From: a virus
Reading direction: 5' to 3' (one strand)
Virus record (IMG/VR): IMGVR_UViG_3300013212_000072
Coordinates: 17,299-81,298 of that record
DNA: 64,000 nt
How positions within the stretch are numbered: position 1 is the stretch's first letter; the number at the start of each line of letters is the position of its first letter. The notes under the pieces are model-generated. The model saw nothing but the letters and a program-made list of their open reading frames with translations, ran no database searches and was not told the DNA's origin. Made by a program: the position numbers and the translations under genes. This document shows, piece after piece, positions 1 to 64,000 of this stretch.

Positions 1-1812
1 AATTTAAAGACTGTTAAAGAATCTGTTTTTAATAATATTCCAAGCGGATGTGAAATTAATTGGCACTTAGTATTTGACACTAAAAATCTTAAAGATATTG
101 ATGCAGAATTACTATGTGATTTAAAAGATGATTCAACAACATATCATTTTGAAAAGGGAGACTCCATAGGAATGTTATATCCTCAATGTTCTGATATAAT
201 TTCAAAATTTGGAGAAGGTTGGGTTTATTTTTTAGATGATGACAATATTATTCATGAAGGTTTCTATGAATATGTTTTACAATCTTCATTAGAGAATCCA
301 GACAAAAAAGTTCATGTGGTTTCGCAGAATGTCGCAGGAAAGGATTTTACCAACTTAACATATAGAAAGGCAGCTCCTAAATATACAAAAGTACAGTGTA
401 TAGATTTAGCACAATATATCGTTAATACCGAAGTTTACAATAAATACGGATATAAATATTTACCTGACTATCGAGCAGATGGAATCCTTATAGGAACTAT
501 CCACGCAGAACATCCTGAGTGGTTTACATTTACTGAATTAACATTATCACACTACAACTATCTCCAGAAAAACGCAAAAGCAAAACTTCCTAAAGTATTA
601 TATATTGGTGATGATGAACCTGAATTAAAATCACTTAAAATACTAGATTACGAGGATGATAGTCTAGAGATTAAATACTTAAAGAATGATAATGATATTG
701 CAATATCATTAGCTTCATTTAAACCAGATGTTATTATAACCAGAGGGAAATCTTGGGAAGATTTCCCGGAAATGGCAAGCATGTCACTTCAATTTAGACG
801 AAAATGGTTAAATCTTGACAAAGAAATTTCTATTGGAGATGTTGGACAAACTGCGTATCAATGTTCAATGGAAAGTATGTTGAACCCAGATGGATTAGAA
901 GATAGTTCAATGATTTCATACTTTACCCCAATATACAATACTGGTGAAAAACTATTCAATACGTATCAATCCTTACTAGACCAAACATACGGTAATTGGG
1001 AATGGGTATTAGTAAATGATTCTTCCGATGGTGGAAAAACATTAAAAATAGCAGAATCTATTGCAGCAAAAGACCCAAGAGTACGTCTTTATGATTTTAG
1101 AGAAAAAAGCGGTGGAAATATTGGTGAGGTTAAATGGAGATGCTGTGTAATGGCTAAAGGTTTTATTTTAGCTGAATTAGACCATGATGATTTATTAGTT
1201 CCATGGTGTACTGAAGATCTTTATAAAGCAGCTAAAAAACACCCAGAAGCCGGATTCTTTTTTAATGATACCGTTGAAGTTGATGAGAACTGGAATTCTT
1301 TAACCTATCCAGAAGGATTTGCGCTCGGATACGGATCATATAGAAAAGAAGAGTATGCTGGACAGATAATGAATGTTTCTAATCAACAGAATATTAATCC
1401 AAAAACAATTAGACATATAGTTGGCGTACCAAATCATGTAAGAGCATGGAGACGATCTACATATTTTGAAGTCGGAGGACATAATAGAAGTCTTGTAATA
1501 GCCGACGATTATGAGTTGGTTGTGAGAACGTTCTTAAAAGCAATAACTTGTAAAATACCAAAATTAGGATACGTTCAATTCTTATACAATAATGCGAATG
1601 GACAAAACACGCACAATTTATCTAGAGCAGATATCCAAAGGCGTGTAAGAACAATAAGTTATTATTATAACGAACAGATTAAAAATAGATTTGAAGAATT
1701 AGGATTAAAAGATTGGGCGCATGAAGAATGTCCATGGGCTCCTTTAAATACTGTCTCAAGATTTGGTCAAGAAGAGATGGCAGCAAATATAATATACAAC
1801 GAAAATGAATAA
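1..1812 (+). CDS. Two-domain GT-A (family 2) glycosyltransferase, 5'-truncated by window edge
   Basis: Frame is open from base 1 to the ATG at 172. N-terminal domain has FLDDDN (DxD). C-terminal domain has ISYFTPIYN...LVNDSSD...ELDHDD...ADDYE, typical of GT2. Confidence 0.85.
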   Translation, partial: NLKTVKESVFNNIPSGCEINWHLVFDTKNLKDIDAELLCDLKDDSTTYHFEKGDSIGMLYPQCSDIISKFGEGWVYFLDDDNIIHEGFYEYVLQSSLENPDKKVHVVSQNVAGKDFTNLTYRKAAPKYTKVQCIDLAQYIVNTEVYNKYGYKYLPDYRADGILIGTIHAEHPEWFTFTELTLSHYNYLQKNAKAKLPKVLYIGDDEPELKSLKILDYEDDSLEIKYLKNDNDIAISLASFKPDVIITRGKSWEDFPEMASMSLQFRRKWLNLDKEISIGDVGQTAYQCSMESMLNPDGLEDSSMISYFTPIYNTGEKLFNTYQSLLDQTYGNWEWVLVNDSSDGGKTLKIAESIAAKDPRVRLYDFREKSGGNIGEVKWRCCVMAKGFILAELDHDDLLVPWCTEDLYKAAKKHPEAGFFFNDTVEVDENWNSLTYPEGFALGYGSYRKEEYAGQIMNVSNQQNINPKTIRHIVGVPNHVRAWRRSTYFEVGGHNRSLVIADDYELVVRTFLKAITCKIPKLGYVQFLYNNANGQNTHNLSRADIQRRVRTISYYYNEQIKNRFEELGLKDWAHEECPWAPLNTVSRFGQEEMAANIIYNENE

Positions 1813-2023
1813 TACTTACGTAAAAATATGGGTTCATAATAGAGAATCTGACTTAATGATGGATTTCTTATTAGATAGAGTTGCTGAGCCTCCTCACTAT
1901 ATAATTGACTATAAAGAAGTACCCAAATCCATTACAGGTGGATGGATCGAAATGACAATATCTTATGATAGGTACCTTAAACTTCGGCAGTCTCATGACC
2001 ATGTAGATACTACGCATCTTTAA
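1805..2023 (+). CDS. Hypothetical protein (72 aa)
   Basis: ORF overlaps the upstream stop and is co-directional. Confidence 0.6.
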   Translation: MNNTYVKIWVHNRESDLMMDFLLDRVAEPPHYIIDYKEVPKSITGGWIEMTISYDRYLKLRQSHDHVDTTHL

Positions 2024-2048
2024 ACTTTTTTATTTTCTTGTGTATAAT
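2022..2048 (+). promoter_or_regulatory. AAAC-N17-TATAAT promoter (putative middle class)
   Basis: aaac 2022-2025, 17 nt spacer, tataat 2043-2048. Same spacing recurs at 6943, 9932, 12602, 13357 and 57802. Confidence 0.65.
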
Positions 2049-2054
2049 TAGTAT

Positions 2055-2303
2055 ATGGCAAAAAATATAAAAGAACCCAAAGTATATGTGGTTAAACCAA
2101 AGGTTGGAGAAAACTATTATTTTAAATTTGCGGGGAGTATTATGCATGGTGAATTAGTTTCCTTAAACGAAGCACTAACTAAATTGCATGGAATTCCACA
2201 CTATTGGATGAATGAAAAGTCAGACAGAAGTGTAAAAAAATGCGTATACCCAATATCGATTTATAAGATTTTTAAAGATTTAAACGACTCAAGATATGTA
2301 TAA
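2055..2303 (+). CDS. Hypothetical protein (82 aa)
   Basis: ORF directly after the promoter motif. Confidence 0.65.
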   Translation: MAKNIKEPKVYVVKPKVGENYYFKFAGSIMHGELVSLNEALTKLHGIPHYWMNEKSDRSVKKCVYPISIYKIFKDLNDSRYV

Positions 2304-3027
2304 CACTAGCGAATTAAAGTCAATGTTATTTATTGACATTGAAACCTCTTCAGAATACCCAAATTACGAAGAATTTTGTATTAAAAGGCCAGGCGCCATA
2401 AAGCATTGGGCTAAAAAAGCAGAACAGCACAGAAATACTGAATCGCATTTAGTAAAACTTACCGATGCAGAAATGTATACTCACATGTCGGCACTTAGTC
2501 CAGAATTTAGTAAGGTTATTGTAATTTCTATGGGACAAATTAAATTCCAAGATGGTATTACAACCTCAAAAATTCGTTCTTTCTATAAGGGTAGTGAAAC
2601 GGAAATTCTTAAAGAGTTTATGGGTACTGCTCAAGCTGTTTTTAATCAAAGTCCTTCAGTTCAATTTACTGGACATAATATTAAAAACTTTGATTTTCCA
2701 TATCTAATAAAAAGATCCATTGTAAATGGAGTAGCTATACCTCATCAATTTCATTTACAAAAGAAAAAACCTTGGGAAAACTGTCTTGTAGATACTTATG
2801 AAATTTGGAAATTTGCAGGTTGGAATAGCGCATCATTAGATTTAATTTGTGACACTCTTAATATTCCATCTCCTAAAACTATAATGGAGGCAAGTAGTAC
2901 TACTGAAGAATATTGGAATGGTAATATTGAAAAAATAAAAACGTACTGCGAAGGAGATGTTAAAGCAACAATGAATGTGATGCTTAAAATATCAGGGATG
3001 GATATGGTTGATGAGGTACCATTTTAA
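2296..3027 (+). CDS. DEDD 3'-5' exonuclease (PolB-exonuclease-related)
   Basis: FIDIET (ExoI), GHNIKNFDFPYL (ExoII), YCEGDV (ExoIII). Confidence 0.85.
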   Translation: MYNTSELKSMLFIDIETSSEYPNYEEFCIKRPGAIKHWAKKAEQHRNTESHLVKLTDAEMYTHMSALSPEFSKVIVISMGQIKFQDGITTSKIRSFYKGSETEILKEFMGTAQAVFNQSPSVQFTGHNIKNFDFPYLIKRSIVNGVAIPHQFHLQKKKPWENCLVDTYEIWKFAGWNSASLDLICDTLNIPSPKTIMEASSTTEEYWNGNIEKIKTYCEGDVKATMNVMLKISGMDMVDEVPF

Positions 3028-3101
3028 ATTGTTAATAACTTTTTGATAAAAAGTTTTACCGTGTCAAGAATTTGTATTATATTTACATATCAAATTAAAA
3101 C
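3028..3101 (+). promoter_or_regulatory. Putative early (host-RNAP) promoter cassette
   Basis: TTGTTAATAACTTT...TTATATTTACATATCAAATTAAAAC. Shares blocks with 8747-8819 and 25041-25124. TATATTTA resembles the Bacteroidota -7 element TAnnTTTG. Confidence 0.55.
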
Positions 3102-3110
3102 CTTATAATC

Positions 3111-3404
3111 ATGGACGAAGACTTTAACAATTTATTTGAAGAACAAGAAAACGAAATCGACACTATTAAAAAAGAAGCCGAAATGAATAACGTAATGTAT
3201 GATTTGAAAATCAAACTTGCAAATGAAAATTATGAATCAATAATTTCTAAAGGGGTTGATTTTAAATTAATGGAAAAACAAGAAATCGATATTAGACCCA
3301 TTGTTAAAATACTGGGAGATATGTTAGAACTTTTTGAAGAACGCGAAGAGTACGAAAAATGCGCAAAAATAAATAAGATACTTAAGAAAGCAAAGGTCCT
3401 ATAG
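3111..3404 (+). CDS. Small protein with C-terminal UVR-like coiled-coil motif
   Basis: FEEREEYEKCAKINKIL. Confidence 0.65.
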   Translation: MDEDFNNLFEEQENEIDTIKKEAEMNNVMYDLKIKLANENYESIISKGVDFKLMEKQEIDIRPIVKILGDMLELFEEREEYEKCAKINKILKKAKVL

Positions 3405-3418
3405 GACCTTTTTTTTTT
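3392..3418 (+). terminator. Intrinsic terminator-like palindrome plus T-tract
   Basis: aaaggtccta-taggaccttt is a perfect 20-bp palindrome over the stop codon, followed by a T-run. Confidence 0.6.
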
Positions 3419-3449
3419 AATATATAATGTACTAATAAAGTATATCGAT

Positions 3450-3659
3450 ATGAACGAAGAATTATTAAAAAAGATTGCAGATAGTCTGGAAAGAATTGCA
3501 ATTTGCATGGAAAACAAACAGCTAAGAGAAATTGCGACTTATAGAAAAGGTCAAGCTTCATTAATTGCCGAGAAAAAAGAAGCTAGCAAGAATCAGGTAA
3601 AATCTGCTCCGATTCCTATAGTAAAGCAGACGGTTAGAGTTAGAAATTCTAAAAAATAA
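3450..3659 (+). CDS. Hypothetical protein (69 aa)
   Basis: ORF after an AATATATA motif (3419). Confidence 0.6.
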   Translation: MNEELLKKIADSLERIAICMENKQLREIATYRKGQASLIAEKKEASKNQVKSAPIPIVKQTVRVRNSKK

Positions 3660-3665
3660 ACTCTA

Positions 3666-4493
3666 ATGAATTATTACGAAACTCTTAATGTTTCAAAGAA
3701 TGCTACTCCTGAAGAGATTAAAAAATCTTATAGGAAACTTGTAAAAGAGCATCACCCTGACAAAACAGGGGGAGACGACACACAATTCAAAAAAATATCT
3801 GAAGCATACGAAACTCTTTCTGACTCTGTCAAAAAAGAGCAGTATGATAATCCATCTAGAGGACATAATCCTTTTAACAATTTCCATGGATATCAAGATA
3901 CATCAAATCCATTTGCGCACGCCTTTCGAGGATTTGGTGGAGATTTTGCTGATATGTTTAATCAATCGTTTGGCGGAGAAGCAAGAGGATCTGACGTTAG
4001 AGTTATGCTCAACATAACTCTTGAAGAATCTTATGATGGTTCGAGAAAATATATTGATGTTGGTACTGGTGGATTTAATATCAATATACCTCGAGGAATT
4101 TTGAATGGAACAAAACTTAAAATTCCAGGTAAAGGAGCTAACCATCCTGTAAATTCATCTGCACCTCCAGGCGATATTATTCTAATTGTCAATGTTTTAC
4201 CAGACCCTGAACTTATTGTTAACGGTAGTGATATTTATGTTGATTTAAACTTAAGTTGGATTGACATCTTGCTTGGAGGAGAATTTGAAATTCGTACCAA
4301 ACTAAAGTCTATTAAAATAAAAGTTCCTCAAGGTTCTCATGAGTCACAATTGCTGCGAGTAGTTGGGCAAGGAATGCCAATATATAATTCAGAAGGATTC
4401 GGAAATCTTATGGTAAAATTAAGAACTCTTCCTATAACTTTAACCGAACCCGAAATAGAATTACTTAAAAAGATAAAAAATCAAAATGAGTAG
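3666..4493 (+). CDS. dnaJ: DnaJ-class co-chaperone (CbpA-like, no zinc finger)
   Basis: NYYETL...IKKSYRKL..EHHPDK J-domain, G/F-rich linker, DnaJ_C (GKG..., PGDIIL, GQGMP). Confidence 0.92.
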   Translation: MNYYETLNVSKNATPEEIKKSYRKLVKEHHPDKTGGDDTQFKKISEAYETLSDSVKKEQYDNPSRGHNPFNNFHGYQDTSNPFAHAFRGFGGDFADMFNQSFGGEARGSDVRVMLNITLEESYDGSRKYIDVGTGGFNINIPRGILNGTKLKIPGKGANHPVNSSAPPGDIILIVNVLPDPELIVNGSDIYVDLNLSWIDILLGGEFEIRTKLKSIKIKVPQGSHESQLLRVVGQGMPIYNSEGFGNLMVKLRTLPITLTEPEIELLKKIKNQNE

Positions 4494-4740
4494 CATTGAA
4501 GAAAGCCCGGAAGAATCAAGAAAATTTATAAAAAAACTACACGAAGCATCCAAAGAAGATATGATGGATGTTATGTACTCTTCTATTGTCAATGGTAAAA
4601 TGGGAGCATTAAAGCACGATGGAACCATTGAAGAAAAAATAGAAGGAGTAAAAACGGTTCTTAATTTCTTTAAAGATAAAGAAGATTATGAAAAATGTAA
4701 AGAACTCAAAAAAATAATCGAAAAGTTGTCAATAATATAA
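4486..4740 (+). CDS. Small protein with UVR-like motif
   Basis: FKDKEDYEKCKELKKII. Confidence 0.65.
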   Translation: MSSIEESPEESRKFIKKLHEASKEDMMDVMYSSIVNGKMGALKHDGTIEEKIEGVKTVLNFFKDKEDYEKCKELKKIIEKLSII

Positions 4741-4834
4741 TATAGTAACCTTTTTAGCCCGGTTATATTAAAAGTGCTTAGCTAAAAATATATATTATAT
4801 GTGGCTATAGCCACTTTAAAAACATTAAGGCAAG

Positions 4835-5092
4835 ATGGGAGATATTACAGGGGAGGAAAGAGATTCTCTGATGAGGTCCAGCTACTATATACTTACTAGA
4901 AATTTTACTAAAACCATTAATAGATTTGTTGTTTATAATGATGGTAATCACACAATCGATATTCCACATGGAATCGGACAGCGAAGCAAATTCGTAGATG
5001 TCCTAATAGAATATTTCGTTGAGTTAGAGGAATATGAAAAATGCGATTCGCTCAAGAAATTAAAAGAACTAGTCATAATGACTGGTGATTAA
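4835..5092 (+). CDS. Small protein with UVR-like motif
   Basis: FVELEEYEKCDSLKKL. Confidence 0.65.
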   Translation: MGDITGEERDSLMRSSYYILTRNFTKTINRFVVYNDGNHTIDIPHGIGQRSKFVDVLIEYFVELEEYEKCDSLKKLKELVIMTGD

Positions 5093-5108
5093 ATATATAC
5101 AAATTTGT

Positions 5109-5858
5109 ATGCAAAAAAGAACAGTGGAAAGTAAATCAAAAACAACTAAAGCAAAACCCACAACTACTAAAAATCCAATTGGACGTCCTAAAAAAACAGT
5201 AGTAAAAGAATTAGATTTAGTAGGAGTACAATTAAAGCCGTCTCAATATGATTATTTTGAAAAAATTAAAAAAAATGAAATAACATTCTGTTCTGGTCCT
5301 GCTGGAACTTCAAAAACATTTACGGCATGTTATACTTCCCTATGGTTGCTAGCAACAAAAGGAGTTTCAAAAATTATTTTATGTAAACCAATTCAAGAAT
5401 CCGGAGAAAAACTTGGATTCCTACCTGGAGATATTGCAGACAAGGTTGACCCTTACATGCAATCATATATTTCAAATTTTAAAAAAATAGTAGGTGATGA
5501 ATTAACCGAAGGTTTAATTGCTTCAGGTGCTATTGAATTTAAGCCACTTGCATTTATGAGGGGTGATACATTTGATGATGCGTTTATGATTCTAGATGAA
5601 GCGCAAAATGCTCCATGGAATGCTCTTATACTATTTATTACTAGAATGGGTAAAAATTCTAAAGTACTAGTATCTGGAGATATAAGTCAGTATGATATTG
5701 CAAAAGATAAGGTAACATTTCATAAATTCATAGAAATGTATAAACCAGTACATGGTGTTGGAGTTCATGAGTTTGGGATTAAAGACATTGTGCGTGCAAA
5801 AATATTACAAGAAATTGTAAGCATTTATGATAAATGGAAATCCGATAATAATCTTTAA
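5109..5858 (+). CDS. phoH: PhoH-family ATPase; the last ~55 codons appear to be a cassette-borne replacement
   Basis: GPAGTSKT Walker A, LGFLPGD, MRGDTF, ILDEAQN, TRMG, GDISQYD. ATG 5109 is preferred over GTG 5085 because AATATATA lies at 5092. Confidence 0.92.
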   Translation: MQKRTVESKSKTTKAKPTTTKNPIGRPKKTVVKELDLVGVQLKPSQYDYFEKIKKNEITFCSGPAGTSKTFTACYTSLWLLATKGVSKIILCKPIQESGEKLGFLPGDIADKVDPYMQSYISNFKKIVGDELTEGLIASGAIEFKPLAFMRGDTFDDAFMILDEAQNAPWNALILFITRMGKNSKVLVSGDISQYDIAKDKVTFHKFIEMYKPVHGVGVHEFGIKDIVRAKILQEIVSIYDKWKSDNNL

Positions 5859-5867
5859 TACATAAAT

Positions 5868-5980
5868 AAAGTTGCGTATGAGATGTTGATTTTGTAGTTA
5901 TTTTCATGAAATTTTCATATGCAACTTTTTTATAATTTTTTGGTGATATATAATCTAACTACAAATATATTATCAACATC
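5868..5980 (+). promoter_or_regulatory. Two-stem leader with late-promoter motif GATATATA (5945)
   Basis: Stem A 5868-5883/5913-5928. Stem B 5882-5900/5956-5980, ending at the ATG. Confidence 0.7.
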
Positions 5981-6775
5981 ATGAAAAACTACAAATATTA
6001 TTATGTTTATAGAATAACTAATACTTTACATAATAAACATTACTACGGCTACAGATCTTCTAATACCTCACCTTTATTAGATATTGGTATTAAATATTTT
6101 TCTTCGAGCAGAGATAAAGATTTTATAAAAGACCAAATTGAAAATCCAAATAATTATAAATATGTTGTTGTTAGGGTTTTCGAAAATAGGGAAGATGCAC
6201 ATAATTTAGAAATAGAACTGCATGCAAAATTCAATGTAGGTATTAATCCATCATTTTATAATAGAGCAAAAGCAACTAGTTCTAGATTTTCAATAACTGG
6301 AACTTCTCTATCAGATGAAACCAAAAAAAGAATGTCAATATCACATAAAGGCAGGATTGTTTCTCAAGAAACTAGAGATAAAATATCGAATGCTAACAAA
6401 GGAAAAAAGCATACGGATAAATTTAAAGATAAAATTAGAAATCGAGCGCAAGGAAATTCATATCATAAAAATAAAAAGCATACTGAAGATTCAAAGGTTA
6501 AGATGAGCAATTCACTTAAAGGAAAGAAAGCATGGAATAAAGGTATAAAGACTCCGGATGAAGTTAAAGCAAAACAATCATTAGCTAAATTAAATATGAC
6601 TCAAGAGCAAAAAGATAAAATGCATTCTTGGAAAAAAGGTCGACCATTATCTGAAGAAACTAAGAAAAAATTATCAAAACCTCAAACAAAGGTAGAATGT
6701 CTATATTGTAATAAAATTGGAGGTATTTCTGCAATGAAACAATATCATTTCGATAATTGCAAACAAAAAATATGA
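5981..6775 (+). CDS. Free-standing GIY-YIG homing endonuclease (Seg-like) with NUMOD3-type repeats and C-terminal CxxC..HFDNC
   Basis: YVYRITN..KHYYGYRS; repeated S.ETKKKMS/H T motifs; CLYC...HFDNCK. Confidence 0.88.
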   Translation: MKNYKYYYVYRITNTLHNKHYYGYRSSNTSPLLDIGIKYFSSSRDKDFIKDQIENPNNYKYVVVRVFENREDAHNLEIELHAKFNVGINPSFYNRAKATSSRFSITGTSLSDETKKRMSISHKGRIVSQETRDKISNANKGKKHTDKFKDKIRNRAQGNSYHKNKKHTEDSKVKMSNSLKGKKAWNKGIKTPDEVKAKQSLAKLNMTQEQKDKMHSWKKGRPLSEETKKKLSKPQTKVECLYCNKIGGISAMKQYHFDNCKQKI

Positions 6776-6941
6776 TATACCAAAAGCAAGTGCAGGTCTT
6801 CCAGGATTCATGCAGCTAATGAAGGGAATTAAAGGAACAGGAGAACATGTTTTTGAGAATAAAGATATTGTAAGAGCTAAAATACTTCAAGATGTTGTAG
6901 ACAGATACGACAAATGGAGAGTTGAAAATCCTGAAAAATAA
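6771..6941 (+). pseudogene. Stranded second (probably original) phoH 3' end
   Basis: Translates YDIPKASAGLPGFMQLMKGIKGTGEHVFENKDIVRAKILQDVVDRYDKWRVENPEK*. Ungapped and 26/55 identical (by-hand count) to PhoH 5691-5858. Confidence 0.88.
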
Positions 6942-6942
6942 G

Positions 6943-6969
6943 AAACTATCTGGAATCCATCTATATAAT
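6943..6969 (+). promoter_or_regulatory. AAAC-N17-TATAAT promoter
   Basis: aaac 6943-6946, tataat 6964-6969. Confidence 0.65.
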
Positions 6970-6986
6970 ACGTATAAAACATATAG

Positions 6987-7619
6987 ATGGAAACCAGACA
7001 AATACTACTTAAGCACTCCTACACAGGAGATGAATCAATTATAGAAATTGGTGTTGATGAGGCTGGCCGAGGTTCACTAAGTGGACCTGTTACGGTAGCC
7101 GCATGTATAATGCCATTTGGATTTGAAAACCCCCTGATCAAAGATTCAAAACTATTAAATGAGCAACAGCGAAAAGAGGCTCGTCGAATTATCGAGGAAA
7201 ACGCTATTGCATATCACATTGAACATATATCTCCCGAAGATATTGAGGCAACTAATATCTTAAAAGCAACCTTAATTGGAATGCAACGATGTTTAGAAGG
7301 TGTAAAGAATAATGCATTATTTGACTTTATATTAGTTGATGGCGACCAATTCCACGGATTTGAAGGAATTCCTTTTGAAACAGTAGTTGGAGGAGACAAT
7401 AAATATATTTCAATTGCTGCTGCAAGTATTCTAGCCAAAACCGAACGGGATTCAGTTATGAAAGATTTGGATATTGAGATTCCCGGATATGGCTGGAATT
7501 CAAATAAAGGGTATGGCACCGCGGCACATTTAATTGCAATTAAAGAATTAGGCCCAAGTAAGTATCATAGAATGAGTTTTATATCGCATTTGTTAACATC
7601 AACTAATTCTTTATTTTAA
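6987..7619 (+). CDS. rnhB: Ribonuclease HII
   Basis: GVDEAGRG, DSK, LVDG, GD..YISIAAASILAK..RD, NKGYGT..H, HRMSF. Confidence 0.95.
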   Translation: METRQILLKHSYTGDESIIEIGVDEAGRGSLSGPVTVAACIMPFGFENPLIKDSKLLNEQQRKEARRIIEENAIAYHIEHISPEDIEATNILKATLIGMQRCLEGVKNNALFDFILVDGDQFHGFEGIPFETVVGGDNKYISIAAASILAKTERDSVMKDLDIEIPGYGWNSNKGYGTAAHLIAIKELGPSKYHRMSFISHLLTSTNSLF

Positions 7620-7628
7620 AATATTTTT

Positions 7629-7749
7629 AAAGGGTCTCTACTTATACATATATTTTGTTTGTCGTTATTCTAAAATAGTTTGTCTAGAGGCCCTTTTTTC
7701 TTATGATGTGAGATATATAATATAACGACAAACAAAAATATTATATTAA
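7629..7749 (+). promoter_or_regulatory. Two-stem leader with GATATATA (7712)
   Basis: Stem A 7629-7640/7685-7696 plus T-run. Stem B 7653-7668/7722-7737 (16 bp perfect). Confidence 0.7.
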
Positions 7750-8392
7750 ATGTACATCTACAAGACAACAAACAACAAACAACATCAACAACAAAATTTA
7801 TATTGGACTATCTACTAGATTAGTAGAAGAGTCGAAAGATTACTTTGGTTCCGGATTAAAATTAAATAAAGCTATTCAAAAATATGGCAAAGAAAATTTT
7901 ACTAAAGAAATAATAGAAAGTGGTATAGCAAATAAAGAGTTATTAAATGCTCGAGAAGTGTATTGGATATCCTATTACAATTCGACTGATAAATATGTTG
8001 GATATAATATTTCAAATGGAGGTACTGGAGGAGATATGATAACTAATAATCCTAATAAAAATAAAATTTTAGAAAAAATATCTATTGCGGTAAAAAAATC
8101 ATGGAATGATGACCGTAAAGAACATTATAAAAAATTATGGGAAGGTTCTAACAATCCTAATTATGGTAAAGAATTCTCAGAGGAACACAGAAAAAAGATT
8201 AGAGAAGGTGGGATTGGAAATACTAATGCAGCAGTACCTTGCTCAAACGAAAAGAAAAATAAGATTAGTAAAAAATTAAAAGGAATTAAACAGATTGTGG
8301 TTGAATGTCCACATTGTAAGTTAACCGGAGGAAACCCTATAATGAGAAGATACCATTTTGATAATTGCAAGCAAATAAAAAATAAAAAATGA
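7750..8392 (+). pseudogene. GIY-YIG homing endonuclease frameshifted by a 7-nt tandem duplication
   Basis: ATG 7750 gives MYIYKTTNN. AAACAAC is duplicated (7770-7776, 7777-7783). Removing one copy gives INNKIYIG...YFGSG in frame with ORF 7958-8392 (CPHC...HFDNCK). Confidence 0.85.
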
Positions 8393-8733
8393 GATCGTTA
8401 ATTTATGGTATTCTATTGTTCCTATTTGGACAATCGTTTATATGGTTCCAAACAAACGGACAGTTTATGTGGCCATGGTTTAAAAAGAATCCACTCCTAG
8501 TTGCAATAATTGGAGGGTCTACAATATCATACGTTTTTATAGAGGCAACCAGAATGATTGCAGAATATTATGACGGACAATTATGGCCTGGAAGATTTAT
8601 TGGATTTTCAATGGGCATGATTTCATTCTCTATATTAACATATTACATAATGAATGAGCCACTAAACGCAAAGACCATAATCTGTTTGATACTTTCATTA
8701 GCCCTAATCTGTGTCCAAATATTTTGGAAATAA
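8389..8733 (+). CDS. Small 4-TM membrane protein (DMT/SMR-like)
   Basis: Four hydrophobic segments in 114 aa; NEPL..K motif before the last TM. Confidence 0.6.
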   Translation: MRSLIYGILLFLFGQSFIWFQTNGQFMWPWFKKNPLLVAIIGGSTISYVFIEATRMIAEYYDGQLWPGRFIGFSMGMISFSILTYYIMNEPLNAKTIICLILSLALICVQIFWK

Positions 8734-8746
8734 CATTAACAAAAAA

Positions 8747-8819
8747 TTAACATAATTTTAACAACCCAGATTTTCGGATCTGGGTTTTTTTGATTATATT
8801 TACATATCTAATTAAAACA
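8747..8819 (+). repeat. Terminator hairpin + early promoter cassette, copy 1
   Basis: aacccagatt-ttcg-gatctgggtt, T-run, TTATATTTACAT. Near-identical copy at 25053-25124. Confidence 0.8.
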
Positions 8820-8829
8820 AAGAAATATT

Positions 8830-9090
8830 ATGAGTTACACAAGATTTGATAGACAAGAAAACATGGTTGCAGAAACTAGAACTGAAATTATGGGAATCAT
8901 TAGAGAAATTGGAGACAATGATTACTCTAGAAACCTAGAAAATATGATGTATGGTTTATTTGATGGATATTTATACGCTGAAATTCAAATTGAAGCCCTT
9001 CAATTACCTACCGAACTGGCTTCAAAAGTTATGAGAATCTTCGATATCTGTAACCGTTATCCTAAATACGAACCTCAAACAAATTATTAA
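8830..9090 (+). CDS. Hypothetical (probably early) protein
   Basis: ORF directly after the promoter cassette. Confidence 0.7.
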   Translation: MSYTRFDRQENMVAETRTEIMGIIREIGDNDYSRNLENMMYGLFDGYLYAEIQIEALQLPTELASKVMRIFDICNRYPKYEPQTNY

Positions 9091-9091
9091 G

Positions 9092-9223
9092 ATGAAAACT
9101 TTTAAAAAAAGATTTGATTTTCTTTGGATTCCGAGTTATCCGGGAATGTTAACTTTAATGTGGATGTGCATATTATTTGCAATTGCAGAAATTATAACTA
9201 TAGTATTAATATTGATAAATTAA
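9092..9223 (+). CDS. Small single-TM protein (43 aa), missing from the ORF track
   Basis: MKTFKKRFDFLWIPSYPGMLTLMWMCILFAIAEIITIVLILIN*; fills the gap exactly. Confidence 0.6.
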   Translation: MKTFKKRFDFLWIPSYPGMLTLMWMCILFAIAEIITIVLILIN

Positions 9224-9227
9224 ATAA

Positions 9228-9539
9228 ATGGAAACTTTCAAAAAAATAGAAGTAGTAAAAAACTTAGTTGCAAAATATCTTAAGGAAAACGGCGAACATG
9301 CTGGACTAAGCGAATTAGATTGTCAAAATGCGCATATTGTCGAAATAGGAACATCAATCTTATGTACCAAATGGCAAGTTGGATATGCTGGAGGTGGATT
9401 CGTTCAAGCAGTTGTAGATAACGATTTACAAGGTGCTATTGGTAGAGCAGATGGTACTAGTATTCGGGCTCTTAAATTCTATTGTCAATTAATGTATAAT
9501 GTCGGGATGCCTTACTTTAATGAGGAACTATTAAAATAA
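9228..9539 (+). CDS. Hypothetical protein
   Basis: GGFVQAVVDNDLQGAIGRAD motif; function not recognised. Confidence 0.65.
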   Translation: METFKKIEVVKNLVAKYLKENGEHAGLSELDCQNAHIVEIGTSILCTKWQVGYAGGGFVQAVVDNDLQGAIGRADGTSIRALKFYCQLMYNVGMPYFNEELLK

Positions 9540-9546
9540 TAAAAAC

Positions 9547-9933
9547 ATGGACATAAAAAATTTTAAATGTAATGGCATTAGTCTTAATTCAAATGCCGAT
9601 AAAGTAAAACCCTTTATTCAAACTGCAATATCTTTATATAGAATGAGAAACTCTTCTCATGAGATAATTGAAAAACTGGTACAAAATAATCCTAAGTATG
9701 ATTATTACCCTGGCACTAGATTTTCTAACAATGAAGCAATTGCTATTCGAATATGCTCAGGTCTTGTAGAATTAGCTTTAAATTCTGGCAAACAAGATAA
9801 TACAATTGAAGAGAATATCGAATCATTTGTGAATTCTCTATCTGGCACAGAACTAGACCAGATAATTTTAGAAGCTATGCGAGATTGTGCAAGTGCCGAC
9901 CACTGGTATGCTTTTGAAAAAGAATGGGATTAA
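9547..9933 (+). CDS. Hypothetical protein
   Basis: ORF within the operon. Confidence 0.65.
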   Translation: MDIKNFKCNGISLNSNADKVKPFIQTAISLYRMRNSSHEIIEKLVQNNPKYDYYPGTRFSNNEAIAIRICSGLVELALNSGKQDNTIEENIESFVNSLSGTELDQIILEAMRDCASADHWYAFEKEWD

Positions 9934-9958
9934 ACTTTTTAAATTAACTTAATATAAA
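9932..9958 (+). promoter_or_regulatory. AAAC-N17-TATAAA promoter
   Basis: aaac 9932-9935, tataaa 9953-9958. Confidence 0.6.
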
Positions 9959-9962
9959 ATAC

Positions 9963-10871
9963 ATGGGAGCTAACTACGGATATTGTTGTATAAATCTAAC
10001 TCTAGACAAGAGTGGTATTAAAATCGGGCGTTCAATGATTAAAAAGACCTTTGACGCAAAAGGTATCAAATACGCTGGAGAACTTGCCGAGGCAAATATC
10101 CGTGACATGATAGAAATTATTAAATGGAATCATAAAAACGGTGTTACATTATATCGTATGTCCTCTAGTATGTTTCCATGGATGTCAGAATACGAGCTTA
10201 CTGATTTGCCAAATTGGTCAACAATTTCAAATCTACTAAAGGGTGCTGGCACACTAGTGCAAAAATACGGACAGCGTGTTGGTTTTCATCCTGGACAGTT
10301 TTGTGTACTTCCAAGTCCAAATCAAAAAACCGTAGACAATTCTATTAAAGAACTCGACCAACATGCATTTATTCTTGATACTATGGGTCTACCGGTTAAT
10401 CAACAATACTCTATGAATATTCATGTTGGTGGTTCTTACGGAGATAAAGAAGCTGCAATCCTAAGATTCATTGAAAACTTTAAATTGTTATCTCCTTCTG
10501 CACAGTCTCGTTTAATCCTTGAAAACGACGATAAACCTGCGCAATATTCGGTAAGCGACCTTTACCGAATCTATCAAGCGGTTGGTACGCCTATCACCTT
10601 TGATTACCATCACCATCGATGTTACAATGACCCGATGTCCGAACAAGATGCTCTTCTTTTGGCAGCTCGTACTTGGCCTAAAGGTATTCGCCAATTGTGT
10701 CACTACTCAAGCGCTAAAAAATTACACGAGGATGCTTCTGTTATTATAAGAGCACATGCTGATTATTTGTATGAATTTATTGATACTTACGGTATGGAAA
10801 TAGACATTGAACTTGAAGTAAAAATGAAAGAGCTAGCTTTATTAAAATATTTTAAAGATTACTTACATTAA
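9963..10871 (+). CDS. uvsE: UV-damage endonuclease (UvsE/UvdE); last ~17 codons cassette-borne
   Basis: GYCCIN, YRMSS.MFP, HPGQF.VL.SP, NIHVGG.YG, RLILENDD, FDYHHH, HYS, HAD, ELEVK.KELAL. Confidence 0.92.
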   Translation: MGANYGYCCINLTLDKSGIKIGRSMIKKTFDAKGIKYAGELAEANIRDMIEIIKWNHKNGVTLYRMSSSMFPWMSEYELTDLPNWSTISNLLKGAGTLVQKYGQRVGFHPGQFCVLPSPNQKTVDNSIKELDQHAFILDTMGLPVNQQYSMNIHVGGSYGDKEAAILRFIENFKLLSPSAQSRLILENDDKPAQYSVSDLYRIYQAVGTPITFDYHHHRCYNDPMSEQDALLLAARTWPKGIRQLCHYSSAKKLHEDASVIIRAHADYLYEFIDTYGMEIDIELEVKMKELALLKYFKDYLH

Positions 10872-11704
10872 AATCAATAAATTTCAATAAGTAAGGTAAG
10901 GCAAAAGATATATAAAGTAAAGTAAAATAAACTATGTATACTAGAAACTGTCCTACGTGCAATAAAGAAATTTCATATTCAAATAAAGGTAATGCAGATA
11001 GAGCTATAAATGGTAAAAAGGTTTGTAAATCATGCTCGGTTAAACTTAGAAATAATGACAAAACATATTTAAACAAAATATCTGAATCTAGAAAAAAATA
11101 CTTTAAAGAATTGTCTGAAGAAGATAAAGAAATTTGGAAGTCTAATAACTCAAAAGCTCAAAAGAAAGCATGGGAGAATAAAAGTGATGAAGACAGAGAA
11201 AAATATGCAAAAAATGTAAGTGAACAATCAAAAGAAAGATGGAGTGACCCTGATTATACAGAAAGAGTTTCAACATCTATGAAAGAAAACCCATGGCCTA
11301 AAAATAAAACTCCTGAAGAAATTATTGAAATAAATAAAAGAACAACCACTACTAAATATGAAAAGTACGGAACATTATTTCCAGGAGGAGGAAACAAACA
11401 AAAGAAAACTATAATAAAAGGATTGATATGTGAAAGTTCATTTGAGTTAAAATATATTGAATCTTTAATTTCTAAAAATATAGAGTTGCCAAAAAATGCA
11501 AAACGTATTGAAACTCCATTTGGATATTATACTCCAGATTTTGAATATGAAGACAGATTTATAGAAATAAAGTGTGAGTTTACCTATAAGGTTTTAATTG
11601 GAGAATCTTCATTTAGTAAAAGTGGAAATTATAATCCAAAGCAATTAAATAAAATAAAGTGGGTTAGTGAAAATATTAAAAATGTAGAAATAATAGTTCT
11701 TTAG
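10818..11704 (+). mobile_element. Endonuclease cassette 3: replacement uvsE 3' end + promoter + PD-(D/E)XK nuclease gene
   Basis: Deleting 10819-11704 restores an in-frame uvsE ending ELEAKSKELALQKYQKEYILCEK*. Confidence 0.75.
10934..11704 (+). CDS. Zn-ribbon + PD-(D/E)XK putative homing endonuclease
   Basis: CPTC...CKSC, helical repeats, SSFE...YTPDFEY...FIEIK. GATATATA at 10907. Confidence 0.75.
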   Translation: MYTRNCPTCNKEISYSNKGNADRAINGKKVCKSCSVKLRNNDKTYLNKISESRKKYFKELSEEDKEIWKSNNSKAQKKAWENKSDEDREKYAKNVSEQSKERWSDPDYTERVSTSMKENPWPKNKTPEEIIEINKRTTTTKYEKYGTLFPGGGNKQKKTIIKGLICESSFELKYIESLISKNIELPKNAKRIETPFGYYTPDFEYEDRFIEIKCEFTYKVLIGESSFSKSGNYNPKQLNKIKWVSENIKNVEIIVL

Positions 11705-11766
11705 CAAAATCAAAAGAATTGGCTCTTCAAAAATACCAAAAAGAATATATACTCTGTGAAAAATAA
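11704..11766 (+). pseudogene. Stranded second (probably original) uvsE 3' end
   Basis: AKSKELALQKYQKEYILCEK* aligns without gaps to VKMKELALLKYFKDYLH*. Confidence 0.8.
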
Positions 11767-12073
11767 AACAATTGAGTTAGACAAACTAAAAAAGGAAGTT
11801 AACCTATTTTTAGAGGCTCTTAAAAAAGAGGGCATTGAAACAAAATCAATGTCTAAACTTTTAACAACATGTGTTATAGAACGCAGACCTTTAACTGATG
11901 AAGAGGGTAAGAAGTTTGCAAATCAATTAAAAAATCTGGTTAAGACTCTTGGACTGGCAACAATAATCCTAATGCCAGGAGGTTCAATATTCTTTATATT
12001 AATACACTATCTTAAACTTCGAGACTACTTTCTTTCAGACAGTTTTAATTATTTAAAAAATAAAGATATATAA
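11756..12073 (+). CDS. LETM1-like small membrane protein
   Basis: QLKNLVKTLGLATIILMPGGSIFFIL...LSDSF resembles the bacterial LETM1-related motif. GTG start. Confidence 0.5.
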   Translation: MKNKTIELDKLKKEVNLFLEALKKEGIETKSMSKLLTTCVIERRPLTDEEGKKFANQLKNLVKTLGLATIILMPGGSIFFILIHYLKLRDYFLSDSFNYLKNKDI

Positions 12074-12099
12074 AATCTAAACAAAAATACAAATATATT

Positions 12100-12582
12100 A
12101 TGGCAAGTATTAAAAGATTCGAAGAATTTGTCTCAGAAATGGACAGAGCCGAAGAAATAGAAGCAGACGTTGTTGCTAAAGGAACTCCTGATGTTAAATC
12201 TGAAGAAGAAACAGAAGAGGAAGCAGAAGAGGTTCAAGGATTAGACGAAGCTGTCGAAGCAAACATTGGAGATGACGCTGAAGAAATTAAAGAAGAGACT
12301 AAACCTGTTTCAGAACTATTAAAAGATTGCTACGAGGCAGTTATTGCAGAGGCTAAAGCATGGGAAGAAGATGCGCACGATGAGCATACTGTAGAAACAT
12401 ATATGGCTGAAAATGCAGCACTTGTTGCAGGTATGGCAGCTAATTGTGTTAAAGAAATGAAAAAAGACATGGCTTCTGAAGCATATGAAGCATGCTTAAA
12501 CAAAATGAGCGAGGCTTTCAGTAAGAAAATTAATGAAAATAAAGAGGCCACTGCAGCTACAGACGCTGAAGATATTAAATAA
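12100..12582 (+). CDS. Acidic protein with capsid-targeting-like N-terminus (internal head/core protein candidate)
   Basis: MASIKRFEEFVSE; very E-rich; GATATATA at 12065. Confidence 0.55.
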   Translation: MASIKRFEEFVSEMDRAEEIEADVVAKGTPDVKSEEETEEEAEEVQGLDEAVEANIGDDAEEIKEETKPVSELLKDCYEAVIAEAKAWEEDAHDEHTVETYMAENAALVAGMAANCVKEMKKDMASEAYEACLNKMSEAFSKKINENKEATAATDAEDIK

Positions 12583-12601
12583 TAAATCCGGTCCAACCGG
12601 T

Positions 12602-12649
12602 AAACTAAATAAAAAGTCTATATATAATAAACATATATAGACTTTTTTT
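12602..12649 (+). terminator. 15-bp inverted repeat/T-run overlapping an AAAC-N17-TATAAT promoter
   Basis: Arms 12611-12625/12633-12647; aaac 12602, tataat 12623. Confidence 0.6.
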
Positions 12650-13165
12650 ATGCCAAAAATTCCGACAGAGATAATTTATATGCAGTGCGCATATCAGTTC
12701 GCAAAACTTAGTTATGCTGAACGCAGAAAGGTAGGATGTGTTATTGTTAAAGACAAACAAGTAATTTCATTTGGCTACAATGGTACTCCCCATGGATTCG
12801 AAAATGAATGCGAAGATATTGAAACTAGGCATTATGATAATCCAGCCGCTGCCGAAATGTTAGAAGATATGGGTTGGACAATTCCCCATGACAATAGCTG
12901 CACGTGCTATAGAAGTATTACTAAACGAGAAGTCTTACACGCAGAATCCAATGCAATTATGAAAGTTGCAAAATCTACAATGAGTTGTGAAGGAGCTGAT
13001 TTATATACTACAACATGCCCATGTTTTGATTGCGCAAAATTAATTATACAAGCTGGAATTAAAAAGGTATACTACACCGAAGATTATAGAGATATGAGTG
13101 GTGTTGAACTACTTAAAAGAGCAGAAATTGAAGTTGAACAAGTAATAACATGGAATGAGCATTAA
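12650..13165 (+). CDS. dCMP deaminase
   Basis: VGCVIV, GYNGTP, HAESNA, PCFDC. Confidence 0.93.
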   Translation: MPKIPTEIIYMQCAYQFAKLSYAERRKVGCVIVKDKQVISFGYNGTPHGFENECEDIETRHYDNPAAAEMLEDMGWTIPHDNSCTCYRSITKREVLHAESNAIMKVAKSTMSCEGADLYTTTCPCFDCAKLIIQAGIKKVYYTEDYRDMSGVELLKRAEIEVEQVITWNEH

Positions 13166-13355
13166 TAATATATTTGTCCCGGCAAAGAAAGAGTTAAAAC
13201 AATTTCTTAAAGATAATGGCAGTGAACTATTTTATGTAAGATATGTGAAAAACGTCGATGCATTAATTGGTAGTTCAAAGTCTGTAGATTACATAGATAA
13301 ATTTAAAAACAAATATCGAAATGAAAGTGATTCAGTCTTTTTTGAATTGGACTAA
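13155..13355 (+). CDS. Hypothetical protein
   Basis: Short co-directional ORF. Confidence 0.55.
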   Translation: MSINNIFVPAKKELKQFLKDNGSELFYVRYVKNVDALIGSSKSVDYIDKFKNKYRNESDSVFFELD

Positions 13356-13401
13356 GAAACATTTTTTCAAAAAGCAATATAATTATAAAAATACATTAAA
13401 A

Positions 13402-13926
13402 ATGGAACTAGTGAAAGACACTGTAAAAAAATATCAATGGAAAGCTGGAGATGACTTTGGTAAAATAGTTGAAGTCGAATCAAAAGATGGAGAATTTACA
13501 AACTTCACAGATGGTAGTAGAATATTTAATGAAGTTTTACCTGAATTTCTAGAAGAAATTATAGATGGTGTAATTCCACTTCCAGGAATAGATCAATTAT
13601 CTGGAATGGCGCAAGGAATTAAAGTAACTCAAAACAAAAAACCAGCAGATACTAAAATAGTCCATGTTGAACCTAAAGAGTCTCCGTTAGAACAATTAGT
13701 TAACAAACTTTCTAAAAAGAACGTTGAACCCTTTGAAGCTAAAATTAATCTAAACATACCAAATAAAAAGGTATTTGAGATGCTAATAGATAATGCAGAT
13801 GAAGATAGAGAAGAATTAATTAAGACCATTGCAAAAGTGGCAGTGTCTCAAATCGAGATACATAAACTACAAGAATATTTAACTGAAGAAGTATCAATTT
13901 TTATAAACAATTACTATAATGACTAA
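13402..13926 (+). CDS. Hypothetical protein
   Basis: ATG 13402 is preferred over 13321 because AAAC-N17-TATAAT lies at 13357-13383. Confidence 0.65.
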   Translation: MELVKDTVKKYQWKAGDDFGKIVEVESKDGEFTNFTDGSRIFNEVLPEFLEEIIDGVIPLPGIDQLSGMAQGIKVTQNKKPADTKIVHVEPKESPLEQLVNKLSKKNVEPFEAKINLNIPNKKVFEMLIDNADEDREELIKTIAKVAVSQIEIHKLQEYLTEEVSIFINNYYND

Positions 13927-14311
13927 AACAGAAACGGTCTCTAGAAGACAAAGAAGAGCTCAATTGAAAGCAATGGGTTATCTAAAAATTAAAAACATGT
14001 TAAATCCACTTTCTCCTGAAGGTAGAGAATTACGCGAAACTCTTCGTTCAAATTCTAAAGCAACAACAGAAGCTTTTGAAAAAAGAATGATGGAACAATT
14101 AGAAGAGCAATTAGCACAAAAAGCTGAAAGTAGAAAAGAAACCTGGAAGCAAATTGGTTATAATGATGCAGAAATTGAAATGCTAAGCGAGGCATTTTTT
14201 ACATTGACTGTTAAAAATAAACAAACTCTTAGAGAGGACAAAAAAGCGGCTAGAAAACTAATGAAAGACGCTAAAGATTCATTAATGCAAAGAGTAAATG
14301 CAAACAGTTAA
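13919..14311 (+). CDS. Hypothetical basic/helical protein
   Basis: Overlapping ORF within the operon. Confidence 0.65.
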   Translation: MTKTETVSRRQRRAQLKAMGYLKIKNMLNPLSPEGRELRETLRSNSKATTEAFEKRMMEQLEEQLAQKAESRKETWKQIGYNDAEIEMLSEAFFTLTVKNKQTLREDKKAARKLMKDAKDSLMQRVNANS

Positions 14312-14633
14312 GATAACACTAGCAGACAACGGTGTTATTAAAACGGTAGTAGATGATAATATTAATGCTGGAGGGGAAAGTTATGAATCAACAGTAGTAT
14401 ATGATTTTTCTGACCAAATTTCCAAAATTAAATTCATTGAAGACCTTTGCATCGACATAGGTCTTTCTTTTGGTAATTCCAAAAGTAAAAACCAAATCAA
14501 AATTATTGAATCATGGGGAGTTGATTATATTCCGAATGATAAAGATAAAAATGAAAAAATAGAAGCTATTAAGTCCGATCTTAAGAGATTATCGGGTGGC
14601 AAGTTAACAGTTAATGAACAACCTACAAATTGA
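14298..14633 (+). CDS. Hypothetical protein
   Basis: Overlapping ORF within the operon. Confidence 0.65.
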   Translation: MQTVKITLADNGVIKTVVDDNINAGGESYESTVVYDFSDQISKIKFIEDLCIDIGLSFGNSKSKNQIKIIESWGVDYIPNDKDKNEKIEAIKSDLKRLSGGKLTVNEQPTN

Positions 14634-15021
14634 TTGCATTTGGTGCCCATCACGAAGAGATTTTAACAGGTTTATTAAAGGTACAATAAAAGAGTCGACT
14701 AAAATAATTGACTTTTTTAGTATTAAAAATAAACTTATTAAAGCTGACCCGTACTGCGGAGACCCGAATGACTCAATCATTGGATTAACAATAATAAATG
14801 AAATTACGCGATGCTTACGTTCCGATACAAAGGATGTAGATCGCGTAATTTATGTTTTTAGAAACCTTGATTATGATATTATAAGCAACTTCAAAACATT
14901 AATTCAAACAAATACTGAAAGAGAACTTCAAATCTCTTTAATCGTCATCGATAAACATAAAATTATTGATGATACAGTATCATCTCAATTCGACAGTATT
15001 CAACTAATACAAAATGATTAG
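14614..15021 (+). CDS. Hypothetical protein
   Basis: Overlapping ORF within the operon. Confidence 0.65.
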   Translation: MNNLQIDCIWCPSRRDFNRFIKGTIKESTKIIDFFSIKNKLIKADPYCGDPNDSIIGLTIINEITRCLRSDTKDVDRVIYVFRNLDYDIISNFKTLIQTNTERELQISLIVIDKHKIIDDTVSSQFDSIQLIQND

Positions 15022-15601
15022 ACATAAACTTTTTTCAAAGGGTGAATACATCAATGTTCTAATAACTAATAATAGATATAGCAATATTGTTTTCCCTGTT
15101 AAAGCAATAATCCACGATATTGAGTTTAACGATAAAATGCCCAGATATCAGATTAGAATTGTTAAATTTTATGATGACATAGACTTTCTTAAAAGATACA
15201 TGTTTGATATGAAATTTGACCGCTCATTTGAGGGTGGACATACCATCTTTAGAATTTCCAGAACAAATATCCCAAGTGTAAAAGAACTTCAGAACTATAT
15301 TGATTCAAAGTGGGAAACCTTCTTAATAGTTGTAGACTCTGTGATGTGCGTTAGAACTTATGATGAACTTAATGAGTTACAGAACAACATCCAAGACTTC
15401 TTAGTTGAAAAGTCTATTAGAGACCTTTATGAACTTACATCTCGGTCAACATATTCAAAGGGTAAATATTATTATGAAAGTCGAGGAGTATTTGAAGCAC
15501 ATATTAAAAAGTTTCTAGACAAAAGAGCCGGAACCCAAAAGGATTATTTTGATAAATTATTGTATAGACCTCTATCTATTGACTACGATAATTTAGAATA
15601 G
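15014..15601 (+). CDS. Hypothetical protein
   Basis: Overlapping ORF within the operon. Confidence 0.65.
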   Translation: MIRHKLFSKGEYINVLITNNRYSNIVFPVKAIIHDIEFNDKMPRYQIRIVKFYDDIDFLKRYMFDMKFDRSFEGGHTIFRISRTNIPSVKELQNYIDSKWETFLIVVDSVMCVRTYDELNELQNNIQDFLVEKSIRDLYELTSRSTYSKGKYYYESRGVFEAHIKKFLDKRAGTQKDYFDKLLYRPLSIDYDNLE

Positions 15602-15644
15602 CCAGTTTCTATGATATATACTTAAACAAATATATTTAATAGGA

Positions 15645-17522
15645 ATGGCTGGAGAAAAAGGCTGGTTTGATAAAGCAAAAGAAAAGGTTGGATCTGCGTT
15701 TAAAACTACTAAAGATTCCTCAATAGGAAAGGGTTTTATTAACATTGTTAAAAATGTAACTGGATTTGACCTTGAAAATTTAGATGGAACAAATCCCGAT
15801 GGGGTGCATTCTGGATCTGATAATTTGTATAGAAGACCTGTTGGAGCTAATAAAAAAAATCCAGATCTAACACAGTTACGAGCCGCGGCGCAGGATGCTC
15901 CTTTTGCAATAACAGGTTCGAAAACAGGTTCTAAATACTATACTGAAATTGTTGATTCTGAAATATATACATCAACTTCTCCAACATCAAAAGGCAAACG
16001 GTTTGATGTTGGCAAAAAACCATATTCTCATTTTAATAAATATTCGCTGATTAACTATAGAGGTACTCCGCTAGACATAACGCCAAATGGATTTGAATCT
16101 AATATTGGAGGAAATACGGTTTATCAAAAAATAGATATGCAGACTCTTCAAAATCCAACGGTAACTCAGATTATAGAAAGAACTTCAGCAATTGCTATTG
16201 GAACTGGAAAAGATGCACAAACTGCTGATAATTATGCATACAGATACCAATATTCAGATTTTGCACTAGCAAAATACTACGGCAAAATACCAAACAATAT
16301 GCTTATTACTCTTCGTAGATTTGCATACCCTGCTCCTGACGATATTATAACTCCAAAAGGTTTACATAAAGATGGAAAAACTATGGTAAGCATTCAACAG
16401 CCGGATATTGCGAGAGCAGTAACATGGATTGGTGAAGCACCTGGAAATGCAATTGGAGAAATAATAAAATTTAAAAATGGATTTGGATGGGATGAAGCAG
16501 AATCTCAGGCACAAGAGATAACTTCAAAACAACAAGCCGCTTCAGGATCTTTTGGAAATGCTGTTCAAAGCAATATGATACTGTCTGCAATGGCCAACGC
16601 AGGTGCAGGTAGAGATGCAGTTGCATCAAATATGAATAAACAAAATGCAGGATATGATTCGTTTAAAGAAACATATCCAAATCATGTTTTTGGTCCATTA
16701 AATGTTATTAAAAAAGTATTAATTAGAAAGCAGGGTCTTGAATTTGACCAAACATTTACACTTAAGTTTGAATATGAATTAAGAGCATTTGAAGGAGCAA
16801 ACCCTAAAATTATGATGCTGGACCAACTTGCAAATATTTTGGCATTAACATATAACAATGCTCCTTTTTGGGGAGGATCTGTTAGATATATTAGTGATGG
16901 GGCGGTTGCAAAACCATTAGGTAATCTAGAAAAACTTCGAGAAGGAGATTATCTTGGATTTGCTGGAAGCATTGCTGATGATATGAGTAAAATGTTCACT
17001 GGAGTTGGTGCTGGTGTTGGAGGTGCTGTAGGAGCATTAATGAGAGGCGACTTTAGCGCTGCACTAGGAGCTCTTAAGGATAATAAGTTTTTAAATAATC
17101 TTATTGGAGGTGCTGCAATGGAAATGTTTAATACTCCGCAAGGATCTATGGCAGTTCAGTCATTGCTTACTGGTGACCCCACCGGACAATGGCATGTAAC
17201 TATAGGTAATCCTCTTAATCCAATAATGGTGATTGGAAATTTATGCATGCAAGATTGTGAAATTACATTTTCAGGTGGCATGGGAATTCAAGATTTTCCA
17301 GAACACATGTCTGTTGTTATTACATTAAAACCAGGTCGACCAAGAGATAAAGCTGAAATTGAATCAATGTTTAACTCAGGAAGAGGTCGTTTTTATGTTC
17401 AACCTGATGATACTGCTGATATTAACAAAACAGTGGATGTTAGTGCATATGGAAATAAGGATAGAAAAGGATCTGGTACAGATACATTCATAAACAATTT
17501 TAGAAAATTAAGCAACGGATAA
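15645..17522 (+). CDS. Virion structural protein, probably baseplate/tube-initiator
   Basis: GATATATA at 15613; directly upstream of the gp53-like gene; C-terminal HVTIGNP...FP...V.ITLKP resembles a tube fold. Confidence 0.5.
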   Translation: MAGEKGWFDKAKEKVGSAFKTTKDSSIGKGFINIVKNVTGFDLENLDGTNPDGVHSGSDNLYRRPVGANKKNPDLTQLRAAAQDAPFAITGSKTGSKYYTEIVDSEIYTSTSPTSKGKRFDVGKKPYSHFNKYSLINYRGTPLDITPNGFESNIGGNTVYQKIDMQTLQNPTVTQIIERTSAIAIGTGKDAQTADNYAYRYQYSDFALAKYYGKIPNNMLITLRRFAYPAPDDIITPKGLHKDGKTMVSIQQPDIARAVTWIGEAPGNAIGEIIKFKNGFGWDEAESQAQEITSKQQAASGSFGNAVQSNMILSAMANAGAGRDAVASNMNKQNAGYDSFKETYPNHVFGPLNVIKKVLIRKQGLEFDQTFTLKFEYELRAFEGANPKIMMLDQLANILALTYNNAPFWGGSVRYISDGAVAKPLGNLEKLREGDYLGFAGSIADDMSKMFTGVGAGVGGAVGALMRGDFSAALGALKDNKFLNNLIGGAAMEMFNTPQGSMAVQSLLTGDPTGQWHVTIGNPLNPIMVIGNLCMQDCEITFSGGMGIQDFPEHMSVVITLKPGRPRDKAEIESMFNSGRGRFYVQPDDTADINKTVDVSAYGNKDRKGSGTDTFINNFRKLSNG

Positions 17523-18013
17523 TGGAGTTTTATACACTAAATAGTAAAAAAATAGTAAATGATAAATTTAAGTTTACCAAGCCTACTCTTGTATTTTTAA
17601 ATACAAATGAGACTATTGCAGAGCATACAGTAACTGAGGATCAGGTTGGTAGAATTGATTTAATTTCACTACTATATTATAGAAGTGCAGATTATTGTGA
17701 TTATATATTAAAATGGAATGGAATTTCAAATCCATTCTGTTTAAAACTTGGAGATGTTATTAACATTCCAAATCATAGAAATTCAATTCAAAGTATTACA
17801 GAAATTAAAGTCTTAAATACAACAAATGAGCCTTCAATTAGAGACCAGTTTGTCGATACTAAAAGACTTTCGGTTAAAGATGCTGCACGAATTGAGTATC
17901 TACAAAGAAAAGCTACACAAAAACCAAATGGAGCAAAACAAATTTTACCTCCAAATATCTTAAAAGAAGGAGACACTAATATTAAAATCGGTAACGGTCA
18001 AATTGTAATCTAA
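17522..18013 (+). CDS. Baseplate wedge protein, T4 gp53/LysM-like
   Basis: HTVTED..GRIDLIS..YY....DYILKWNGISNPF.L..GDVINIP. Confidence 0.75.
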   Translation: MEFYTLNSKKIVNDKFKFTKPTLVFLNTNETIAEHTVTEDQVGRIDLISLLYYRSADYCDYILKWNGISNPFCLKLGDVINIPNHRNSIQSITEIKVLNTTNEPSIRDQFVDTKRLSVKDAARIEYLQRKATQKPNGAKQILPPNILKEGDTNIKIGNGQIVI

Positions 18014-19560
18014 TGGCATCAGTTAATAATCATATTCTTACAATAACAGAGCCCGCTATTAAATTAGATACGGTTGCTTTTGAATCATTTGGAGAGGGTG
18101 AACCAAATGTTACACGAGCGAATATTAGTAAAGGTTATCTCTTAATGGTTTCTATTAATGGATATATTTTTACTGATAAAGATATTTTAAGAATGACATT
18201 AAATTGTGGTGGTCCTCTTCCAACAATAAACCTTACTATTTCAGATTCATTAGGTCTATTTAATATCGATACCTTTCCTAGAGATGGAGACGTTATCAAT
18301 TTTAGAATGGGTACTCTTGACAAAACTACGTATAAAGATATTAGAATTGATTTTGATATTACAAGTGCAGATCAACCTCGACAAAACTCAGACGTTAGAG
18401 GAGGAAAGTATAATTTTTCAGGAAGAATTAAAGTGCCTGGACTATATGCAGATGAATGTAAGTCTTATGGAAAAGGAACTTCATTAGACCATATTGAAGC
18501 AATTGCAAATGATTTAAAACTTGGAGTTGCAACAAACATTGATTCAGCCAATGATAAAATGAACCTGATTTTACCATATAGTACTAGATTTGATACATTG
18601 CAAGATTTGGTAAGACACTCATATATTGATGAGGATAGCTTCCAGACATATTGTATTGACCAATACTATTATATAAATTATGTTAACTTAAACACTTTAT
18701 TAGAATCAGAAGAATCTTTTGAAGAGATGATTTACGCATACGATAAAGAATTTAATGATACACCTGGAAGCGGATCAGATGATTCAACTAATCAAAGTAA
18801 AAAAACACTTTTATTAACTAATCATAAAAGAGATATCGGTACAAATTTATTTATTGAAGCTCAATCTCTAATAAATAACGCTGGTAGTAAATTAAAAAAG
18901 AATGGTTACAAAAGAACTCTTCAATTTTTTGAAAATGATTCAGATGAAGGATTAGTAAGTCATGAAATTGAACCCCTTTCCGGTAAAAACATGTCAGATA
19001 TTGAAGAACCTATGAAAGGTAGAAGAGGCGAAGAGCGTTATAAAGGTGAAACTAAAACAAAATATACCGGTAGAAAAAACGCAGATCTAGAAACTTCGCA
19101 TACACATCTAAACTATGAGTATGCTGCAATAAGTAATGCGCAAAACATAGACGAGATTAAAAAAATGTCGTTAGAAGTTTCATTGGCAGCTTTTAATCCT
19201 GCAATACATTTATATCAAAAATTGCCTGTATTGATTTACACAGGACATCAACAAAAGTTAGGAGCTGATAAAGTTATTAAGGATGCTAAAAAAGAAAAAG
19301 GATTTGATACTGTTGTAGATGAAGATGCTTCAATGCTCAATTCTGGAAGTTATGTAGTTGACGAATTTTTATCAGCATTCTATATTGTCGGAGGTATTGA
19401 ATATACTTACAAATCAGGGGATTCTTCTGTTAAACAAAAATTAAGATTGCTAAGAAGAGAATGGCCAAGTAGGATTAATAACCTTAATCCAGAGACTGTT
19501 GCACCAGCACCAACTTCCTCTATTACACCGGATCCTGTTGCAACTCCACCTAAGAATTAA
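18013..19560 (+). CDS. Baseplate hub-like protein
   Basis: Lies between gp53-like and gp5-like genes; C-terminal FLSAFYIVGGIEY...QKLRLLRREW. Confidence 0.5.
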   Translation: MASVNNHILTITEPAIKLDTVAFESFGEGEPNVTRANISKGYLLMVSINGYIFTDKDILRMTLNCGGPLPTINLTISDSLGLFNIDTFPRDGDVINFRMGTLDKTTYKDIRIDFDITSADQPRQNSDVRGGKYNFSGRIKVPGLYADECKSYGKGTSLDHIEAIANDLKLGVATNIDSANDKMNLILPYSTRFDTLQDLVRHSYIDEDSFQTYCIDQYYYINYVNLNTLLESEESFEEMIYAYDKEFNDTPGSGSDDSTNQSKKTLLLTNHKRDIGTNLFIEAQSLINNAGSKLKKNGYKRTLQFFENDSDEGLVSHEIEPLSGKNMSDIEEPMKGRRGEERYKGETKTKYTGRKNADLETSHTHLNYEYAAISNAQNIDEIKKMSLEVSLAAFNPAIHLYQKLPVLIYTGHQQKLGADKVIKDAKKEKGFDTVVDEDASMLNSGSYVVDEFLSAFYIVGGIEYTYKSGDSSVKQKLRLLRREWPSRINNLNPETVAPAPTSSITPDPVATPPKN

Positions 19561-19589
19561 TTCTATTAAATAAAAATAATATATAATAC

Positions 19590-20801
19590 ATGTCAGATTT
19601 TAAAACACCAGTGGATTTTAGAAAGGGTTCCTACAGGACATACCCTTACCAAGATCCAACGTACCTTTCTTTTGCCTTATTATTCGATTTTTATGATATA
19701 GAAAGCTCACCTCTTCTTGCCGGAGGGGCTGAGGCATTTTTACTAGATTTAGCAGGAAGAGAAAGTAAAGATTCTTTTTATTTGGAAAGGCTTAATGACC
19801 TAGAAGCTTTTATAGAAGCATTAAAGCAAATTAATAAAGAATTGCCTTGGTTTTGGCAATCATTAAAAGGACTTGAAAGATTACAGCAATACAATCCTGA
19901 AAATGCGTATATGGGAGGTGATGATGCAAAACTAGAAATTGAAACCTTAGAATCTTTAAATCTTACAATTTCAGGTTTAATGCATTTATATAGAAGAGCA
20001 ATATTTGATGAAAGAAAGTGGAACTATATAATTCCAGCTAACTTAAGAAAGTTTAGAATGTGGGTATATGTTACTGAAGTACGTACAATTGCAATTGTTG
20101 AAGACGTAAAGGTAAATGGTATTCCTAAAAAAATGGATAAAAGTGCCGTAACTGGATTTCCCGGTAATTTTAAACCATCAATCGATACTGAAAATAAAAA
20201 TGCTGGTATTTCTGGGCCAGAAGCCCGTCCTTATTTTATGATAGGATTAAAATATTGCGAGTTTGATTTAGCATCAGGAACTACTGTTTTTGCAGATCTT
20301 AGTAAAAATCCTGAGATGGCAAAAGAGGCACTTAAGATAAAATATGAAAAACTCGAAAAGGTTGAAGCTCGGGTATTAAATGGAATTATTAAAGAAACAT
20401 ACCAAGCGGGTCAATTATCTCCCGCGCCTGACGCGGAAATGTTTTCATCTTCAAAGAAAACTCCTCTTGAATTCGCTAAAGATAAACTTAAAGGTAAACT
20501 TGATAGCGTAGTTTCGAGTGCAAAGGAAGACCTTAAAGCACTTGCAGAAAAAAAGAAAGCAGAAGTCCTACAAAGATTAAAAGATGAAACAATTAATAGA
20601 ATTCCTAAATTTGAAAATGTATTTTCAAATTTTATAAGAAAGGTGGATCAACAAAGCACAACAGCCTTAAATAATGCAACTTCAAAAAGAAGCATAGGAG
20701 CTGCAATTAATGCAAATGTGTATGGTGTAGAACCAGGATCTACAATAGAACAAGGACTTAATAAAGCGGCAATTAATAGTTTAGGTAACGTTTATAAATA
20801 A
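19590..20801 (+). CDS. Virion structural protein (baseplate/tube-associated)
   Basis: AATATATA at 19578; baseplate gene context. Confidence 0.45.
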   Translation: MSDFKTPVDFRKGSYRTYPYQDPTYLSFALLFDFYDIESSPLLAGGAEAFLLDLAGRESKDSFYLERLNDLEAFIEALKQINKELPWFWQSLKGLERLQQYNPENAYMGGDDAKLEIETLESLNLTISGLMHLYRRAIFDERKWNYIIPANLRKFRMWVYVTEVRTIAIVEDVKVNGIPKKMDKSAVTGFPGNFKPSIDTENKNAGISGPEARPYFMIGLKYCEFDLASGTTVFADLSKNPEMAKEALKIKYEKLEKVEARVLNGIIKETYQAGQLSPAPDAEMFSSSKKTPLEFAKDKLKGKLDSVVSSAKEDLKALAEKKKAEVLQRLKDETINRIPKFENVFSNFIRKVDQQSTTALNNATSKRSIGAAINANVYGVEPGSTIEQGLNKAAINSLGNVYK

Positions 20802-21520
20802 TGGCAACAGATACTGAATTAGAAAAAGATAATATTAGGGAGACTCATTGGATAGGTGAAGTTGTTGATAATGCAGATCCAAAGAATTGGGGTAGATGCA
20901 GGGTTAAGGTATTTGGAAAATTTGATAAACTTCCTAACGATGCTATTCCATGGGCAACACCAATGAATAGAGATTTAGTTGGAGCTCACAATACTCCAAA
21001 TGTTGGAACTATCGTTGCTGTCCGTTTTGATAATGGTAATCTCTATCACCCGGAATATTGGTTTCAAATCAATCAAAGTAAAGCTCTTAAAAAGGATGTC
21101 TTAGATAAATCAGGTGCGGCGCATAATGTTGTTTCACTTATATATGATGAAGTAAGAAATATAAGAATCTATCATTCGCCTGAAGATGGATTGGTAATTA
21201 CCCGAGGAACCGGAGCCAAAGAACGTCCATTGATTCAAATTGATGAAAAGGGATTTATTAAAATTTCAACTAAAGACAAGATATTCTTAGACTCTGGAAA
21301 CATATTCTTAAGTAATACTGGAGAGGGAAGTGAGAATGAATCTGAGCCTGCGGTTCGTGGAGTTTCTTTAGAAAAATGGTTAAATAAATTATTGGATGAC
21401 TATAAAGCCCATATCCATCCAACACCGACGGGCCCTTCAGGTCCTCCTTCGCCACCGACTCCTTCGACAGTTTCAAGTCTTAAGAGTTCGCATATAACAT
21501 ATCAGCAAAAGAATAAATAA
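20801..21520 (+). CDS. Baseplate central spike (gp5 N-terminal OB-fold/gpV-like)
   Basis: WIGEVVDNADP..GRCRVKVFG....IPWA; C-terminal HIHPTPTGPSGPP apex motif. Confidence 0.8.
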   Translation: MATDTELEKDNIRETHWIGEVVDNADPKNWGRCRVKVFGKFDKLPNDAIPWATPMNRDLVGAHNTPNVGTIVAVRFDNGNLYHPEYWFQINQSKALKKDVLDKSGAAHNVVSLIYDEVRNIRIYHSPEDGLVITRGTGAKERPLIQIDEKGFIKISTKDKIFLDSGNIFLSNTGEGSENESEPAVRGVSLEKWLNKLLDDYKAHIHPTPTGPSGPPSPPTPSTVSSLKSSHITYQQKNK

Positions 21521-21551
21521 TTGGGATAAATATCCTATAAATTAACACAAT

Positions 21552-23786
21552 ATGCCTGCACAGTGGCCAATATTTATTAATAACGTTTCCAAAAAACTGG
21601 CCAGTAGAACTTCTAAAGGTCCAGATGATATTGGTACGTTTGTTGCTAATGAATATTTTAATGCTGTTAAAACCGCACAAACTCCATTTGGAAATATCCA
21701 TAAATCTGGACAAAAGCCAATACTTGAAGAGGGATTTAAAAAGGCATTCAATATGTTATTCAAATCTCTTGAACCTCAATTAGAAGATAAATTTGGAAAT
21801 CCATTATATGATGACATGTTTGAAAAACTTCCTGGAGTAGATTTAAGCACAAATCCGGATTGTGACTTTGAAGAGTGGACAATAAAGAATAAAGAAACGA
21901 TAACACCATTTGAATTCTATCCTTTATTTCCTACGACATGTATAATTCCAAAACCAATTGTTTCTCCAACTAATCTTTTTGGAGATATTGATATAACTTC
22001 TGAAAATGTAGATAACCAACCGGAACTTCGATATGTAACAATGTCCGTTTTTGGCGGTGATGGAACTTCTCCATACGAATTTACATATTCATTAAATGGA
22101 ATCGTACAACCAACATTGACTTCTGATAGCCAAGGAGTTGTAAAGTTCTTAGCTCCTACGGATCCTGGTAAATATGAGTATATTTTTATTAGTGCAATGG
22201 ATGCATCTAAACTGGCAGAAATTAAAAATATAGATAGAAGTGCTTCAATAGAAATAAAAGAAGACACAAAGGCAGTTGAAATTAAAGTCGATCCACCTGT
22301 AGCTTTTCAACTTGTAAAACCTATGACTGAAGCTCAGCAAGTTGATGAACTTACAAATAGAGTATTATACCAAAATGATGGAACTGAAACATATTTAGAT
22401 TGGGTTGAAAGACTTCCATATCACGGGGATTTTGCTAGAAAAGTAAGTAAACAAGTTTTAGAATTTTTAGATAAAGAAACCAACTCTATAAAAACAGGAA
22501 CTGGAATTAATGGACTTCCACAGACTAACGCAATTAGTCCAATCAATGTTACTAGATACAATTACGAAAGTCAACTCAATTCCGCGACTGAATCTATTAG
22601 AAAGGCAAAAGAAAAATATAATAAATTAGTTGAAAAAGATAATTCATCTAAGGTTAAAGTTGATTCAATTCAGAAAACGCATGCACGCGTTGAAGTGCTC
22701 CGATCTGAAATTTTGCTAGAAAGAATTGAATTAGAGTATAAAAAAAAAAACGATTATAATAATTTTGGCACTAATGTAGTTTCAACATCTACATCCCCTA
22801 GAATTGAAAGTTTAAATGAACAACTTGCAGTAGAATTACAGTTAATTAATATTGATGTTCTTAAAAAAAATATTAACAAGATTAAAGATATTGATTCAAT
22901 TGATTTTATAATGGCTAAGATTAAGATATACCAAAATGAATTAACAGTTGCACAATCAAATTCACGAAGAGATACTAATAAAATAGATACTTTAAATAGA
23001 GAACTAACAGTACAATCTCTTCGTGTAATAAAACTTAAGAATAAAATCAAAAAAGAAGCAGCCACAAATGATAGATTATTTCAAGAAGAATATGATGATA
23101 GACCTGATAGTATACCAAAATTCATAACTTCAAAATTGATATGTATATTTACATATGTTAAAGGAATTGATAATAATCAAAAAAACGCGCCAAGTAAGAA
23201 CCCAATACTTGCGACTAATACTACTAGTTATAATAGTGGTTACGGTAACTTAAATGGAAATACAAAAAATGAAACATTTGGTCAATGGTCTAAGAGAACC
23301 GAACCGGGCCGTATAAATGCAAAATTGACTAGGTATAATCTTGAAAAGGTTAAATATAGAGACCTAAAAATAAGACATATTAATCAAATAGCGGAAGATA
23401 ATAAAAAAGCTGGGAATGCATGCGGCGCCGATGATGCGTATTGCGTAATGTCAAAATGTATACTTGACTATTGGAAATCTACAGCAGCGCAGCCATTTGC
23501 AACATCACCACCTATATTACCGTGTTTAATACCATCTCCTGGAAATTACATTCCAATATATTATGGAGATGAATCAAAATTAGGGGCAGATTTAAGAAGA
23601 GCATGGAATACTGGTAAAAGATTTAAAATTGAACCAACTCTACAGACTGCTACAAAAGCAGTTGCAACTGCAGTTGCGGCATCATGCGCAAAGCATCTCT
23701 TAGATCTGAAATTCATATACAATGGACAAATACCAACACCTAGCGGTCCTGTTCCAATGATTGGTTTTTCACCATTGGCCTTATAA
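21552..23786 (+). CDS. Large protein of unknown function, probably virion-associated
   Basis: Ig-like segment plus coiled coil; follows the spike gene. Confidence 0.5.
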   Translation: MPAQWPIFINNVSKKLASRTSKGPDDIGTFVANEYFNAVKTAQTPFGNIHKSGQKPILEEGFKKAFNMLFKSLEPQLEDKFGNPLYDDMFEKLPGVDLSTNPDCDFEEWTIKNKETITPFEFYPLFPTTCIIPKPIVSPTNLFGDIDITSENVDNQPELRYVTMSVFGGDGTSPYEFTYSLNGIVQPTLTSDSQGVVKFLAPTDPGKYEYIFISAMDASKLAEIKNIDRSASIEIKEDTKAVEIKVDPPVAFQLVKPMTEAQQVDELTNRVLYQNDGTETYLDWVERLPYHGDFARKVSKQVLEFLDKETNSIKTGTGINGLPQTNAISPINVTRYNYESQLNSATESIRKAKEKYNKLVEKDNSSKVKVDSIQKTHARVEVLRSEILLERIELEYKKKNDYNNFGTNVVSTSTSPRIESLNEQLAVELQLINIDVLKKNINKIKDIDSIDFIMAKIKIYQNELTVAQSNSRRDTNKIDTLNRELTVQSLRVIKLKNKIKKEAATNDRLFQEEYDDRPDSIPKFITSKLICIFTYVKGIDNNQKNAPSKNPILATNTTSYNSGYGNLNGNTKNETFGQWSKRTEPGRINAKLTRYNLEKVKYRDLKIRHINQIAEDNKKAGNACGADDAYCVMSKCILDYWKSTAAQPFATSPPILPCLIPSPGNYIPIYYGDESKLGADLRRAWNTGKRFKIEPTLQTATKAVATAVAASCAKHLLDLKFIYNGQIPTPSGPVPMIGFSPLAL

Positions 23787-23825
23787 AACAAATATATAAT
23801 TTATTAACCTTTAAAAATAAAAACA

Positions 23826-25040
23826 ATGTCACAAGACGTTTTAACTAAACAAACAGAGAATCAACTAAACGATATCTCTAACTTTGATTGGGATTTGTAT
23901 TCTGCAGATTGCCCATCTACTCTTAGAAAGATAAACCACCATGTAAAAGCTCCAGAAGGTGTTAAGGTGTATTCAAGAGAACCTTATGCCCAAGAACTTC
24001 TTAATTTAATGGAAAGTCACTGGAGTGAAAATACACAAACTCATATTATACATGCTGGAGAAACCCACACTGGTAAAGTGTACGCAGTAGATATGGAATG
24101 GGCATCTATCGATATTGGATATCGAGAAATGGTGTATGTTCAATTGTCAAAAGAATCTGCAATCTCAAGATCAAAATTAATTCCTGGAACTGAAATATCT
24201 GTTGAAATTACGGCAGAAAAAAGTAAAAGTACCAGAGGATTTGTATTAGGTTCCGTTGAAGCTGGTATTAAAGCTGCTACATTAAGAGAAATTTTAGCAT
24301 CTGCTGAAACTGGAAATACTGCCTATATGGGAACTGTAACAAGTATGATTCCAGGTGGAGGTTACTTTGTTAATGTGCAAGGAGTCGATTGTTTCATGCC
24401 GGGATCCCTAGCAGGTATTAATAAACTTGCAGATTTTGGTTCTGTCATTAACACACAAATGTATGTAGTACCGATGAGTTACTCTCCTGAGAAAGGAACA
24501 GTAATTGTATCTCATAGAAAATATCTTCAAGCACTTATTCCAAATGCGATTGAAGACCTTAGAAATAATCCTGGAGAAACTAAAGAAGGTAACGTAACAG
24601 GTTCTACAAAATACGGAGTATTTGTTGAATTTGATAATTGTTTAACTGGAATGATTCATGCAAATGATTTAAACCCTGAAATGGCAAGAAAACATAAGGC
24701 TAGAGAAATTAATCCAGGTGATGTTATTGATTTTAAGATTAAAGAAATAATCAACAATGATAAAATAACATTGACTCAATTAGAGCATGTTGAAATTAAC
24801 GACCCATGGTCTGATGTTGCTACTAAGTATAAAAGCTTTCCAGTTGAAGTTAAAGGTACAATAAAATCTGTTAAAGATTATGGAGTATTTGTAGATGTTG
24901 GAGATGGAATTGTTGGATTACTTCACGTATCCGAACTTCCTGATAATGTTAAGGTTGATTCGCTTACAAAGAACGATAATATTACCGTTCAAATAACAAG
25001 AATGGACGTAGCTACTAGAAAAGTTTTCTTGAAACTATAA
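23826..25040 (+). CDS. rpsA: Ribosomal protein bS1 homologue (four S1 domains)
   Basis: GGYFVNVQGVDCFMPGS, IVSHR, GNVTGSTKYGVFVEF..LTGMIH, VKGTIKSVKDYGVFVDVGDGIVGLLHVSEL. Confidence 0.85.
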   Translation: MSQDVLTKQTENQLNDISNFDWDLYSADCPSTLRKINHHVKAPEGVKVYSREPYAQELLNLMESHWSENTQTHIIHAGETHTGKVYAVDMEWASIDIGYREMVYVQLSKESAISRSKLIPGTEISVEITAEKSKSTRGFVLGSVEAGIKAATLREILASAETGNTAYMGTVTSMIPGGGYFVNVQGVDCFMPGSLAGINKLADFGSVINTQMYVVPMSYSPEKGTVIVSHRKYLQALIPNAIEDLRNNPGETKEGNVTGSTKYGVFVEFDNCLTGMIHANDLNPEMARKHKAREINPGDVIDFKIKEIINNDKITLTQLEHVEINDPWSDVATKYKSFPVEVKGTIKSVKDYGVFVDVGDGIVGLLHVSELPDNVKVDSLTKNDNITVQITRMDVATRKVFLKL

Positions 25041-25124
25041 TTGTTAATAACTTTAACATAAAATTAACAACCCAGATTTTAGGATCTGGGTTTTTTTGTT
25101 TATATTTACATTATAATTAAAACA
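25041..25124 (+). repeat. Terminator hairpin + early promoter cassette, copy 2
   Basis: Near-identical to 8747-8819; preceded by TTGTTAATAACTTT as at 3030. Confidence 0.8.
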
Positions 25125-25136
25125 GATATATAAAAC

Positions 25137-25925
25137 ATGAACAAATTTAAAACATACGGACAATTCTTAAATGAGTCAAATCAAGATAATATTGTTAATG
25201 TTATTTTAGATTCGTTGGAACCTACAATTGTTGAAATGTTAGCTGCAACCGAAAAATGGTTTGTTGAGACCTTTAAACAGGAGTTTACTAAATATGACAG
25301 AGAGTATGCTAGAATCAATTTAACATACGATATGGTTAAATCTATTGAAATGTATACCTTACCAACCGATTCACTATTATCAATGAACGTGCGTAAGAGC
25401 GTTAAAGGAAATATTCAAATTGATGCTCAAATCCAAAGAGGAGAAAACACTTATAGTTTCCAAACTGAAGCGATTTATGCAGGAGGACATAACATTCAGA
25501 GACTTCACTATAGATATATTGTTAAGACCAGCATTCCAAAAACTGGAGCTACCGAAATTGCTAAAGAATATGCAGACAAAATTAAGAAAATGTCTAAGCT
25601 TGAACAAATTAATAAAGAAATAAATAGTTACAAGCAACGTATTAAAATAGAACAAGAAAAACTTGAAGTTAACTCTAAATTAACAGATGATGAGATTAAG
25701 GCAAAAAGTGATTATGTATGGCCGACTTGGAAAGAAATTGTAAAGAGAGATGCTGCTAAAAATTATAATAATGACGAAGCATACTACTATCAAGAACAAG
25801 AAAGAAGCATCCAAGCTCAAATCGATAGTTGGAAACGAATTAATGTTACTTCAATACAAACGTGGTTAGTAAGCGTTAACAAATCACTTCAAAAACTTAT
25901 AGCAAAACGGGATTCTATGGTATAG
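25137..25925 (+). CDS. Protein with capsid-targeting-like N-terminus
   Basis: MNKFKTYGQFLNES; preceded by both the early cassette and GATATATA (25125). Confidence 0.6.
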   Translation: MNKFKTYGQFLNESNQDNIVNVILDSLEPTIVEMLAATEKWFVETFKQEFTKYDREYARINLTYDMVKSIEMYTLPTDSLLSMNVRKSVKGNIQIDAQIQRGENTYSFQTEAIYAGGHNIQRLHYRYIVKTSIPKTGATEIAKEYADKIKKMSKLEQINKEINSYKQRIKIEQEKLEVNSKLTDDEIKAKSDYVWPTWKEIVKRDAAKNYNNDEAYYYQEQERSIQAQIDSWKRINVTSIQTWLVSVNKSLQKLIAKRDSMV

Positions 25926-25936
25926 TTATTTTTTAC

Positions 25937-26047
25937 TTGGATATATAACCTAACTTAAGTTAATATATCCAAATTGAATGAATACTCTATAAAAAATAAT
26001 GAGTTTGGGTTTTATTCTTAGATATATAGAATAAAACCCAAACTCAT
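25937..26047 (+). promoter_or_regulatory. Two GATATATA motifs in inverted repeats; 20-bp hairpin occludes the endonuclease ATG
   Basis: ttggatat../..atatccaa 25937-25972; perfect arms 25999-26018/26028-26047 with GATATATA (26021) in the loop. Confidence 0.75.
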
Positions 26048-26735
26048 GTTTCATTATGTTTATATTGTAAAACATCCGCAAACTGGTGAATTTTACTATG
26101 GAAGTAGAACTAGTTATGTTTTGCCAGAATTAGATGATTATAAAGGCTCGATGTGCAAATGGAAAGTTAATAAATTTGAATTAATTAAAACAATAGTTAA
26201 GACATTTAATTCCAGAGAAGAAGCATATTTATTTGAAAGAGAAATAATATTAAAAAATATAAGACATTCATTAAATAGAAATTATGCAATTCCATCAAAA
26301 CACGGTGCCGGCGCACTACCTGGTCCAAAAAATTCTTTTTTTGGTAAAAAACACACCGATGAATCTTTAATTAAAATGAAAGAAAACTCAAATAATGCAG
26401 GCGTTAATAATCCAATGTTTGGAAAAGAGCATAAAGATGTATCTAAAAAGAAAATGTCTATTAAAAAAATAGGCCTTTACAATGGCGTAAATAATCCGAT
26501 GTCTAAAAAACTATATCAATATGATATAAATGGAAATCTAATGAATATATGGGATTGTGCAACTCTATGCGTGAAACATTATGGTGATATTGGTATTAAT
26601 TTATCTAGAGGTAATATTTCCAATAGCGCAAAAAACAATTCAATTGAAGATACTTCGTTAAAAAGATTAAATGTATTTATCTTTTCATTTTCAGAGATAG
26701 ATATAGTTAGATTTAATAAATTTAAAAATAAGTAA
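26046..26735 (+). CDS. GIY-YIG homing endonuclease with NUMOD3/NUMOD1-like domains
   Basis: HYVYIV...FYYGSR; FFGKKHT, NPMFGKEH; KKLYQYDINGNL. Confidence 0.85.
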   Translation: MFHYVYIVKHPQTGEFYYGSRTSYVLPELDDYKGSMCKWKVNKFELIKTIVKTFNSREEAYLFEREIILKNIRHSLNRNYAIPSKHGAGALPGPKNSFFGKKHTDESLIKMKENSNNAGVNNPMFGKEHKDVSKKKMSIKKIGLYNGVNNPMSKKLYQYDINGNLMNIWDCATLCVKHYGDIGINLSRGNISNSAKNNSIEDTSLKRLNVFIFSFSEIDIVRFNKFKNK

Positions 26736-26739
26736 TATA

Positions 26740-28032
26740 ATGAATAATCTAAATGAATCTGACATTTTATCTAAATCTCTTATAGGTTGTGAATTTGAGT
26801 TCTACTCAAATTTTAGTGCTGAAGATACTGCAAAAAAACTTGAAAAACTGCTTGGCAAAAAGATTCACGTCGAGGATAAAGCACATAGCGATTTTGAAGT
26901 AACTCGCGATGAATTTAAAATAGAACCTGACATGTCGGGTGGAGCTAAACTTCTTGAGTTAGTTACTGGAGCCCTTCCATATACTGCAGCCAGACTAATG
27001 ATAATTAATGTTTGTCAATGGATTCAAGAGAATGGATATACAAATGATAGGTCTTCGATTCACTTAAATCTTTCATTTGATAAATCAAAAATTGAAAACA
27101 AGTATCGTATTTCTAAGATGAATGTTCTTAAATTCATTTTAGATTTTAATGAAGAGCAAGTATTCAAATTCTTTCCTAAAAGAGAAAACTCAGCCTACGC
27201 AAAATCTATTAAATTTGTCCTACCAAAAGAGGACACGTACTTCTTTGATGGAAAGCATATCAATCAACAAAACTTTATCTACCCTGATACAAAATATTAT
27301 GGGATAAATTTTGACAAAAGACATAAAAATTATCTGGAATTCCGCTATATTGGAGGAGAGGACTGGGAAAAGAAAACAACTACAATTCTTTATTTAGTTG
27401 ACCGTTTCCTACTTCAATTATGGAAATCAACCGAAAACCCAGACTTTACGGAATTAAATGCAATTGAATTAAAAAAAATAGTTGCAGATAACCAAAGAAT
27501 AATCGATGCTAGAAAGGACTGGAAAACAATTAAAGATAATTGGAAAAATGTTAAGTTCACTGTCGACATGGATGACAATCCTAAAGTAGTAGATTTATAT
27601 TGGACTTCTGTCAAAGAACGTGTAATGAAATTATTTACACATGGAGACCTTAGCAAAGGACATATTAATTATGATACTGACGCTGGTAAAATCCAAGTAA
27701 ATGGAGGTCGTTTAGAATATTGTGTTGACCTTAGAGGGTATGAATTTGTGAATTGTTTCTTGCGAGGAGAATTTACCGAATGCGATATGTATGGATGTGA
27801 TGTTAACGGTTCTGATATTCATTATTGTAATTTCTACCAATCAACACAACTTAATAGTTCTAAATTAGATGGTTCTTATGTTCATGGAACATGTACCGCA
27901 AATGATTGTTATGTCTATGGAAAAGGAACTTTTAAAGGAACAATGAATGGAGGAATCTTTAGAGAGGGTTCATTTGATAAAAAACTGGCTAGATTTAATG
28001 ATGTTGAAATTATTAAATCTAGAGCAATATAA
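26740..28032 (+). CDS. Putative amidoligase (COOH-NH2 ligase type) with C-terminal beta-helix-like repeats
   Basis: IGCEFEF, ELVTG, TNDRSSIHLN, KYYGIN, LEFRYIGG. Confidence 0.65.
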   Translation: MNNLNESDILSKSLIGCEFEFYSNFSAEDTAKKLEKLLGKKIHVEDKAHSDFEVTRDEFKIEPDMSGGAKLLELVTGALPYTAARLMIINVCQWIQENGYTNDRSSIHLNLSFDKSKIENKYRISKMNVLKFILDFNEEQVFKFFPKRENSAYAKSIKFVLPKEDTYFFDGKHINQQNFIYPDTKYYGINFDKRHKNYLEFRYIGGEDWEKKTTTILYLVDRFLLQLWKSTENPDFTELNAIELKKIVADNQRIIDARKDWKTIKDNWKNVKFTVDMDDNPKVVDLYWTSVKERVMKLFTHGDLSKGHINYDTDAGKIQVNGGRLEYCVDLRGYEFVNCFLRGEFTECDMYGCDVNGSDIHYCNFYQSTQLNSSKLDGSYVHGTCTANDCYVYGKGTFKGTMNGGIFREGSFDKKLARFNDVEIIKSRAI

Positions 28033-28047
28033 AAATAAAATAAAAAG

Positions 28048-28878
28048 ATGGGTAATATATTAGTAGGTGGAGAATCAATTCAACAACATCCTGAATGGGA
28101 TAATGAATGTTTTAACAATTTTGTAAATGAACTTGCAGACGATATAACAGGTTCATGTATGATACCGATGAATCTTCCAAGACAAGAGGTTCAAAACATA
28201 GTTAGACGAGCAAAGAAATGGTTCTATAAAAATTATGAGTATTCAGTACAAGAAAACTTTTTAGTAATTCCAGCATCTGCGTTTCTATCAGATCATTTTA
28301 AATATTCTAGGTCTTTCACTCTTCCTGCAATGGACCCTCTTACCGGTGGCGGTGAAATATTTTCAGTATTTGCGGTGCTTGAAAGAGGAAACACATGGGG
28401 AGGAAGTATGGACATTAACTTTACTCAAGGAGATTTTGCAATTGAAAGAATGTTAATGGGTGGAATTTATGGAGGTTCTAAAACTGGACAGGCTGCAGAA
28501 AATTTACAATACTACGTAATCAATGAATCTTTCTTTGATTTAGCACGACAAATTTTTAAGAATCCGTATGGTTTTCATTATAGCCAACTTACACATGAAT
28601 TAAAATTCATGGGAGAAACTCCTAAAAAAGATACAATTCTAAAGGTTTATCAAACAATTCCAGAATGTGCGCTATTTCAAGATGAAGCATTTTTTAGATA
28701 TTGTTCGGCTAAGATTAAAATTTCGTTAGGACAAAAACTTGGAATATTTGGATTCTCTCTTCCTGGAAATATTCAAATTAATCCAGATGTAATTAAATCG
28801 CTTGGCGAAGATGAACTAACTGCAGTAATTGAAGAAATCAAAAGCGAAGAAGGTACTGACTGGATGTTCCATTCTTAA
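28048..28878 (+). CDS. Neck/head-completion protein, T4 gp13-like
   Basis: FFRYCSAKIKISLGQKLGIFGFSLPGNIQINPD...GEDEL resembles the gp13 C-terminus. Confidence 0.65.
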   Translation: MGNILVGGESIQQHPEWDNECFNNFVNELADDITGSCMIPMNLPRQEVQNIVRRAKKWFYKNYEYSVQENFLVIPASAFLSDHFKYSRSFTLPAMDPLTGGGEIFSVFAVLERGNTWGGSMDINFTQGDFAIERMLMGGIYGGSKTGQAAENLQYYVINESFFDLARQIFKNPYGFHYSQLTHELKFMGETPKKDTILKVYQTIPECALFQDEAFFRYCSAKIKISLGQKLGIFGFSLPGNIQINPDVIKSLGEDELTAVIEEIKSEEGTDWMFHS

Positions 28879-28894
28879 ACAAATATATATTATT

Positions 28895-29248
28895 ATGGAA
28901 TTGTACATAAAATCGCTAGAAGACCCAAATTACGATGAAGACCAATTACAAATCGACGAAGATATTGCTCTAATAATATCCCAGATCGAAACGCTGGTAT
29001 TTACAGAAAAAGGCGATGTGATGGGAGACCCTGAATTTGGGCTTAATCTTGAAGATTATGTATATTCTTTTATGTACAATGATACAATGTTACAAGGAGT
29101 AGTTCAAAGTGCTATTTCGCGATATGTTCCATTATCCGCAAAAATACCAGTGCATGTTACTGTTGAATTTGCAGAAATGACCGAAAGAAATGTAGTTTTT
29201 ATAGATATTGCTATTGACTATAGGTTTGGAATAACAATCGCTATATAA
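28895..29248 (+). CDS. Baseplate wedge protein, gp25-like
   Basis: T.KGDV.GDPEFG.NLEDY...I..YVP. ATG 28895 follows AATATATA (28882). Confidence 0.8.
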   Translation: MELYIKSLEDPNYDEDQLQIDEDIALIISQIETLVFTEKGDVMGDPEFGLNLEDYVYSFMYNDTMLQGVVQSAISRYVPLSAKIPVHVTVEFAEMTERNVVFIDIAIDYRFGITIAI

Positions 29249-29261
29249 AAAAATAAATGAG

Positions 29262-31082
29262 ATGACTGAATTAAAATTTTTATCAAAAGCCAGAATTAAG
29301 GCTACTGAAATGATTGCCGATACTCGAACATATATTTCGAGAGTATATGGGCGATCAAGCGATTTATTTACAACAGCTTCACCGTATTCTCAAATACTTG
29401 AAGTACTAGCTGAAATTACTAATTTAGTATTCTTTTACATTGAAGATGCTACAGTTGAACAAAATATATTAACAGCACAAGACCCGGAATCTATATATGG
29501 ACTTGCAAGACTTGCAGGACACGACGCATTTAGAGGTTCATCTGCCTTAGGTGAATTAAAAATAAGACTAAATACTAGCGCATTTAATGATATTGAAGGA
29601 GATACCCTAATTATTCCTGCAAATTCAATAATTAAGGCAAGTAAAAATGGTTTAGAATATATCTTAAAAACAAACAATGATCAGTTTGTAATTCAAAAAA
29701 GCAGTCCTGATTATATGTATATCCCTATTATTCAGGGTAAAATTGAAAAGCAGACACTAACAGGTACTGGCGAAAAATTACAATCATTTAACGTAATTAT
29801 TAAAAAACAAACAGACAATGATTCGGTTCGGGTTAGTGTTAATAGCGAATTGTGGAGCAAATATGATTCATTATATGATATGCACGTTGGAACTAAGGGA
29901 TATCTTGTTAAGACTGGAATCACCGGAGGTTTAGATATTTATTTTGGTAATGGTTCATTTGGAATGATTCCACCTGAAGGTTCTACAATTGATATTGAAT
30001 ATATTGTTTCAGATGGAGTCAAAGGTAATTTAACAGGTTCTAAAGACCTTAATTTTAAATTTCAAACTGAAGGTTTTGATTCTCTTGGAAATTCATGTGA
30101 CTTAAATAAATTATTAGAATCTTCATTTACGGTTGCACCTACAATGGGATCTAACCCTGAAAGTATTGAACTTACTAAATTGATTGCACCTTTGCAAAGT
30201 CACTCATTTGTATTAGCAACACCGGACAATTATGAAGCATTTCTATCAAAATATGGTATGTTCTCATATCTAGATGCTTACAATACTACCGATGACGGAT
30301 ATATTGATGACGACAATGTGATTTACTTATTCATGTTACCAGATACTAAAAGAAAATTAACTAAAAATAATGACTATTTTAATCTGCATAAAGAGGAATT
30401 CTTTTTCTCAGAAGAGGAAAAGAATGGAATTCTTAGAACTTTAGAAAATTCAGGTAGACAGATGGTAACAACCGAAGTTAAGATTGTAGAACCTAAAGTT
30501 CAATATTTTAGAATGGATGTTAAAGTAAGATATTTCGAAGGATTCAATAAGATTAACCTTTTTGGAGAAATAAGAACTAAAATATCACAATACTTAATTA
30601 ATATAACACGTAGAGACCGTTTACCAAAATCAGATATTATTGCACTATTAGAAGGAATTGAAGGAATCGATTCGGTTAATGTTCGATTTGTTTCTGAAAA
30701 GGAAGAAACTGCAAGAAGACTAGGATATTATGTAAGTGAAACAGTTACAGTAACTCCTTCAACTACAACGCTAGAGGATATTGGAAATGGAAAACAAAAA
30801 TACGTTTTCTTTAAAAGAAACGTATCTACTACTTTGGTTAATTTTGAACCAAATGCTGCACTTCCAGAAAATGTAATTAATCTAGATTCCTTTGGAGATA
30901 TTATTTTAGAAAAAGAAGAGGTTGCCCTATTCAGAGGAGGATGGATAGATAGAGACGGTGCATCAGTTTTAGATGATGCTAAAGTTGGAGAGATGGCAGC
31001 GCTATCTGTTTACTTTGATGAACCTGCAGTACCAAATACAGTTTTTAGTAGAATTCAAGCTCAAAATAGAAAAGCACTATAA
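29262..31082 (+). CDS. Baseplate wedge protein, gp6/baseplate J-like
   Basis: EQNILTAQ..SIYGLA.LAG, IYFGNG.FG.IP, G.NPESIE..K..AP, TPDNY. Confidence 0.82.
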   Translation: MTELKFLSKARIKATEMIADTRTYISRVYGRSSDLFTTASPYSQILEVLAEITNLVFFYIEDATVEQNILTAQDPESIYGLARLAGHDAFRGSSALGELKIRLNTSAFNDIEGDTLIIPANSIIKASKNGLEYILKTNNDQFVIQKSSPDYMYIPIIQGKIEKQTLTGTGEKLQSFNVIIKKQTDNDSVRVSVNSELWSKYDSLYDMHVGTKGYLVKTGITGGLDIYFGNGSFGMIPPEGSTIDIEYIVSDGVKGNLTGSKDLNFKFQTEGFDSLGNSCDLNKLLESSFTVAPTMGSNPESIELTKLIAPLQSHSFVLATPDNYEAFLSKYGMFSYLDAYNTTDDGYIDDDNVIYLFMLPDTKRKLTKNNDYFNLHKEEFFFSEEEKNGILRTLENSGRQMVTTEVKIVEPKVQYFRMDVKVRYFEGFNKINLFGEIRTKISQYLINITRRDRLPKSDIIALLEGIEGIDSVNVRFVSEKEETARRLGYYVSETVTVTPSTTTLEDIGNGKQKYVFFKRNVSTTLVNFEPNAALPENVINLDSFGDIILEKEEVALFRGGWIDRDGASVLDDAKVGEMAALSVYFDEPAVPNTVFSRIQAQNRKAL

Positions 31083-31351
31083 TGGGTATTTTAAGTAATT
31101 TATTTAAAGTTCGTAAGGTTAAGAGTTACAACACTCGACTTTCGGTAATGGACAAAAGATTACATGAAGGTAATGATTATCGAACAAATATATTAAGCAA
31201 TTCATTATCAAAATACATACAGAGAAATAATACAATGTATGATTTTATTACAATGATGCAACATGTTGTCGCTGATTGGGTTGATTCTGTAACATATTTA
31301 AAAGCCTACAAATCATATACAATTAGAAAAGACGATAAAAAAGTTAAGTAA
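31082..31351 (+). CDS. Small baseplate-region protein
   Basis: Coupled ORF between baseplate genes. Confidence 0.55.
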   Translation: MGILSNLFKVRKVKSYNTRLSVMDKRLHEGNDYRTNILSNSLSKYIQRNNTMYDFITMMQHVVADWVDSVTYLKAYKSYTIRKDDKKVK

Positions 31352-31353
31352 GA

Positions 31354-34122
31354 ATGGCGAATCCAAATTTAAGATTTTTTGATAGTGAATCAAATGACCT
31401 AAACCTTCTATATAATTCTGATACGGATATATGGGAGGGAGTTTGTTATTTACCAAAAGTATCTACTGGACTATATGAAACCCTTACAATTTATATATTA
31501 GAACAAGTAGAAGGTAAATTAGGCGGTGAAAAGTTTATTACTCCTATTGGAACTGGAAATACTACAAGTACTTTTAAATTCAAATTTTTTAGCGGTTATG
31601 AATTTAGTGAAGACATATTTATGTATAGCGCTAAAAATAATAATGGAGTTCTTGAAATTCAAAAAGATGATATTCAAACTCATACTATATTAAACGCAAA
31701 TACTGCAGTAGGAACAAACTCTGATGGTTTTAAAATTATTGATAGTAAAATTCTAATGATTCCCGTTAAGTGTAACATTGCTCTTATGAGTGAGGAAGAT
31801 AATTACCATACAAGAATCCTTGATATTTATGAAATAGCCGATAATGACCCAGAAGTATTAATTGCAAGTATAAGAATATATGGAGAGACGGAATCTGAAG
31901 ACGAAAGATTATCGGTTCTTCTATCAAATATGGGAATGTCACTATCTGAGGAAGAGTATATCATACTTAAAGATTCTAACATTTTAGAAATGTCTCCAGA
32001 CTGGATTTTAATGAATCAAAAGAGAAAAGAACTCTTATTACAAGCTTCCCAGATAAAACCATTTGTTGGTACTTATAAAGCCCTCCTAAATGCTATCGAT
32101 TTTTACGGTTACAATAAAATAACAATCAAAGAATATTGGTTGAACATTAATGAACAGGCAGAAAACTTTGGAAAACTACAAGCAATTGCCCTTCCAAATC
32201 AAGATGTTGTTGGATTTCTTGCAAATAAAAACCAAGGAAACCAATTACCAAGTTCTAATTTAAAAAAGACCAGCAGATTTTCTCTTGTCTATAGATTAAA
32301 TGAGGCTGATGGTAATGTTGATGAGTGGGATATCCCAACTGTAGTTGAATCAACTGACTATAGTCCGGATGAAGTACTTATAAAACTGTATGGACTTAAA
32401 AATAAACTACAAGCAACGTATTTGCCGCTTCAGGCTAAAATTGTAGATATTACAGGAGAAGGTGATTATTTTGCACAATTTAATTTAAACGTTTGGAATA
32501 ATCAACATTCTATTAAAGACCAAACTGCCGGACAGAGGGTTGATTTTAGTAGATACCCAATAGATAAACAATTATTCATCGAAGACTTAAGAAAGGTTGA
32601 CTACAGATTAACCGGAATTGGTCAAGACTTTTCTGCTCTTAGTAATACCAATAGAGAAGAAATTTCAGAATCTATAATAAATTTTTATGATGTCTATTAT
32701 ATTGATGACCTATCTAGTTTTAATACACTTGCTGGAATTCCAGTAGGATGCCCCGTTATTTTAAATGCAGACTCGTTTATAGGAAGTTGGGATTCGGCAG
32801 AATTTACATATATGGATGCAGAAGATACTGGAAATCACTTATTAACTTGGGATAACTGGTGGAGACAGGGAATCTATGAAATGGAATGGACAATTCTTGG
32901 ACCTAGAGGTTATTCAAAATCCTTTAGAGGTGGAGTTGGTTATTACGATGGATCTGGGGTTTTTCATCCAGAATATCAGAAGTTTCCAATAGTACTTCCA
33001 TACTCTGGAGTATATTCGGTTGAATTGTCTATATTTGATTTATATAATGTGCGAAGTTCTTATAGAAAACCCGATTATTTTGAAGTAAAAAACAAAAATG
33101 TTGAGGTGTATGGAATATTCCAAAGAATGTTACCTCAATTAAATTGGAATGAGTATAAGTACTCTTATGATGTTGCGGGTAGTGACTGGGATTGGGCTAG
33201 AGAGAACACTGCTGATGTTGATAGTATTATCGCAACATATTATTTAACATTAGACCGCGCAAATTATGTACACGACGAAGAGGATGGTCCGGAATTTTCT
33301 ACAGTAAGAAGATATATTGACCCAGATCCAAGTAACCCTACTGGATTTGCCGAAACTCCGGGACCATATCAGTGGAGAGAATTAAGAACTCAATTATGGG
33401 AAGATGGTGACGAGGTTAATTGGAATATGATGAGAGTCGGTGCTGATATAAACTCATCATTCAAGATGGATTTATTACAATCTAACGGTTATGTTAATGG
33501 CTATACTTTTTACATGACACAATATGACGTTAATTCACATTTATTAATTACTGATTCATATGAAATCCAATCAACCTATCCCGTTGATAACACTGATTTA
33601 AGTGCATGGAGAGCAATTGCAAATGAACTTTCTCAATTAGATCAGGTAGAGCATCCAATATTAACTAAATTTAATTACAACCCGATATTAGTTGACAATG
33701 ATATTAATGGAACTGAAGATGTTTGCGATTATATTTTAGTAGTTGGCGAAGAACCCGCAAGAACTCATGATTATTTTAGTGTTGGATTTACTGCAACGGG
33801 TGGAGAAATACTACCAGATTCTGAAACACATTTTGAAAGTTTTAATCCTGACTATCAAGACTTATGTGTTATTGATAGTCATGTCGAGGTTAAAAGATTA
33901 AATCATGTTACATTTTCTTATGATATTACAAATATGCCAGGAATTATTGCCCAGAAATGGACGCTTAAAAATAATAACGAGAATGTAAATGATATATATT
34001 ATAGTAATACATGGCTGACATACCTATTCAAACATAAAGGTGATTATACTGTTGAATTAGAATTAACTGACGTGAATGGAAATAAAAACACAATAAATAA
34101 AAATATATTAAAAATCATTTAA
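31354..34122 (+). CDS. Large baseplate protein (gp7-like position) with PKD-like C-terminus
   Basis: GTYKALLNAIDFYGY; YLFKHKGDYTVELELTDVNGN. Confidence 0.55.
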   Translation: MANPNLRFFDSESNDLNLLYNSDTDIWEGVCYLPKVSTGLYETLTIYILEQVEGKLGGEKFITPIGTGNTTSTFKFKFFSGYEFSEDIFMYSAKNNNGVLEIQKDDIQTHTILNANTAVGTNSDGFKIIDSKILMIPVKCNIALMSEEDNYHTRILDIYEIADNDPEVLIASIRIYGETESEDERLSVLLSNMGMSLSEEEYIILKDSNILEMSPDWILMNQKRKELLLQASQIKPFVGTYKALLNAIDFYGYNKITIKEYWLNINEQAENFGKLQAIALPNQDVVGFLANKNQGNQLPSSNLKKTSRFSLVYRLNEADGNVDEWDIPTVVESTDYSPDEVLIKLYGLKNKLQATYLPLQAKIVDITGEGDYFAQFNLNVWNNQHSIKDQTAGQRVDFSRYPIDKQLFIEDLRKVDYRLTGIGQDFSALSNTNREEISESIINFYDVYYIDDLSSFNTLAGIPVGCPVILNADSFIGSWDSAEFTYMDAEDTGNHLLTWDNWWRQGIYEMEWTILGPRGYSKSFRGGVGYYDGSGVFHPEYQKFPIVLPYSGVYSVELSIFDLYNVRSSYRKPDYFEVKNKNVEVYGIFQRMLPQLNWNEYKYSYDVAGSDWDWARENTADVDSIIATYYLTLDRANYVHDEEDGPEFSTVRRYIDPDPSNPTGFAETPGPYQWRELRTQLWEDGDEVNWNMMRVGADINSSFKMDLLQSNGYVNGYTFYMTQYDVNSHLLITDSYEIQSTYPVDNTDLSAWRAIANELSQLDQVEHPILTKFNYNPILVDNDINGTEDVCDYILVVGEEPARTHDYFSVGFTATGGEILPDSETHFESFNPDYQDLCVIDSHVEVKRLNHVTFSYDITNMPGIIAQKWTLKNNNENVNDIYYSNTWLTYLFKHKGDYTVELELTDVNGNKNTINKNILKII

Positions 34123-34123
34123 A

Positions 34124-34705
34124 ATGGCAAGTATAACAACAATTTTAGGAACCGACAGTGTTTCTTCATCTAGAATCGTATTAAATAATAATTTTGCAGC
34201 TCTTAATGATGAGTTAGCAGATATTGCAAACGTATTAAATACAAGCACTCAAGTTCTTACATTAACGGGATTAATTACCGGAGGTACTTTAAGAATTAAT
34301 AATGGCTCTGATCTCTTTAAAGTTGAATCAAATGAGATTAATGCAAATCTACCGATTAAACTTAATCAAGAAGTTGTTCTTGGTGATGGATTAATTTATT
34401 CTATTGATTCTAATCCAACAAGTCTCCCACAGTCTGCGGTAGATTATCAAGATACTACTTATGTATTGAATTCGGTTGTGTTTAATACTACCGTTTCTTT
34501 AGCAGCTGCATCTGCTGGTCAAGAAATTACATTAATCGCAAACGGGGGAACAATTACTATTAGCAACAGTAATATAATAGGAGTTGCTGCATCTGTTGTA
34601 ATGTCCAATGGTGGTTCATTAACTTTAAGATATATTACGTCTCCTATTAATGGATTTGTGATAATATCTGCATTCAAATGTACTGTAAGTGGTACTGCAA
34701 TATAA
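34124..34705 (+). CDS. Short fibre-like structural protein
   Basis: N-terminal I..TDS....R..LNNNF motif related to the fibre N-termini at 45041, 46676 and 49952. Confidence 0.5.
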   Translation: MASITTILGTDSVSSSRIVLNNNFAALNDELADIANVLNTSTQVLTLTGLITGGTLRINNGSDLFKVESNEINANLPIKLNQEVVLGDGLIYSIDSNPTSLPQSAVDYQDTTYVLNSVVFNTTVSLAAASAGQEITLIANGGTITISNSNIIGVAASVVMSNGGSLTLRYITSPINGFVIISAFKCTVSGTAI

Positions 34706-34739
34706 ATGAACCAATACTAATAAAAACAAAATCGCTTAA

Positions 34740-36668
34740 ATGGCAACACCATTAATAAGAATACCCCAAGAACAGGGAGGTACTATGTATGCATTTTCAA
34801 GTGCTGCTCGAGATTTGACAAGGGCTTACTATAATCCTGACATAAATTTTGAGTACTCTAAGTTTGCATTAATAGATATTCCTGTTGTATCGGATCCAGG
34901 CACTAGTGGTGCAAACTTTATTGAATTTAATAAATTATACCAAGCATCTAGTAGTCCGTATGATGATAATACAGTTGACAATGCAAATGTACATTTTGCG
35001 CAAACATTACAAAATTACGCACTTAACTTTGAGAATTTTATCCTAACCGATGATGATTTTGATAACACAATATATGCTAGTGATGCTGAAAAAATATTGT
35101 TTAAATGGTTGCATCATTTAGGTGCGTTTGAGGTTAAAACCGCGAATTCCCAGCAAGTTGTAAGCGGGTATTCTAGAGCTATAGAAAATGAAGATACAAC
35201 AGACACCGGAAATGCATATTCTAGAGTTGTAAAGTATATTGGAAATATCGACGTTTCAAACGATAAAAATTATCAAGGAAATACTTACAATGAAATATTC
35301 GTAAATGTTCCCTCTTCGGTGGGATATACTCCTGAAATATTATTTAAGTCAACTGAGTATAATACAACAGCAATTTCATATCAACCTCAAAATGAAATTA
35401 ATGGAAGAGATGGACAAACTCATCCTGACGCTTTTTTAAATCTAGATGCTCTTGCTGATAATGCTGCGGGTACTATAAGCTTGGATCCGGTAGATTTATA
35501 TAATTATGGAATTGAATGGAATTCAACTCTATACGCTAAAATTGCAAATGACCCTGGATTAAATAATTTTCAAGAATTTTCTAAAAGAGGAGGAGACTTT
35601 AGATTTAATGCAATATTAGTTTACTATGACTTATATTCAAAATCAAATATTTCTAATAAGTCTACGAATCTTTATGGTATATTAATATTAGATAATTTTA
35701 AAAATGACCCTAACACCACAGGATGGTACATACCTGAACTTTCTAAATATAAACCGAATGATGTTACTGGATTAAATGGAAATGCATTTGCTCTTAAGTT
35801 AAATGTAAAATTTAACTCATCATTAGATAATGTAGGTGTAGAATTAAATATAAATGATTACTCTACATTTTCGATGGATATTTTCTTGGACACAACAACT
35901 GCTCTTGAAAATGCCGCTAAATTGCTGGTTGATGCTGGAAATTCTTATGCTGCAATTGCGCAAAGAGTAGCGGAATTAGAAAATTTAATGGCATATAGTA
36001 CATCAACTGATTTTTCTGAAAGAATTGCGTTGCTTGAAACTGCTGTTGAAAATGCATCTTTAAATTATGCGTCATCCACTTCAATTTTAGATATGATTAC
36101 TTCGGTAAATACAAGGTTGAACCAAATGATTAGTGGAGTTATTCCAACTGAAATACAATACAATACTAATGTACTTAGCGCTGGAAATGGGGTAAAAATT
36201 GACAAATCAAATCCTAACATGATTAAGATAGTTAATGACAATAATGGATATACATTAAATTCTATTTTTGAATACAACTTTATATCGAGTACGTCTGGTT
36301 CTTTAATTGCGCCAAGTAATCCATTCAATTTAACTCTTACTGCATCTACTGGCTTAATCACAAGAATACGACCATTCGATAATTTGATTAGAATTAATAC
36401 CGATACAGGTACAATGACCGGAGACTTGAATATATACTTAGATGATAGTATTAATTCTTGGAAAAACGGGCAAACTATTAAGTTTTCTTTTAAAAATCAA
36501 TTGTCAACTCTAGGAACTTACAAAATAAACATATACACAGATAAAAATAATAGTTATGTGTTAAAGGCTTCTATAGATAGTAATAATATTTTAAGCCTAA
36601 AACCTTACTTTGAATTAATATGTATAGACGAAATAAACAAGACATTTGAACTTGAAATAATAAGATAA
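34740..36668 (+). CDS. Virion structural protein
   Basis: Structural operon context; beta-rich with a coiled coil. Confidence 0.5.
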   Translation: MATPLIRIPQEQGGTMYAFSSAARDLTRAYYNPDINFEYSKFALIDIPVVSDPGTSGANFIEFNKLYQASSSPYDDNTVDNANVHFAQTLQNYALNFENFILTDDDFDNTIYASDAEKILFKWLHHLGAFEVKTANSQQVVSGYSRAIENEDTTDTGNAYSRVVKYIGNIDVSNDKNYQGNTYNEIFVNVPSSVGYTPEILFKSTEYNTTAISYQPQNEINGRDGQTHPDAFLNLDALADNAAGTISLDPVDLYNYGIEWNSTLYAKIANDPGLNNFQEFSKRGGDFRFNAILVYYDLYSKSNISNKSTNLYGILILDNFKNDPNTTGWYIPELSKYKPNDVTGLNGNAFALKLNVKFNSSLDNVGVELNINDYSTFSMDIFLDTTTALENAAKLLVDAGNSYAAIAQRVAELENLMAYSTSTDFSERIALLETAVENASLNYASSTSILDMITSVNTRLNQMISGVIPTEIQYNTNVLSAGNGVKIDKSNPNMIKIVNDNNGYTLNSIFEYNFISSTSGSLIAPSNPFNLTLTASTGLITRIRPFDNLIRINTDTGTMTGDLNIYLDDSINSWKNGQTIKFSFKNQLSTLGTYKINIYTDKNNSYVLKASIDSNNILSLKPYFELICIDEINKTFELEIIR

Positions 36669-36669
36669 T

Positions 36670-39600
36670 ATGAGCGCTAGCAATTCAATATCACAATTAC
36701 TTGAACAGTTTCTTGAGTTAAATACTAACTCATTAGAAACATTTGTAAGAATTAACGAAGCTATCACTACCGATAAGGAAACTGTCAGTATTGACCTTTT
36801 TAATAGTAAAACAAACAAGATGGAAACCATTCAAATACCTGCATTTGGGTATTTGAAAAGAGAAATCGATCGTTTGAATAGTAATGTGAGCTCAATTAGT
36901 GGTCTTGAAGGTTCAAACGCAAATGTAAGACTAAAAGACGGTTCTTTTAGAACTATACATACTTCAAGATTAAAAGGACCATCTCCTTCTATTACTTCTC
37001 TAGCATCTCCTACCCAGTTTTCGACTAAATTAAATGATTTTTTCGAAAACTTTTTAAATCCATTGCTTACAATAAATTTAGATGTAAGCAAACAAATTCC
37101 AGTAGAAACTGAAAAGGTATATGTTGAAAGATACATATTTAATGAAAATGATCTAACTTCAATTACTGCGTTTGATGAACTTTATAAAGGAGGTAGCGAA
37201 ATTGTTTATTCTGATTTTACAACGCAATTAAGTAACAATAACTTTGTTTATTATTTAGATTCTCAAGTTATTGATATGCCAATTAGAAAAATTCAATACA
37301 CTGGATTTTTTGATGTGATTAAAATTGACAATGCTCAAAAAAATATTGTTATTGATGGAACAACTCAAACTAAAATAGTTAAGTTATTCACATTTAACAA
37401 ATTAACCTTTACAGATTCAACTAAAACTCTTAAAGACACTGAAACTTTAAAGACTGGAGATTCTCTTATTGTAAACTCTGGAAATTATAGAACAAGATAC
37501 CAAATTCTTTCTATTGATGCTTCGACATCACAAGTTGAATTGTTATTACTTGAAGGTTCTGAATCTATTAAACTTGGAGTTAACCAACTTGGAATTTATA
37601 AAGCAATCGATACTGATTTGAATATAGAAATCAATGTTGCATTTAATGAACGTCAAGTTATCTTTGTTAAACCAATAGACCCTGTTTCAAAAATACCTGC
37701 TGAAGATTTTTCACCAGGGGTTGGATTCTATTCTAATAGTTTAGAAATGAATGATGTTGCTGGTAATAAAATGACCCTAGCTGAATACTATAAAAATGAA
37801 GTTGCGGATTTTGGACAGTTTCTTAAATCACTAAAGGTAGATTATATTCCACCTGCAGCTTCTGGAATCAAACCAACACCACCGGTCATTAATGTTGAAA
37901 ACTTTAAAGTTGTTCAAATTAATAAGCATTTAACTGATAACACTACAACCGATAAAATTAAACAATTAAAGTCTGATAAATCATCTACAGAGCAGTCATT
38001 AAAACAACTTGATGAATCTATCAAACAGAAAAAATCTTTAATTAATACTAAGAAATTTGCATCTCAGGCAGAAAGTGATACTCATAAAAATGAATTAAAC
38101 TCTCTAGTTTCTCAAAGAGAATCTGAATCAAAACTTTTTTCATCTGTTGTTAGTGAAATAAAATCTTCAGCAGAATCTGCAGACCTACAAACAGCATCTC
38201 CAAAGTATAAAGTTAGAGGATTTTGGGCAGTTCCAGAACCAAAAACAATTGGAAACCAAGTATCACAAGAGGTTGTACAATTTAAAATTAGATACCGATA
38301 TGTTTCTACTTCAGGTAAAACTTCAAATATCGATCAACTTAAATTTATAGATGCAACAAACCAAACTGAAAAAACAGCTGCTTTTTCAAATTGGGTAGAA
38401 GTTAACGGGCCTGTTAGAAAAAGAGCAATGGATGCTAATGGAAAATATGGTTGGATTCTTGAAAGTGAAGAAGATGCTAATGCGGTAAACTTTAACTCTT
38501 TTGATATTGCAATTAACCCTGGTGAAGTTGTTGAATTTATGATTAAATCAATTTCTGAAGCTGGATTTCCTGCGAATCCTTTAGAATCAGACTGGTCTCC
38601 AATTGAAAAAATAGAATTTCCACAAGGTGAAATTAACACTGATAATTTAGGAAATGTTATTAAGGCTAATGAGCTTGACCTATTAAAAGTGCAAATCCAA
38701 CAGGACCTAGAATCTGTAGGTGTATACAAACATGTTGGAGAATCTTTTACAGTTGGTAGTCAAACATTCGCGCATAGCGCAAATACAATAGCTTCTGGTT
38801 TTATAACCGATGCTCAAGCCCCAATCACTGTTTATGAAAAGCTACTAGCTCTTCAAAATGAGGTTCTAAGCTTACGCGCGGTTATTGAAAAAACAACTGG
38901 AGAATTACTTGTAAGAATTATTGATGAAAATGGAAATGTTACACCAGTAACAAATAACTCAACTGTACAGTTGTTTGCAGGATACTATAGTCAAGAAATT
39001 CCAGCAGTTAATGGAAAAGGAGCAATTGTTACTAAAAACTTTAAAATTGAGCTATCAAATACTAAAGCAACCGACCTTGAGTTAATATCCCGAATTGTAG
39101 GAGATACAACGCAACCTGCTCCGGTTTCTACAAATAATACAAAGTTTGGACTTGGAACTGGAACGCCAGATCCGGTTTACAATAGTGATTATTATAGAGA
39201 TGAAGCTAAGTATGATTTAGTTCCGGTAATTTATCAAAATATTAACAATCTTAATACAGATTATATTAATAGCGGTCCGGATCAGTCTTCTCAGTTAAAA
39301 GGACAATTTATCTACTCTAGATTTAAAAATATTGCAAATGATGATAATTTATATGTAATTACTGAAGGTGTTAATAGTGATGGAAATATTAATACTGCTT
39401 TACCAGCAACGGACGAGGGTATAAATAGTGCGTATGATAAATATGAGTATGGAATTTCATATGATTTTAGTATAGTTCCACAAGATACTATTAATCCTGA
39501 ATTTAAAAACTTTTCAGGAGTAGGAGTAACTGCAACTGCATATATTCCAATATCAAGTAGTCCAAATGATTTTGTTTGGAATGGTGGTTTTAGTGGAGCA

Positions 39601-40392
39601 ACACCTCAAAAAGTTGCAATTGGAAATCAAATAACATATACGCAATACTCGAATGGTATTTATTTACATGTTGACCATCCTCTTTTAAAAACATATAATG
39701 ACGGTGCGGTTCCTGGTTCTACTTTAAAACAAATTGCAAGTAACGGATTAATTGGAATGCCAAAAACTGCTTCGCTAAGAGCAACTGATGCCCATGGTAA
39801 AAAACAAACGCCACTTAGAATAATTGATACAATAAGTACAATAGAACCACCTACTGTAGATAATCAAACTGGAATTGTACAAGGTCTAAGACAGACGGGT
39901 AAAGCAGGATTCTCTCCAGAAGACCAATACTTATTAGGAGGAAGATCGTGCGGTTCTTTTCTTTATATCTCTCCATTAAATGTTAATTCATTAGTAGTAG
40001 ACTCTTCTAATAAAAGTGGTAAAAAGTTAATTCCAGGAGGAAGCGCGAACGCAGTGTCAGTTGATTTGGTATATCAGTACCGTATGACTGATTATTATGG
40101 ACCTAAAGCCACTGGAACTGGTAGAGTTGGTGGAATTTTAGATAATACTTTTACAAACTTAAGTTATGCTAAAAAAATAGGTATTGATATAATTGATTTT
40201 GGAAATAATGATTTTAAATTTGATGTTGAAGTAACCTCTAAATATGCAGCAGAAGGTAGAAATATTAATAATGTTACAAGCACGATGCTAACAACATATA
40301 AACAAAATTACCAACCAGGAAGAGGAAGACGTCGATGGTTATCTTCTAGCTTTTTAGATCTTTCTTTCCCAGATATTAATAAGTTCTACTAA
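36670..40392 (+). CDS. Large virion structural protein (1240 aa)
   Basis: Long ORF in the structural operon. Confidence 0.5.
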   Translation: MSASNSISQLLEQFLELNTNSLETFVRINEAITTDKETVSIDLFNSKTNKMETIQIPAFGYLKREIDRLNSNVSSISGLEGSNANVRLKDGSFRTIHTSRLKGPSPSITSLASPTQFSTKLNDFFENFLNPLLTINLDVSKQIPVETEKVYVERYIFNENDLTSITAFDELYKGGSEIVYSDFTTQLSNNNFVYYLDSQVIDMPIRKIQYTGFFDVIKIDNAQKNIVIDGTTQTKIVKLFTFNKLTFTDSTKTLKDTETLKTGDSLIVNSGNYRTRYQILSIDASTSQVELLLLEGSESIKLGVNQLGIYKAIDTDLNIEINVAFNERQVIFVKPIDPVSKIPAEDFSPGVGFYSNSLEMNDVAGNKMTLAEYYKNEVADFGQFLKSLKVDYIPPAASGIKPTPPVINVENFKVVQINKHLTDNTTTDKIKQLKSDKSSTEQSLKQLDESIKQKKSLINTKKFASQAESDTHKNELNSLVSQRESESKLFSSVVSEIKSSAESADLQTASPKYKVRGFWAVPEPKTIGNQVSQEVVQFKIRYRYVSTSGKTSNIDQLKFIDATNQTEKTAAFSNWVEVNGPVRKRAMDANGKYGWILESEEDANAVNFNSFDIAINPGEVVEFMIKSISEAGFPANPLESDWSPIEKIEFPQGEINTDNLGNVIKANELDLLKVQIQQDLESVGVYKHVGESFTVGSQTFAHSANTIASGFITDAQAPITVYEKLLALQNEVLSLRAVIEKTTGELLVRIIDENGNVTPVTNNSTVQLFAGYYSQEIPAVNGKGAIVTKNFKIELSNTKATDLELISRIVGDTTQPAPVSTNNTKFGLGTGTPDPVYNSDYYRDEAKYDLVPVIYQNINNLNTDYINSGPDQSSQLKGQFIYSRFKNIANDDNLYVITEGVNSDGNINTALPATDEGINSAYDKYEYGISYDFSIVPQDTINPEFKNFSGVGVTATAYIPISSSPNDFVWNGGFSGATPQKVAIGNQITYTQYSNGIYLHVDHPLLKTYNDGAVPGSTLKQIASNGLIGMPKTASLRATDAHGKKQTPLRIIDTISTIEPPTVDNQTGIVQGLRQTGKAGFSPEDQYLLGGRSCGSFLYISPLNVNSLVVDSSNKSGKKLIPGGSANAVSVDLVYQYRMTDYYGPKATGTGRVGGILDNTFTNLSYAKKIGIDIIDFGNNDFKFDVEVTSKYAAEGRNINNVTSTMLTTYKQNYQPGRGRRRWLSSSFLDLSFPDINKFY

Positions 40393-40459
40393 GAATTCTA
40401 CCTCTTTATGTTGTTCCATAATCTGGGATATATAATATAAATAAAAAGAGGTGTCCTAG

Positions 40460-43400
40460 ATGGCTACAATTAATACTAGTACTGTAAACAATTCAATAGA
40501 TAATAAATCTTTTGTTTTATTAAGAACAAACCCAAAGTTAACAAGTAACTCAAAGTTACTTGTTAACTCTAATGGTGACCTATTCTTAAGTTCTTTTAGA
40601 GCAAATAAAGAACTTTCTAAAATTGAGTATCAAAAATATGAGGTTAAATCTTCTGGGATATATTCTATCGATATCGCTAATTTCTATAGAAATCTTCCAC
40701 TAACCCAAAGATATGAAACTCTTAGAGCATCTTCAGATATTACCCTATTTTCTGAGTATGAATTTCAATACGAAGACCAGTATCAATATGGTGCAATCCA
40801 AAATACTACTAAATTATATGATGAGCAATATAAAATATTTGCTCCAATTTGGCTTGAAAAACAAGTACCTTCTAAATTTGTAATTTATAGAATCGAGGAC
40901 GTTGATTATGCAACTAACTATAGTGAAGATACTATCGGACAAAATTCTAGGATTTTAGAACTTCTTAAAAATGCAACAATAATTAAAACAATTGATTTAG
41001 GTAAATCTTCAAAAATTGGAGAATACTTAAATACTCATGTTAACGATAAAAGATTTCCAAACTCAGCGCTTACTATAAATTTTAAAGAAGGTTCTCAATC
41101 AACATTTAATGGTATTGATATTGTCAATGGTGGATTTACTGTTAAAACAGAGCAATTAGACAGAGATTATGTTCAAGTTGATTATCCTGAAATTTTTAGC
41201 AACCAAACCATAACAAATGGATTTGAAAGAAATGGTATTGTTTCTGCTAATATAATTAATTTAGAATTTTTGTTTGATGATTATACTGCAGAAAACTATA
41301 AAATTTATCGATACTTTGGTATTTATGTAGATGATATTGACGAGGGAGACTTTGGTTCTATTGGACTTGATTCTCATGGTTATTTGAATATTGAATATAA
41401 TAGTTACAAAACATTTTATGACTTAAGTCAATTTTCAATTTCAATTACTGATATTAATATGTTTCCTGGAAACGATCAATTCCAAATTCCAACGCTTCAA
41501 TATGTTAAAGACAAAATAGGTACTTTTTATAATATAAAAAATTCAACTAGCAAATTAATTAATGCAGGTAATTCGGGACTTGGCATACCTCCAATATGGT
41601 CTTATAAGTTTTTAATCTCTCCAAATAACAATGATGAAAAATCTTTTATTGGATATGCAAAAAATGGTAAGAAAATAACAGCAGATCTAAAAAAACCAAG
41701 CTACAAAGGATTTATTAAAGTAACTATAAAAGATATTCCAAGTGCTAATGATAGAGTTTTTATTGGAGATAAAACGGAACTTCAAATCTCGCAATACAAT
41801 TTAGGAGACTATATTGTTGTTGCAAGTGCAGATCCTATGCTTCCTCCTGGTAGAGCAAATGGAAATAAGTTTTCAAACCAAGGAAGTTTACAACAAATAG
41901 CAATCGCATTTGCCTCTGCTATTAACAATGGAGAAATTATAACGTATAAAACAAAAGTTATTGATACTTCGATAATTATTGAAGAGATAGTTTCTGGAAA
42001 TAAAAGAAGACAAACAGCGTTTGGCGTATATAACCTTAATTTTGTTGATTTTATTACAGTTGAGGATAGTGAATTTAATGATATTGGTCTAACTCCATAT
42101 ATCCCAAGCGATTGGAGTATATGGACAACTATAGCAGGATCAGTTGAAGGGCAATCAATTCTTGTTAAGTCTTCAGAAATTGGGAATGTACAGGTTGGAG
42201 AATATTTAAAACAAAAAGATTCTGATAAATTTGTTAAAATTATAGAAATTAATCGGGACCCATTTGATACTGATTATTATAGAGTTATTTTAGATAGGGT
42301 CACAAAACTTTCAAATGATAGAGTATATGAAGTTTACGATGAATATAAAACAGTTCATGGTAGATTTGCAGCATACGATTTTAAAGATTTCGATTTTGAT
42401 TTTTATTCAACCAGAAACTCAGACTTAGGAGACCTTGTTTATGATAAAATTAAAATTAGAAAAAATAATCCAGAATTTATAAGCACAGCAGAAACACCTT
42501 CAATACCTGAGTATATTGATGTTGTAGAGGATGTTAATGCACAATCTTTTTATTCAGGCCTTAGAGATATTTTATCTGGAGAAACTTCAAACACGGTCGT
42601 GAAAACAGAATTATTAAACGAATATGACCGACTTAAAGAAAATAGTCTTAAAGAAACCGCTCTTTTAAGTAGAGTTGTTCCTACTATTTGTAAATATGAA
42701 CTTAAAGACGCATCAAACGCTAGAAATTTACCATACATTTTAAATGTTAATGAAGCGTTTGGAGATGATAATTTATCGCCAAATATAGAATTAGATTCAA
42801 AAAGAAATGTTGAATTTTTAAATATGGAACATTTCTATCTAAATAAGATTCCAACTAATATATTAAGTGATAGAAAAGACTTAAATAATTATTTAGATTT
42901 TGCAAATGATGGAGGTTTAACGGTTGATAAATTAAAAAGAACTGATTTCAATTTCTTTGATAAACATTTCAATTGGACTGGATATGTTAAATACGGAGCA
43001 AATGAAACATGGTTTAATAATAAACCAAAAAGATTATGGTCTAAATTTGATATAGGTAATTTTGAAAAAAATTCATCAACTGTTTTTAGAGGCCTTCGAT
43101 ATGTTTTCCAAAAAAGAAAAGAAATTACAAATGATATTCCAACTGAATTCTTAAAAGGAATCGATATTAGTGATTATAAATTTGGAGCATATCTTAATTA
43201 TGTTAGTGATAATACTATTACTTCAAATTCAATCGTCTTTAATTGTATTAAAAATGACAAGTTTAAATTTATATGCGTTGAAATATCATTAAATGTTGAA
43301 GAAAATGATATAGCGGAAGATGAACTAAATCGATATTTATTGTATACTTTAACTGATTTAAAGGACAATATTACAGGCGATATTATTAATACTAGTATTC

Positions 43401-45037
43401 CATTTCGTATTGATATTGCAGGAGCCTTTCCAGGGGTTGATGAAAATGGATTGGAAGGTGAAGACATTCCTTTTATTGTTAGAGCCCATGATACTTCAAT
43501 TTCTGCAGGAGATGCAAAGTTTACTAATTTTGTTAAAAGGGATTCTTTTGGTGAATATTCTTGGATATATTTTGATGCGCCATCAGAAACATATGCCGTA
43601 AAGGTTATTGATGTTATTGATGACTATTCAATTTTAGTAAGTGGATATCCTTGGAAATTTAATATAGCTTTAGCCACACCAATTACAGATGAAAATGAAC
43701 CTGATCCTCGATTAACTCCGGAACTTTTTTCATTAGTGCCTATTACAGGTCCTTTTTATTATTCACAAGGAGGTAAAAATGAATTTGCTAATTTACTAGA
43801 TTCAATTAGTGCTTATAAATATTCTCAAAGATTTAATTCTTTTGGGCAGATAAATTATATTACAATTCCAGCGGATGGAACTCTAGCAACTGAAAATGAT
43901 TTTATTCTTTCAGTAGAATCTGGAGTTGATGTTACAAAACCTTCTATTATCCAGCCGGCGGCAGATGCAGAAAGACCAAAGGCATATAGATTGTCCTCAA
44001 ATCAAATTGGTAATGTTATAGAAGAAAGAGAAGATGGAGGATATGTATCTATTTTAAGAAGAATGAATGGAGATTATAATCCTATATTCAATGATATTAT
44101 AACATTCTCTGATATTAATTCCGATAAAAAAGTTGAATTAGAATCTATATTCCCTCCGGAAGAACCTGAAGTTGAAGATGCTGCATTAGTTACTTACAAT
44201 AAATTAAATGGTAAGGGAATCTCTTTTGATTCTTTTAAAGAAAATACAACTAATTATGGTTTTATTAGTAACTATTTTTATCATAAAGTTAATGAACAGG
44301 ACTCAAAAAATATATTAAAACTTTCTCAAACAACTGATAAATTACCGTTGTACCCTTTGATTGGTGAAATTGCAATTGATAAAAAAGATATTAATGTTTT
44401 TAAATCTAAGTATTCAAATGATTATTTTACAAGAGCCCTAAGTGGCGGAGAATTTGAAGTAACAAATGGAACCCTAAGTCCTGTAGAAAAGAAAACATTC
44501 ATGACATCAACCATTATGAAAGTTAGAGATACTTATGACATAACAAAGTTTGATAATACTTACGAAGTTTCAATCGAAGTCCTAGATAAAATAAGATTTG
44601 CTCAATCAAATACAACATCTATACATTGGATTGAAGATGCATCTCAAGTTATTGCAGATTTTTATTTGCCAACTGCTATATTAAATGAACTAATTGAAGA
44701 TGGAATTGAAAATAATTTTAGAAGGTATGTTAGTGCTGCAAATTCATATGGAGATAAATCTTCGATAAAAGATGATTTGCAAATATACTCAAAGTCAAAT
44801 ATATCTCCTCGTTTTATTATTGATTCAATTAAAATATATGGAATTGAGGCTAAAGGATTAGAGACTAATTTTGTATCGGTTACTCAAACTTCGCAATTGA
44901 CCCTTGATAATTATGTAGAATTGACTAATTTTAACATTCAAAGTTATCAAAATGACGGATTAAGTTTTAGACTAATATATAATAAAAAACATGGGTATTC
45001 TTATAACTTTAAAATACACATTAAAATACAAGCATAA
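40460..45037 (+). CDS. Large virion structural protein (1525 aa)
   Basis: GATATATA at 40427; structural context. Confidence 0.5.
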   Translation: MATINTSTVNNSIDNKSFVLLRTNPKLTSNSKLLVNSNGDLFLSSFRANKELSKIEYQKYEVKSSGIYSIDIANFYRNLPLTQRYETLRASSDITLFSEYEFQYEDQYQYGAIQNTTKLYDEQYKIFAPIWLEKQVPSKFVIYRIEDVDYATNYSEDTIGQNSRILELLKNATIIKTIDLGKSSKIGEYLNTHVNDKRFPNSALTINFKEGSQSTFNGIDIVNGGFTVKTEQLDRDYVQVDYPEIFSNQTITNGFERNGIVSANIINLEFLFDDYTAENYKIYRYFGIYVDDIDEGDFGSIGLDSHGYLNIEYNSYKTFYDLSQFSISITDINMFPGNDQFQIPTLQYVKDKIGTFYNIKNSTSKLINAGNSGLGIPPIWSYKFLISPNNNDEKSFIGYAKNGKKITADLKKPSYKGFIKVTIKDIPSANDRVFIGDKTELQISQYNLGDYIVVASADPMLPPGRANGNKFSNQGSLQQIAIAFASAINNGEIITYKTKVIDTSIIIEEIVSGNKRRQTAFGVYNLNFVDFITVEDSEFNDIGLTPYIPSDWSIWTTIAGSVEGQSILVKSSEIGNVQVGEYLKQKDSDKFVKIIEINRDPFDTDYYRVILDRVTKLSNDRVYEVYDEYKTVHGRFAAYDFKDFDFDFYSTRNSDLGDLVYDKIKIRKNNPEFISTAETPSIPEYIDVVEDVNAQSFYSGLRDILSGETSNTVVKTELLNEYDRLKENSLKETALLSRVVPTICKYELKDASNARNLPYILNVNEAFGDDNLSPNIELDSKRNVEFLNMEHFYLNKIPTNILSDRKDLNNYLDFANDGGLTVDKLKRTDFNFFDKHFNWTGYVKYGANETWFNNKPKRLWSKFDIGNFEKNSSTVFRGLRYVFQKRKEITNDIPTEFLKGIDISDYKFGAYLNYVSDNTITSNSIVFNCIKNDKFKFICVEISLNVEENDIAEDELNRYLLYTLTDLKDNITGDIINTSIPFRIDIAGAFPGVDENGLEGEDIPFIVRAHDTSISAGDAKFTNFVKRDSFGEYSWIYFDAPSETYAVKVIDVIDDYSILVSGYPWKFNIALATPITDENEPDPRLTPELFSLVPITGPFYYSQGGKNEFANLLDSISAYKYSQRFNSFGQINYITIPADGTLATENDFILSVESGVDVTKPSIIQPAADAERPKAYRLSSNQIGNVIEEREDGGYVSILRRMNGDYNPIFNDIITFSDINSDKKVELESIFPPEEPEVEDAALVTYNKLNGKGISFDSFKENTTNYGFISNYFYHKVNEQDSKNILKLSQTTDKLPLYPLIGEIAIDKKDINVFKSKYSNDYFTRALSGGEFEVTNGTLSPVEKKTFMTSTIMKVRDTYDITKFDNTYEVSIEVLDKIRFAQSNTTSIHWIEDASQVIADFYLPTAILNELIEDGIENNFRRYVSAANSYGDKSSIKDDLQIYSKSNISPRFIIDSIKIYGIEAKGLETNFVSVTQTSQLTLDNYVELTNFNIQSYQNDGLSFRLIYNKKHGYSYNFKIHIKIQA

Positions 45038-45040
45038 TTA

Positions 45041-46654
45041 ATGGCTATTAATATAAAAGAACTTTTTGTAACTGATCTCGATCCAAATAGTGGAGCCTGG
45101 TGGTCTGTTGACAAGGTCGATAAGATTAATTATAATTTTAATCAGTTTTTAAACGGAGGTGCACCAGGACCTCAGGGTACTATCGGAGTAGATGGCGGGT
45201 TTGGTCAAACTGGACCCCAAGGAGACACTGGATATAAAGGTTCCCAAGGTTTTCAAGGGTATCAAGGCTCCGGAATTTTTAATGAGTGGGAATATTTTCC
45301 AGAGGGCGATGGTTTGCCAGGATATTTATCTCCTAGAAAAAATACTATTGGAGTAAATCAATCGGCACCAGTTGCTCTAAGAATAGGATTCCAAGGCAAT
45401 GATACTGGAGTATATAATGTAGGCTCTGCACAACAGGCTACACCTATTCAAATCGTAAAAGCTAGAGATAGTTGGGTTAATTTAAGAGTTGAAGATAACG
45501 GAGGTTTTAATGGTTATAATTTTGGGTTTGATATTGATTGTGGTTGTCCCGGTGATGCGCATTTTAAGATTTCTCCAGGGCTTGCAGGTACTGAATTTAG
45601 AATTATTTATACAGCAGAAAATATAGTACTAAAAACAGGAGATACACATACTTCTTTAATAGATTCAATCACTATCACAAACTCTGAAATTACTGTAAAC
45701 ACAGGAGGAAATTCCGGAGTTCCATTTTTTCTAGGAGAGCCTTCGGGTAAAACTACAAAATCTAAAGATGCATTTATATTTACTACAGGCGCTATAAAAG
45801 ATAGAGTTCTTGTTTCTAATAATACTAATGGAAACGTTGAATGGAAAGATGCTAAAAAAGTCTTTGGTACATTTCCAATAGGTTCTATAATTTCAATTAG
45901 GCCGGATGAATTTAATACTGATCATTTTTGGCTAAATGACTCAGTAGATGTTGCTTCAGGTTCTCTATTAAATAATATATATGGAAGAGGAAAGATAGGT
46001 ACAGATTTTGAAAGATGGTACCTTTGTAATGGAGAGACCTGGGAAACGGAAGAGGGGTTTAATCAATATTTAACGCCAGATCTAAATAATTTTAGTTATA
46101 CCATAAGCGCAAATGGAGGTGCTCAAAGTTTGGTTACAGCGCCTGAGCTGGATCCAATAGTAATTGGAGGATATGATTTAACGATGTATGCAAATACAGA
46201 TATAGATGGATTATACAAAATAGAATTTACTACCCGTATTTTAGATAATGACACATCACCCGGAAATAATACTATTTCTATGCCAATTTCTGGTTCTACG
46301 CATACCGTAAGTTCGATGATTCATATTGTTTATTTAGAAAATCCAAATTTAAAATGGTCAGTTGGTGGAAGTAGCACTCCTCCGGTTACTGTAAATACAA
46401 TTACTTTAACAGAGCCAGGTGCTACCGACGCATTAACATGCAATTTACCACTGACATCTTATTATGATTGGAATGGACCTGATGCAACAACTTGGAATAC
46501 TTTTGAAGTTTCTTCATCAGTATATAAATTGTTTAATCTTAATACCACAATATATGCCCCATCTGGATGGTATACTAATATTTATGGATATCCAATATAT
46601 TGGAGCTCAAGCATTGGTAAATTTACTCAAAGAGGAACTTTATGTACTACGTAA
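45041..46654 (+). CDS. Tail fibre with collagen-like repeat and tail-collar-like domain
   Basis: KINYNF; Gly-X-Y run (GPQG); FPIGSII...WYLCNG.TW..TPDL. Confidence 0.7.
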   Translation: MAINIKELFVTDLDPNSGAWWSVDKVDKINYNFNQFLNGGAPGPQGTIGVDGGFGQTGPQGDTGYKGSQGFQGYQGSGIFNEWEYFPEGDGLPGYLSPRKNTIGVNQSAPVALRIGFQGNDTGVYNVGSAQQATPIQIVKARDSWVNLRVEDNGGFNGYNFGFDIDCGCPGDAHFKISPGLAGTEFRIIYTAENIVLKTGDTHTSLIDSITITNSEITVNTGGNSGVPFFLGEPSGKTTKSKDAFIFTTGAIKDRVLVSNNTNGNVEWKDAKKVFGTFPIGSIISIRPDEFNTDHFWLNDSVDVASGSLLNNIYGRGKIGTDFERWYLCNGETWETEEGFNQYLTPDLNNFSYTISANGGAQSLVTAPELDPIVIGGYDLTMYANTDIDGLYKIEFTTRILDNDTSPGNNTISMPISGSTHTVSSMIHIVYLENPNLKWSVGGSSTPPVTVNTITLTEPGATDALTCNLPLTSYYDWNGPDATTWNTFEVSSSVYKLFNLNTTIYAPSGWYTNIYGYPIYWSSSIGKFTQRGTLCTT

Positions 46655-46675
46655 TTAAAATAATATATAATCTAA

Positions 46676-48022
46676 ATGATAATTAACCTTAAACAGATAC
46701 GAGCGCTTGATCCTGATAACATTAAGCTTGACAAAATTAACTATAATTTTGATCAACTTGTTGTCAATAGCGGAGGTCCTAAAGGTTATATAGGACCGGA
46801 TGGAAATGCAGGTCCTCAAGGATTTCAAGGAGCGTTAGGAGTTCAAGGAAATCGAGGAAATCGAGGTGCTCAAGGACCAAATGCAGTCGATACTACTTCG
46901 TATTGGGTGTCAACTCCTGAAAATGCAACGGACATGTCAACCTTGTTTGGTAAACATGTACCTGACTTACCAGAATACTCTCCAGTAATTGCTTCTGGTT
47001 ATATAGACGGAATAGGCGGAGACATTAAATATAATCAGCAACAATTAGATGACGGTTTGCCGACGTATCAATGGGTTATTAATAGAAGAAGCGCTAAAGT
47101 TGCTTCTAATTTAAGGTTCACAAGTGAAGATGTCGTAGAAAATGCATTCGATATTACTATGGATAATTCTGATGGTTTATCTAAATTGTATCTTGGTTTT
47201 ATTAATATCGTAGATTCACAATTAAATTTACAAACGCAAAATCATATTATTAGAAGCACATCATCCGGGGGTGATTTATTTAGTATTGGAACCGGTTCCA
47301 TAAATATGTATACTGATGCTTCATTTGAAAAACCTGTTACATTTAATTCACTATTAAGTATCTCTATTGATTCTCCGGGTGTAGATAAAATCGTAACGGC
47401 TGAGGATGTTACGGGTAGTGTAACTTTTAAAACTTCAGGAGAAATTGGCGGTAGTGTTAAAATTGGTACAATTATTTCTATATTACCTTCAGTATTTGAA
47501 AGTTCATTTGCGTTTATCGATGGCCAATTTATAGATACATCCTTAAATCCAAATGCGCCATTGCAAATAAGAGTAGGTGCTGGGATTGGAGATTATGAAG
47601 GTTGGTATATATGCAATGGGCAAACATGGACTGATGGTTCTACATCAATTACAGTTCCTGAGCTTAATTCATTTTCATATCAAATTTTATCAAACCCAAT
47701 TTCTCTAGATCCCAATAGTCAGGGTTATATAGGTGTAGTTAATGATGAAGTTTCACTAATAGGAGGTTCCAATATATCAGTATCTGCTAGTATCCCCCTG
47801 GGTGCAACTAGTGCAATATATAATAATTCTCTTACTAATAATTCAAATGATCCGCAAATTTCAACAAGTGTATCCGGTGGACAATTTAAAATTAAAAAGT
47901 TACCTCAAATTATTTATTTAGAAAATATTAATCTATGGTGGTCGCAGTTAGGCAATGGACAAACTTTATTAAGTGACTATTCAAGTGCTGATTATGTATT
48001 ACAAGATTATGATGCATCTTAA
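46676..48022 (+). CDS. Tail fibre paralogue (collagen + collar)
   Basis: KINYNFDQL; GPQGFQG; IGTII...GWYICNG.TW..VPEL. Confidence 0.7.
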   Translation: MIINLKQIRALDPDNIKLDKINYNFDQLVVNSGGPKGYIGPDGNAGPQGFQGALGVQGNRGNRGAQGPNAVDTTSYWVSTPENATDMSTLFGKHVPDLPEYSPVIASGYIDGIGGDIKYNQQQLDDGLPTYQWVINRRSAKVASNLRFTSEDVVENAFDITMDNSDGLSKLYLGFINIVDSQLNLQTQNHIIRSTSSGGDLFSIGTGSINMYTDASFEKPVTFNSLLSISIDSPGVDKIVTAEDVTGSVTFKTSGEIGGSVKIGTIISILPSVFESSFAFIDGQFIDTSLNPNAPLQIRVGAGIGDYEGWYICNGQTWTDGSTSITVPELNSFSYQILSNPISLDPNSQGYIGVVNDEVSLIGGSNISVSASIPLGATSAIYNNSLTNNSNDPQISTSVSGGQFKIKKLPQIIYLENINLWWSQLGNGQTLLSDYSSADYVLQDYDAS

Positions 48023-48041
48023 CTAAAATTAAAATAAAAAT

Positions 48042-48611
48042 ATGGCAAAATACAACGATATATCAACAGATATTTTAAATAAATTACCATCTGGATATCC
48101 AGATGGTATCGGTATAACAGCAGAAAAGCACAGAGAGGTTGAAACTTCTATATTGAATTTTGCAAAAAGCCAATGGCAAATTGGTGACATAAAAGAGGTA
48201 GATTGCACGGATGCATATATAGCAGCTAACTTTATTGGAGGAACTGGTCCTACGGCAGGACTTGGGATTATTGGAGGTGATAGAGAGGGATGGGCAATCT
48301 GTAATGGTAATAATTTAACAGTAAACCTAACAGGTAGAGTTTGTATTGCCTATGGAACCAATCCACCGGGCGGAATAGATTCGTTTCCAACAGTAGGTGC
48401 TACTGGAGGTTCAAAGGATTCGGTTGTTGTCGATCATACCCATACCTTTAATACACGTACGGAAATTTTAAATCTTGATGATGATAATAATTCAACTTCA
48501 AATATAACTGATGTTACAAAGACAACTGGAACAGCAAGTGGTGGTGTTCCAGGCATTGATAAAAATATGCAACCTTATATAGTTACTCTCTTTATTCAAA
48601 AAATATCATAA
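48042..48611 (+). CDS. Short collar/needle fibre-tip protein, paralogue 1
   Basis: GDIKE...GWAICNG.N.T.NL.GR, GG.K..V..HTH, NMQPYIVTLFIQK. Confidence 0.72.
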   Translation: MAKYNDISTDILNKLPSGYPDGIGITAEKHREVETSILNFAKSQWQIGDIKEVDCTDAYIAANFIGGTGPTAGLGIIGGDREGWAICNGNNLTVNLTGRVCIAYGTNPPGGIDSFPTVGATGGSKDSVVVDHTHTFNTRTEILNLDDDNNSTSNITDVTKTTGTASGGVPGIDKNMQPYIVTLFIQKIS

Positions 48612-48677
48612 TAAATAAACTTAAATTATTTTTTTACAAGATTATAATATTCTTAAATAAAAATAAAAATAAAAAAC

Positions 48678-49256
48678 ATGGCAATATACAAAACGTATGG
48701 TACTGTAGAAAGTTCTATTAAATCAAAATTAGCTCCTGGAACAGAAATAACAGCAGATAGGCATCGACAAGTTGAAAATGATATATTAGATTTTGCAGAA
48801 AACCGATGGTTAACAGGTGACATAAAAAAAGTGTTCTGTACAACTCAATATATCGAAGATAACTTTGAAACAAGCGGGCCTAATGTTGGCAAGGGAAAAG
48901 TCGGTGGTGATAGAGAAGGATGGGCTATCTGTAATGGAAACAATGGAACAAAAAACCGAACAGGTATAGTTTCTATCGGATACGGATCATTGCCCTTTGG
49001 TTGGGTATCAGCTAATTTTTCATCAGCAGGTGTCGCTGGAGGTTCAAAAGACGCGGTTGTTGTTACACATACACATACCTTTGAAAAATGGGATGCAACA
49101 AATGGTCGGTGGTGGAATTATCCTCCTAAACTCAAAACAACAGGACCAACTGAGACACAACAGACAACAGGAGGTGCAAGTAATGGTGTTCCAGGTACTG
49201 ATAAAAATATGCAACCCTATATAGTTATCTTGTTTATTCAAAGAGTACCATACTAG
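48678..49256 (+). CDS. Short collar/needle fibre-tip protein, paralogue 2
   Basis: Same motifs as 48042. Confidence 0.72.
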   Translation: MAIYKTYGTVESSIKSKLAPGTEITADRHRQVENDILDFAENRWLTGDIKKVFCTTQYIEDNFETSGPNVGKGKVGGDREGWAICNGNNGTKNRTGIVSIGYGSLPFGWVSANFSSAGVAGGSKDAVVVTHTHTFEKWDATNGRWWNYPPKLKTTGPTETQQTTGGASNGVPGTDKNMQPYIVILFIQRVPY

Positions 49257-49320
49257 ATAAACTTAGATTATGTTTTTTACAAGATTATAGTATATCTTAA
49301 ATATAAATAAAAATAAAAAT

Positions 49321-49902
49321 ATGATAACATATAACGAAGTTTTATCAAATATTCAGAATAAATTAGCGGATAGCGATAATATAAAAGCATTAAGACATCA
49401 AGATGTTAATTTAAGTATTTTAAATTTTACAGATATTCAATGGCTGACCGGCGATATAAAAGAAATAGATTGTACTAATGCATATATTAATCTCAACTTT
49501 GAAACAGCCGGGACTAATATTGGCAAAGGAAAGGTCGGTGGCGAAAGAGAAGGATGGGCTATTTGTAATGGAAACAATGGAACAAAAAACCGAACAGGTA
49601 GAGTTTCTGTTGGATACGGATCATCGCCCTTTGGTTGGGTATCAGCTATTTTTTCATCAATAGGCCCAAATAATTACACTCCAGTCTACGGAGGTTCAAA
49701 AGATGCAGTTGTTGTCGAACACACACATAATTATCAAACTAGGGGAGGAACTCTATATAATGGTGAAGATTCTAACAAATTCCGAGATAATTCGACTAAC
49801 CCGGGTCCTTTTAACACATATACTACTGATCCAACAGGAGTTTCAGGTACTGATAAAAACCTGCAACCATATATAGTTACGCTATTTATTCAAAAACTAT
49901 AA
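49321..49902 (+). CDS. Short collar/needle fibre-tip protein, paralogue 3
   Basis: Same motifs; ~140 nt nearly identical to paralogue 2. Confidence 0.72.
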   Translation: MITYNEVLSNIQNKLADSDNIKALRHQDVNLSILNFTDIQWLTGDIKEIDCTNAYINLNFETAGTNIGKGKVGGEREGWAICNGNNGTKNRTGRVSVGYGSSPFGWVSAIFSSIGPNNYTPVYGGSKDAVVVEHTHNYQTRGGTLYNGEDSNKFRDNSTNPGPFNTYTTDPTGVSGTDKNLQPYIVTLFIQKL

Positions 49903-49951
49903 TAGGTATGCTCTCTGAAAATTAGAATATATAATCTAAATATAGATAGGT

Positions 49952-52339
49952 ATGCCAATTATTCTTAAACATATAAACACTTTAGATTCCGACAGTATTA
50001 AACTTGATGATGTCAATTATAATTTTGATCAACTTGTTGCAAATGGCGGAGGACCCCGAGGCCCTCAAGGTCCTATTGGAGAAACTGGAACTCAAGGTAC
50101 TTCCGGAAAGGAGGGAGTTCAAGGACCTATAGGAGATACTGGATTTCAAGGAACTCAAGGTGCTGTTTCTGATAACTATTGGAAAAAAATAAATTCAGGG
50201 GTAATTGAAGCCGAAACTTTAATTCCTATTCATACAACGGGCGACCAGTTTGCTCCGGTAATAAAAATTGGATATGTTGAAACTGACCTGGAATATGGAG
50301 AAAAACTACAATTAGTCGGAGGAAAAACTCCGTATCAATGGAATATTAATAGAAGACCTTATTCTTCTTCAAATTTACAATTCTTAAATAGCGCGGTTTT
50401 TGGAAAGCAATATGATTTTCAATTAAAAGCTATAAGTAAAAAGAATCAAATGACAATAGGGTTTTTAGACCCTACAAACTCAACAAGTATTTATATTTCT
50501 GAAGGTGTCAGTTTTAAAAGTTCAAATTCTATTAGATCTGCTGATAGCTTATATGTTTCTTCGAGTGAATCATTCTTTAAAAATGCTACAGTTTTTAATT
50601 CACCTGCTGTTATAAAAGATAATTTAATTATTGAAAATGCACTTGCAGATACTGATAAAGTTGCTATTTGCAGTAATGATACAGGTCTTGTTAAATTTAA
50701 AAGTATACAAGAAATTGAAGGAACAGTTCCCTTTGGAACTATAATTTCGATAATGCCTTCTATATTTTCAGAAAATGGTAATTTTATTAATAGTGAAACT
50801 GTTGTGCCAGATAATGATTTTCCACTACAGCTTTCTGTCGGTAAAGGGGTCGGATCTTACGCAGGATGGTATCTTTGCAATGGAAAAGAATGGACTAATG
50901 GGGTTGATAGTTATCAAGTTCCCTCACTAGGACAATTTAATTATACAATTGATGATAATAGTTTTACAGCAACATCAAATAGTCAAGGTGGTGCATCATC
51001 TTCTCCTTCTTTGCCTATACATATTACAGGAGGATCAGATATAGATATGACAGCGACGTCACAATCAATTTCAGTTTATAATGTCACATCTACAGTAAGT
51101 ACCTCTAGCGTTAATGCTAGTGCTAGTACTGGAACGACTTTTAGAATTAAACAATTACCACAGATTATTTATTTAAACGATGCTGATTTATATTGGTCCG
51201 ACGCGGGAACAGGACAAAATCCTGCAGTTCCATTAACGTTTTTATTAGATGATACAAATACAACTGCGTCAAAATTAAGTCCAGACCCTTATACTTTTAA
51301 AAATATAACTAATCAAGGCGAAGGTGATTCCTATACATTTACAACAACTATCACCGCGCCACTTGGGTATTATTGGCTGACTCCTCCGGATCCAGAAGAT
51401 ATTACTGGATTACCAGGATATGCAACAATTACAGGTATAACTCTAGGTCCTGGAACAAAACCAACAACAATTAATGTGTCTGTTAGCATTGTTGGTCATC
51501 CATCAACTACAACAGTATCAACTTTAAATATTAATACAACCCCATTTATTATTTCATTTTCTACGGAAATAACGTTAAATAGGCATGATGGTATAACTCC
51601 AGTTGTTAAATATTCATATGATACCCCTGAATCAACTCCTATTCAATATAATTTTGTTACAGGATATACGTTTCAACTTGTGCTTACTGCTAACGCAGGA
51701 TATACATTTAAACCTAGTCAATTTCAAGGAATATTTGGACTAATCTCGTATGATGGAGGGTTGCTTTGGTCTCCGCCTGCAGGGGGAGGAACCATAACTA
51801 TTATAGATTATGCTCTATCTAATGCTGGTACAACACTAACAATTAATCTTAGTTTGACTGGAGTTCCTTTAACTGGATATTTAACAACACAAGGATATAC
51901 TATATTTATAGATACTTACAATACTCTTCCTAGTATATCTTATAAATCTGAAGATTTTATAACCATTACTAGAGATGGTAATGGACAAGGATTTGTAAGT
52001 GAAGACATGTATATATCAAATAACACGTCTTCAACCGTTTATATATTTATAGGCATACAACAATACCTAGGACCTCTTTTAATACCGGTATCATCTACTA
52101 TTTCCGCAGGTTACTATACTCTTAATATAATTGGGTTTGTACAAGACTCTGTGTCAGTTACCGCACAAACTGCAACTAATACATATTATAGCCCTACATC
52201 GATTACAGTATTACCAGGAGAAACTTTATATGGAACTTTTTATAGAAATGCAACATCAGATAACGCACACAGCGTATCAATGTATTGGTCTAGCACACCA
52301 ACGGGAATAACAAAAACATTATTAACATACATACCATGA
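49952..52339 (+). CDS. Long tail fibre paralogue (collagen + collar + C-terminal beta-sandwich domains)
   Basis: VNYNFDQL; GPQG repeats; VPFGTII...GWYLCNGKEW; T/S-rich C-terminus. Confidence 0.7.
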   Translation: MPIILKHINTLDSDSIKLDDVNYNFDQLVANGGGPRGPQGPIGETGTQGTSGKEGVQGPIGDTGFQGTQGAVSDNYWKKINSGVIEAETLIPIHTTGDQFAPVIKIGYVETDLEYGEKLQLVGGKTPYQWNINRRPYSSSNLQFLNSAVFGKQYDFQLKAISKKNQMTIGFLDPTNSTSIYISEGVSFKSSNSIRSADSLYVSSSESFFKNATVFNSPAVIKDNLIIENALADTDKVAICSNDTGLVKFKSIQEIEGTVPFGTIISIMPSIFSENGNFINSETVVPDNDFPLQLSVGKGVGSYAGWYLCNGKEWTNGVDSYQVPSLGQFNYTIDDNSFTATSNSQGGASSSPSLPIHITGGSDIDMTATSQSISVYNVTSTVSTSSVNASASTGTTFRIKQLPQIIYLNDADLYWSDAGTGQNPAVPLTFLLDDTNTTASKLSPDPYTFKNITNQGEGDSYTFTTTITAPLGYYWLTPPDPEDITGLPGYATITGITLGPGTKPTTINVSVSIVGHPSTTTVSTLNINTTPFIISFSTEITLNRHDGITPVVKYSYDTPESTPIQYNFVTGYTFQLVLTANAGYTFKPSQFQGIFGLISYDGGLLWSPPAGGGTITIIDYALSNAGTTLTINLSLTGVPLTGYLTTQGYTIFIDTYNTLPSISYKSEDFITITRDGNGQGFVSEDMYISNNTSSTVYIFIGIQQYLGPLLIPVSSTISAGYYTLNIIGFVQDSVSVTAQTATNTYYSPTSITVLPGETLYGTFYRNATSDNAHSVSMYWSSTPTGITKTLLTYIP

Positions 52340-53148
52340 TAGATTTTAAAAAATACATTCCGACAAACTGGAACACTATCCAATTTATAGTCCTAGCGGT
52401 GCTTGTTTTATTATTAACATATCAATGTGATAGAAATTCAACCCTTAAACAGGACGCTGAAAATGCGCAAAAGGTTGCAACCCGAAATTATAACAATCTT
52501 AAAGCCTCTCAAGATACTATTAAATTTGAAAGAAATAAGAATGGGGAATTAGTAGCAATTAAATTAGCATATGAGTTTGATATAAATACTCTAACCTCTG
52601 AAAATAAAAAGGTTATTGCAGAGTATCAAAAATCTTTGGGTCTCAATAAAGACCTTAAAGGGGTAAATTCACTCTTAAGAGCCGAAATTAAATTAAAAGA
52701 TTCTATTATTAATGCCCAAAGTTCAGTGACACAAAAAACTGATTCAACTGCTACGATATCGATTAGTGATGAAAAAAATTGGGATAAATATAATTGGAGG
52801 AAGTTCAATGCGACTATTGATATTTTAAGAAATAAAAAGACTAACAATATCTCAGTTGTTTCAAATAAATTTAACTTTGAACAAGGAATTGAACTTAAGG
52901 CTGCAATTATAAATGAAGATGGTGTTAACAAATTAAAAATTACATCAACATCTCCTGGATTATTATTTACTAATATTGAAAATATTAATTTAGTTAATGA
53001 CAAATTGAATCAAAAACTTGAAAAATCAGGATGGTCACTTGGGGTTGGGGTTGGTTATGGAATCAACCTAAATAATAATCAAGTTGTTGGTATTGGACCA
53101 TCGATAAATGTAGGACTTATATGGTCTCCAAAATGGCTTAGGTTTTAA
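52336..53148 (+). CDS. Membrane-anchored coiled-coil protein (spanin/lysis-like candidate)
   Basis: N-terminal TM followed by YQC, coiled coil, C-terminal GVGVGYG...VGL.W beta-hairpin. Confidence 0.45.
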   Translation: MIDFKKYIPTNWNTIQFIVLAVLVLLLTYQCDRNSTLKQDAENAQKVATRNYNNLKASQDTIKFERNKNGELVAIKLAYEFDINTLTSENKKVIAEYQKSLGLNKDLKGVNSLLRAEIKLKDSIINAQSSVTQKTDSTATISISDEKNWDKYNWRKFNATIDILRNKKTNNISVVSNKFNFEQGIELKAAIINEDGVNKLKITSTSPGLLFTNIENINLVNDKLNQKLEKSGWSLGVGVGYGINLNNNQVVGIGPSINVGLIWSPKWLRF

Positions 53149-53162
53149 AAAATTATAGAGTA

Positions 53163-55229
53163 ATGGCAAAATCATCAAGATTCGTTAAATTAGACGACGA
53201 CGTATTATTAGAATTCATGTATCATGACCAATCAACACCTGATTTGGTCAGAATCGAAAATGACAATAATGGAAGTCAAATTAAATATTTAGATGTAGTT
53301 GCTGAAGATGCTAGCGGATCAAGGTTTTTAATACATGAACTTGGAGCATCTGTTGTAGAATTTACAGTGGAGACTTCAAATGAATTTGTTGTTATTAATA
53401 ATTTTGCTTCTAGAATGTTATTGCTAAAAAATGGAAGTACTTATAAATTTGATTTAAGTGATATTACTATTAATAATCTAGCAGGATTTAATATTCCAGG
53501 AGGAAATGGTTATTTAGATGGAACTACATATATCTATACACCAACAACTAATGGTAAATATTCTTATGAATATACAAATTTAGCAGGTGCTGGATTTATT
53601 GGAGGAGAAATTCAAGTTTCAGATCGTGCAAGTTCCCTATTTTCAATTCCATTAGCAGACACTGGAAATGATATTAGAACCGGAGCAGGACAATCTGGAA
53701 GATATTACGCAGTTCCTACTCAAGAAGCAGGAACATGGGCACTTCTTGAAAATGAATTAAACTACTTAGATTCTACTGAATGGACTGGAACAATTAAAAA
53801 TGATTTTGGAGTAGTTTCTGATACAATCGTTCCATCAGTATTATATGACACTATTAGATTACATTTAAGAACTGGATATTCTTTTAGCGGTAGAGGTTAC
53901 GATGGATTCCTATTTCAAACAAAAGTTAAAAGAAATTCTGGAGTCTATAATTATTTTAATTCAACCGTTTATTTAAACTATTCAAATTTTGAAATTCAAA
54001 ACCCAAATCCATTTATATTAGGAGAATCTTCGTATTCTAAATATATTGAAATAAAGGTTCCTTCATTAGTTGAAATGTTTGGATCCGGTACAACTCAAAA
54101 TCAATTATTTAAAAATACATTCTTTGGAGTATCTGGAGATGATTCAATTCCAACAACTGCAAACTATGAATTCGATTTTAAATTAATTGATAGCGTAGTT
54201 ACTCTTGGAGGTTATGAGTATATTAATATTGCTGAAGGAAAATCATTAACATTATCGCAAGAAGATGAGTATACTGATATTTCAGTTAATGTTGAGCATG
54301 CTACCGATGGAGATTATTTTAAAATCTATGGTACTTATAATGGAAATCAAGCTCTATTTGAAAATTATATAACCGGAAGAATTGCAACTTCTGGAGATGA
54401 CATTACTATATTCTACGAAGTTCAAGTTGCAGAACAACTGGGTCTTAATTATATTAATACCTTCAACAACACCTTTACACAAACTTCAAATTATGATGAG
54501 GCTATTGTATTCAGACCGGTTATTATGAACTCCTCGGTTTCAAGTAACTTCTTAATATCGATTAATATGAGAATTTATAATGAAACTGATAATACTCAAA
54601 TCGTAAAGACAGCTTCTTTAATATATGTAGAACCAAAAAAATATGGAAAGAGACTATTAAAACTGGCTCTTAATTCTAATTTTGCGCCAAGCGTAGTTTA
54701 TAATACCTTACCAAATACAAGTGTTAATAGAGAACTTAATCAATTTGTAAATTCTATCCGCCCTAGTGTTGGAGAAACTAAATATGTTCCTGTTGCCCTT
54801 GATACTTATAGAATTATGGGAGGAAGTACTCAAGTAACAGTTGATGGCGCTGCAGTAAATGATATGACATCTATAGATTACAAAAAAGAAGGAGATGGAA
54901 TTATTACGCTTTCAAAGGTTTCTGATAATTATATTAAATTTAAAGTTGCACAACCCGACGGAGATTCGATGAAAAGTGTCAGTCTAGTTAATGCTGAAGA
55001 CCTGATACTTATTATTAAAAGTGGAACAATTGAACAACAAATATCTCACGACCCTAGTTTTCCAGGAGTCGACCTAGGAGTTGGAGAAGTTTTCTTTAAA
55101 GTACCAAAAAGTGTAGCAGTTCGATTTGACCAAAGTGATACAAATCAAAATGCAGACAAATTTTATATTAACATAAAAAATGGAAGTACTGAATCACTAC
55201 TGTACTACGGAAATGTAAACATCGTATAA
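53163..55229 (+). CDS. Virion structural protein
   Basis: Beta-rich; structural context. Confidence 0.5.
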   Translation: MAKSSRFVKLDDDVLLEFMYHDQSTPDLVRIENDNNGSQIKYLDVVAEDASGSRFLIHELGASVVEFTVETSNEFVVINNFASRMLLLKNGSTYKFDLSDITINNLAGFNIPGGNGYLDGTTYIYTPTTNGKYSYEYTNLAGAGFIGGEIQVSDRASSLFSIPLADTGNDIRTGAGQSGRYYAVPTQEAGTWALLENELNYLDSTEWTGTIKNDFGVVSDTIVPSVLYDTIRLHLRTGYSFSGRGYDGFLFQTKVKRNSGVYNYFNSTVYLNYSNFEIQNPNPFILGESSYSKYIEIKVPSLVEMFGSGTTQNQLFKNTFFGVSGDDSIPTTANYEFDFKLIDSVVTLGGYEYINIAEGKSLTLSQEDEYTDISVNVEHATDGDYFKIYGTYNGNQALFENYITGRIATSGDDITIFYEVQVAEQLGLNYINTFNNTFTQTSNYDEAIVFRPVIMNSSVSSNFLISINMRIYNETDNTQIVKTASLIYVEPKKYGKRLLKLALNSNFAPSVVYNTLPNTSVNRELNQFVNSIRPSVGETKYVPVALDTYRIMGGSTQVTVDGAAVNDMTSIDYKKEGDGIITLSKVSDNYIKFKVAQPDGDSMKSVSLVNAEDLILIIKSGTIEQQISHDPSFPGVDLGVGEVFFKVPKSVAVRFDQSDTNQNADKFYINIKNGSTESLLYYGNVNIV

Positions 55230-55780
55230 TGATATTAAATAGTAGAAATAATTTATTCAATTTTAAGTTTCCTAGGACTTTTATTCCTAAAGAGGTAGCT
55301 GACAAATATAAGAAGTATTTGAATAGAATGCCAGGTAATTTAATTACGGAACCTATAGATTTTATAAACTATTCAATTCAAGGCGTTGGTCTTCCAGGAA
55401 TCAGTTTTGACCCGATTGAAGTTTCACCGAATGATGGTACAATAACATATCACAGAGGTTCGATTCCAATACAAAATACTATCGATAGACAGTTTAAAGT
55501 AACGATGCAACTTCTAGACGGTTATATAAATTACTGGATTATGCAAGACACCCTGTTGTATTACTATTCAAAGGGTGTTAAAGAACCTTTTCTTAATGAT
55601 GTTAAGCTCCAGATAATGGATGCAGAAGGAATTCATTTGATGAGCGCTGTTTTTGAAAAACCAATACTTAATTCAATTTCAGACTTAGAATTAAATATGA
55701 GTTCAAATATCGCGGAATTTACAACTTTTGACTTGAATTTTTATTATAACAAATTTAATATAATATTAGAAATAGATTAA
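55229..55780 (+). CDS. Tail tube-fold protein (gp3/gp19-like)
   Basis: INYSIQGVGLPGISF; SISDLEL...FTTFDLNFYY. Confidence 0.55.
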   Translation: MILNSRNNLFNFKFPRTFIPKEVADKYKKYLNRMPGNLITEPIDFINYSIQGVGLPGISFDPIEVSPNDGTITYHRGSIPIQNTIDRQFKVTMQLLDGYINYWIMQDTLLYYYSKGVKEPFLNDVKLQIMDAEGIHLMSAVFEKPILNSISDLELNMSSNIAEFTTFDLNFYYNKFNIILEID

Positions 55781-55782
55781 AC

Positions 55783-56151
55783 ATGAAAACATTTTTAGAT
55801 TACATCACAGAACAAAACGTAACAGAGACAGAACTACAAGTATTAAATGAGTCCCTTCAAACTGAATGGACCGAAGAACTTGAAGCTAAAGTTGACGCAG
55901 CTTTGGAGCAATTTTCAAAGACATATAAAAATGAGGATGGAACTTATGATATTCAAGCGTTCAATGAAGAGATTACCAATGAAGGTATTTTAGGTAGTAT
56001 CTTTGGTGGACTTGCAGGTTTTGCACTTGGGAAAACTGTAGGTAAAACAATTGCAAATATCTTAGGAATCCAAAGTGGTATAATGTACGATATGTTAACC
56101 TCAAGACTAGTAGGAGCCGCTCTTGGTTCTTCTCTTGGTAGTAGAATCTAG
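55783..56151 (+). CDS. Capsid-targeting-like N-terminus + glycine-zipper protein
   Basis: MKTFLDYITE; ITNE|GILGSIFGGLAGFALG. Confidence 0.55.
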   Translation: MKTFLDYITEQNVTETELQVLNESLQTEWTEELEAKVDAALEQFSKTYKNEDGTYDIQAFNEEITNEGILGSIFGGLAGFALGKTVGKTIANILGIQSGIMYDMLTSRLVGAALGSSLGSRI

Positions 56152-56799
56152 ATGAATTTTGTAACAATTGACTTTTCTTTAAATTCTCCAGGTATTTGCA
56201 TCTTCGCAGGAGGCAAGTACTATTTTATTGGGTATTTAAAACCAAACACAGGAACTAAAGCCGAGCAAAAGCTTCAAGAGGAACTAAATATTCTTGCAGA
56301 TACTCAGATTACCCATCAACCAGACTGGACGAATAACGAAGCCTATTCGAAAAGCGAAATGATTAAAATCCAGAGGCACACTCAAACTGCGAATGACATT
56401 ATTAATATGATTATTGAAATTGCAGGCGATGAATCCCACTTTGTGATTGCTTTTGAAGGTTCCTCTTATGGTTCTTCCAGTGGAACTAATAATATTATTG
56501 ATATGGCGGCTGGAGCTGCAATCTTAAAGATGGAATTAATGTCGAGGCTTAAAGTTCAAGATATGATGACCATCGCACCTTCGACAATTAAGAAGTTCAT
56601 ACATAAAGGAAATATGAATAAAAGAGAAATATGGCCGTACTTTTTAGATTTTAAAGAAAATATTAATATTCCTTTAATTAATTTTTGTAATCAAAATATA
56701 GGAAATGATATTAAAAGTATACCTAAGCCGTTAGATGATTTAGTTGACGCGTTTTTTATGTTAAAATATGTTCTATCTATTTATAATAAAGATATATAA
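56152..56799 (+). CDS. RuvC-like Holliday junction resolvase
   Basis: TIDFSLNSPG, AFEG.SYG, APSTIKK, DDLVDA. Confidence 0.75.
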   Translation: MNFVTIDFSLNSPGICIFAGGKYYFIGYLKPNTGTKAEQKLQEELNILADTQITHQPDWTNNEAYSKSEMIKIQRHTQTANDIINMIIEIAGDESHFVIAFEGSSYGSSSGTNNIIDMAAGAAILKMELMSRLKVQDMMTIAPSTIKKFIHKGNMNKREIWPYFLDFKENINIPLINFCNQNIGNDIKSIPKPLDDLVDAFFMLKYVLSIYNKDI

Positions 56800-56895
56800 A
56801 CAAAATGATGTAAGGACATCGGGTTCGAAACCGCTTTAGCAATTAGTCTGTTAAATTACTTACATTATTTTATAAAAAATAGACTAATTATTAAA
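56791..56895 (+). promoter_or_regulatory. GATATATA plus two-stem leader
   Basis: Stem A 56802-56814/56859-56871; stem B 56841-56852/56878-56889. Confidence 0.65.
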
Positions 56896-57609
56896 ATGTA
56901 CCATTACATATACAGGGTACCCTCGTTGATTGAAAGTAAACATTACTATGGATTACGAAGTTCTAAAGTTGAACCTAAATTAGATTTAGGAATTAAATAC
57001 TTTACAAGTTCTACTGATTTAGAATTTAGAAATGATTTTATAAAAAATCCGCACAAATATAAATGTGTTATTGTTAGAAAATTTACATCTAGAAATGAAG
57101 CTGTGATATTTGAAATATTTTTACATAATAGATTTAATGTAAAGAACCATCCTTCTTTTTATAATAGATCAAATCAATCAGCAAAAGGATTTGATAGATC
57201 TGGAATTTTAACAAGTAAAGATACTAAAAAACTTATATCTAATTCTATAAAGGGTATTATTCGTTCCGAAGAAACTAAGAAAAAGATGTCAGAATCTAGA
57301 AAAGGATATATTATGCCAGTTTCTTCTAGAATAAAATTAAGTAACTCTAAAAAAGGCACTGCGCATTCCGAAGAAACTAAGAAAAAGATGTCTGATTCGA
57401 GTAAAGGTCAAATTATGTCTCCGGAAGCTAGAGATAAAATATCTAATGCTCTTTGTAATAAAGCAAAGACAAAAGAACATGCTCTTAATATCTCAAAATC
57501 TCTTATTGGTTTTAAATATAAAGAAAAAACCTGCGTACATTGTGGTCTTACCGGTAGAGGTGGGAACGTGTCTAGATTTCATTTTGATAATTGTAAAAAT
57601 AAGCAGTAA
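56896..57609 (+). CDS. GIY-YIG homing endonuclease, paralogue of 5981
   Basis: HYIYRV...KHYYGLRSS, DLGIKYF.SS, SEETKKKMS x2, CVHC...HFDNCK. Confidence 0.88.
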   Translation: MYHYIYRVPSLIESKHYYGLRSSKVEPKLDLGIKYFTSSTDLEFRNDFIKNPHKYKCVIVRKFTSRNEAVIFEIFLHNRFNVKNHPSFYNRSNQSAKGFDRSGILTSKDTKKLISNSIKGIIRSEETKKKMSESRKGYIMPVSSRIKLSNSKKGTAHSEETKKKMSDSSKGQIMSPEARDKISNALCNKAKTKEHALNISKSLIGFKYKEKTCVHCGLTGRGGNVSRFHFDNCKNKQ

Positions 57610-57698
57610 GGCCTTAAAATTTTAAGAGCTTAAATCATTTAGCCCGGACTCTATTTTACCCGGAGGCTTAAAGACTTTAGTTATATTCAACCTGTAAG

Positions 57699-57810
57699 TT
57701 TTTGTTTCAAGAATCTTAAAAAATATTTTAAGAAGGTAACTTTATGCCTTCAGGGACAGGTTTCCCTAATAAAAAAGATATATAATTCATATAGATTCTT
57801 GAAACAAAAA
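57699..57810. repeat. Perfect 18-bp inverted repeat carrying back-to-back promoter motifs
   Basis: tttttgtttcaagaatct 57699-57716 / agattcttgaaacaaaaa 57793-57810. Confidence 0.8.
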
Positions 57811-57900
57811 AGAAAGTTTCTATATAAATATCATAAGTAATTAAAGGGCCCTTAAGACTTATTAAATTAAAGTTTAAACAAAATTAAAGCAATTAAAGAC

Positions 57901-58824
57901 ATGGCAGAATTTGACATTTTTAATCTTGGCGTAAATGACGTCGACACACACGAAACCCAAGCTTCATCTGGAAGCGATCTTTACAAACCCACCGCAGATG
58001 ACGGTAAGGATGGAACTTATAAAGCAATGATTCGCTTTGTTCCAAACCCAACAAACCCACGAAATTCTTTAGTAAAAAAATACGTACATTGGCTAACAAA
58101 CGCTAATGGTGACGGTAAAATGGTAGACTCTCCATCGACTGTTGGAGCACCATGCCCTATCGCAGACGTATTCTTTAAACTACGTAAAAGCGACTCAGCG
58201 GTTGACCGTAAAATGAGTGATAAACTTAAAAGACGTGAGCAATACTTCGCACTTATTAAAATTATTAAAGACCCACAAAATCCTGAACTAGAAGGACAAT
58301 ACAAAGTTTTTAAATTTGGTTACAAAATCAAAGAGAAAATCGATGAAGAATTAAAACCAGCATTTGGTGAACCAACTCAAGTATTTGACCTATTCGCAGG
58401 TAAAAACTTCGAATTGATTATCACAAGACAAGGAGAATTTAACAACTACGATAAATCAAAATTCTCTTCAAAAACTTCACCAGTTGAAATTGATGGTAAA
58501 GGTGCAACACGTACTCCTGAATCAATGGGTGCTATTAAAGCAGAATTGGAAGCAGCTCCAAGTTTAGAGCCGTACGAATACAAAGTATGGGACGGAGAAA
58601 CTCTTGATTTTGTTAATTCTATTCTTAGAAATTACTTAAATCCTGGAAGTTCGATCGACTCAGTTGTTAATAAACCTGCGGCTAAAAAAGCCCCAGCAAA
58701 ATCTGAACCAGTTGCTGAAGATAATGATTTTGAATTTCCATCTGACATGGTAGGAAATCCAAACTCTACGAATGTAGATTCTTCTGACGACTTAGATTCA
58801 TTCTTGAACGACTTAGATATTTAA
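57901..58824 (+). CDS. Single-stranded DNA-binding protein, T4 gp32-like
   Basis: YKP..DG...AMIRFVP, CPI, IIKDP.NPELEG...FKFG.KI, FDLF.GKNF, NYDKSKF; acidic tail DDLDSFLNDLDI. Confidence 0.88.
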   Translation: MAEFDIFNLGVNDVDTHETQASSGSDLYKPTADDGKDGTYKAMIRFVPNPTNPRNSLVKKYVHWLTNANGDGKMVDSPSTVGAPCPIADVFFKLRKSDSAVDRKMSDKLKRREQYFALIKIIKDPQNPELEGQYKVFKFGYKIKEKIDEELKPAFGEPTQVFDLFAGKNFELIITRQGEFNNYDKSKFSSKTSPVEIDGKGATRTPESMGAIKAELEAAPSLEPYEYKVWDGETLDFVNSILRNYLNPGSSIDSVVNKPAAKKAPAKSEPVAEDNDFEFPSDMVGNPNSTNVDSSDDLDSFLNDLDI

Positions 58825-58845
58825 TCTAAGTTACTTTTATAAACT

Positions 58846-58875
58846 AAAGGGCTAATTAAACTTAGCCCTTTTTTC
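58846..58875 (+). terminator. Intrinsic terminator after SSB, overlapping the next promoter
   Basis: aaagggctaa 58846-58855 / ttagcccttt 58862-58871 plus T-run; aaac..N16..tataat. Confidence 0.7.
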
Positions 58876-58886
58876 TATATAATAAT

Positions 58887-60011
58887 ATGCAAAGTCAAAA
58901 AATCACAGAGGATTTAAAGATAAAAATCAGGAGCTTGGTTAAACAAGCAATTGTAAAAGCTCATCATGAGCCAAGCAAGCATATGATTAAAGAGATGCCG
59001 GGTAGAATTACTATGGCATGTCCCTATTGTGGTGACTCGACAACTGACCATAAAAAGAAGCGTGGTAACCTCTACTGGGACACCCTACAATTTCATTGTT
59101 TTAACTGTGGAGTCCATTCAAATGCATACCAATTATTAAAAGACCATCATGTAAAATTTCAAAGTACCGATGATTCTATACAGGTTATTGATTATATTCA
59201 AGAACATAAGATGGAAACCAACAAAATTGAGGTACTTGAACATGATGTTTTTAAATTAACATATGACATGGCTCCTACTCGAGTAGAACTTATGGAATGG
59301 TTTAAATTTAAAGAAGTCGAACCAGGAGACCCAGCATTTTTCTATCTTAAGAATCGATTGCTGTCCACACAGATGCGACGTTTCATGTATTCTCCTAAGG
59401 ATAAAAGAATTGTAGTACTCAATGTAGCTCCAAATGACAAAGTTATCGGGTTTCAAACTCGTTCAATCGACAAGCGTTCTAATTCTCGTTATTTAACTTA
59501 TGACCTTGAGAAGATGTATCAAGAGATTCAACGGGAGATTGTGCTGACTGATGAAGAATTGATTGGCGTTAAGAAACTTTCAACCTTATTTGGAGTAATG
59601 ACAGTTGACTTTGAACGTGAAGTTACGATGTTTGAAGGACCTATCGATGCAATGTTTATGCAAAACTCTATTGGATTAGCAACCGCAGGTCGTTCAACAT
59701 TAGAATTTGATGAGATACCTACGATTAGATACATGTTCGATAATGATACTACCGGTAAAAAGAAAATGATGGAAAAGATCCGAAGAGGCAAACAAATATT
59801 TACATGGGAGAAATTCTTTAAAGACACTAAAATCGACAAAGATTGGGAAAGTTTTTTGCAAAAATTAGACAAAGAAAAAAGGGATAAATATCCTAAACAA
59901 ATAGGTGATTTAAATGATTTAGTAATCGCGTCGTGGCTAACAAAAAATAAATGTTTAGCGCAGATTCAAAAGTATTTTACTAACTCCCGGCTAGATGCAT
60001 ATTACCTATGA
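58887..60011 (+). CDS. DNA primase, T4 gp61-like
   Basis: CPYCGDS...FHCFNCG zinc domain; YL..R; GFQ.R; EGPIDAMF; FDND TOPRIM. Confidence 0.85.
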   Translation: MQSQKITEDLKIKIRSLVKQAIVKAHHEPSKHMIKEMPGRITMACPYCGDSTTDHKKKRGNLYWDTLQFHCFNCGVHSNAYQLLKDHHVKFQSTDDSIQVIDYIQEHKMETNKIEVLEHDVFKLTYDMAPTRVELMEWFKFKEVEPGDPAFFYLKNRLLSTQMRRFMYSPKDKRIVVLNVAPNDKVIGFQTRSIDKRSNSRYLTYDLEKMYQEIQREIVLTDEELIGVKKLSTLFGVMTVDFEREVTMFEGPIDAMFMQNSIGLATAGRSTLEFDEIPTIRYMFDNDTTGKKKMMEKIRRGKQIFTWEKFFKDTKIDKDWESFLQKLDKEKRDKYPKQIGDLNDLVIASWLTKNKCLAQIQKYFTNSRLDAYYL

Positions 60012-60226
60012 TAAAAAAAGATTTTTTACAAATGATCGAGCAGGAATTCGACGATTTTGAAGCCGAAAAAAACAAAAAAAAGAATATTAAAATGATGTTA
60101 GATTTTAACTCATCAAAATACTCGCATAACACAAAAGAATTTAAAATGACCGGTCTAAAATTAAAGCCCAGGTTAAAAAGTTCAGTATTTACTAAAGACA
60201 ATAATAAAGGAAATTCACTTTTTTAA
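60008..60226 (+). CDS. Hypothetical protein
   Basis: ATGA-overlap ORF. Confidence 0.55.
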   Translation: MIKKDFLQMIEQEFDDFEAEKNKKKNIKMMLDFNSSKYSHNTKEFKMTGLKLKPRLKSSVFTKDNNKGNSLF

Positions 60227-60235
60227 AACTATTAT

Positions 60236-60664
60236 ATGACAGATGTCAAAGATAAAATAACACAACTTGACGAATACCTAATTAAACAAAGAGAAGATTG
60301 GACCCAAAAAATAAAGGGTTTAACCGAAGAACTTAAGTTAGGTAACAATTTAGAAACTGTAAGTGCATATACGCTTAGTTATCGACAAATATTGGTTGAA
60401 CACTTAGCAACCATGGGTAACAGAATCAAAACCCAAAAATCAGTAGTAGACCGAAAGTATAAAGATAAATGGATTGAGTATTATAGTTATGACTATAAGC
60501 TCACTGATAAAATGCGCGAAAAATTCGTTGATGCAGACATCGCAGACGATACAAACATCCTTGAGTTATTAGTGACTCAAAAAAGTTTTTTTGAGGGATC
60601 AATTAAAACACTCGACAACATGGGCTTTGCAATCAAAAATAGGTTGGACATTAGTCGTTTATAA
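60236..60664 (+). CDS. uvsY: Recombination mediator, UvsY-like
   Basis: Helical 142-aa protein, W.EYYS...FVDAD...F.EG.IKTLDNMGFAIKN; immediately upstream of uvsW. Confidence 0.7.
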   Translation: MTDVKDKITQLDEYLIKQREDWTQKIKGLTEELKLGNNLETVSAYTLSYRQILVEHLATMGNRIKTQKSVVDRKYKDKWIEYYSYDYKLTDKMREKFVDADIADDTNILELLVTQKSFFEGSIKTLDNMGFAIKNRLDISRL

Positions 60665-60680
60665 AAATATCAAATGAAGT

Positions 60681-62036
60681 TTGATTTTAACATTAACGGA
60701 TGACAATCAATTTTTAAGGATTGATGAAGCAACCGAAATTGAGTTAGAGCAGATTAGAATCTCTTTGACTAAAAGAATAGAGAGCTGGAGGTTTCACCCT
60801 CTGGTTAAACGTGGAGTTTGGGATGGATACGTATCATATATTAAAGATGATAAATGGATTCCAGCCGGTCTTTGGCGCCATGTCATGTCAACTTGCAAAG
60901 AATATAGATACGAACTTAAAATAGATGGTATCAAAAGACTTATTGACTCAAACATAAATGCAGAACAATTCGAAGAATGGTCATTGGACTTCTTTAAGGG
61001 TTCTCAGTTTACACCTCGTGACTATCAAATAGAAACTGCATATAACATTTTAAAATTTAGAAAGTGTCTAGCAGAGCTTGCAACTTCAGCAGGTAAGACA
61101 TTAATTAGCTTTTTGACCGTTGCATACATGCTTGAAAAGGGACATGCTCAACGGATTCTTTTCATTGTACCAAATGTTTCATTGGTGGTACAGGCCCACG
61201 AAGATTTCCATGAATATAATTATAAAAATCGAATTGACCTAAGAATCCAACAAATATTTGCGGGACAAGAGATTAAAAAGAACAAAAATATAATTATTGG
61301 AACCTATCAATCACTAATTAAAAAAGAACCCGCCTATTTTGCAGAGTTCGACGCAGTTATTGTTGATGAAACTCACAAGGCAAAAGGAGCCAGCATTAAA
61401 GAGATTCTTAGCAAATGTGTTAATGCAAAATATAGGTTTGGACTTTCAGGTACAATACCCAAAGACGGTACACTTGATAAATTAACCTTAATGAGTCAGA
61501 CTGGACCGGTTATTAGTGAAGTTAAGGCAAGTTTCCTACAAGAGCAGGGGCATATTGCTCAATGTGTTGTTAAAGTTATTGAAATGAACTATGCAACTCC
61601 AAAACAGCGAACAGCTTTTATGGAATTGGCCCAAAACCGATACGATAATAAAGACGTGTTCTCATTGGAACAAAACTTTGTAATCACTAGCGATGCGCGA
61701 CTTAATTTTATTTCAAACGTAATTGCAAGAGTTCCCAGAAACTCATTAGTGCTTTTCCATCGAATAGAACATGGACAGAGACTCTATGAAAAGCTCCGAC
61801 AAGAGAGCAACAAAAGGGTATTTTATGTTGATGGTGGAACTGCTTCCGAAATCCGAGAGGAATATAAAAAGAAGATGGAGGCTTCTGCAGATCCTTACTC
61901 TATAATAGAGTTTGGTAATAAAAAAATTGAAGTCCCTCAATACACTAATGTTCCTCTTTCAAATGGGACATTTAAACTTGCTAAAAATATAACATTAGAT
62001 GATGATGTGCTAGATGAATGGATTGATTCTAATTAA
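60681..62036 (+). CDS. uvsW: UvsW-like SF2 helicase, N-terminal fragment ending in a 50-aa foreign tail
   Basis: WDG, PRDYQ, ATSAGKT, IVP, GTYQS, VDETH, GLSGT, LVLF..IEHG, YVDG. Motifs V and VI are absent. Confidence 0.88.
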   Translation: MILTLTDDNQFLRIDEATEIELEQIRISLTKRIESWRFHPLVKRGVWDGYVSYIKDDKWIPAGLWRHVMSTCKEYRYELKIDGIKRLIDSNINAEQFEEWSLDFFKGSQFTPRDYQIETAYNILKFRKCLAELATSAGKTLISFLTVAYMLEKGHAQRILFIVPNVSLVVQAHEDFHEYNYKNRIDLRIQQIFAGQEIKKNKNIIIGTYQSLIKKEPAYFAEFDAVIVDETHKAKGASIKEILSKCVNAKYRFGLSGTIPKDGTLDKLTLMSQTGPVISEVKASFLQEQGHIAQCVVKVIEMNYATPKQRTAFMELAQNRYDNKDVFSLEQNFVITSDARLNFISNVIARVPRNSLVLFHRIEHGQRLYEKLRQESNKRVFYVDGGTASEIREEYKKKMEASADPYSIIEFGNKKIEVPQYTNVPLSNGTFKLAKNITLDDDVLDEWIDSN

Positions 62037-62053
62037 ATGAAGATATATAAAAT

Positions 62054-62399
62054 ATGAAACCAACATCACATAAAAACATATCAAATGAAGAGGCAGCGGT
62101 TGTTATCGTTGCCTCTTATTGACGGAACGTTTTCAACCGGTATTTCAATTAAAAAAATACACAACATATTTTTCACAGAATCTTTTAAATCAGAAGTGAT
62201 TATCCGACAATCTATTGGTCGTGGACTTCGACAACACCACTCAAAAGACAAGGTGCTAATTGTTGATTTCGTCGATGATATTAGAACAATAGAATGGGAT
62301 AACTATTTGTACAAACACAGCAAAGTACGCCAATCTATTTATAAACAAGAGAAATTTGAATACACCGTAAAGAAAGTGGATTTTGATGGAGATATATAA
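62054..62399 (+). CDS. UvsW C-terminal fragment (motifs V-VI) with a 4-nt frame disruption at ~62120
   Basis: ATG 62054 gives MKPTSHKNISNEEAAVVIVASY then TGAC, then GTFSTGISIKKIHNIFF...RQSIGRGLR in the +1 frame. GATATATA at 62042. Confidence 0.75.
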
Positions 62400-62432
62400 A
62401 CATAATAACGTAATAAAAAAACATATTAAAAA

Positions 62433-64000
62433 ATGGCACAAGTAAATAAAATTTCTTCATTTAAGAGTTTTACTGAGGTTAAAAATCAGGAGGCTACAAT
62501 GAAACTAAGAGAAACAAACAATGTAAAAAGACAGGAAACTGTTGGTAAAATTGGAGCAATCCTTGACGAAATGGGGTTAACATCTCTATCTGAATTAGAT
62601 GAAGAGAAAAAACAAGCACTAATTAACAAAATGTTTGGAAATGTTTCTGAAGATGAAGCAGATGATATTGAAGCAGTGATTAATAAATTAGGAGAACCTA
62701 AAAAATTAGAAGAGGGAAATGCATTTATTTTTGCAGCCAGTAAAGCTAAGCAAGACGGAAAATCTGAGTTTGAATTTAATGGTAAAAAATACAAAGTAAC
62801 CATTAAAAAAGATACAGGTCTTAAAGAAGGTAATGCATTTGGAGATGCTGTTAAAAAAGCAAAAGAGGCTGGAAAAGATGAATTCGAATTCGATGGTGAA
62901 ACTTATAAAGTTGAAGAAGATTTAAATTTAAATGAAGGTTCACATGGAATGGCTAAAAAGATACTTCAATCTATCGTTGATGGAGATTCTTCAAGAGCAG
63001 AAGGTATTAAATTATCAAAAGATTTAGCTGATCATTTTTTAAACTGGATTAACACATCTGCATTCGGTAAGAAAAATGAAAACTTACCATTGAACATGTT
63101 AATAAATGCAAGTTTTAACTGGGGAATTGAAAGACAATTAGACCCTAAATTAAAAGGAGAACTTGAAGATTTAAAAGCATCTCAAAAGAAAAATGAATCA
63201 GTAGAATCTATTGATGAAGCTCGTTCAATTGCTAAAATTCAATATGACTGGTCTAAGTTAACAACTTCAATGCAAGCTACCGCACAGAATTGGAAAGCTG
63301 CTGAAGGTTCTGCTAAAGAATCATTACTTGGAAAATTAAAAGAAATGACTGCTCAAAAGAAAGCATTAGAAGCTGAACTCGATGCTACAATTGCTGATAA
63401 AGATAAAGATTTAGAATTGGTAGTCAGTGAAGCATTCTATAGATTACCAAAAGATGTTGTTGGAACTGAATTATATACTGCAAACCAAAACATGCAATCT
63501 CTTTATAGTAGACTTGCTGCCGGAAATGATGTTGACCCAAAAGACATAGATTCTATTATTAAATTATTACAACAAGTAAAATCTCTTACTAAAAAATTTA
63601 ATAGCAAAGAAGACGTTACCGATACTGTTTATGAGGCTGCTACAAAACAATTTGATGTAGACGTTGAAACGTTAATTAAAAATATTAAAAGCGGTTATGG
63701 TTGGATTGAGCCAGAATACGTCGTTGATAACTGGGACAATACGAGTAATGCTATTAGCTTTGATTTAGTTAAAGGAGAAGTTTACAAAAGATTATTCAGT
63801 GCTGGATTATTGTATCATTCTTCGGCTAACGGTAAAGATAAAGGAGCAAAAGTTAAATTAAGCGAATTAGGTGCTTTAGCATTAATGAAAGAATCTGTTA
63901 ATGAAGCTGAAAAGTTTAAAAGCACTAAAGATTTCTTAGATTTCTGCGAGGAAATCGATAGTATGCCAGAGAATAGAATCAAAAGAATCATGGGTAAAGA
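62433..64000 (+). CDS. Internal head (poly)protein candidate, 3'-truncated by window edge; missing from the ORF track
   Basis: ATG 62433, MAQVNKISSFKSFTEVK; open to the window end; two EGNAF...AK..GK.EFEF.G..YKV repeats; GATATATA at 62391. Confidence 0.75.
   Translation, partial: MAQVNKISSFKSFTEVKNQEATMKLRETNNVKRQETVGKIGAILDEMGLTSLSELDEEKKQALINKMFGNVSEDEADDIEAVINKLGEPKKLEEGNAFIFAASKAKQDGKSEFEFNGKKYKVTIKKDTGLKEGNAFGDAVKKAKEAGKDEFEFDGETYKVEEDLNLNEGSHGMAKKILQSIVDGDSSRAEGIKLSKDLADHFLNWINTSAFGKKNENLPLNMLINASFNWGIERQLDPKLKGELEDLKASQKKNESVESIDEARSIAKIQYDWSKLTTSMQATAQNWKAAEGSAKESLLGKLKEMTAQKKALEAELDATIADKDKDLELVVSEAFYRLPKDVVGTELYTANQNMQSLYSRLAAGNDVDPKDIDSIIKLLQQVKSLTKKFNSKEDVTDTVYEAATKQFDVDVETLIKNIKSGYGWIEPEYVVDNWDNTSNAISFDLVKGEVYKRLFSAGLLYHSSANGKDKGAKVKLSELGALALMKESVNEAEKFKSTKDFLDFCEEIDSMPENRIKRIMGK

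Follow-up and report, generated by a model that had tools for sequence, protein, structure and literature searches.

Why are phoH and uvdE, in one phage genome, each followed by a second copy of their own 3′ end? The stretch of DNA that raises this question (the window; 64,000 nucleotides) is part of the genome of an uncultured freshwater T4-like phage of virulent type. The same order is found at both genes: a diverged gene tail, the promoter-like motif GATATATA, a single nuclease open reading frame (ORF) and an orphan second tail. This layout of gene with diverged 3′ end, nuclease and orphan second end, first pointed out in a preliminary description of the window, is borne out at both loci. 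Very likely, selfish nuclease genes invaded phoH and uvdE at their ends and brought a foreign replacement end with them, and the original end was stranded downstream. The mechanism of such a terminus swap is already known, as it matches the mORF gene hybrids of fungal mitochondria and the WHO elements of yeast; the window is a clean new phage case and no new kind of system.

The phoH locus contains the following features, all on the plus strand:

5085..5858, +, hybrid phoH gene with a recipient-type body to 5612 and a foreign 3′ part from 5613 (Pfam PhoH, E 7e-60)
5613..6768, +, foreign tract attributed to homing, made up of 26 replaced codons, the used tail, a spacer that holds the promoter-like motif, and the nuclease gene
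5690..5858, +, used phoH tail, foreign, type B, YDIAKDKVTFHKF...DNNL and stop; tail type common to L008, L022, L023 and L206
5945..5952, +, GATATATA promoter-like motif before endo1, 29 nt ahead of the start codon, with a leader hairpin around it
5981..6775, +, endo1, free-standing GIY-YIG/NUMOD3 homing-endonuclease gene (PHROG 314 homing endonuclease, E 2.5e-31; NUMOD3, E 1e-16)
6769..6941, +, orphan native phoH tail, type A, 55 codons, open frame (97.7% DNA identity to the native tail of L013)

The used tail, residues 203-256, matches positions 6768-6929 in a different frame (tblastn, E 3e-11, 48% identity). The orphan reads IPKASAGLPGF...NPEK and is open up to its stop at 6941; the used tail lacks the P...SAGL motif, which is kept in 24 PK-type tails. 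The endo1 stop codon TGA (6773-6775) falls within the orphan's TATGATAT. More than 30 cassette-less relatives in IMG/VR have a phoH that terminates in the orphan sequence and runs straight into rnhII, and the orphan protein is 93-100% identical to the tails of close cassette-less relatives and about 66-84% identical in more distant ones. In cassette-less relatives, uvdE likewise ends in orphan-type sequence. The preliminary description had named an upstream-type tail in such relatives as evidence against itself; at both genes they bear the orphan type.

Comparison with the nearest empty relative, L013, delimits the foreign tract. Identity is 98.7% on the left flank (up to 5612), 98.4% on the right flank and 97.7% in the orphan, against 58-73% across the foreign tract (73% in the replaced part of phoH, then 62% in the used tail). 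Divergence is strongest in the 28 codons right after the junction; since the foreign end is most divergent there, it is probably spared from cleavage by its linked nuclease. The whole 1.15-kb tract is 73-79% identical to the cassettes of L023, L008 and L206, on three other phage backbones, throughout all its sub-segments. Tail, spacer and nuclease are thus equally diverged from other phoH cassettes, which argues that they were co-inherited and moved as one unit. The true donor is unsampled; the best match among cassettes reaches only 73-79% identity.

The cassette is mobile in the sense that it is present or absent in near-identical genomes (window versus L013; filled L008 versus empty L018, with flanks 93-100% identical), and it also sits on the L023/L205 and L206 backbones. 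The left boundary in L008 is that of the window, after GAAGC.CAAAATGC, and its right junction differs.

Could two co-occurring strains have been misjoined during assembly, with false duplicated ends as the result? The source is a metagenome with many related strains, and empty alleles occur in the same freshwater habitats as cassette alleles. However, contigs assembled from other freshwater metagenomes, in runs that belong to different studies, cross 5612, the stretch from tail to nuclease, and 6766 (spans 5490-5848, 5774-6110 and 6577-6824), so that a chimera is largely refuted for phoH, where independent contigs span the junctions. Related phoH cassettes are moreover present in four other contigs, and the structure is ordered and in frame, with the nuclease stop codon formed at the junction at both phoH and uvdE. 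We regard misassembly as highly improbable.

Endo1 and endo3, a further nuclease described below, belong to one class. NUMOD3 matches extend over three stretches of endo1 and form a modular DNA-binding region as in I-TevI and Seg proteins, which is also found in endo3. A GIY-YIG catalytic domain is recognised by a pair of short motifs some 10 residues apart, followed by a conserved Arg, Glu and Asn, on an alpha/beta fold. The class carries YVY-x10-YYG and a C-terminal C-x2-C...H-x3-C motif, and R25 and E77 are invariant across nine sequences. Both proteins fall below the cut-off of the Pfam GIY-YIG profile (E 1.1 for endo1, 0.01 for endo3). An AlphaFold model of the endo1 N-domain (pLDDT 77) supports a GIY-YIG fold for the phoH nuclease: the 12 best Foldseek matches, at E values of just 0.02-0.8, are all GIY-YIG domains, with I-TevI (1mk0) second (probability 0.99, TM 0.57-0.61) and UvrC and a GIY-YIG restriction enzyme among them.

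The uvdE locus repeats the layout with a different nuclease:

9963..10871, +, hybrid uvdE (UV damage endonuclease) gene (Pfam UvdE, E 8e-60), foreign tail from about 10812
10907..10914, +, copy of GATATATA ahead of endo2, identified in the motif count
10934..11704, +, endo2, putative homing endonuclease of an unnamed family, with a zinc finger and a probable C-terminal restriction-endonuclease-like domain
11704..11765, +, orphan native uvdE tail, 20 codons (98.4% DNA identity to L050)
11756..12073, +, downstream gene, its start overlapping the native uvdE end; 5-35 nt behind uvdE in relatives

The orphan reads AKSKELALQKYQKEYILCEK and the used tail EVKMKELALLKYFKDYLH, each followed by a stop codon. 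Their mutual match is too short for significance alone (E 0.78), and the orphan is identical to the native tail of its relative L050 save for a change from Ala to Ser at one codon. The used tail is 55-60% identical to close relatives (58% where the orphan reaches 98.4%) and 70-72% identical to L057 and L200. The left boundary is diffuse. The junction codon encodes Ala in 37 of 38 distinct nuclease-free alleles, Met, Met and Gln in the nuclease-linked ones and Ser in the orphan. The last 10 nt of the orphan contain the GTG start of the next gene, and this part would have been kept because that start sits there. The uvdE cassette is documented by one assembly and by homologous proteins of endo2 (57-83% identity) on other contigs; contigs from four runs did not cover the endo2 junctions.

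Endo2 has only 10 homologues, none of them named. Nucleases of the PD-(D/E)XK class have a core alpha/beta fold with acidic residues and Lys arranged as E...PD...(D/E)xK; in 10 sequences of the endo2 family, E171, P201-D202, E211 and K213 of the motif E171..PD202..E211xK213 are invariant. Its C-terminal domain (pLDDT 82-95) aligns with TnsA (Z 6.8), I-Bth0305I (Z 5.8), Vsr (Z 5.7) and VRR-NUC (Z 5.3), values that are middling, being under 8; weak Foldseek matches are mostly nucleases of restriction-endonuclease-like fold, and the match to Pfam RE_endonuc (E 0.005) lies below the cut-off. In L199 and L200, homologues at 40-42% identity come immediately behind uvdE, without a fragment or orphan. 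With endo2, a so far unnamed and probably restriction-endonuclease-like family associated with uvdE joins the candidate homing endonucleases. The proposal that two unrelated nuclease families are in use is supported, with an I-TevI-like GIY-YIG fold at phoH and a probable restriction-endonuclease-like one at uvdE.

A mirror-image case at a 5′ end had also been proposed; it lies at the amidoligase gene:

25978..25992, +, stranded native amidoligase start, ATGAATA and then foreign sequence to a stop codon; uninterrupted ...CCAAATTGAATGAATAATCTAAATG... in relatives
25999..26047, +, perfect hairpin of 20 bp that has GATATATA in its loop and its 3′ arm over the endo3 start codon (-28.2 kcal/mol, z -7.7)
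26046..26735, +, endo3, GIY-YIG/NUMOD3 homing-endonuclease gene (PHROG 314, E 2e-15; NUMOD3, E 3e-8)
26740..26805, +, new start brought by the cassette, with the diverged first ~22 amidoligase codons (74.6% identity to relatives, versus 96-97% from 26806 onward)

The insertion and the new start are real: the gap between orf25137 and the amidoligase gene measures 815 nt in the window versus 51-92 nt in relatives, and the insert of 762 nt (25985-26746) holds the nuclease ORF and the new start. The codons at 26747-26805, just behind the insert, have 75% identity to relatives, compared with 96% beyond them. Endo3 is absent from all 80 related loci. The orphan amounts to only 7-12 nt, and beyond ATGAATA it is doubtful, because its 14/17-nt match was equalled by 65 of 2000 shuffles. 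The mirror image therefore stands as an insertion, with a minimal orphan. Across the window GATATATA occurs 15 times (7.0 ± 2.4 expected), with 14 copies in coding-strand orientation and a copy ahead of each nuclease ORF; the motif is promoter-like and may belong to the late-promoter class.

Two familiar kinds of mobile element were considered and rejected. An intron or intein with a homing endonuclease does not account for the loci: no intron of any kind was matched in Rfam at E up to 1 in 4800-12600, in keeping with the earlier claim that introns are absent, a stop codon terminates each used tail, and every nuclease ORF has its own start in another frame. The elements e14 and phage 21 insert in icd by means of a tyrosine integrase and att sites, and restore the gene with a 3′ end that they carry. 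The likeness lies in the insertion within a gene that a carried 3′ end preserves; unlike these integrase-mediated elements, the window cassettes of 0.76-1.15 kb (inserted tracts of 1156, about 890 and 762 nt) hold one ORF each, that of the nuclease, which agrees with their description as recombinase-free.

What, then, could have produced these structures? The observed outcome is an intact hybrid gene with a foreign end, a nuclease gene, and the recipient's own end as an orphan. We consider it likely that free-standing homing-endonuclease genes, each immediately downstream of its target gene, spread by double-strand-break repair (intronless homing). In a mixed infection, the nuclease would cleave phoH or uvdE alleles that lack a nuclease gene, in their 3′ part. 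The broken end on the left would invade the donor at conserved coding sequence (in phoH, right after the DEAQNA motif), and synthesis would copy the donor's diverged gene end, spacer and nuclease gene. Closure on the right would take place at the break or beside it, either through joining at microhomology or through pairing with a residual tail that the donor already contained. One-sided, microhomology-mediated intron homing in T4 provides a precedent (PMC2988022, citing Parker et al. 1999). The carried end may well be resistant to cleavage, the orphan would be a by-product that later erodes, and at the amidoligase gene the same process would have acted on a 5′ end.

The status of the orphan separates this account from one in which a dedicated, pre-formed element of WHO type, consisting of resistant end, nuclease and downstream fragment, is inserted by two-sided repair, so that the orphan is the right homology arm and not a scar. 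Such a mechanism has been proposed for the yeast WHO elements (PMC7282813). Similarity to L013 is as high in the window orphan as in the flanks, and the leftover codons behind the nuclease in L008 and in L023/L206 match their own recipient lineages, at junctions that nearly coincide. The L023-type junction could also have arisen from the window type if the sequence between two CAAA repeats was deleted. Yet the three right junctions at phoH (window; L023/L205/L206; L008) differ in sequence, the fragment of just 8-9 codons in L008, L023 and L206 makes a poor homology arm, and no fragment accompanies the endo2 relatives of L199 and L200. Nor was a second carrier of the window-type phoH junction found in any IMG/VR contig. 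That single junction and the rarity of tail duplication (among about 200 related loci) are more in line with a by-product that arises now and then than with an obligatory design, which leaves the pre-formed element a possible but less probable reading. Distant relatives of both nucleases also follow the same genes without an orphan (endo2 relatives in L199 and L200; a GIY-YIG gene directly after phoH in L235), from which it follows that transfer into a diverged genome may have left the orphan behind as a by-product, rather than as a designed part.

Gene ends could also have been swapped by nuclease-free recombination between diverged phages, with the nuclease genes as passengers at mosaic boundaries. 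Phage genomes are generally mosaic, uvdE of L059 has 10 foreign codons at its end and an orphan of 8 codons in the absence of any nuclease gene, and the type B phoH tail occurs in L022 and L024 with no nuclease beside it. Remains such as those in L059 and L022, however, are also expected after nuclease loss following invasion; every window insertion relative to near-identical genomes at these sites carries a homing-endonuclease-like ORF, and the same nuclease families recur behind the same genes in distant phages. We consider the passenger reading improbable.

Intronless homing with a replacement end has published counterparts, and the earlier proposal of an undescribed system accordingly fails: the same architecture and logic are known from mORF hybrids (PMC3630166, PMC6279837) and from WHO elements at FBA1 (PMC7282813). 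Gene hybrids with mORFs have been described for Allomyces macrogynus atp6, for Glomus atp6, atp9, cox2 and nad3, and for Endoconidiophora atp6 and cob (PMC3630166, PMC6279837). Their order of gene body, foreign C-terminus, endonuclease ORF and native C-terminus is found at phoH and uvdE and, mirrored, at the amidoligase gene. In both settings the native end is nearly identical to its counterpart in relatives that lack the element, and the inserted end is strongly diverged from them (97.7% versus 62% at phoH; 98.4% versus 58% at uvdE), nucleases of GIY-YIG or other families occur, and there is neither intron nor recombinase (PMC3630166, PMC6279837). The mORFs differ in residing in mitochondrial DNA, in being often fused in frame, whereas the phage ORF is separate and has a promoter-like motif and leader hairpin, and in their enzymes, in that one window nuclease is probably restriction-endonuclease-like and neither LAGLIDADG nor GIY-YIG.

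The WHO elements at FBA1 (Coughlan et al. 2020, PMC7282813) share the unit of nuclease gene and resistant gene end, a resistance that in the window is inferred, as well as the evolution of chimeric genes whose 5′ and 3′ parts disagree. They differ in their intein-derived LAGLIDADG nucleases, in acting in meiosis, and in tandem clusters of fragments and pseudogenes, against a single fragment per site in the window. Allele-specific cleavage has been shown for WHO elements (PMC7282813). The Seg and Mob endonucleases of T4 (SegF, SegG, SegB, MobE) resemble the window in the free-standing GIY-YIG gene beside its target and the co-conversion of flanking markers; they and one-sided illegitimate intron homing further share non-early promoters with RNA hairpins, and microhomology junctions where one flank is without homology (PMC2988022). 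A 2010 review of the T4 cases never uses the word stem 'duplicat-', and no phage example of end-swap homing was found in the literature searched. The T4 genes are intergenic or split the target into two polypeptides, whereas in the window the gene is whole by virtue of a carried end and an orphan remains.

Phage genes have four documented escapes from homing-endonuclease invasion: a self-splicing intron, an intein, a split gene and an intergenic position. The window offers a fifth, in which the element brings a spare gene end, with unusually clean evidence of the states before and after. It gives a concrete account of the abrupt divergence of phoH and uvdE 3′ ends between close relatives, and the boundaries of the orphans suggest where cleavage is likely to occur. 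In annotation, orphan ORFs and chimeric genes of this kind should be taken neither for new small genes nor for misassembly. We suggest, tentatively and with some doubt, that terminus-replacement homing is a general, so far unrecognised lifestyle of free-standing endonucleases in large phages, with the stranded native end as downstream homology arm, and a main cause of the 3′-end mosaicism of conserved phage genes. If so, units of resistant end and nuclease would home into gene interiors and repeatedly exchange C- or N-terminal segments between phage lineages.

An internal contrast lies between phoH and uvdE:

7517..8427, +, locus of a GIY-YIG pseudogene with a frameshift (about 7750-8392), situated between rnhII and the gene that follows it

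Here both flanks have been converted and no duplication is seen, and the cassette-less joint 7579>8390 is present in an independent run.

In the window, phoH (5085-5858; Pfam PhoH, E 7e-60) is followed by a 264-aa ORF at 5981-6775 (endo1), and downstream of this ORF lies an open frame, IPKASAGLPGF...NPEK and a stop codon, which ends at 6941. The frame is matched by the C-terminal 54 residues of PhoH (E 3e-11, 48% identity). Here, the diverged end within the intact hybrid gene is termed the used tail, and the second, stranded copy downstream of the nuclease ORF the orphan; the used gene end, spacer and nuclease ORF together form the cassette. Loci related to the window (L followed by a number) were compared from IMG/VR for phoH (n = 38) and uvdE (n = 80). 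More than 30 of the 38 phoH loci lack an inserted ORF, phoH being followed directly by the RNase HII gene (rnhII). The last 44 PhoH residues of these cassette-less loci are 93-100% identical to the window orphan in close relatives and ~66-84% identical in more distant ones, compared with ~50% identity to the used tail. Cassette-less relatives of phoH, and likewise of uvdE, therefore end in the orphan sequence and not in the used tail, as the preliminary description had predicted, which identifies the orphan as the native end and the used end as foreign. The nearest empty genome for phoH is represented by L013 and L050, both on one 15-kb contig, and delimits the replaced region at the DNA level.

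Segments of the phoH region of the window and their DNA identity to the empty locus L013
4900-5612, left flank: 98.7%
5613-5689, replaced, non-duplicated part of phoH: 72.7%
5690-5858, used tail of phoH: 62.0%
6767-6941, phoH orphan: 97.7%
6942-7516, right flank: 98.4%

The mismatch with L013 begins at 5613, immediately past the conserved GAAGCGCAAAATGC (motif DEAQNA). At the other end, orphan homology begins at 6769, and the endo1 stop codon TGA (6773-6775) falls within the orphan's TATGATAT.

Downstream of uvdE (9963-10871; Pfam UvdE, E 8e-60) lies a 256-aa ORF at 10934-11704 (endo2), whose stop codon is overlapped by the orphan frame, AKSKELALQKYQKEYILCEK and a stop (11704-11765); the used end reads EVKMKELALLKYFKDYLH and a stop. 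This tail pair is too short for significance alone, and its meaning derives from the relatives: cassette-less uvdE ends in ...EAKAKELALQKYQKEYILCEK and a stop, which is the orphan sequence, and the next gene, 5-35 nt away, is the one found past the orphan in the window. L050 shares 98.4% identity with the orphan and 95.5% with the downstream gene. For the used tail, the identity is 58% with L050 and 55-60% with close relatives in general, and it reaches 70-72% with lineages further away. The sole DNA difference between the orphan and the L050 native tail, at 11710, turns the junction-proximal Ala codon into one for Ser. The left boundary, at ~10812, is blurred by patchy divergence of the gene body, and the junction on the other side is straddled by the endo2 stop codon TAG (11702-11704). 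What keeps the orphan in place is the GTG start of the downstream gene, which lies within its final 10 nt. A nucleotide repeat search picked up neither the phoH nor the uvdE tail pair, so that both are visible only at the protein level and through relatives. In one uvdE relative (L059:6880-6960), there is a foreign 10-codon tail (DYIADLQLV and a stop) and, immediately past it, a native orphan of 8 codons (EYILSEK and a stop), with no nuclease gene; this may be the footprint of a lost cassette.

These tracts lack the hallmarks of other mobile elements, in agreement with what had been read from the sequence. No Rfam intron family was detected at E up to 1 within 4800-12600, the used tails of phoH and uvdE end in stop codons, and each inserted tract holds a single ORF, hence no integrase, transposase or intein. 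Independent contigs from freshwater runs of other studies bridge all joints of the phoH cassette, spanning the left junction (5490-5848 and 5483-5783), the tail-to-nuclease stretch (5774-6110) and the nuclease-to-orphan junction (6577-6824, with 4 mismatches). This assembly check comprised four runs with little or no cover over 10824-11576, so that the junction support pertains to the phoH cassette. Contigs that skip 7579-8390 and 10818-11741 are also present in freshwater runs, which indicates that empty alleles co-occur.

Relatives of endo1 with 75-78% protein identity lie downstream of phoH in L008, L023/L205 and L206. The replaced codons, used tail, spacer and nuclease gene of the window are each 73-79% identical to the cassettes at these loci, and the parts have therefore diverged together. 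A second before/after pair is provided by L008 (filled) and L018 (empty), with flanks 93-100% and tail 57-70% identical and an insertion of ~900 nt in L008. The left boundary after GAAGC.CAAAATGC is common to L008 and the window; the same recombination boundary (window 5612/5613; L008 ~2150), directly past the DEAQNA-coding block of phoH, is seen in two independent invasions. At the right junction, the window keeps 55 native codons, the nuclease of L023/L205/L206 is fused in frame to the last nine native codons (C/KWRIDNPEK and a stop, the stroke marking the junction), and that of L008 to eight (C/KLVDNPEK and a stop). A degenerate pattern search of IMG/VR gave no match to the window's own nuclease-to-orphan junction. 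L022 and L024 have a foreign-type phoH tail without nuclease or leftover, which is how a locus should look prior to invasion or following loss.

The mechanism put forward in the preliminary description is largely right, in that the orphan is native, the used end is foreign and the cassette is a single mobile unit. The claim of an undescribed system fails, since the same architecture and logic have been published. Mobile endonuclease ORFs (mORFs) of fungal mitochondria form gene hybrids in which an endonuclease ORF separates a foreign C-terminus from a native one that matches element-free relatives (PMC3630166, PMC6279837), an architecture equal to that of the window cassettes. The WHO elements, homing elements at yeast FBA1, follow an equal logic and replace the FBA1 3′ end on every integration (PMC7282813). 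In the T4 literature consulted, insertions are intergenic, intron-borne or gene-splitting, and duplicated ends are not described (PMC2988022). No phage description of nuclease-flanked duplicated gene ends was found in the literature searched, which covered subscription journals thinly and leaves absence unproven. Gene-end duplication beside nuclease ORFs is confirmed, and the system is of a known kind in a new host.

Sequence comparison establishes the structure and the direction of replacement; it also shows that tail and nuclease were inherited together, that the cassette has moved into at least two backbones and that the right junctions are of several kinds. Mechanistically, the nuclease would cut the native allele close to the start of the orphan. 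Resection would take the left end back to the conserved DEAQNA block, and this end would invade the donor, from which tail and nuclease gene would be copied. The right end would be joined with little or no homology, for which there is a precedent in one-sided intron homing in T4, which is reported to give microhomology junctions (PMC2988022). Alternatively, the leftover tail, once present, may serve as a downstream homology arm, by analogy with the proposal for WHO elements (PMC7282813). The leftover codons resemble the recipient's own lineage in every carrier type (window, L023/L205/L206 and L008) and fit such an arm, whereas the differing right junctions and the orphan-free relatives fit a leftover that is a by-product instead.

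We infer that the carried phoH or uvdE end would be resistant to its linked nuclease. Past the phoH junction, the two tails agree at ~7 of their first 28 residues but at 17 of the following 26, and the used tail has lost the canonical P...SAGL motif. For uvdE, the junction codon is Ala in 37 of 38 distinct nuclease-free alleles, Met, Met and Gln in nuclease-linked alleles, and Ser in the orphan.

A mirror-image 5′ case had been proposed at 25978/26740, where the amidoligase gene starts. In relatives with both genes, the gap from orf25137 to the amidoligase start is 51-92 nt. The window matches relatives through ...CCAAATTGAATGAATA (ATG at 25978), followed by a 762-nt insert (25985-26746) that carries endo3 (26046-26735), a nuclease gene absent from 80 relatives, and ends in a second ATGAATA, after which the amidoligase gene resumes. 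Codons 26747-26805 are 75% identical to relatives, versus 96-97% further on, which together with the insert shows that a new start and ~20 foreign codons arrived with endo3, leaving the native promoter region and start stranded. The insert with its nuclease and the foreign start are therefore upheld, but the second-copy orphan is demonstrable for 7-12 nt only. Its extension into a neighbouring hairpin arm is doubtful, as the 14/17-nt match was reached by 65 of 2000 shuffles.

The tract between rnhII and the next gene (7517-8427) provides a contrast. It holds a frameshifted GIY-YIG pseudogene (~7750-8392), with the N-terminus MYIYKTTNN... in one frame from ~7750 and the remainder in the next frame to 8392. 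The flanks are converted, the rnhII 3′ end and the 5′ end of the next gene both being diverged from L013, and nothing is duplicated. This is a site of classical intergenic intronless homing, and duplication is thus not obligatory for these elements.

Of the two nuclease families recognised earlier, GIY-YIG is borne out for endo1 by fold matches. Both endo1 and endo3 match PHROG 314 'homing endonuclease' (E 2.5e-31 and 2e-15, respectively) and NUMOD3, their Pfam GIY-YIG match being below threshold. The 12 best matches of the endo1 N-domain model (pLDDT 77) are all GIY-YIG domains, including the I-TevI catalytic domain (prob 0.99, TM ~0.6). Among solved-structure sequences, endo1 has a weak I-TevI DNA-binding match, and endo2 has no useful match. 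The latter has ten homologues, none named, and comprises an N-terminal zinc finger, a helical middle and a confidently modelled C-terminal domain in which E171, PD201-202, E211 and K213 are invariant. In structural alignments this domain scores Z 5-7 against TnsA, the homing endonuclease I-Bth0305I, Vsr and VRR-NUC, and the full model has no Foldseek match below E 0.001; the modelled fold agrees with a restriction-endonuclease-like nuclease but does not prove one. Two distant endo2 relatives (40-42% identity, on unrelated phage contigs) lie immediately after uvdE without an orphan. Persistent linkage to one target gene is the pattern that a site-specific homing endonuclease would show, and the uvdE-linked endo2 adds a candidate new homing-endonuclease family. 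On an unrelated metagenome contig (L235:1341-2920), a GIY-YIG/zinc-finger gene begins 50 nt past a distant phoH (37% identity), and genes of this type seem to settle repeatedly in the phoH 3′ flank. The window also holds a fifth GIY-YIG-like homing-endonuclease gene (56896-57606), 39% identical to endo1, with the promoter-like motif GATATATA at 56791.

This motif occurs 15 times in the window (7.0 ± 2.4 expected), 14 times on the coding strand, and each of the five nuclease ORFs is closely preceded by a copy. The endo3 leader contains a perfect 20-bp hairpin (25999-26047; -28.2 kcal/mol, z -7.7) with the motif in its loop and the start codon covered by its 3′ arm; the endo1 and pseudogene leaders are weaker, with two hairpins each. 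T4 has an arrangement in which transcripts can be translated only if they start from a promoter within the hairpin. By its resemblance to this arrangement, the endo3 hairpin looks like a translational lock that would be released by transcription from within the hairpin.

The window has T4-like gene content, a G+C content of 31% and nearly all of its genes on the + strand. Its source phage is uncultured, and the relatives come from IMG/VR, as contigs of up to 236 kb. A BLAST search of 50,697 deposited phage records brought up nothing closely related. The public runs matching the window are lake and freshwater metagenomes, each with less than half of the query words. Across ~200 loci (~2 Mb, many redundant), no further clear nuclease-flanked duplicated C- or N-terminus was found, just paralogues and one repeat. 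The latter, a 42-nt direct repeat (L140:8380-8520) with no nuclease gene nearby, falls within the second gene downstream of the amidoligase gene; copy 1 leads into a short new end with a stop codon, and copy 2 carries on the original frame. Tandem paralogue families occupy 45038-52336 of the window, with three ~200-aa ORFs (48033-49899) of 50-57% mutual identity and three larger paralogous ORFs of 24-36%.

Follow-up and report, generated by a model that had tools for sequence, protein, structure and literature searches.

The window analyzed here is the whole stretch of 64,000 nt that corresponds to positions 17,299-81,298 of the IMG/VR record IMGVR_UViG_3300013212_000072, a metagenome-assembled sequence of an uncultured freshwater giant phage. 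The record spans 81 kb, with a completeness estimated by CheckV at 28%. The GC content of the window is 31%, and almost all of its long ORFs lie on the + strand. Sequencing runs that contain window sequence are lake and freshwater metagenomes. A nucleotide search of GenBank phages with positions 5000-7700 returned distant matches only and no close relative. phoH (5109-5858) follows a dnaJ-like gene and small ORFs. Downstream of it come a homing endonuclease gene (HEG; 5981-6775), a 56-codon phoH-like stretch (6771-6941), rnhB (6987-7619), another nuclease gene, and a small ORF with a membrane-protein-like product. The features that matter for the argument are the following, where L015 and L010 are related phage loci.

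5109..5858, + strand: intact chimeric phoH, 249 aa from the ATG at 5109, with an alternative GTG at 5085
5109..5610, + strand: resident 5' two-thirds of phoH, up to the Walker-B codons ILDEAQNA, matching L015 in every bin
5611..5858, + strand: imported "A-type" phoH 3' module, codons 168-249, where identity to L015 drops
5868..5931, + strand: terminator-like cassette hairpin (5868-5927) with stem covariation, then a T-run, directly 3' of the imported phoH stop
5946..5965, + strand: promoter-like ATATATAAT (5946-5954), an enriched motif, then TAACTACAAA (5956-5965), complementary to the hairpin loop
5981..6775, + strand: free-standing GIY-YIG/NUMOD3 HEG, 264 aa, assigned by NUMOD3, PHROG 314, and fold matches
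6769..6941, + strand: stranded resident 3' end of phoH (the orphan), 56 codons starting at 6771 and a stop, out of the HEG frame, matching the L015 and L010 tails
6942..7619, + strand: resident rnhB (Pfam RNase_HII, 1.2e-35) with its leader, in which a hairpin contains TATATAAT and the ATG; collinear with L015 at 96%

The original prediction, made from the letters of the window, held that phoH has two C-termini, one on each side of a GIY-YIG gene. Both tails are present where they were placed, and they are colinear: BLASTP of 5691-5855 against 6771-6938 gives 26/53 identities with 0 gaps (E 7e-18). The full phoH matches Pfam PhoH (PF02562) over profile positions 7-205 of 205 (E 6.6e-60; 202.6 bits vs. 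a cut-off of 27). The orphan matches the last 45 positions of the same profile (161-205 of 205) with an E of 0.005, below the gathering cut-off. A PhoH search of the phage's own record recovered both copies. Several finer points of the prediction hold as well. The orphan is free of internal stops, abuts rnhB (its end lies 45 nt before the rnhB start), and supplies the stop codon of the HEG, whose TGA at 6773-6775 overlaps the orphan's TAT GAT at 6771-6776. The orphan frame is one base off the HEG frame, and a run of six A at 6765-6770 lies just before it. The 8-nt TATGATAT common to both tails consists of homologous Y-D-I codons and nothing more.

Which of the two tails is resident can be read from relatives that lack the HEG. 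PhoH and RNase HII queries were used to fetch 115 related loci from IMG/VR, which were compared by tblastn. The site is empty in about 70 of the 115 loci, where rnhB follows phoH directly after a gap of about 48 nt with no nuclease gene; the spacing between the orphan and rnhB equals that between the phoH stop and rnhB in these HEG-free relatives. Filled alleles occur in the window, L003, L024, L120, and L142. In the nearest relatives, the phoH body is 90-96% and RnhB 90-95% identical to the window at the amino acid level, and the phoH tail is 93-100% identical to the orphan vs. 47-51% to the attached tail. The nearest relative, L015, has an empty site in which the phoH tail adjoins rnhB. Nucleotide identity between the window and L015 is 96-100% over 5109-5610 and falls abruptly to 50-67% from 5611 to the phoH stop. 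The orphan matches the L015 phoH tail at 169/171 nt and the L010 tail with 100% amino acid identity, and L015 4581-5409 aligns to window 6769-7597 at 96%. Because the tail of the HEG-free L015 matches the orphan and not the attached tail, the orphan is the resident phoH end by this sequence comparison, as had been predicted.

The same alignments delimit the imported DNA. The imported block runs from about 5611 to 6768 and starts directly after the Walker-B codons ILDEAQNA. The prediction had set its start at 5691; this position is right for the duplicated tails, but the foreign DNA begins 80 nt further upstream. The only resident DNA that is missing is the 80 nt equivalent to 5611-5690. Since homology to L015 begins at 6769, the last HEG codon and its stop lie in resident-derived DNA. 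Measured against the split from L015, whose flanks are 96-100% identical, the event is a recent one, in agreement with the predicted recency. Only two differences separate the orphan from the L015 tail, so dN/dS is uninformative on its decay.

The nuclease itself is assigned from several lines of evidence. Four stretches match Pfam NUMOD3 (E 1.1e-16), the protein matches PHROG 314 "homing endonuclease" (2.5e-31), and its DNA-binding region weakly matches the I-TevI DNA-binding domain (1i3j). Residues 1-105 were modeled with AlphaFold from an alignment of 13 homologues, with a pLDDT of 81. The best PDB matches to this model in Foldseek are the I-TevI catalytic domain structures 1mk0 and 1ln0 (E 1.5e-3, probability 1.0, TM 0.59-0.63), followed by UvrC GIY-YIG domains. 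Sequence profiles for GIY-YIG in Pfam stay below cut-off (PF01541, E 1.1; SegE_GIY-YIG, E 0.066), and a profile made from the 13 homologues matched no PDB GIY-YIG chain by sequence. The GIY-YIG membership is thus one of modeled fold and motifs. Residues Y8, Y10, Y21, Y22, G23, R25, E77, and N94 are invariant in the 13 homologues. We take their spacing to resemble that of Y6/Y17/R27/E75/N90 in I-TevI. An intron was also considered for the region; an Rfam search over 5000-8600 at E up to 1 returned two sub-threshold microRNA-like hairpins and no intron of either group I or group II.

The attached tail belongs to a module that recurs in other phages. It is 76-78% identical at the amino acid level to the tails of L003, L024, L142, and L025/L026. 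In the tail tree, the A-type tails of the window, L003, L024, L142, and L025 form one clade on a long stem with support of 100/99. The tree of the phoH body distributes the same phages differently, with A-type carriers scattered among B-type (cassette-free) phages. The window protein is identical to that of L015 within a clade of support 97/91; L003 groups with L020, L024 with L028/L030/L036, and L025 lies near L027/L033. The body-tree position of L142 was not used, as its 5' part is frameshifted or mosaic and forms an unreliable long branch. The left boundary is the same in 5/5 carrier lineages, each of which diverges from its nearest B-type relative just after CAAAATGC. Relative to the B-type module, the A-type module is recoded in two patches, which closely follow ILDEAQNA and YDI, respectively.

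Among the A-type tails, dN/dS is 0.03-0.18, and the module is therefore under purifying selection; it is presumably functional. The attached tail of the window has a long terminal branch (0.33) and a dN above that of the other A-type tails, and some relaxed selection may have acted on it. In L003, L024, L142, and the more distant L120, the same HEG, 60-78% identical at the amino acid level, lies between phoH and rnhB. In L025 and L026 (4529-4760), neither a HEG nor a remnant separates the A-type module from the rnhB leader, which follows it directly, and the phoH bodies of both nest among those of B-type phages. The module can therefore persist or move without the nuclease. These two alleles probably arose by loss of the HEG after an invasion that left the recoded end behind, and they also suggest transfer of the module alone as an alternative.

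The junction between the HEG and the second phoH tail has its own distribution. L003, L024, L142, and L120 have no 56-codon orphan. Instead, the HEG frame continues across a ...CK|W junction, which is constant, into a trimmed second phoH tail that retains its final 6-9 codons (e.g., CK-WRIDNPEK); the rnhB leader comes next. The remnant and the intergenic DNA downstream match the carrier's own B-type kin, such as L024 vs. L030/L036/L028 (27/27 nt) and L003 vs. L020. A database search found diverse HEG ends after CK, including YNDV, YQNG, RVDNPEK, and HRLGNNL. P0001, a HEG product from other samples that is known as a protein alone, is 92% identical to that of the window and has the same ...CKQKI end. 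Contigs from other lakes contain the same HEG-orphan junction with 1.6-5% nucleotide divergence. In another database protein, P0014 (215 aa), the phoH body up to ILDEAQNA is fused, with the frame kept, to the part of the HEG that extends from about residue 121 to CKWRIDNPEK. P0014 resembles the product of a deletion allele, one that would have destroyed both phoH and the nuclease domain, and its deletion endpoint is the same position as the left breakpoint of the window.

A comparable arrangement is known from the WHO elements at yeast FBA1. In these elements, the endonuclease gene lies 3' of its target, and homing swaps the target 3' end for a divergent resistant copy (Coughlan et al., 2020; PMC7282813). 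The drop in identity coincides with the cleavage site, and trees of the 5' and 3' parts conflict (PMC7282813). The target fragment behind the donor nuclease provides right-hand homology, and after homing its place is taken by the recipient's own 3' end (PMC7282813).

The reading that we favor, with a probability of about 0.85, is that a phage nearly identical to L015 received a mobile cassette in its phoH by homing. The cassette would comprise the recoded phoH 3' module (the last 82 codons), the terminator-like hairpin, the promoter-like motif with its leader, and the GIY-YIG/NUMOD3 HEG. The nuclease would cleave B-type phoH in the missing 80 nt, at the Walker-B codons or shortly after them, and the break would be repaired from a cassette-bearing phage co-infecting the same cell. 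At the left end, recombination would fall in the conserved ILDEAQNA stretch; at the right end, the recipient would pair with the phoH fragment behind the donor's HEG, so that the orphan would serve as a homology arm. The product would be a chimeric but intact phoH, presumably resistant to cutting, followed by the HEG, with the recipient's old 3' end stranded before rnhB. A cut next to the ILDEAQNA codons is likely, because the missing 5611-5690 brackets the break and the invariant left boundary parallels the drop in identity at the WHO cleavage site. HEG scans of IMG/VR and metagenome contigs did not find the true donor; the cassettes with context that they recovered have at most 78% amino acid identity, and the nearest A-type DNA found is 75-79% identical.

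The strongest alternative concerns the right end. It proposes a one-off illegitimate repair in which only the left end formed by homologous recombination and the right end formed by microhomology (AATATGA) at the HEG stop, making the orphan junction new in this lineage. The original prediction also regarded the join as a microhomology junction made in this event. Such a repair would account for a HEG stop inside resident-derived DNA, and one-sided homing with microhomology junctions has been demonstrated experimentally in T4 (Parker et al., 1999, as cited in PMC2988022). Moreover, the three HEGs of the family in the window have similar short tails after CK (QKI, QIKNKK, and NKQ), and QKI could be a native end that shares a few bases with the target. 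However, the CKQKI end recurs in P0001, whose protein is 8% divergent, and the junction recurs in other lakes at the divergence given above; the junction therefore predates entry into the L015-like background. Together with the constant CK|W and its recipient-type remnants in four lineages, these shared junctions do not bear out a new join. They make it more likely that the junction travels with the cassette and that the orphan sequence is renewed from each recipient. A constant junction filled with recipient-type sequence is also what the WHO model predicts, which favors cassette homing over a new microhomology join. We consider one-off repair unlikely, though microhomology may have produced the junction once, earlier in the history of the cassette.

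A chimera assembled from two strains that occur together, one carrying the HEG and the A-type tail and the other lacking the HEG, has very little going for it. The window is metagenome-assembled, and its left breakpoint falls in conserved sequence, which could let an assembler jump from one strain to the other. However, the right junction joins non-homologous DNA, the HEG end and mid-phoH, and so has no shared k-mer origin. Furthermore, assembled Logan contigs cover the region in four metagenomes, from lakes or other freshwater and from separate studies, and some of these contigs bridge each junction. Contigs from X3 (5490-5848), X5 (5483-5783), and X2 (5586-5790) span the left junction at 5611, and contigs from X5 (6577-6824, 4 differences) and X3 (6731-6869, 7 differences) span the right junction at 6769. 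Under 50% of the sampled words are covered by the runs X1-X17, and relatives are present in many of these runs; stretches that they leave uncovered carry no meaning. Because independent lake metagenomes bridge both junctions, an assembly chimera is not the explanation. Equally improbable is an in-place tandem duplication of the phoH tail with later divergence and a separate HEG, or a two-tail gene that uses both ends by splicing or frameshifting. In favor of these readings, both tails are open reading frames, and slippage by +1 on the A run at 6765-6770 might conceivably fuse the HEG and the orphan. Against them, the orphan shares about 99% identity with the functional tail of a relative, the attached tail falls in a different clade that occurs in other lineages, no intron family matches 5000-8600, and an orphan trimmed to 6-9 codons in other lineages is dispensable for PhoH.

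Within the cassette, the DNA between the imported phoH stop and the HEG contains candidate expression signals. The stem of the hairpin covaries across five cassettes, with compensatory changes in 8 pairs. Its loop contains TTTGTAGTTA (5891-5900), which is complementary to TAACTACAAA, and L120 has a compensatory G/C double change in this loop-leader pairing. The motif ATATATAAT occurs at 15 sites in the window vs. 5.3 expected (about threefold), mostly on the + strand and a few tens of bases before start codons; examples are the sites at 3420, 12620, 19579, 23792, 40428, 46663, and 49927. ATATATAAT is a candidate phage promoter motif. A scan for sigma-70 promoters and terminators performed no better than on shuffled sequence, and the loop of the phoH hairpin is too long for the scanner. 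The hairpin and the loop-leader pairing around ATATATAAT may form a switch that limits HEG translation to the cassette's own transcripts. The predicted leader would in this respect resemble the control of T4 HEGs, in which read-through transcripts are untranslated and late transcripts are translated. The resident rnhB leader has a structure of its own. An inverted repeat at 6950-6990 (CCATCTATAT ... ATATAGATGG) holds a TATAAT-like motif in its loop and the ATG in its 3' arm; the arms differ in sequence yet remain complementary in L020/L003 and L120.

Two further loci in the window show the same gene-end replacement as phoH, which speaks for the favored reading. The first is uvdE (9963-10871; Pfam UvdE, 8e-60), which has a divergent attached tail in a region (10819-11766) with two ends. 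A nuclease-like ORF of 256 aa (10934-11704) lies 3' of uvdE; it contains CxxC pairs and weakly matches a restriction-endonuclease-like family (PF19778, E 0.005). It is followed at 11704-11766 by an orphan of about 20 codons that is identical to the L015 uvdE tail, and window positions 10850-11703 are absent from L015. The second is rnhB, which is followed by a second GIY-YIG/NUMOD3 HEG (7620-8392). The N-terminus of this HEG is frameshifted in an ACAACAA-rich tract, with MYIYKTTNN in one frame and INNKIYIGLSTR in another. The block at 7598-8389 is absent from 6/6 relatives compared. Within it, the last 7 rnhB codons are replaced, and the HEG stop TGA is the resident rnhB stop; the gene after this HEG now starts with ATG in place of TTG. 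A third HEG of the phoH-cassette family lies elsewhere in the window (56896-57609), with an N-terminal domain that is 50% identical, NUMOD3 repeats, and the end HFDNCKNKQ.

A broader generalization, to which we give even odds, is that aquatic giant phages carry a WHO-like class of homing element. Each element would be made up of a recoded, resistant gene end, a terminator, a free-standing endonuclease, and a promoter of late type equipped with a translational switch. The orphan would be a right homology arm that is renewed at each transfer, and the left boundary would mark the cleavage site. Several nuclease families in one genome, at phoH, rnhB, and uvdE, would then drive mosaic evolution of conserved phage genes.

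The gene phoH is a widely used marker for the diversity of aquatic phages. Because its last third is mobile and recoded, trees of the 3' part can reflect how a selfish element evolved instead of how the phage did. Filled, empty, trimmed, and HEG-lost alleles occur side by side at this locus. The locus also yields a precise prediction of the cut site, and homing by gene-end replacement in phages is thus directly testable. In addition, short "hypothetical" ORFs beside phage nucleases can be stranded ends of neighboring genes.

The layout is established for fungal mitochondria and yeast and is rarely described in phages. As described in PMC3630166, which cites Paquin et al. (1994), fungal mitochondrial mORFs form gene hybrids in atp6 of Allomyces macrogynus and in atp6, atp9, cox2, and nad3 of Glomus. 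They share with the phoH cassette the insertion of a foreign C-terminal end together with an endonuclease ORF, a divergent inserted end, and a native C-terminus downstream that is nearly identical to that of a close relative. However, several fungal mORFs are in frame and co-transcribed, whereas the imported phoH end has its own stop, followed by a hairpin with T-run and a promoter-like motif before the HEG.

Phage precedents share other features. In T4-like phages, free-standing HEGs of the seg/mob type home without an intron and co-convert their flanks (PMC2988022). The HEG islands of ICP1 contain fragments of essential genes that are proposed to be recombination substrates (PMC10055350). 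The phoH cassette resembles both in that a free-standing GIY-YIG HEG lies between conserved genes, with flanking co-conversion and gene fragments beside HEGs. Unlike the window, the T4 and ICP1 reports contain no defined, recurrent module of recoded gene end that travels with the HEG behind a fixed boundary and strands the resident end, and a literature search turned up no phage study that explicitly describes a gene-end module of this recurrent kind.

WHO elements are a further close parallel, with several differences. WHO proteins are intein-like (LAGLIDADG/Hint plus a zinc finger), whereas the phoH nuclease is a GIY-YIG/NUMOD3 protein. The host here is a phage, so homing would take place during co-infection instead of meiosis. 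No tandem cluster of old HEGs is present at phoH. Nevertheless, the two systems have in common a nuclease gene 3' of its target, replacement of the target 3' end, a sharp drop in identity, conflicting trees, and an old end that persists downstream; resistance of the new end, part of the WHO model, would by analogy complete the likeness at phoH.
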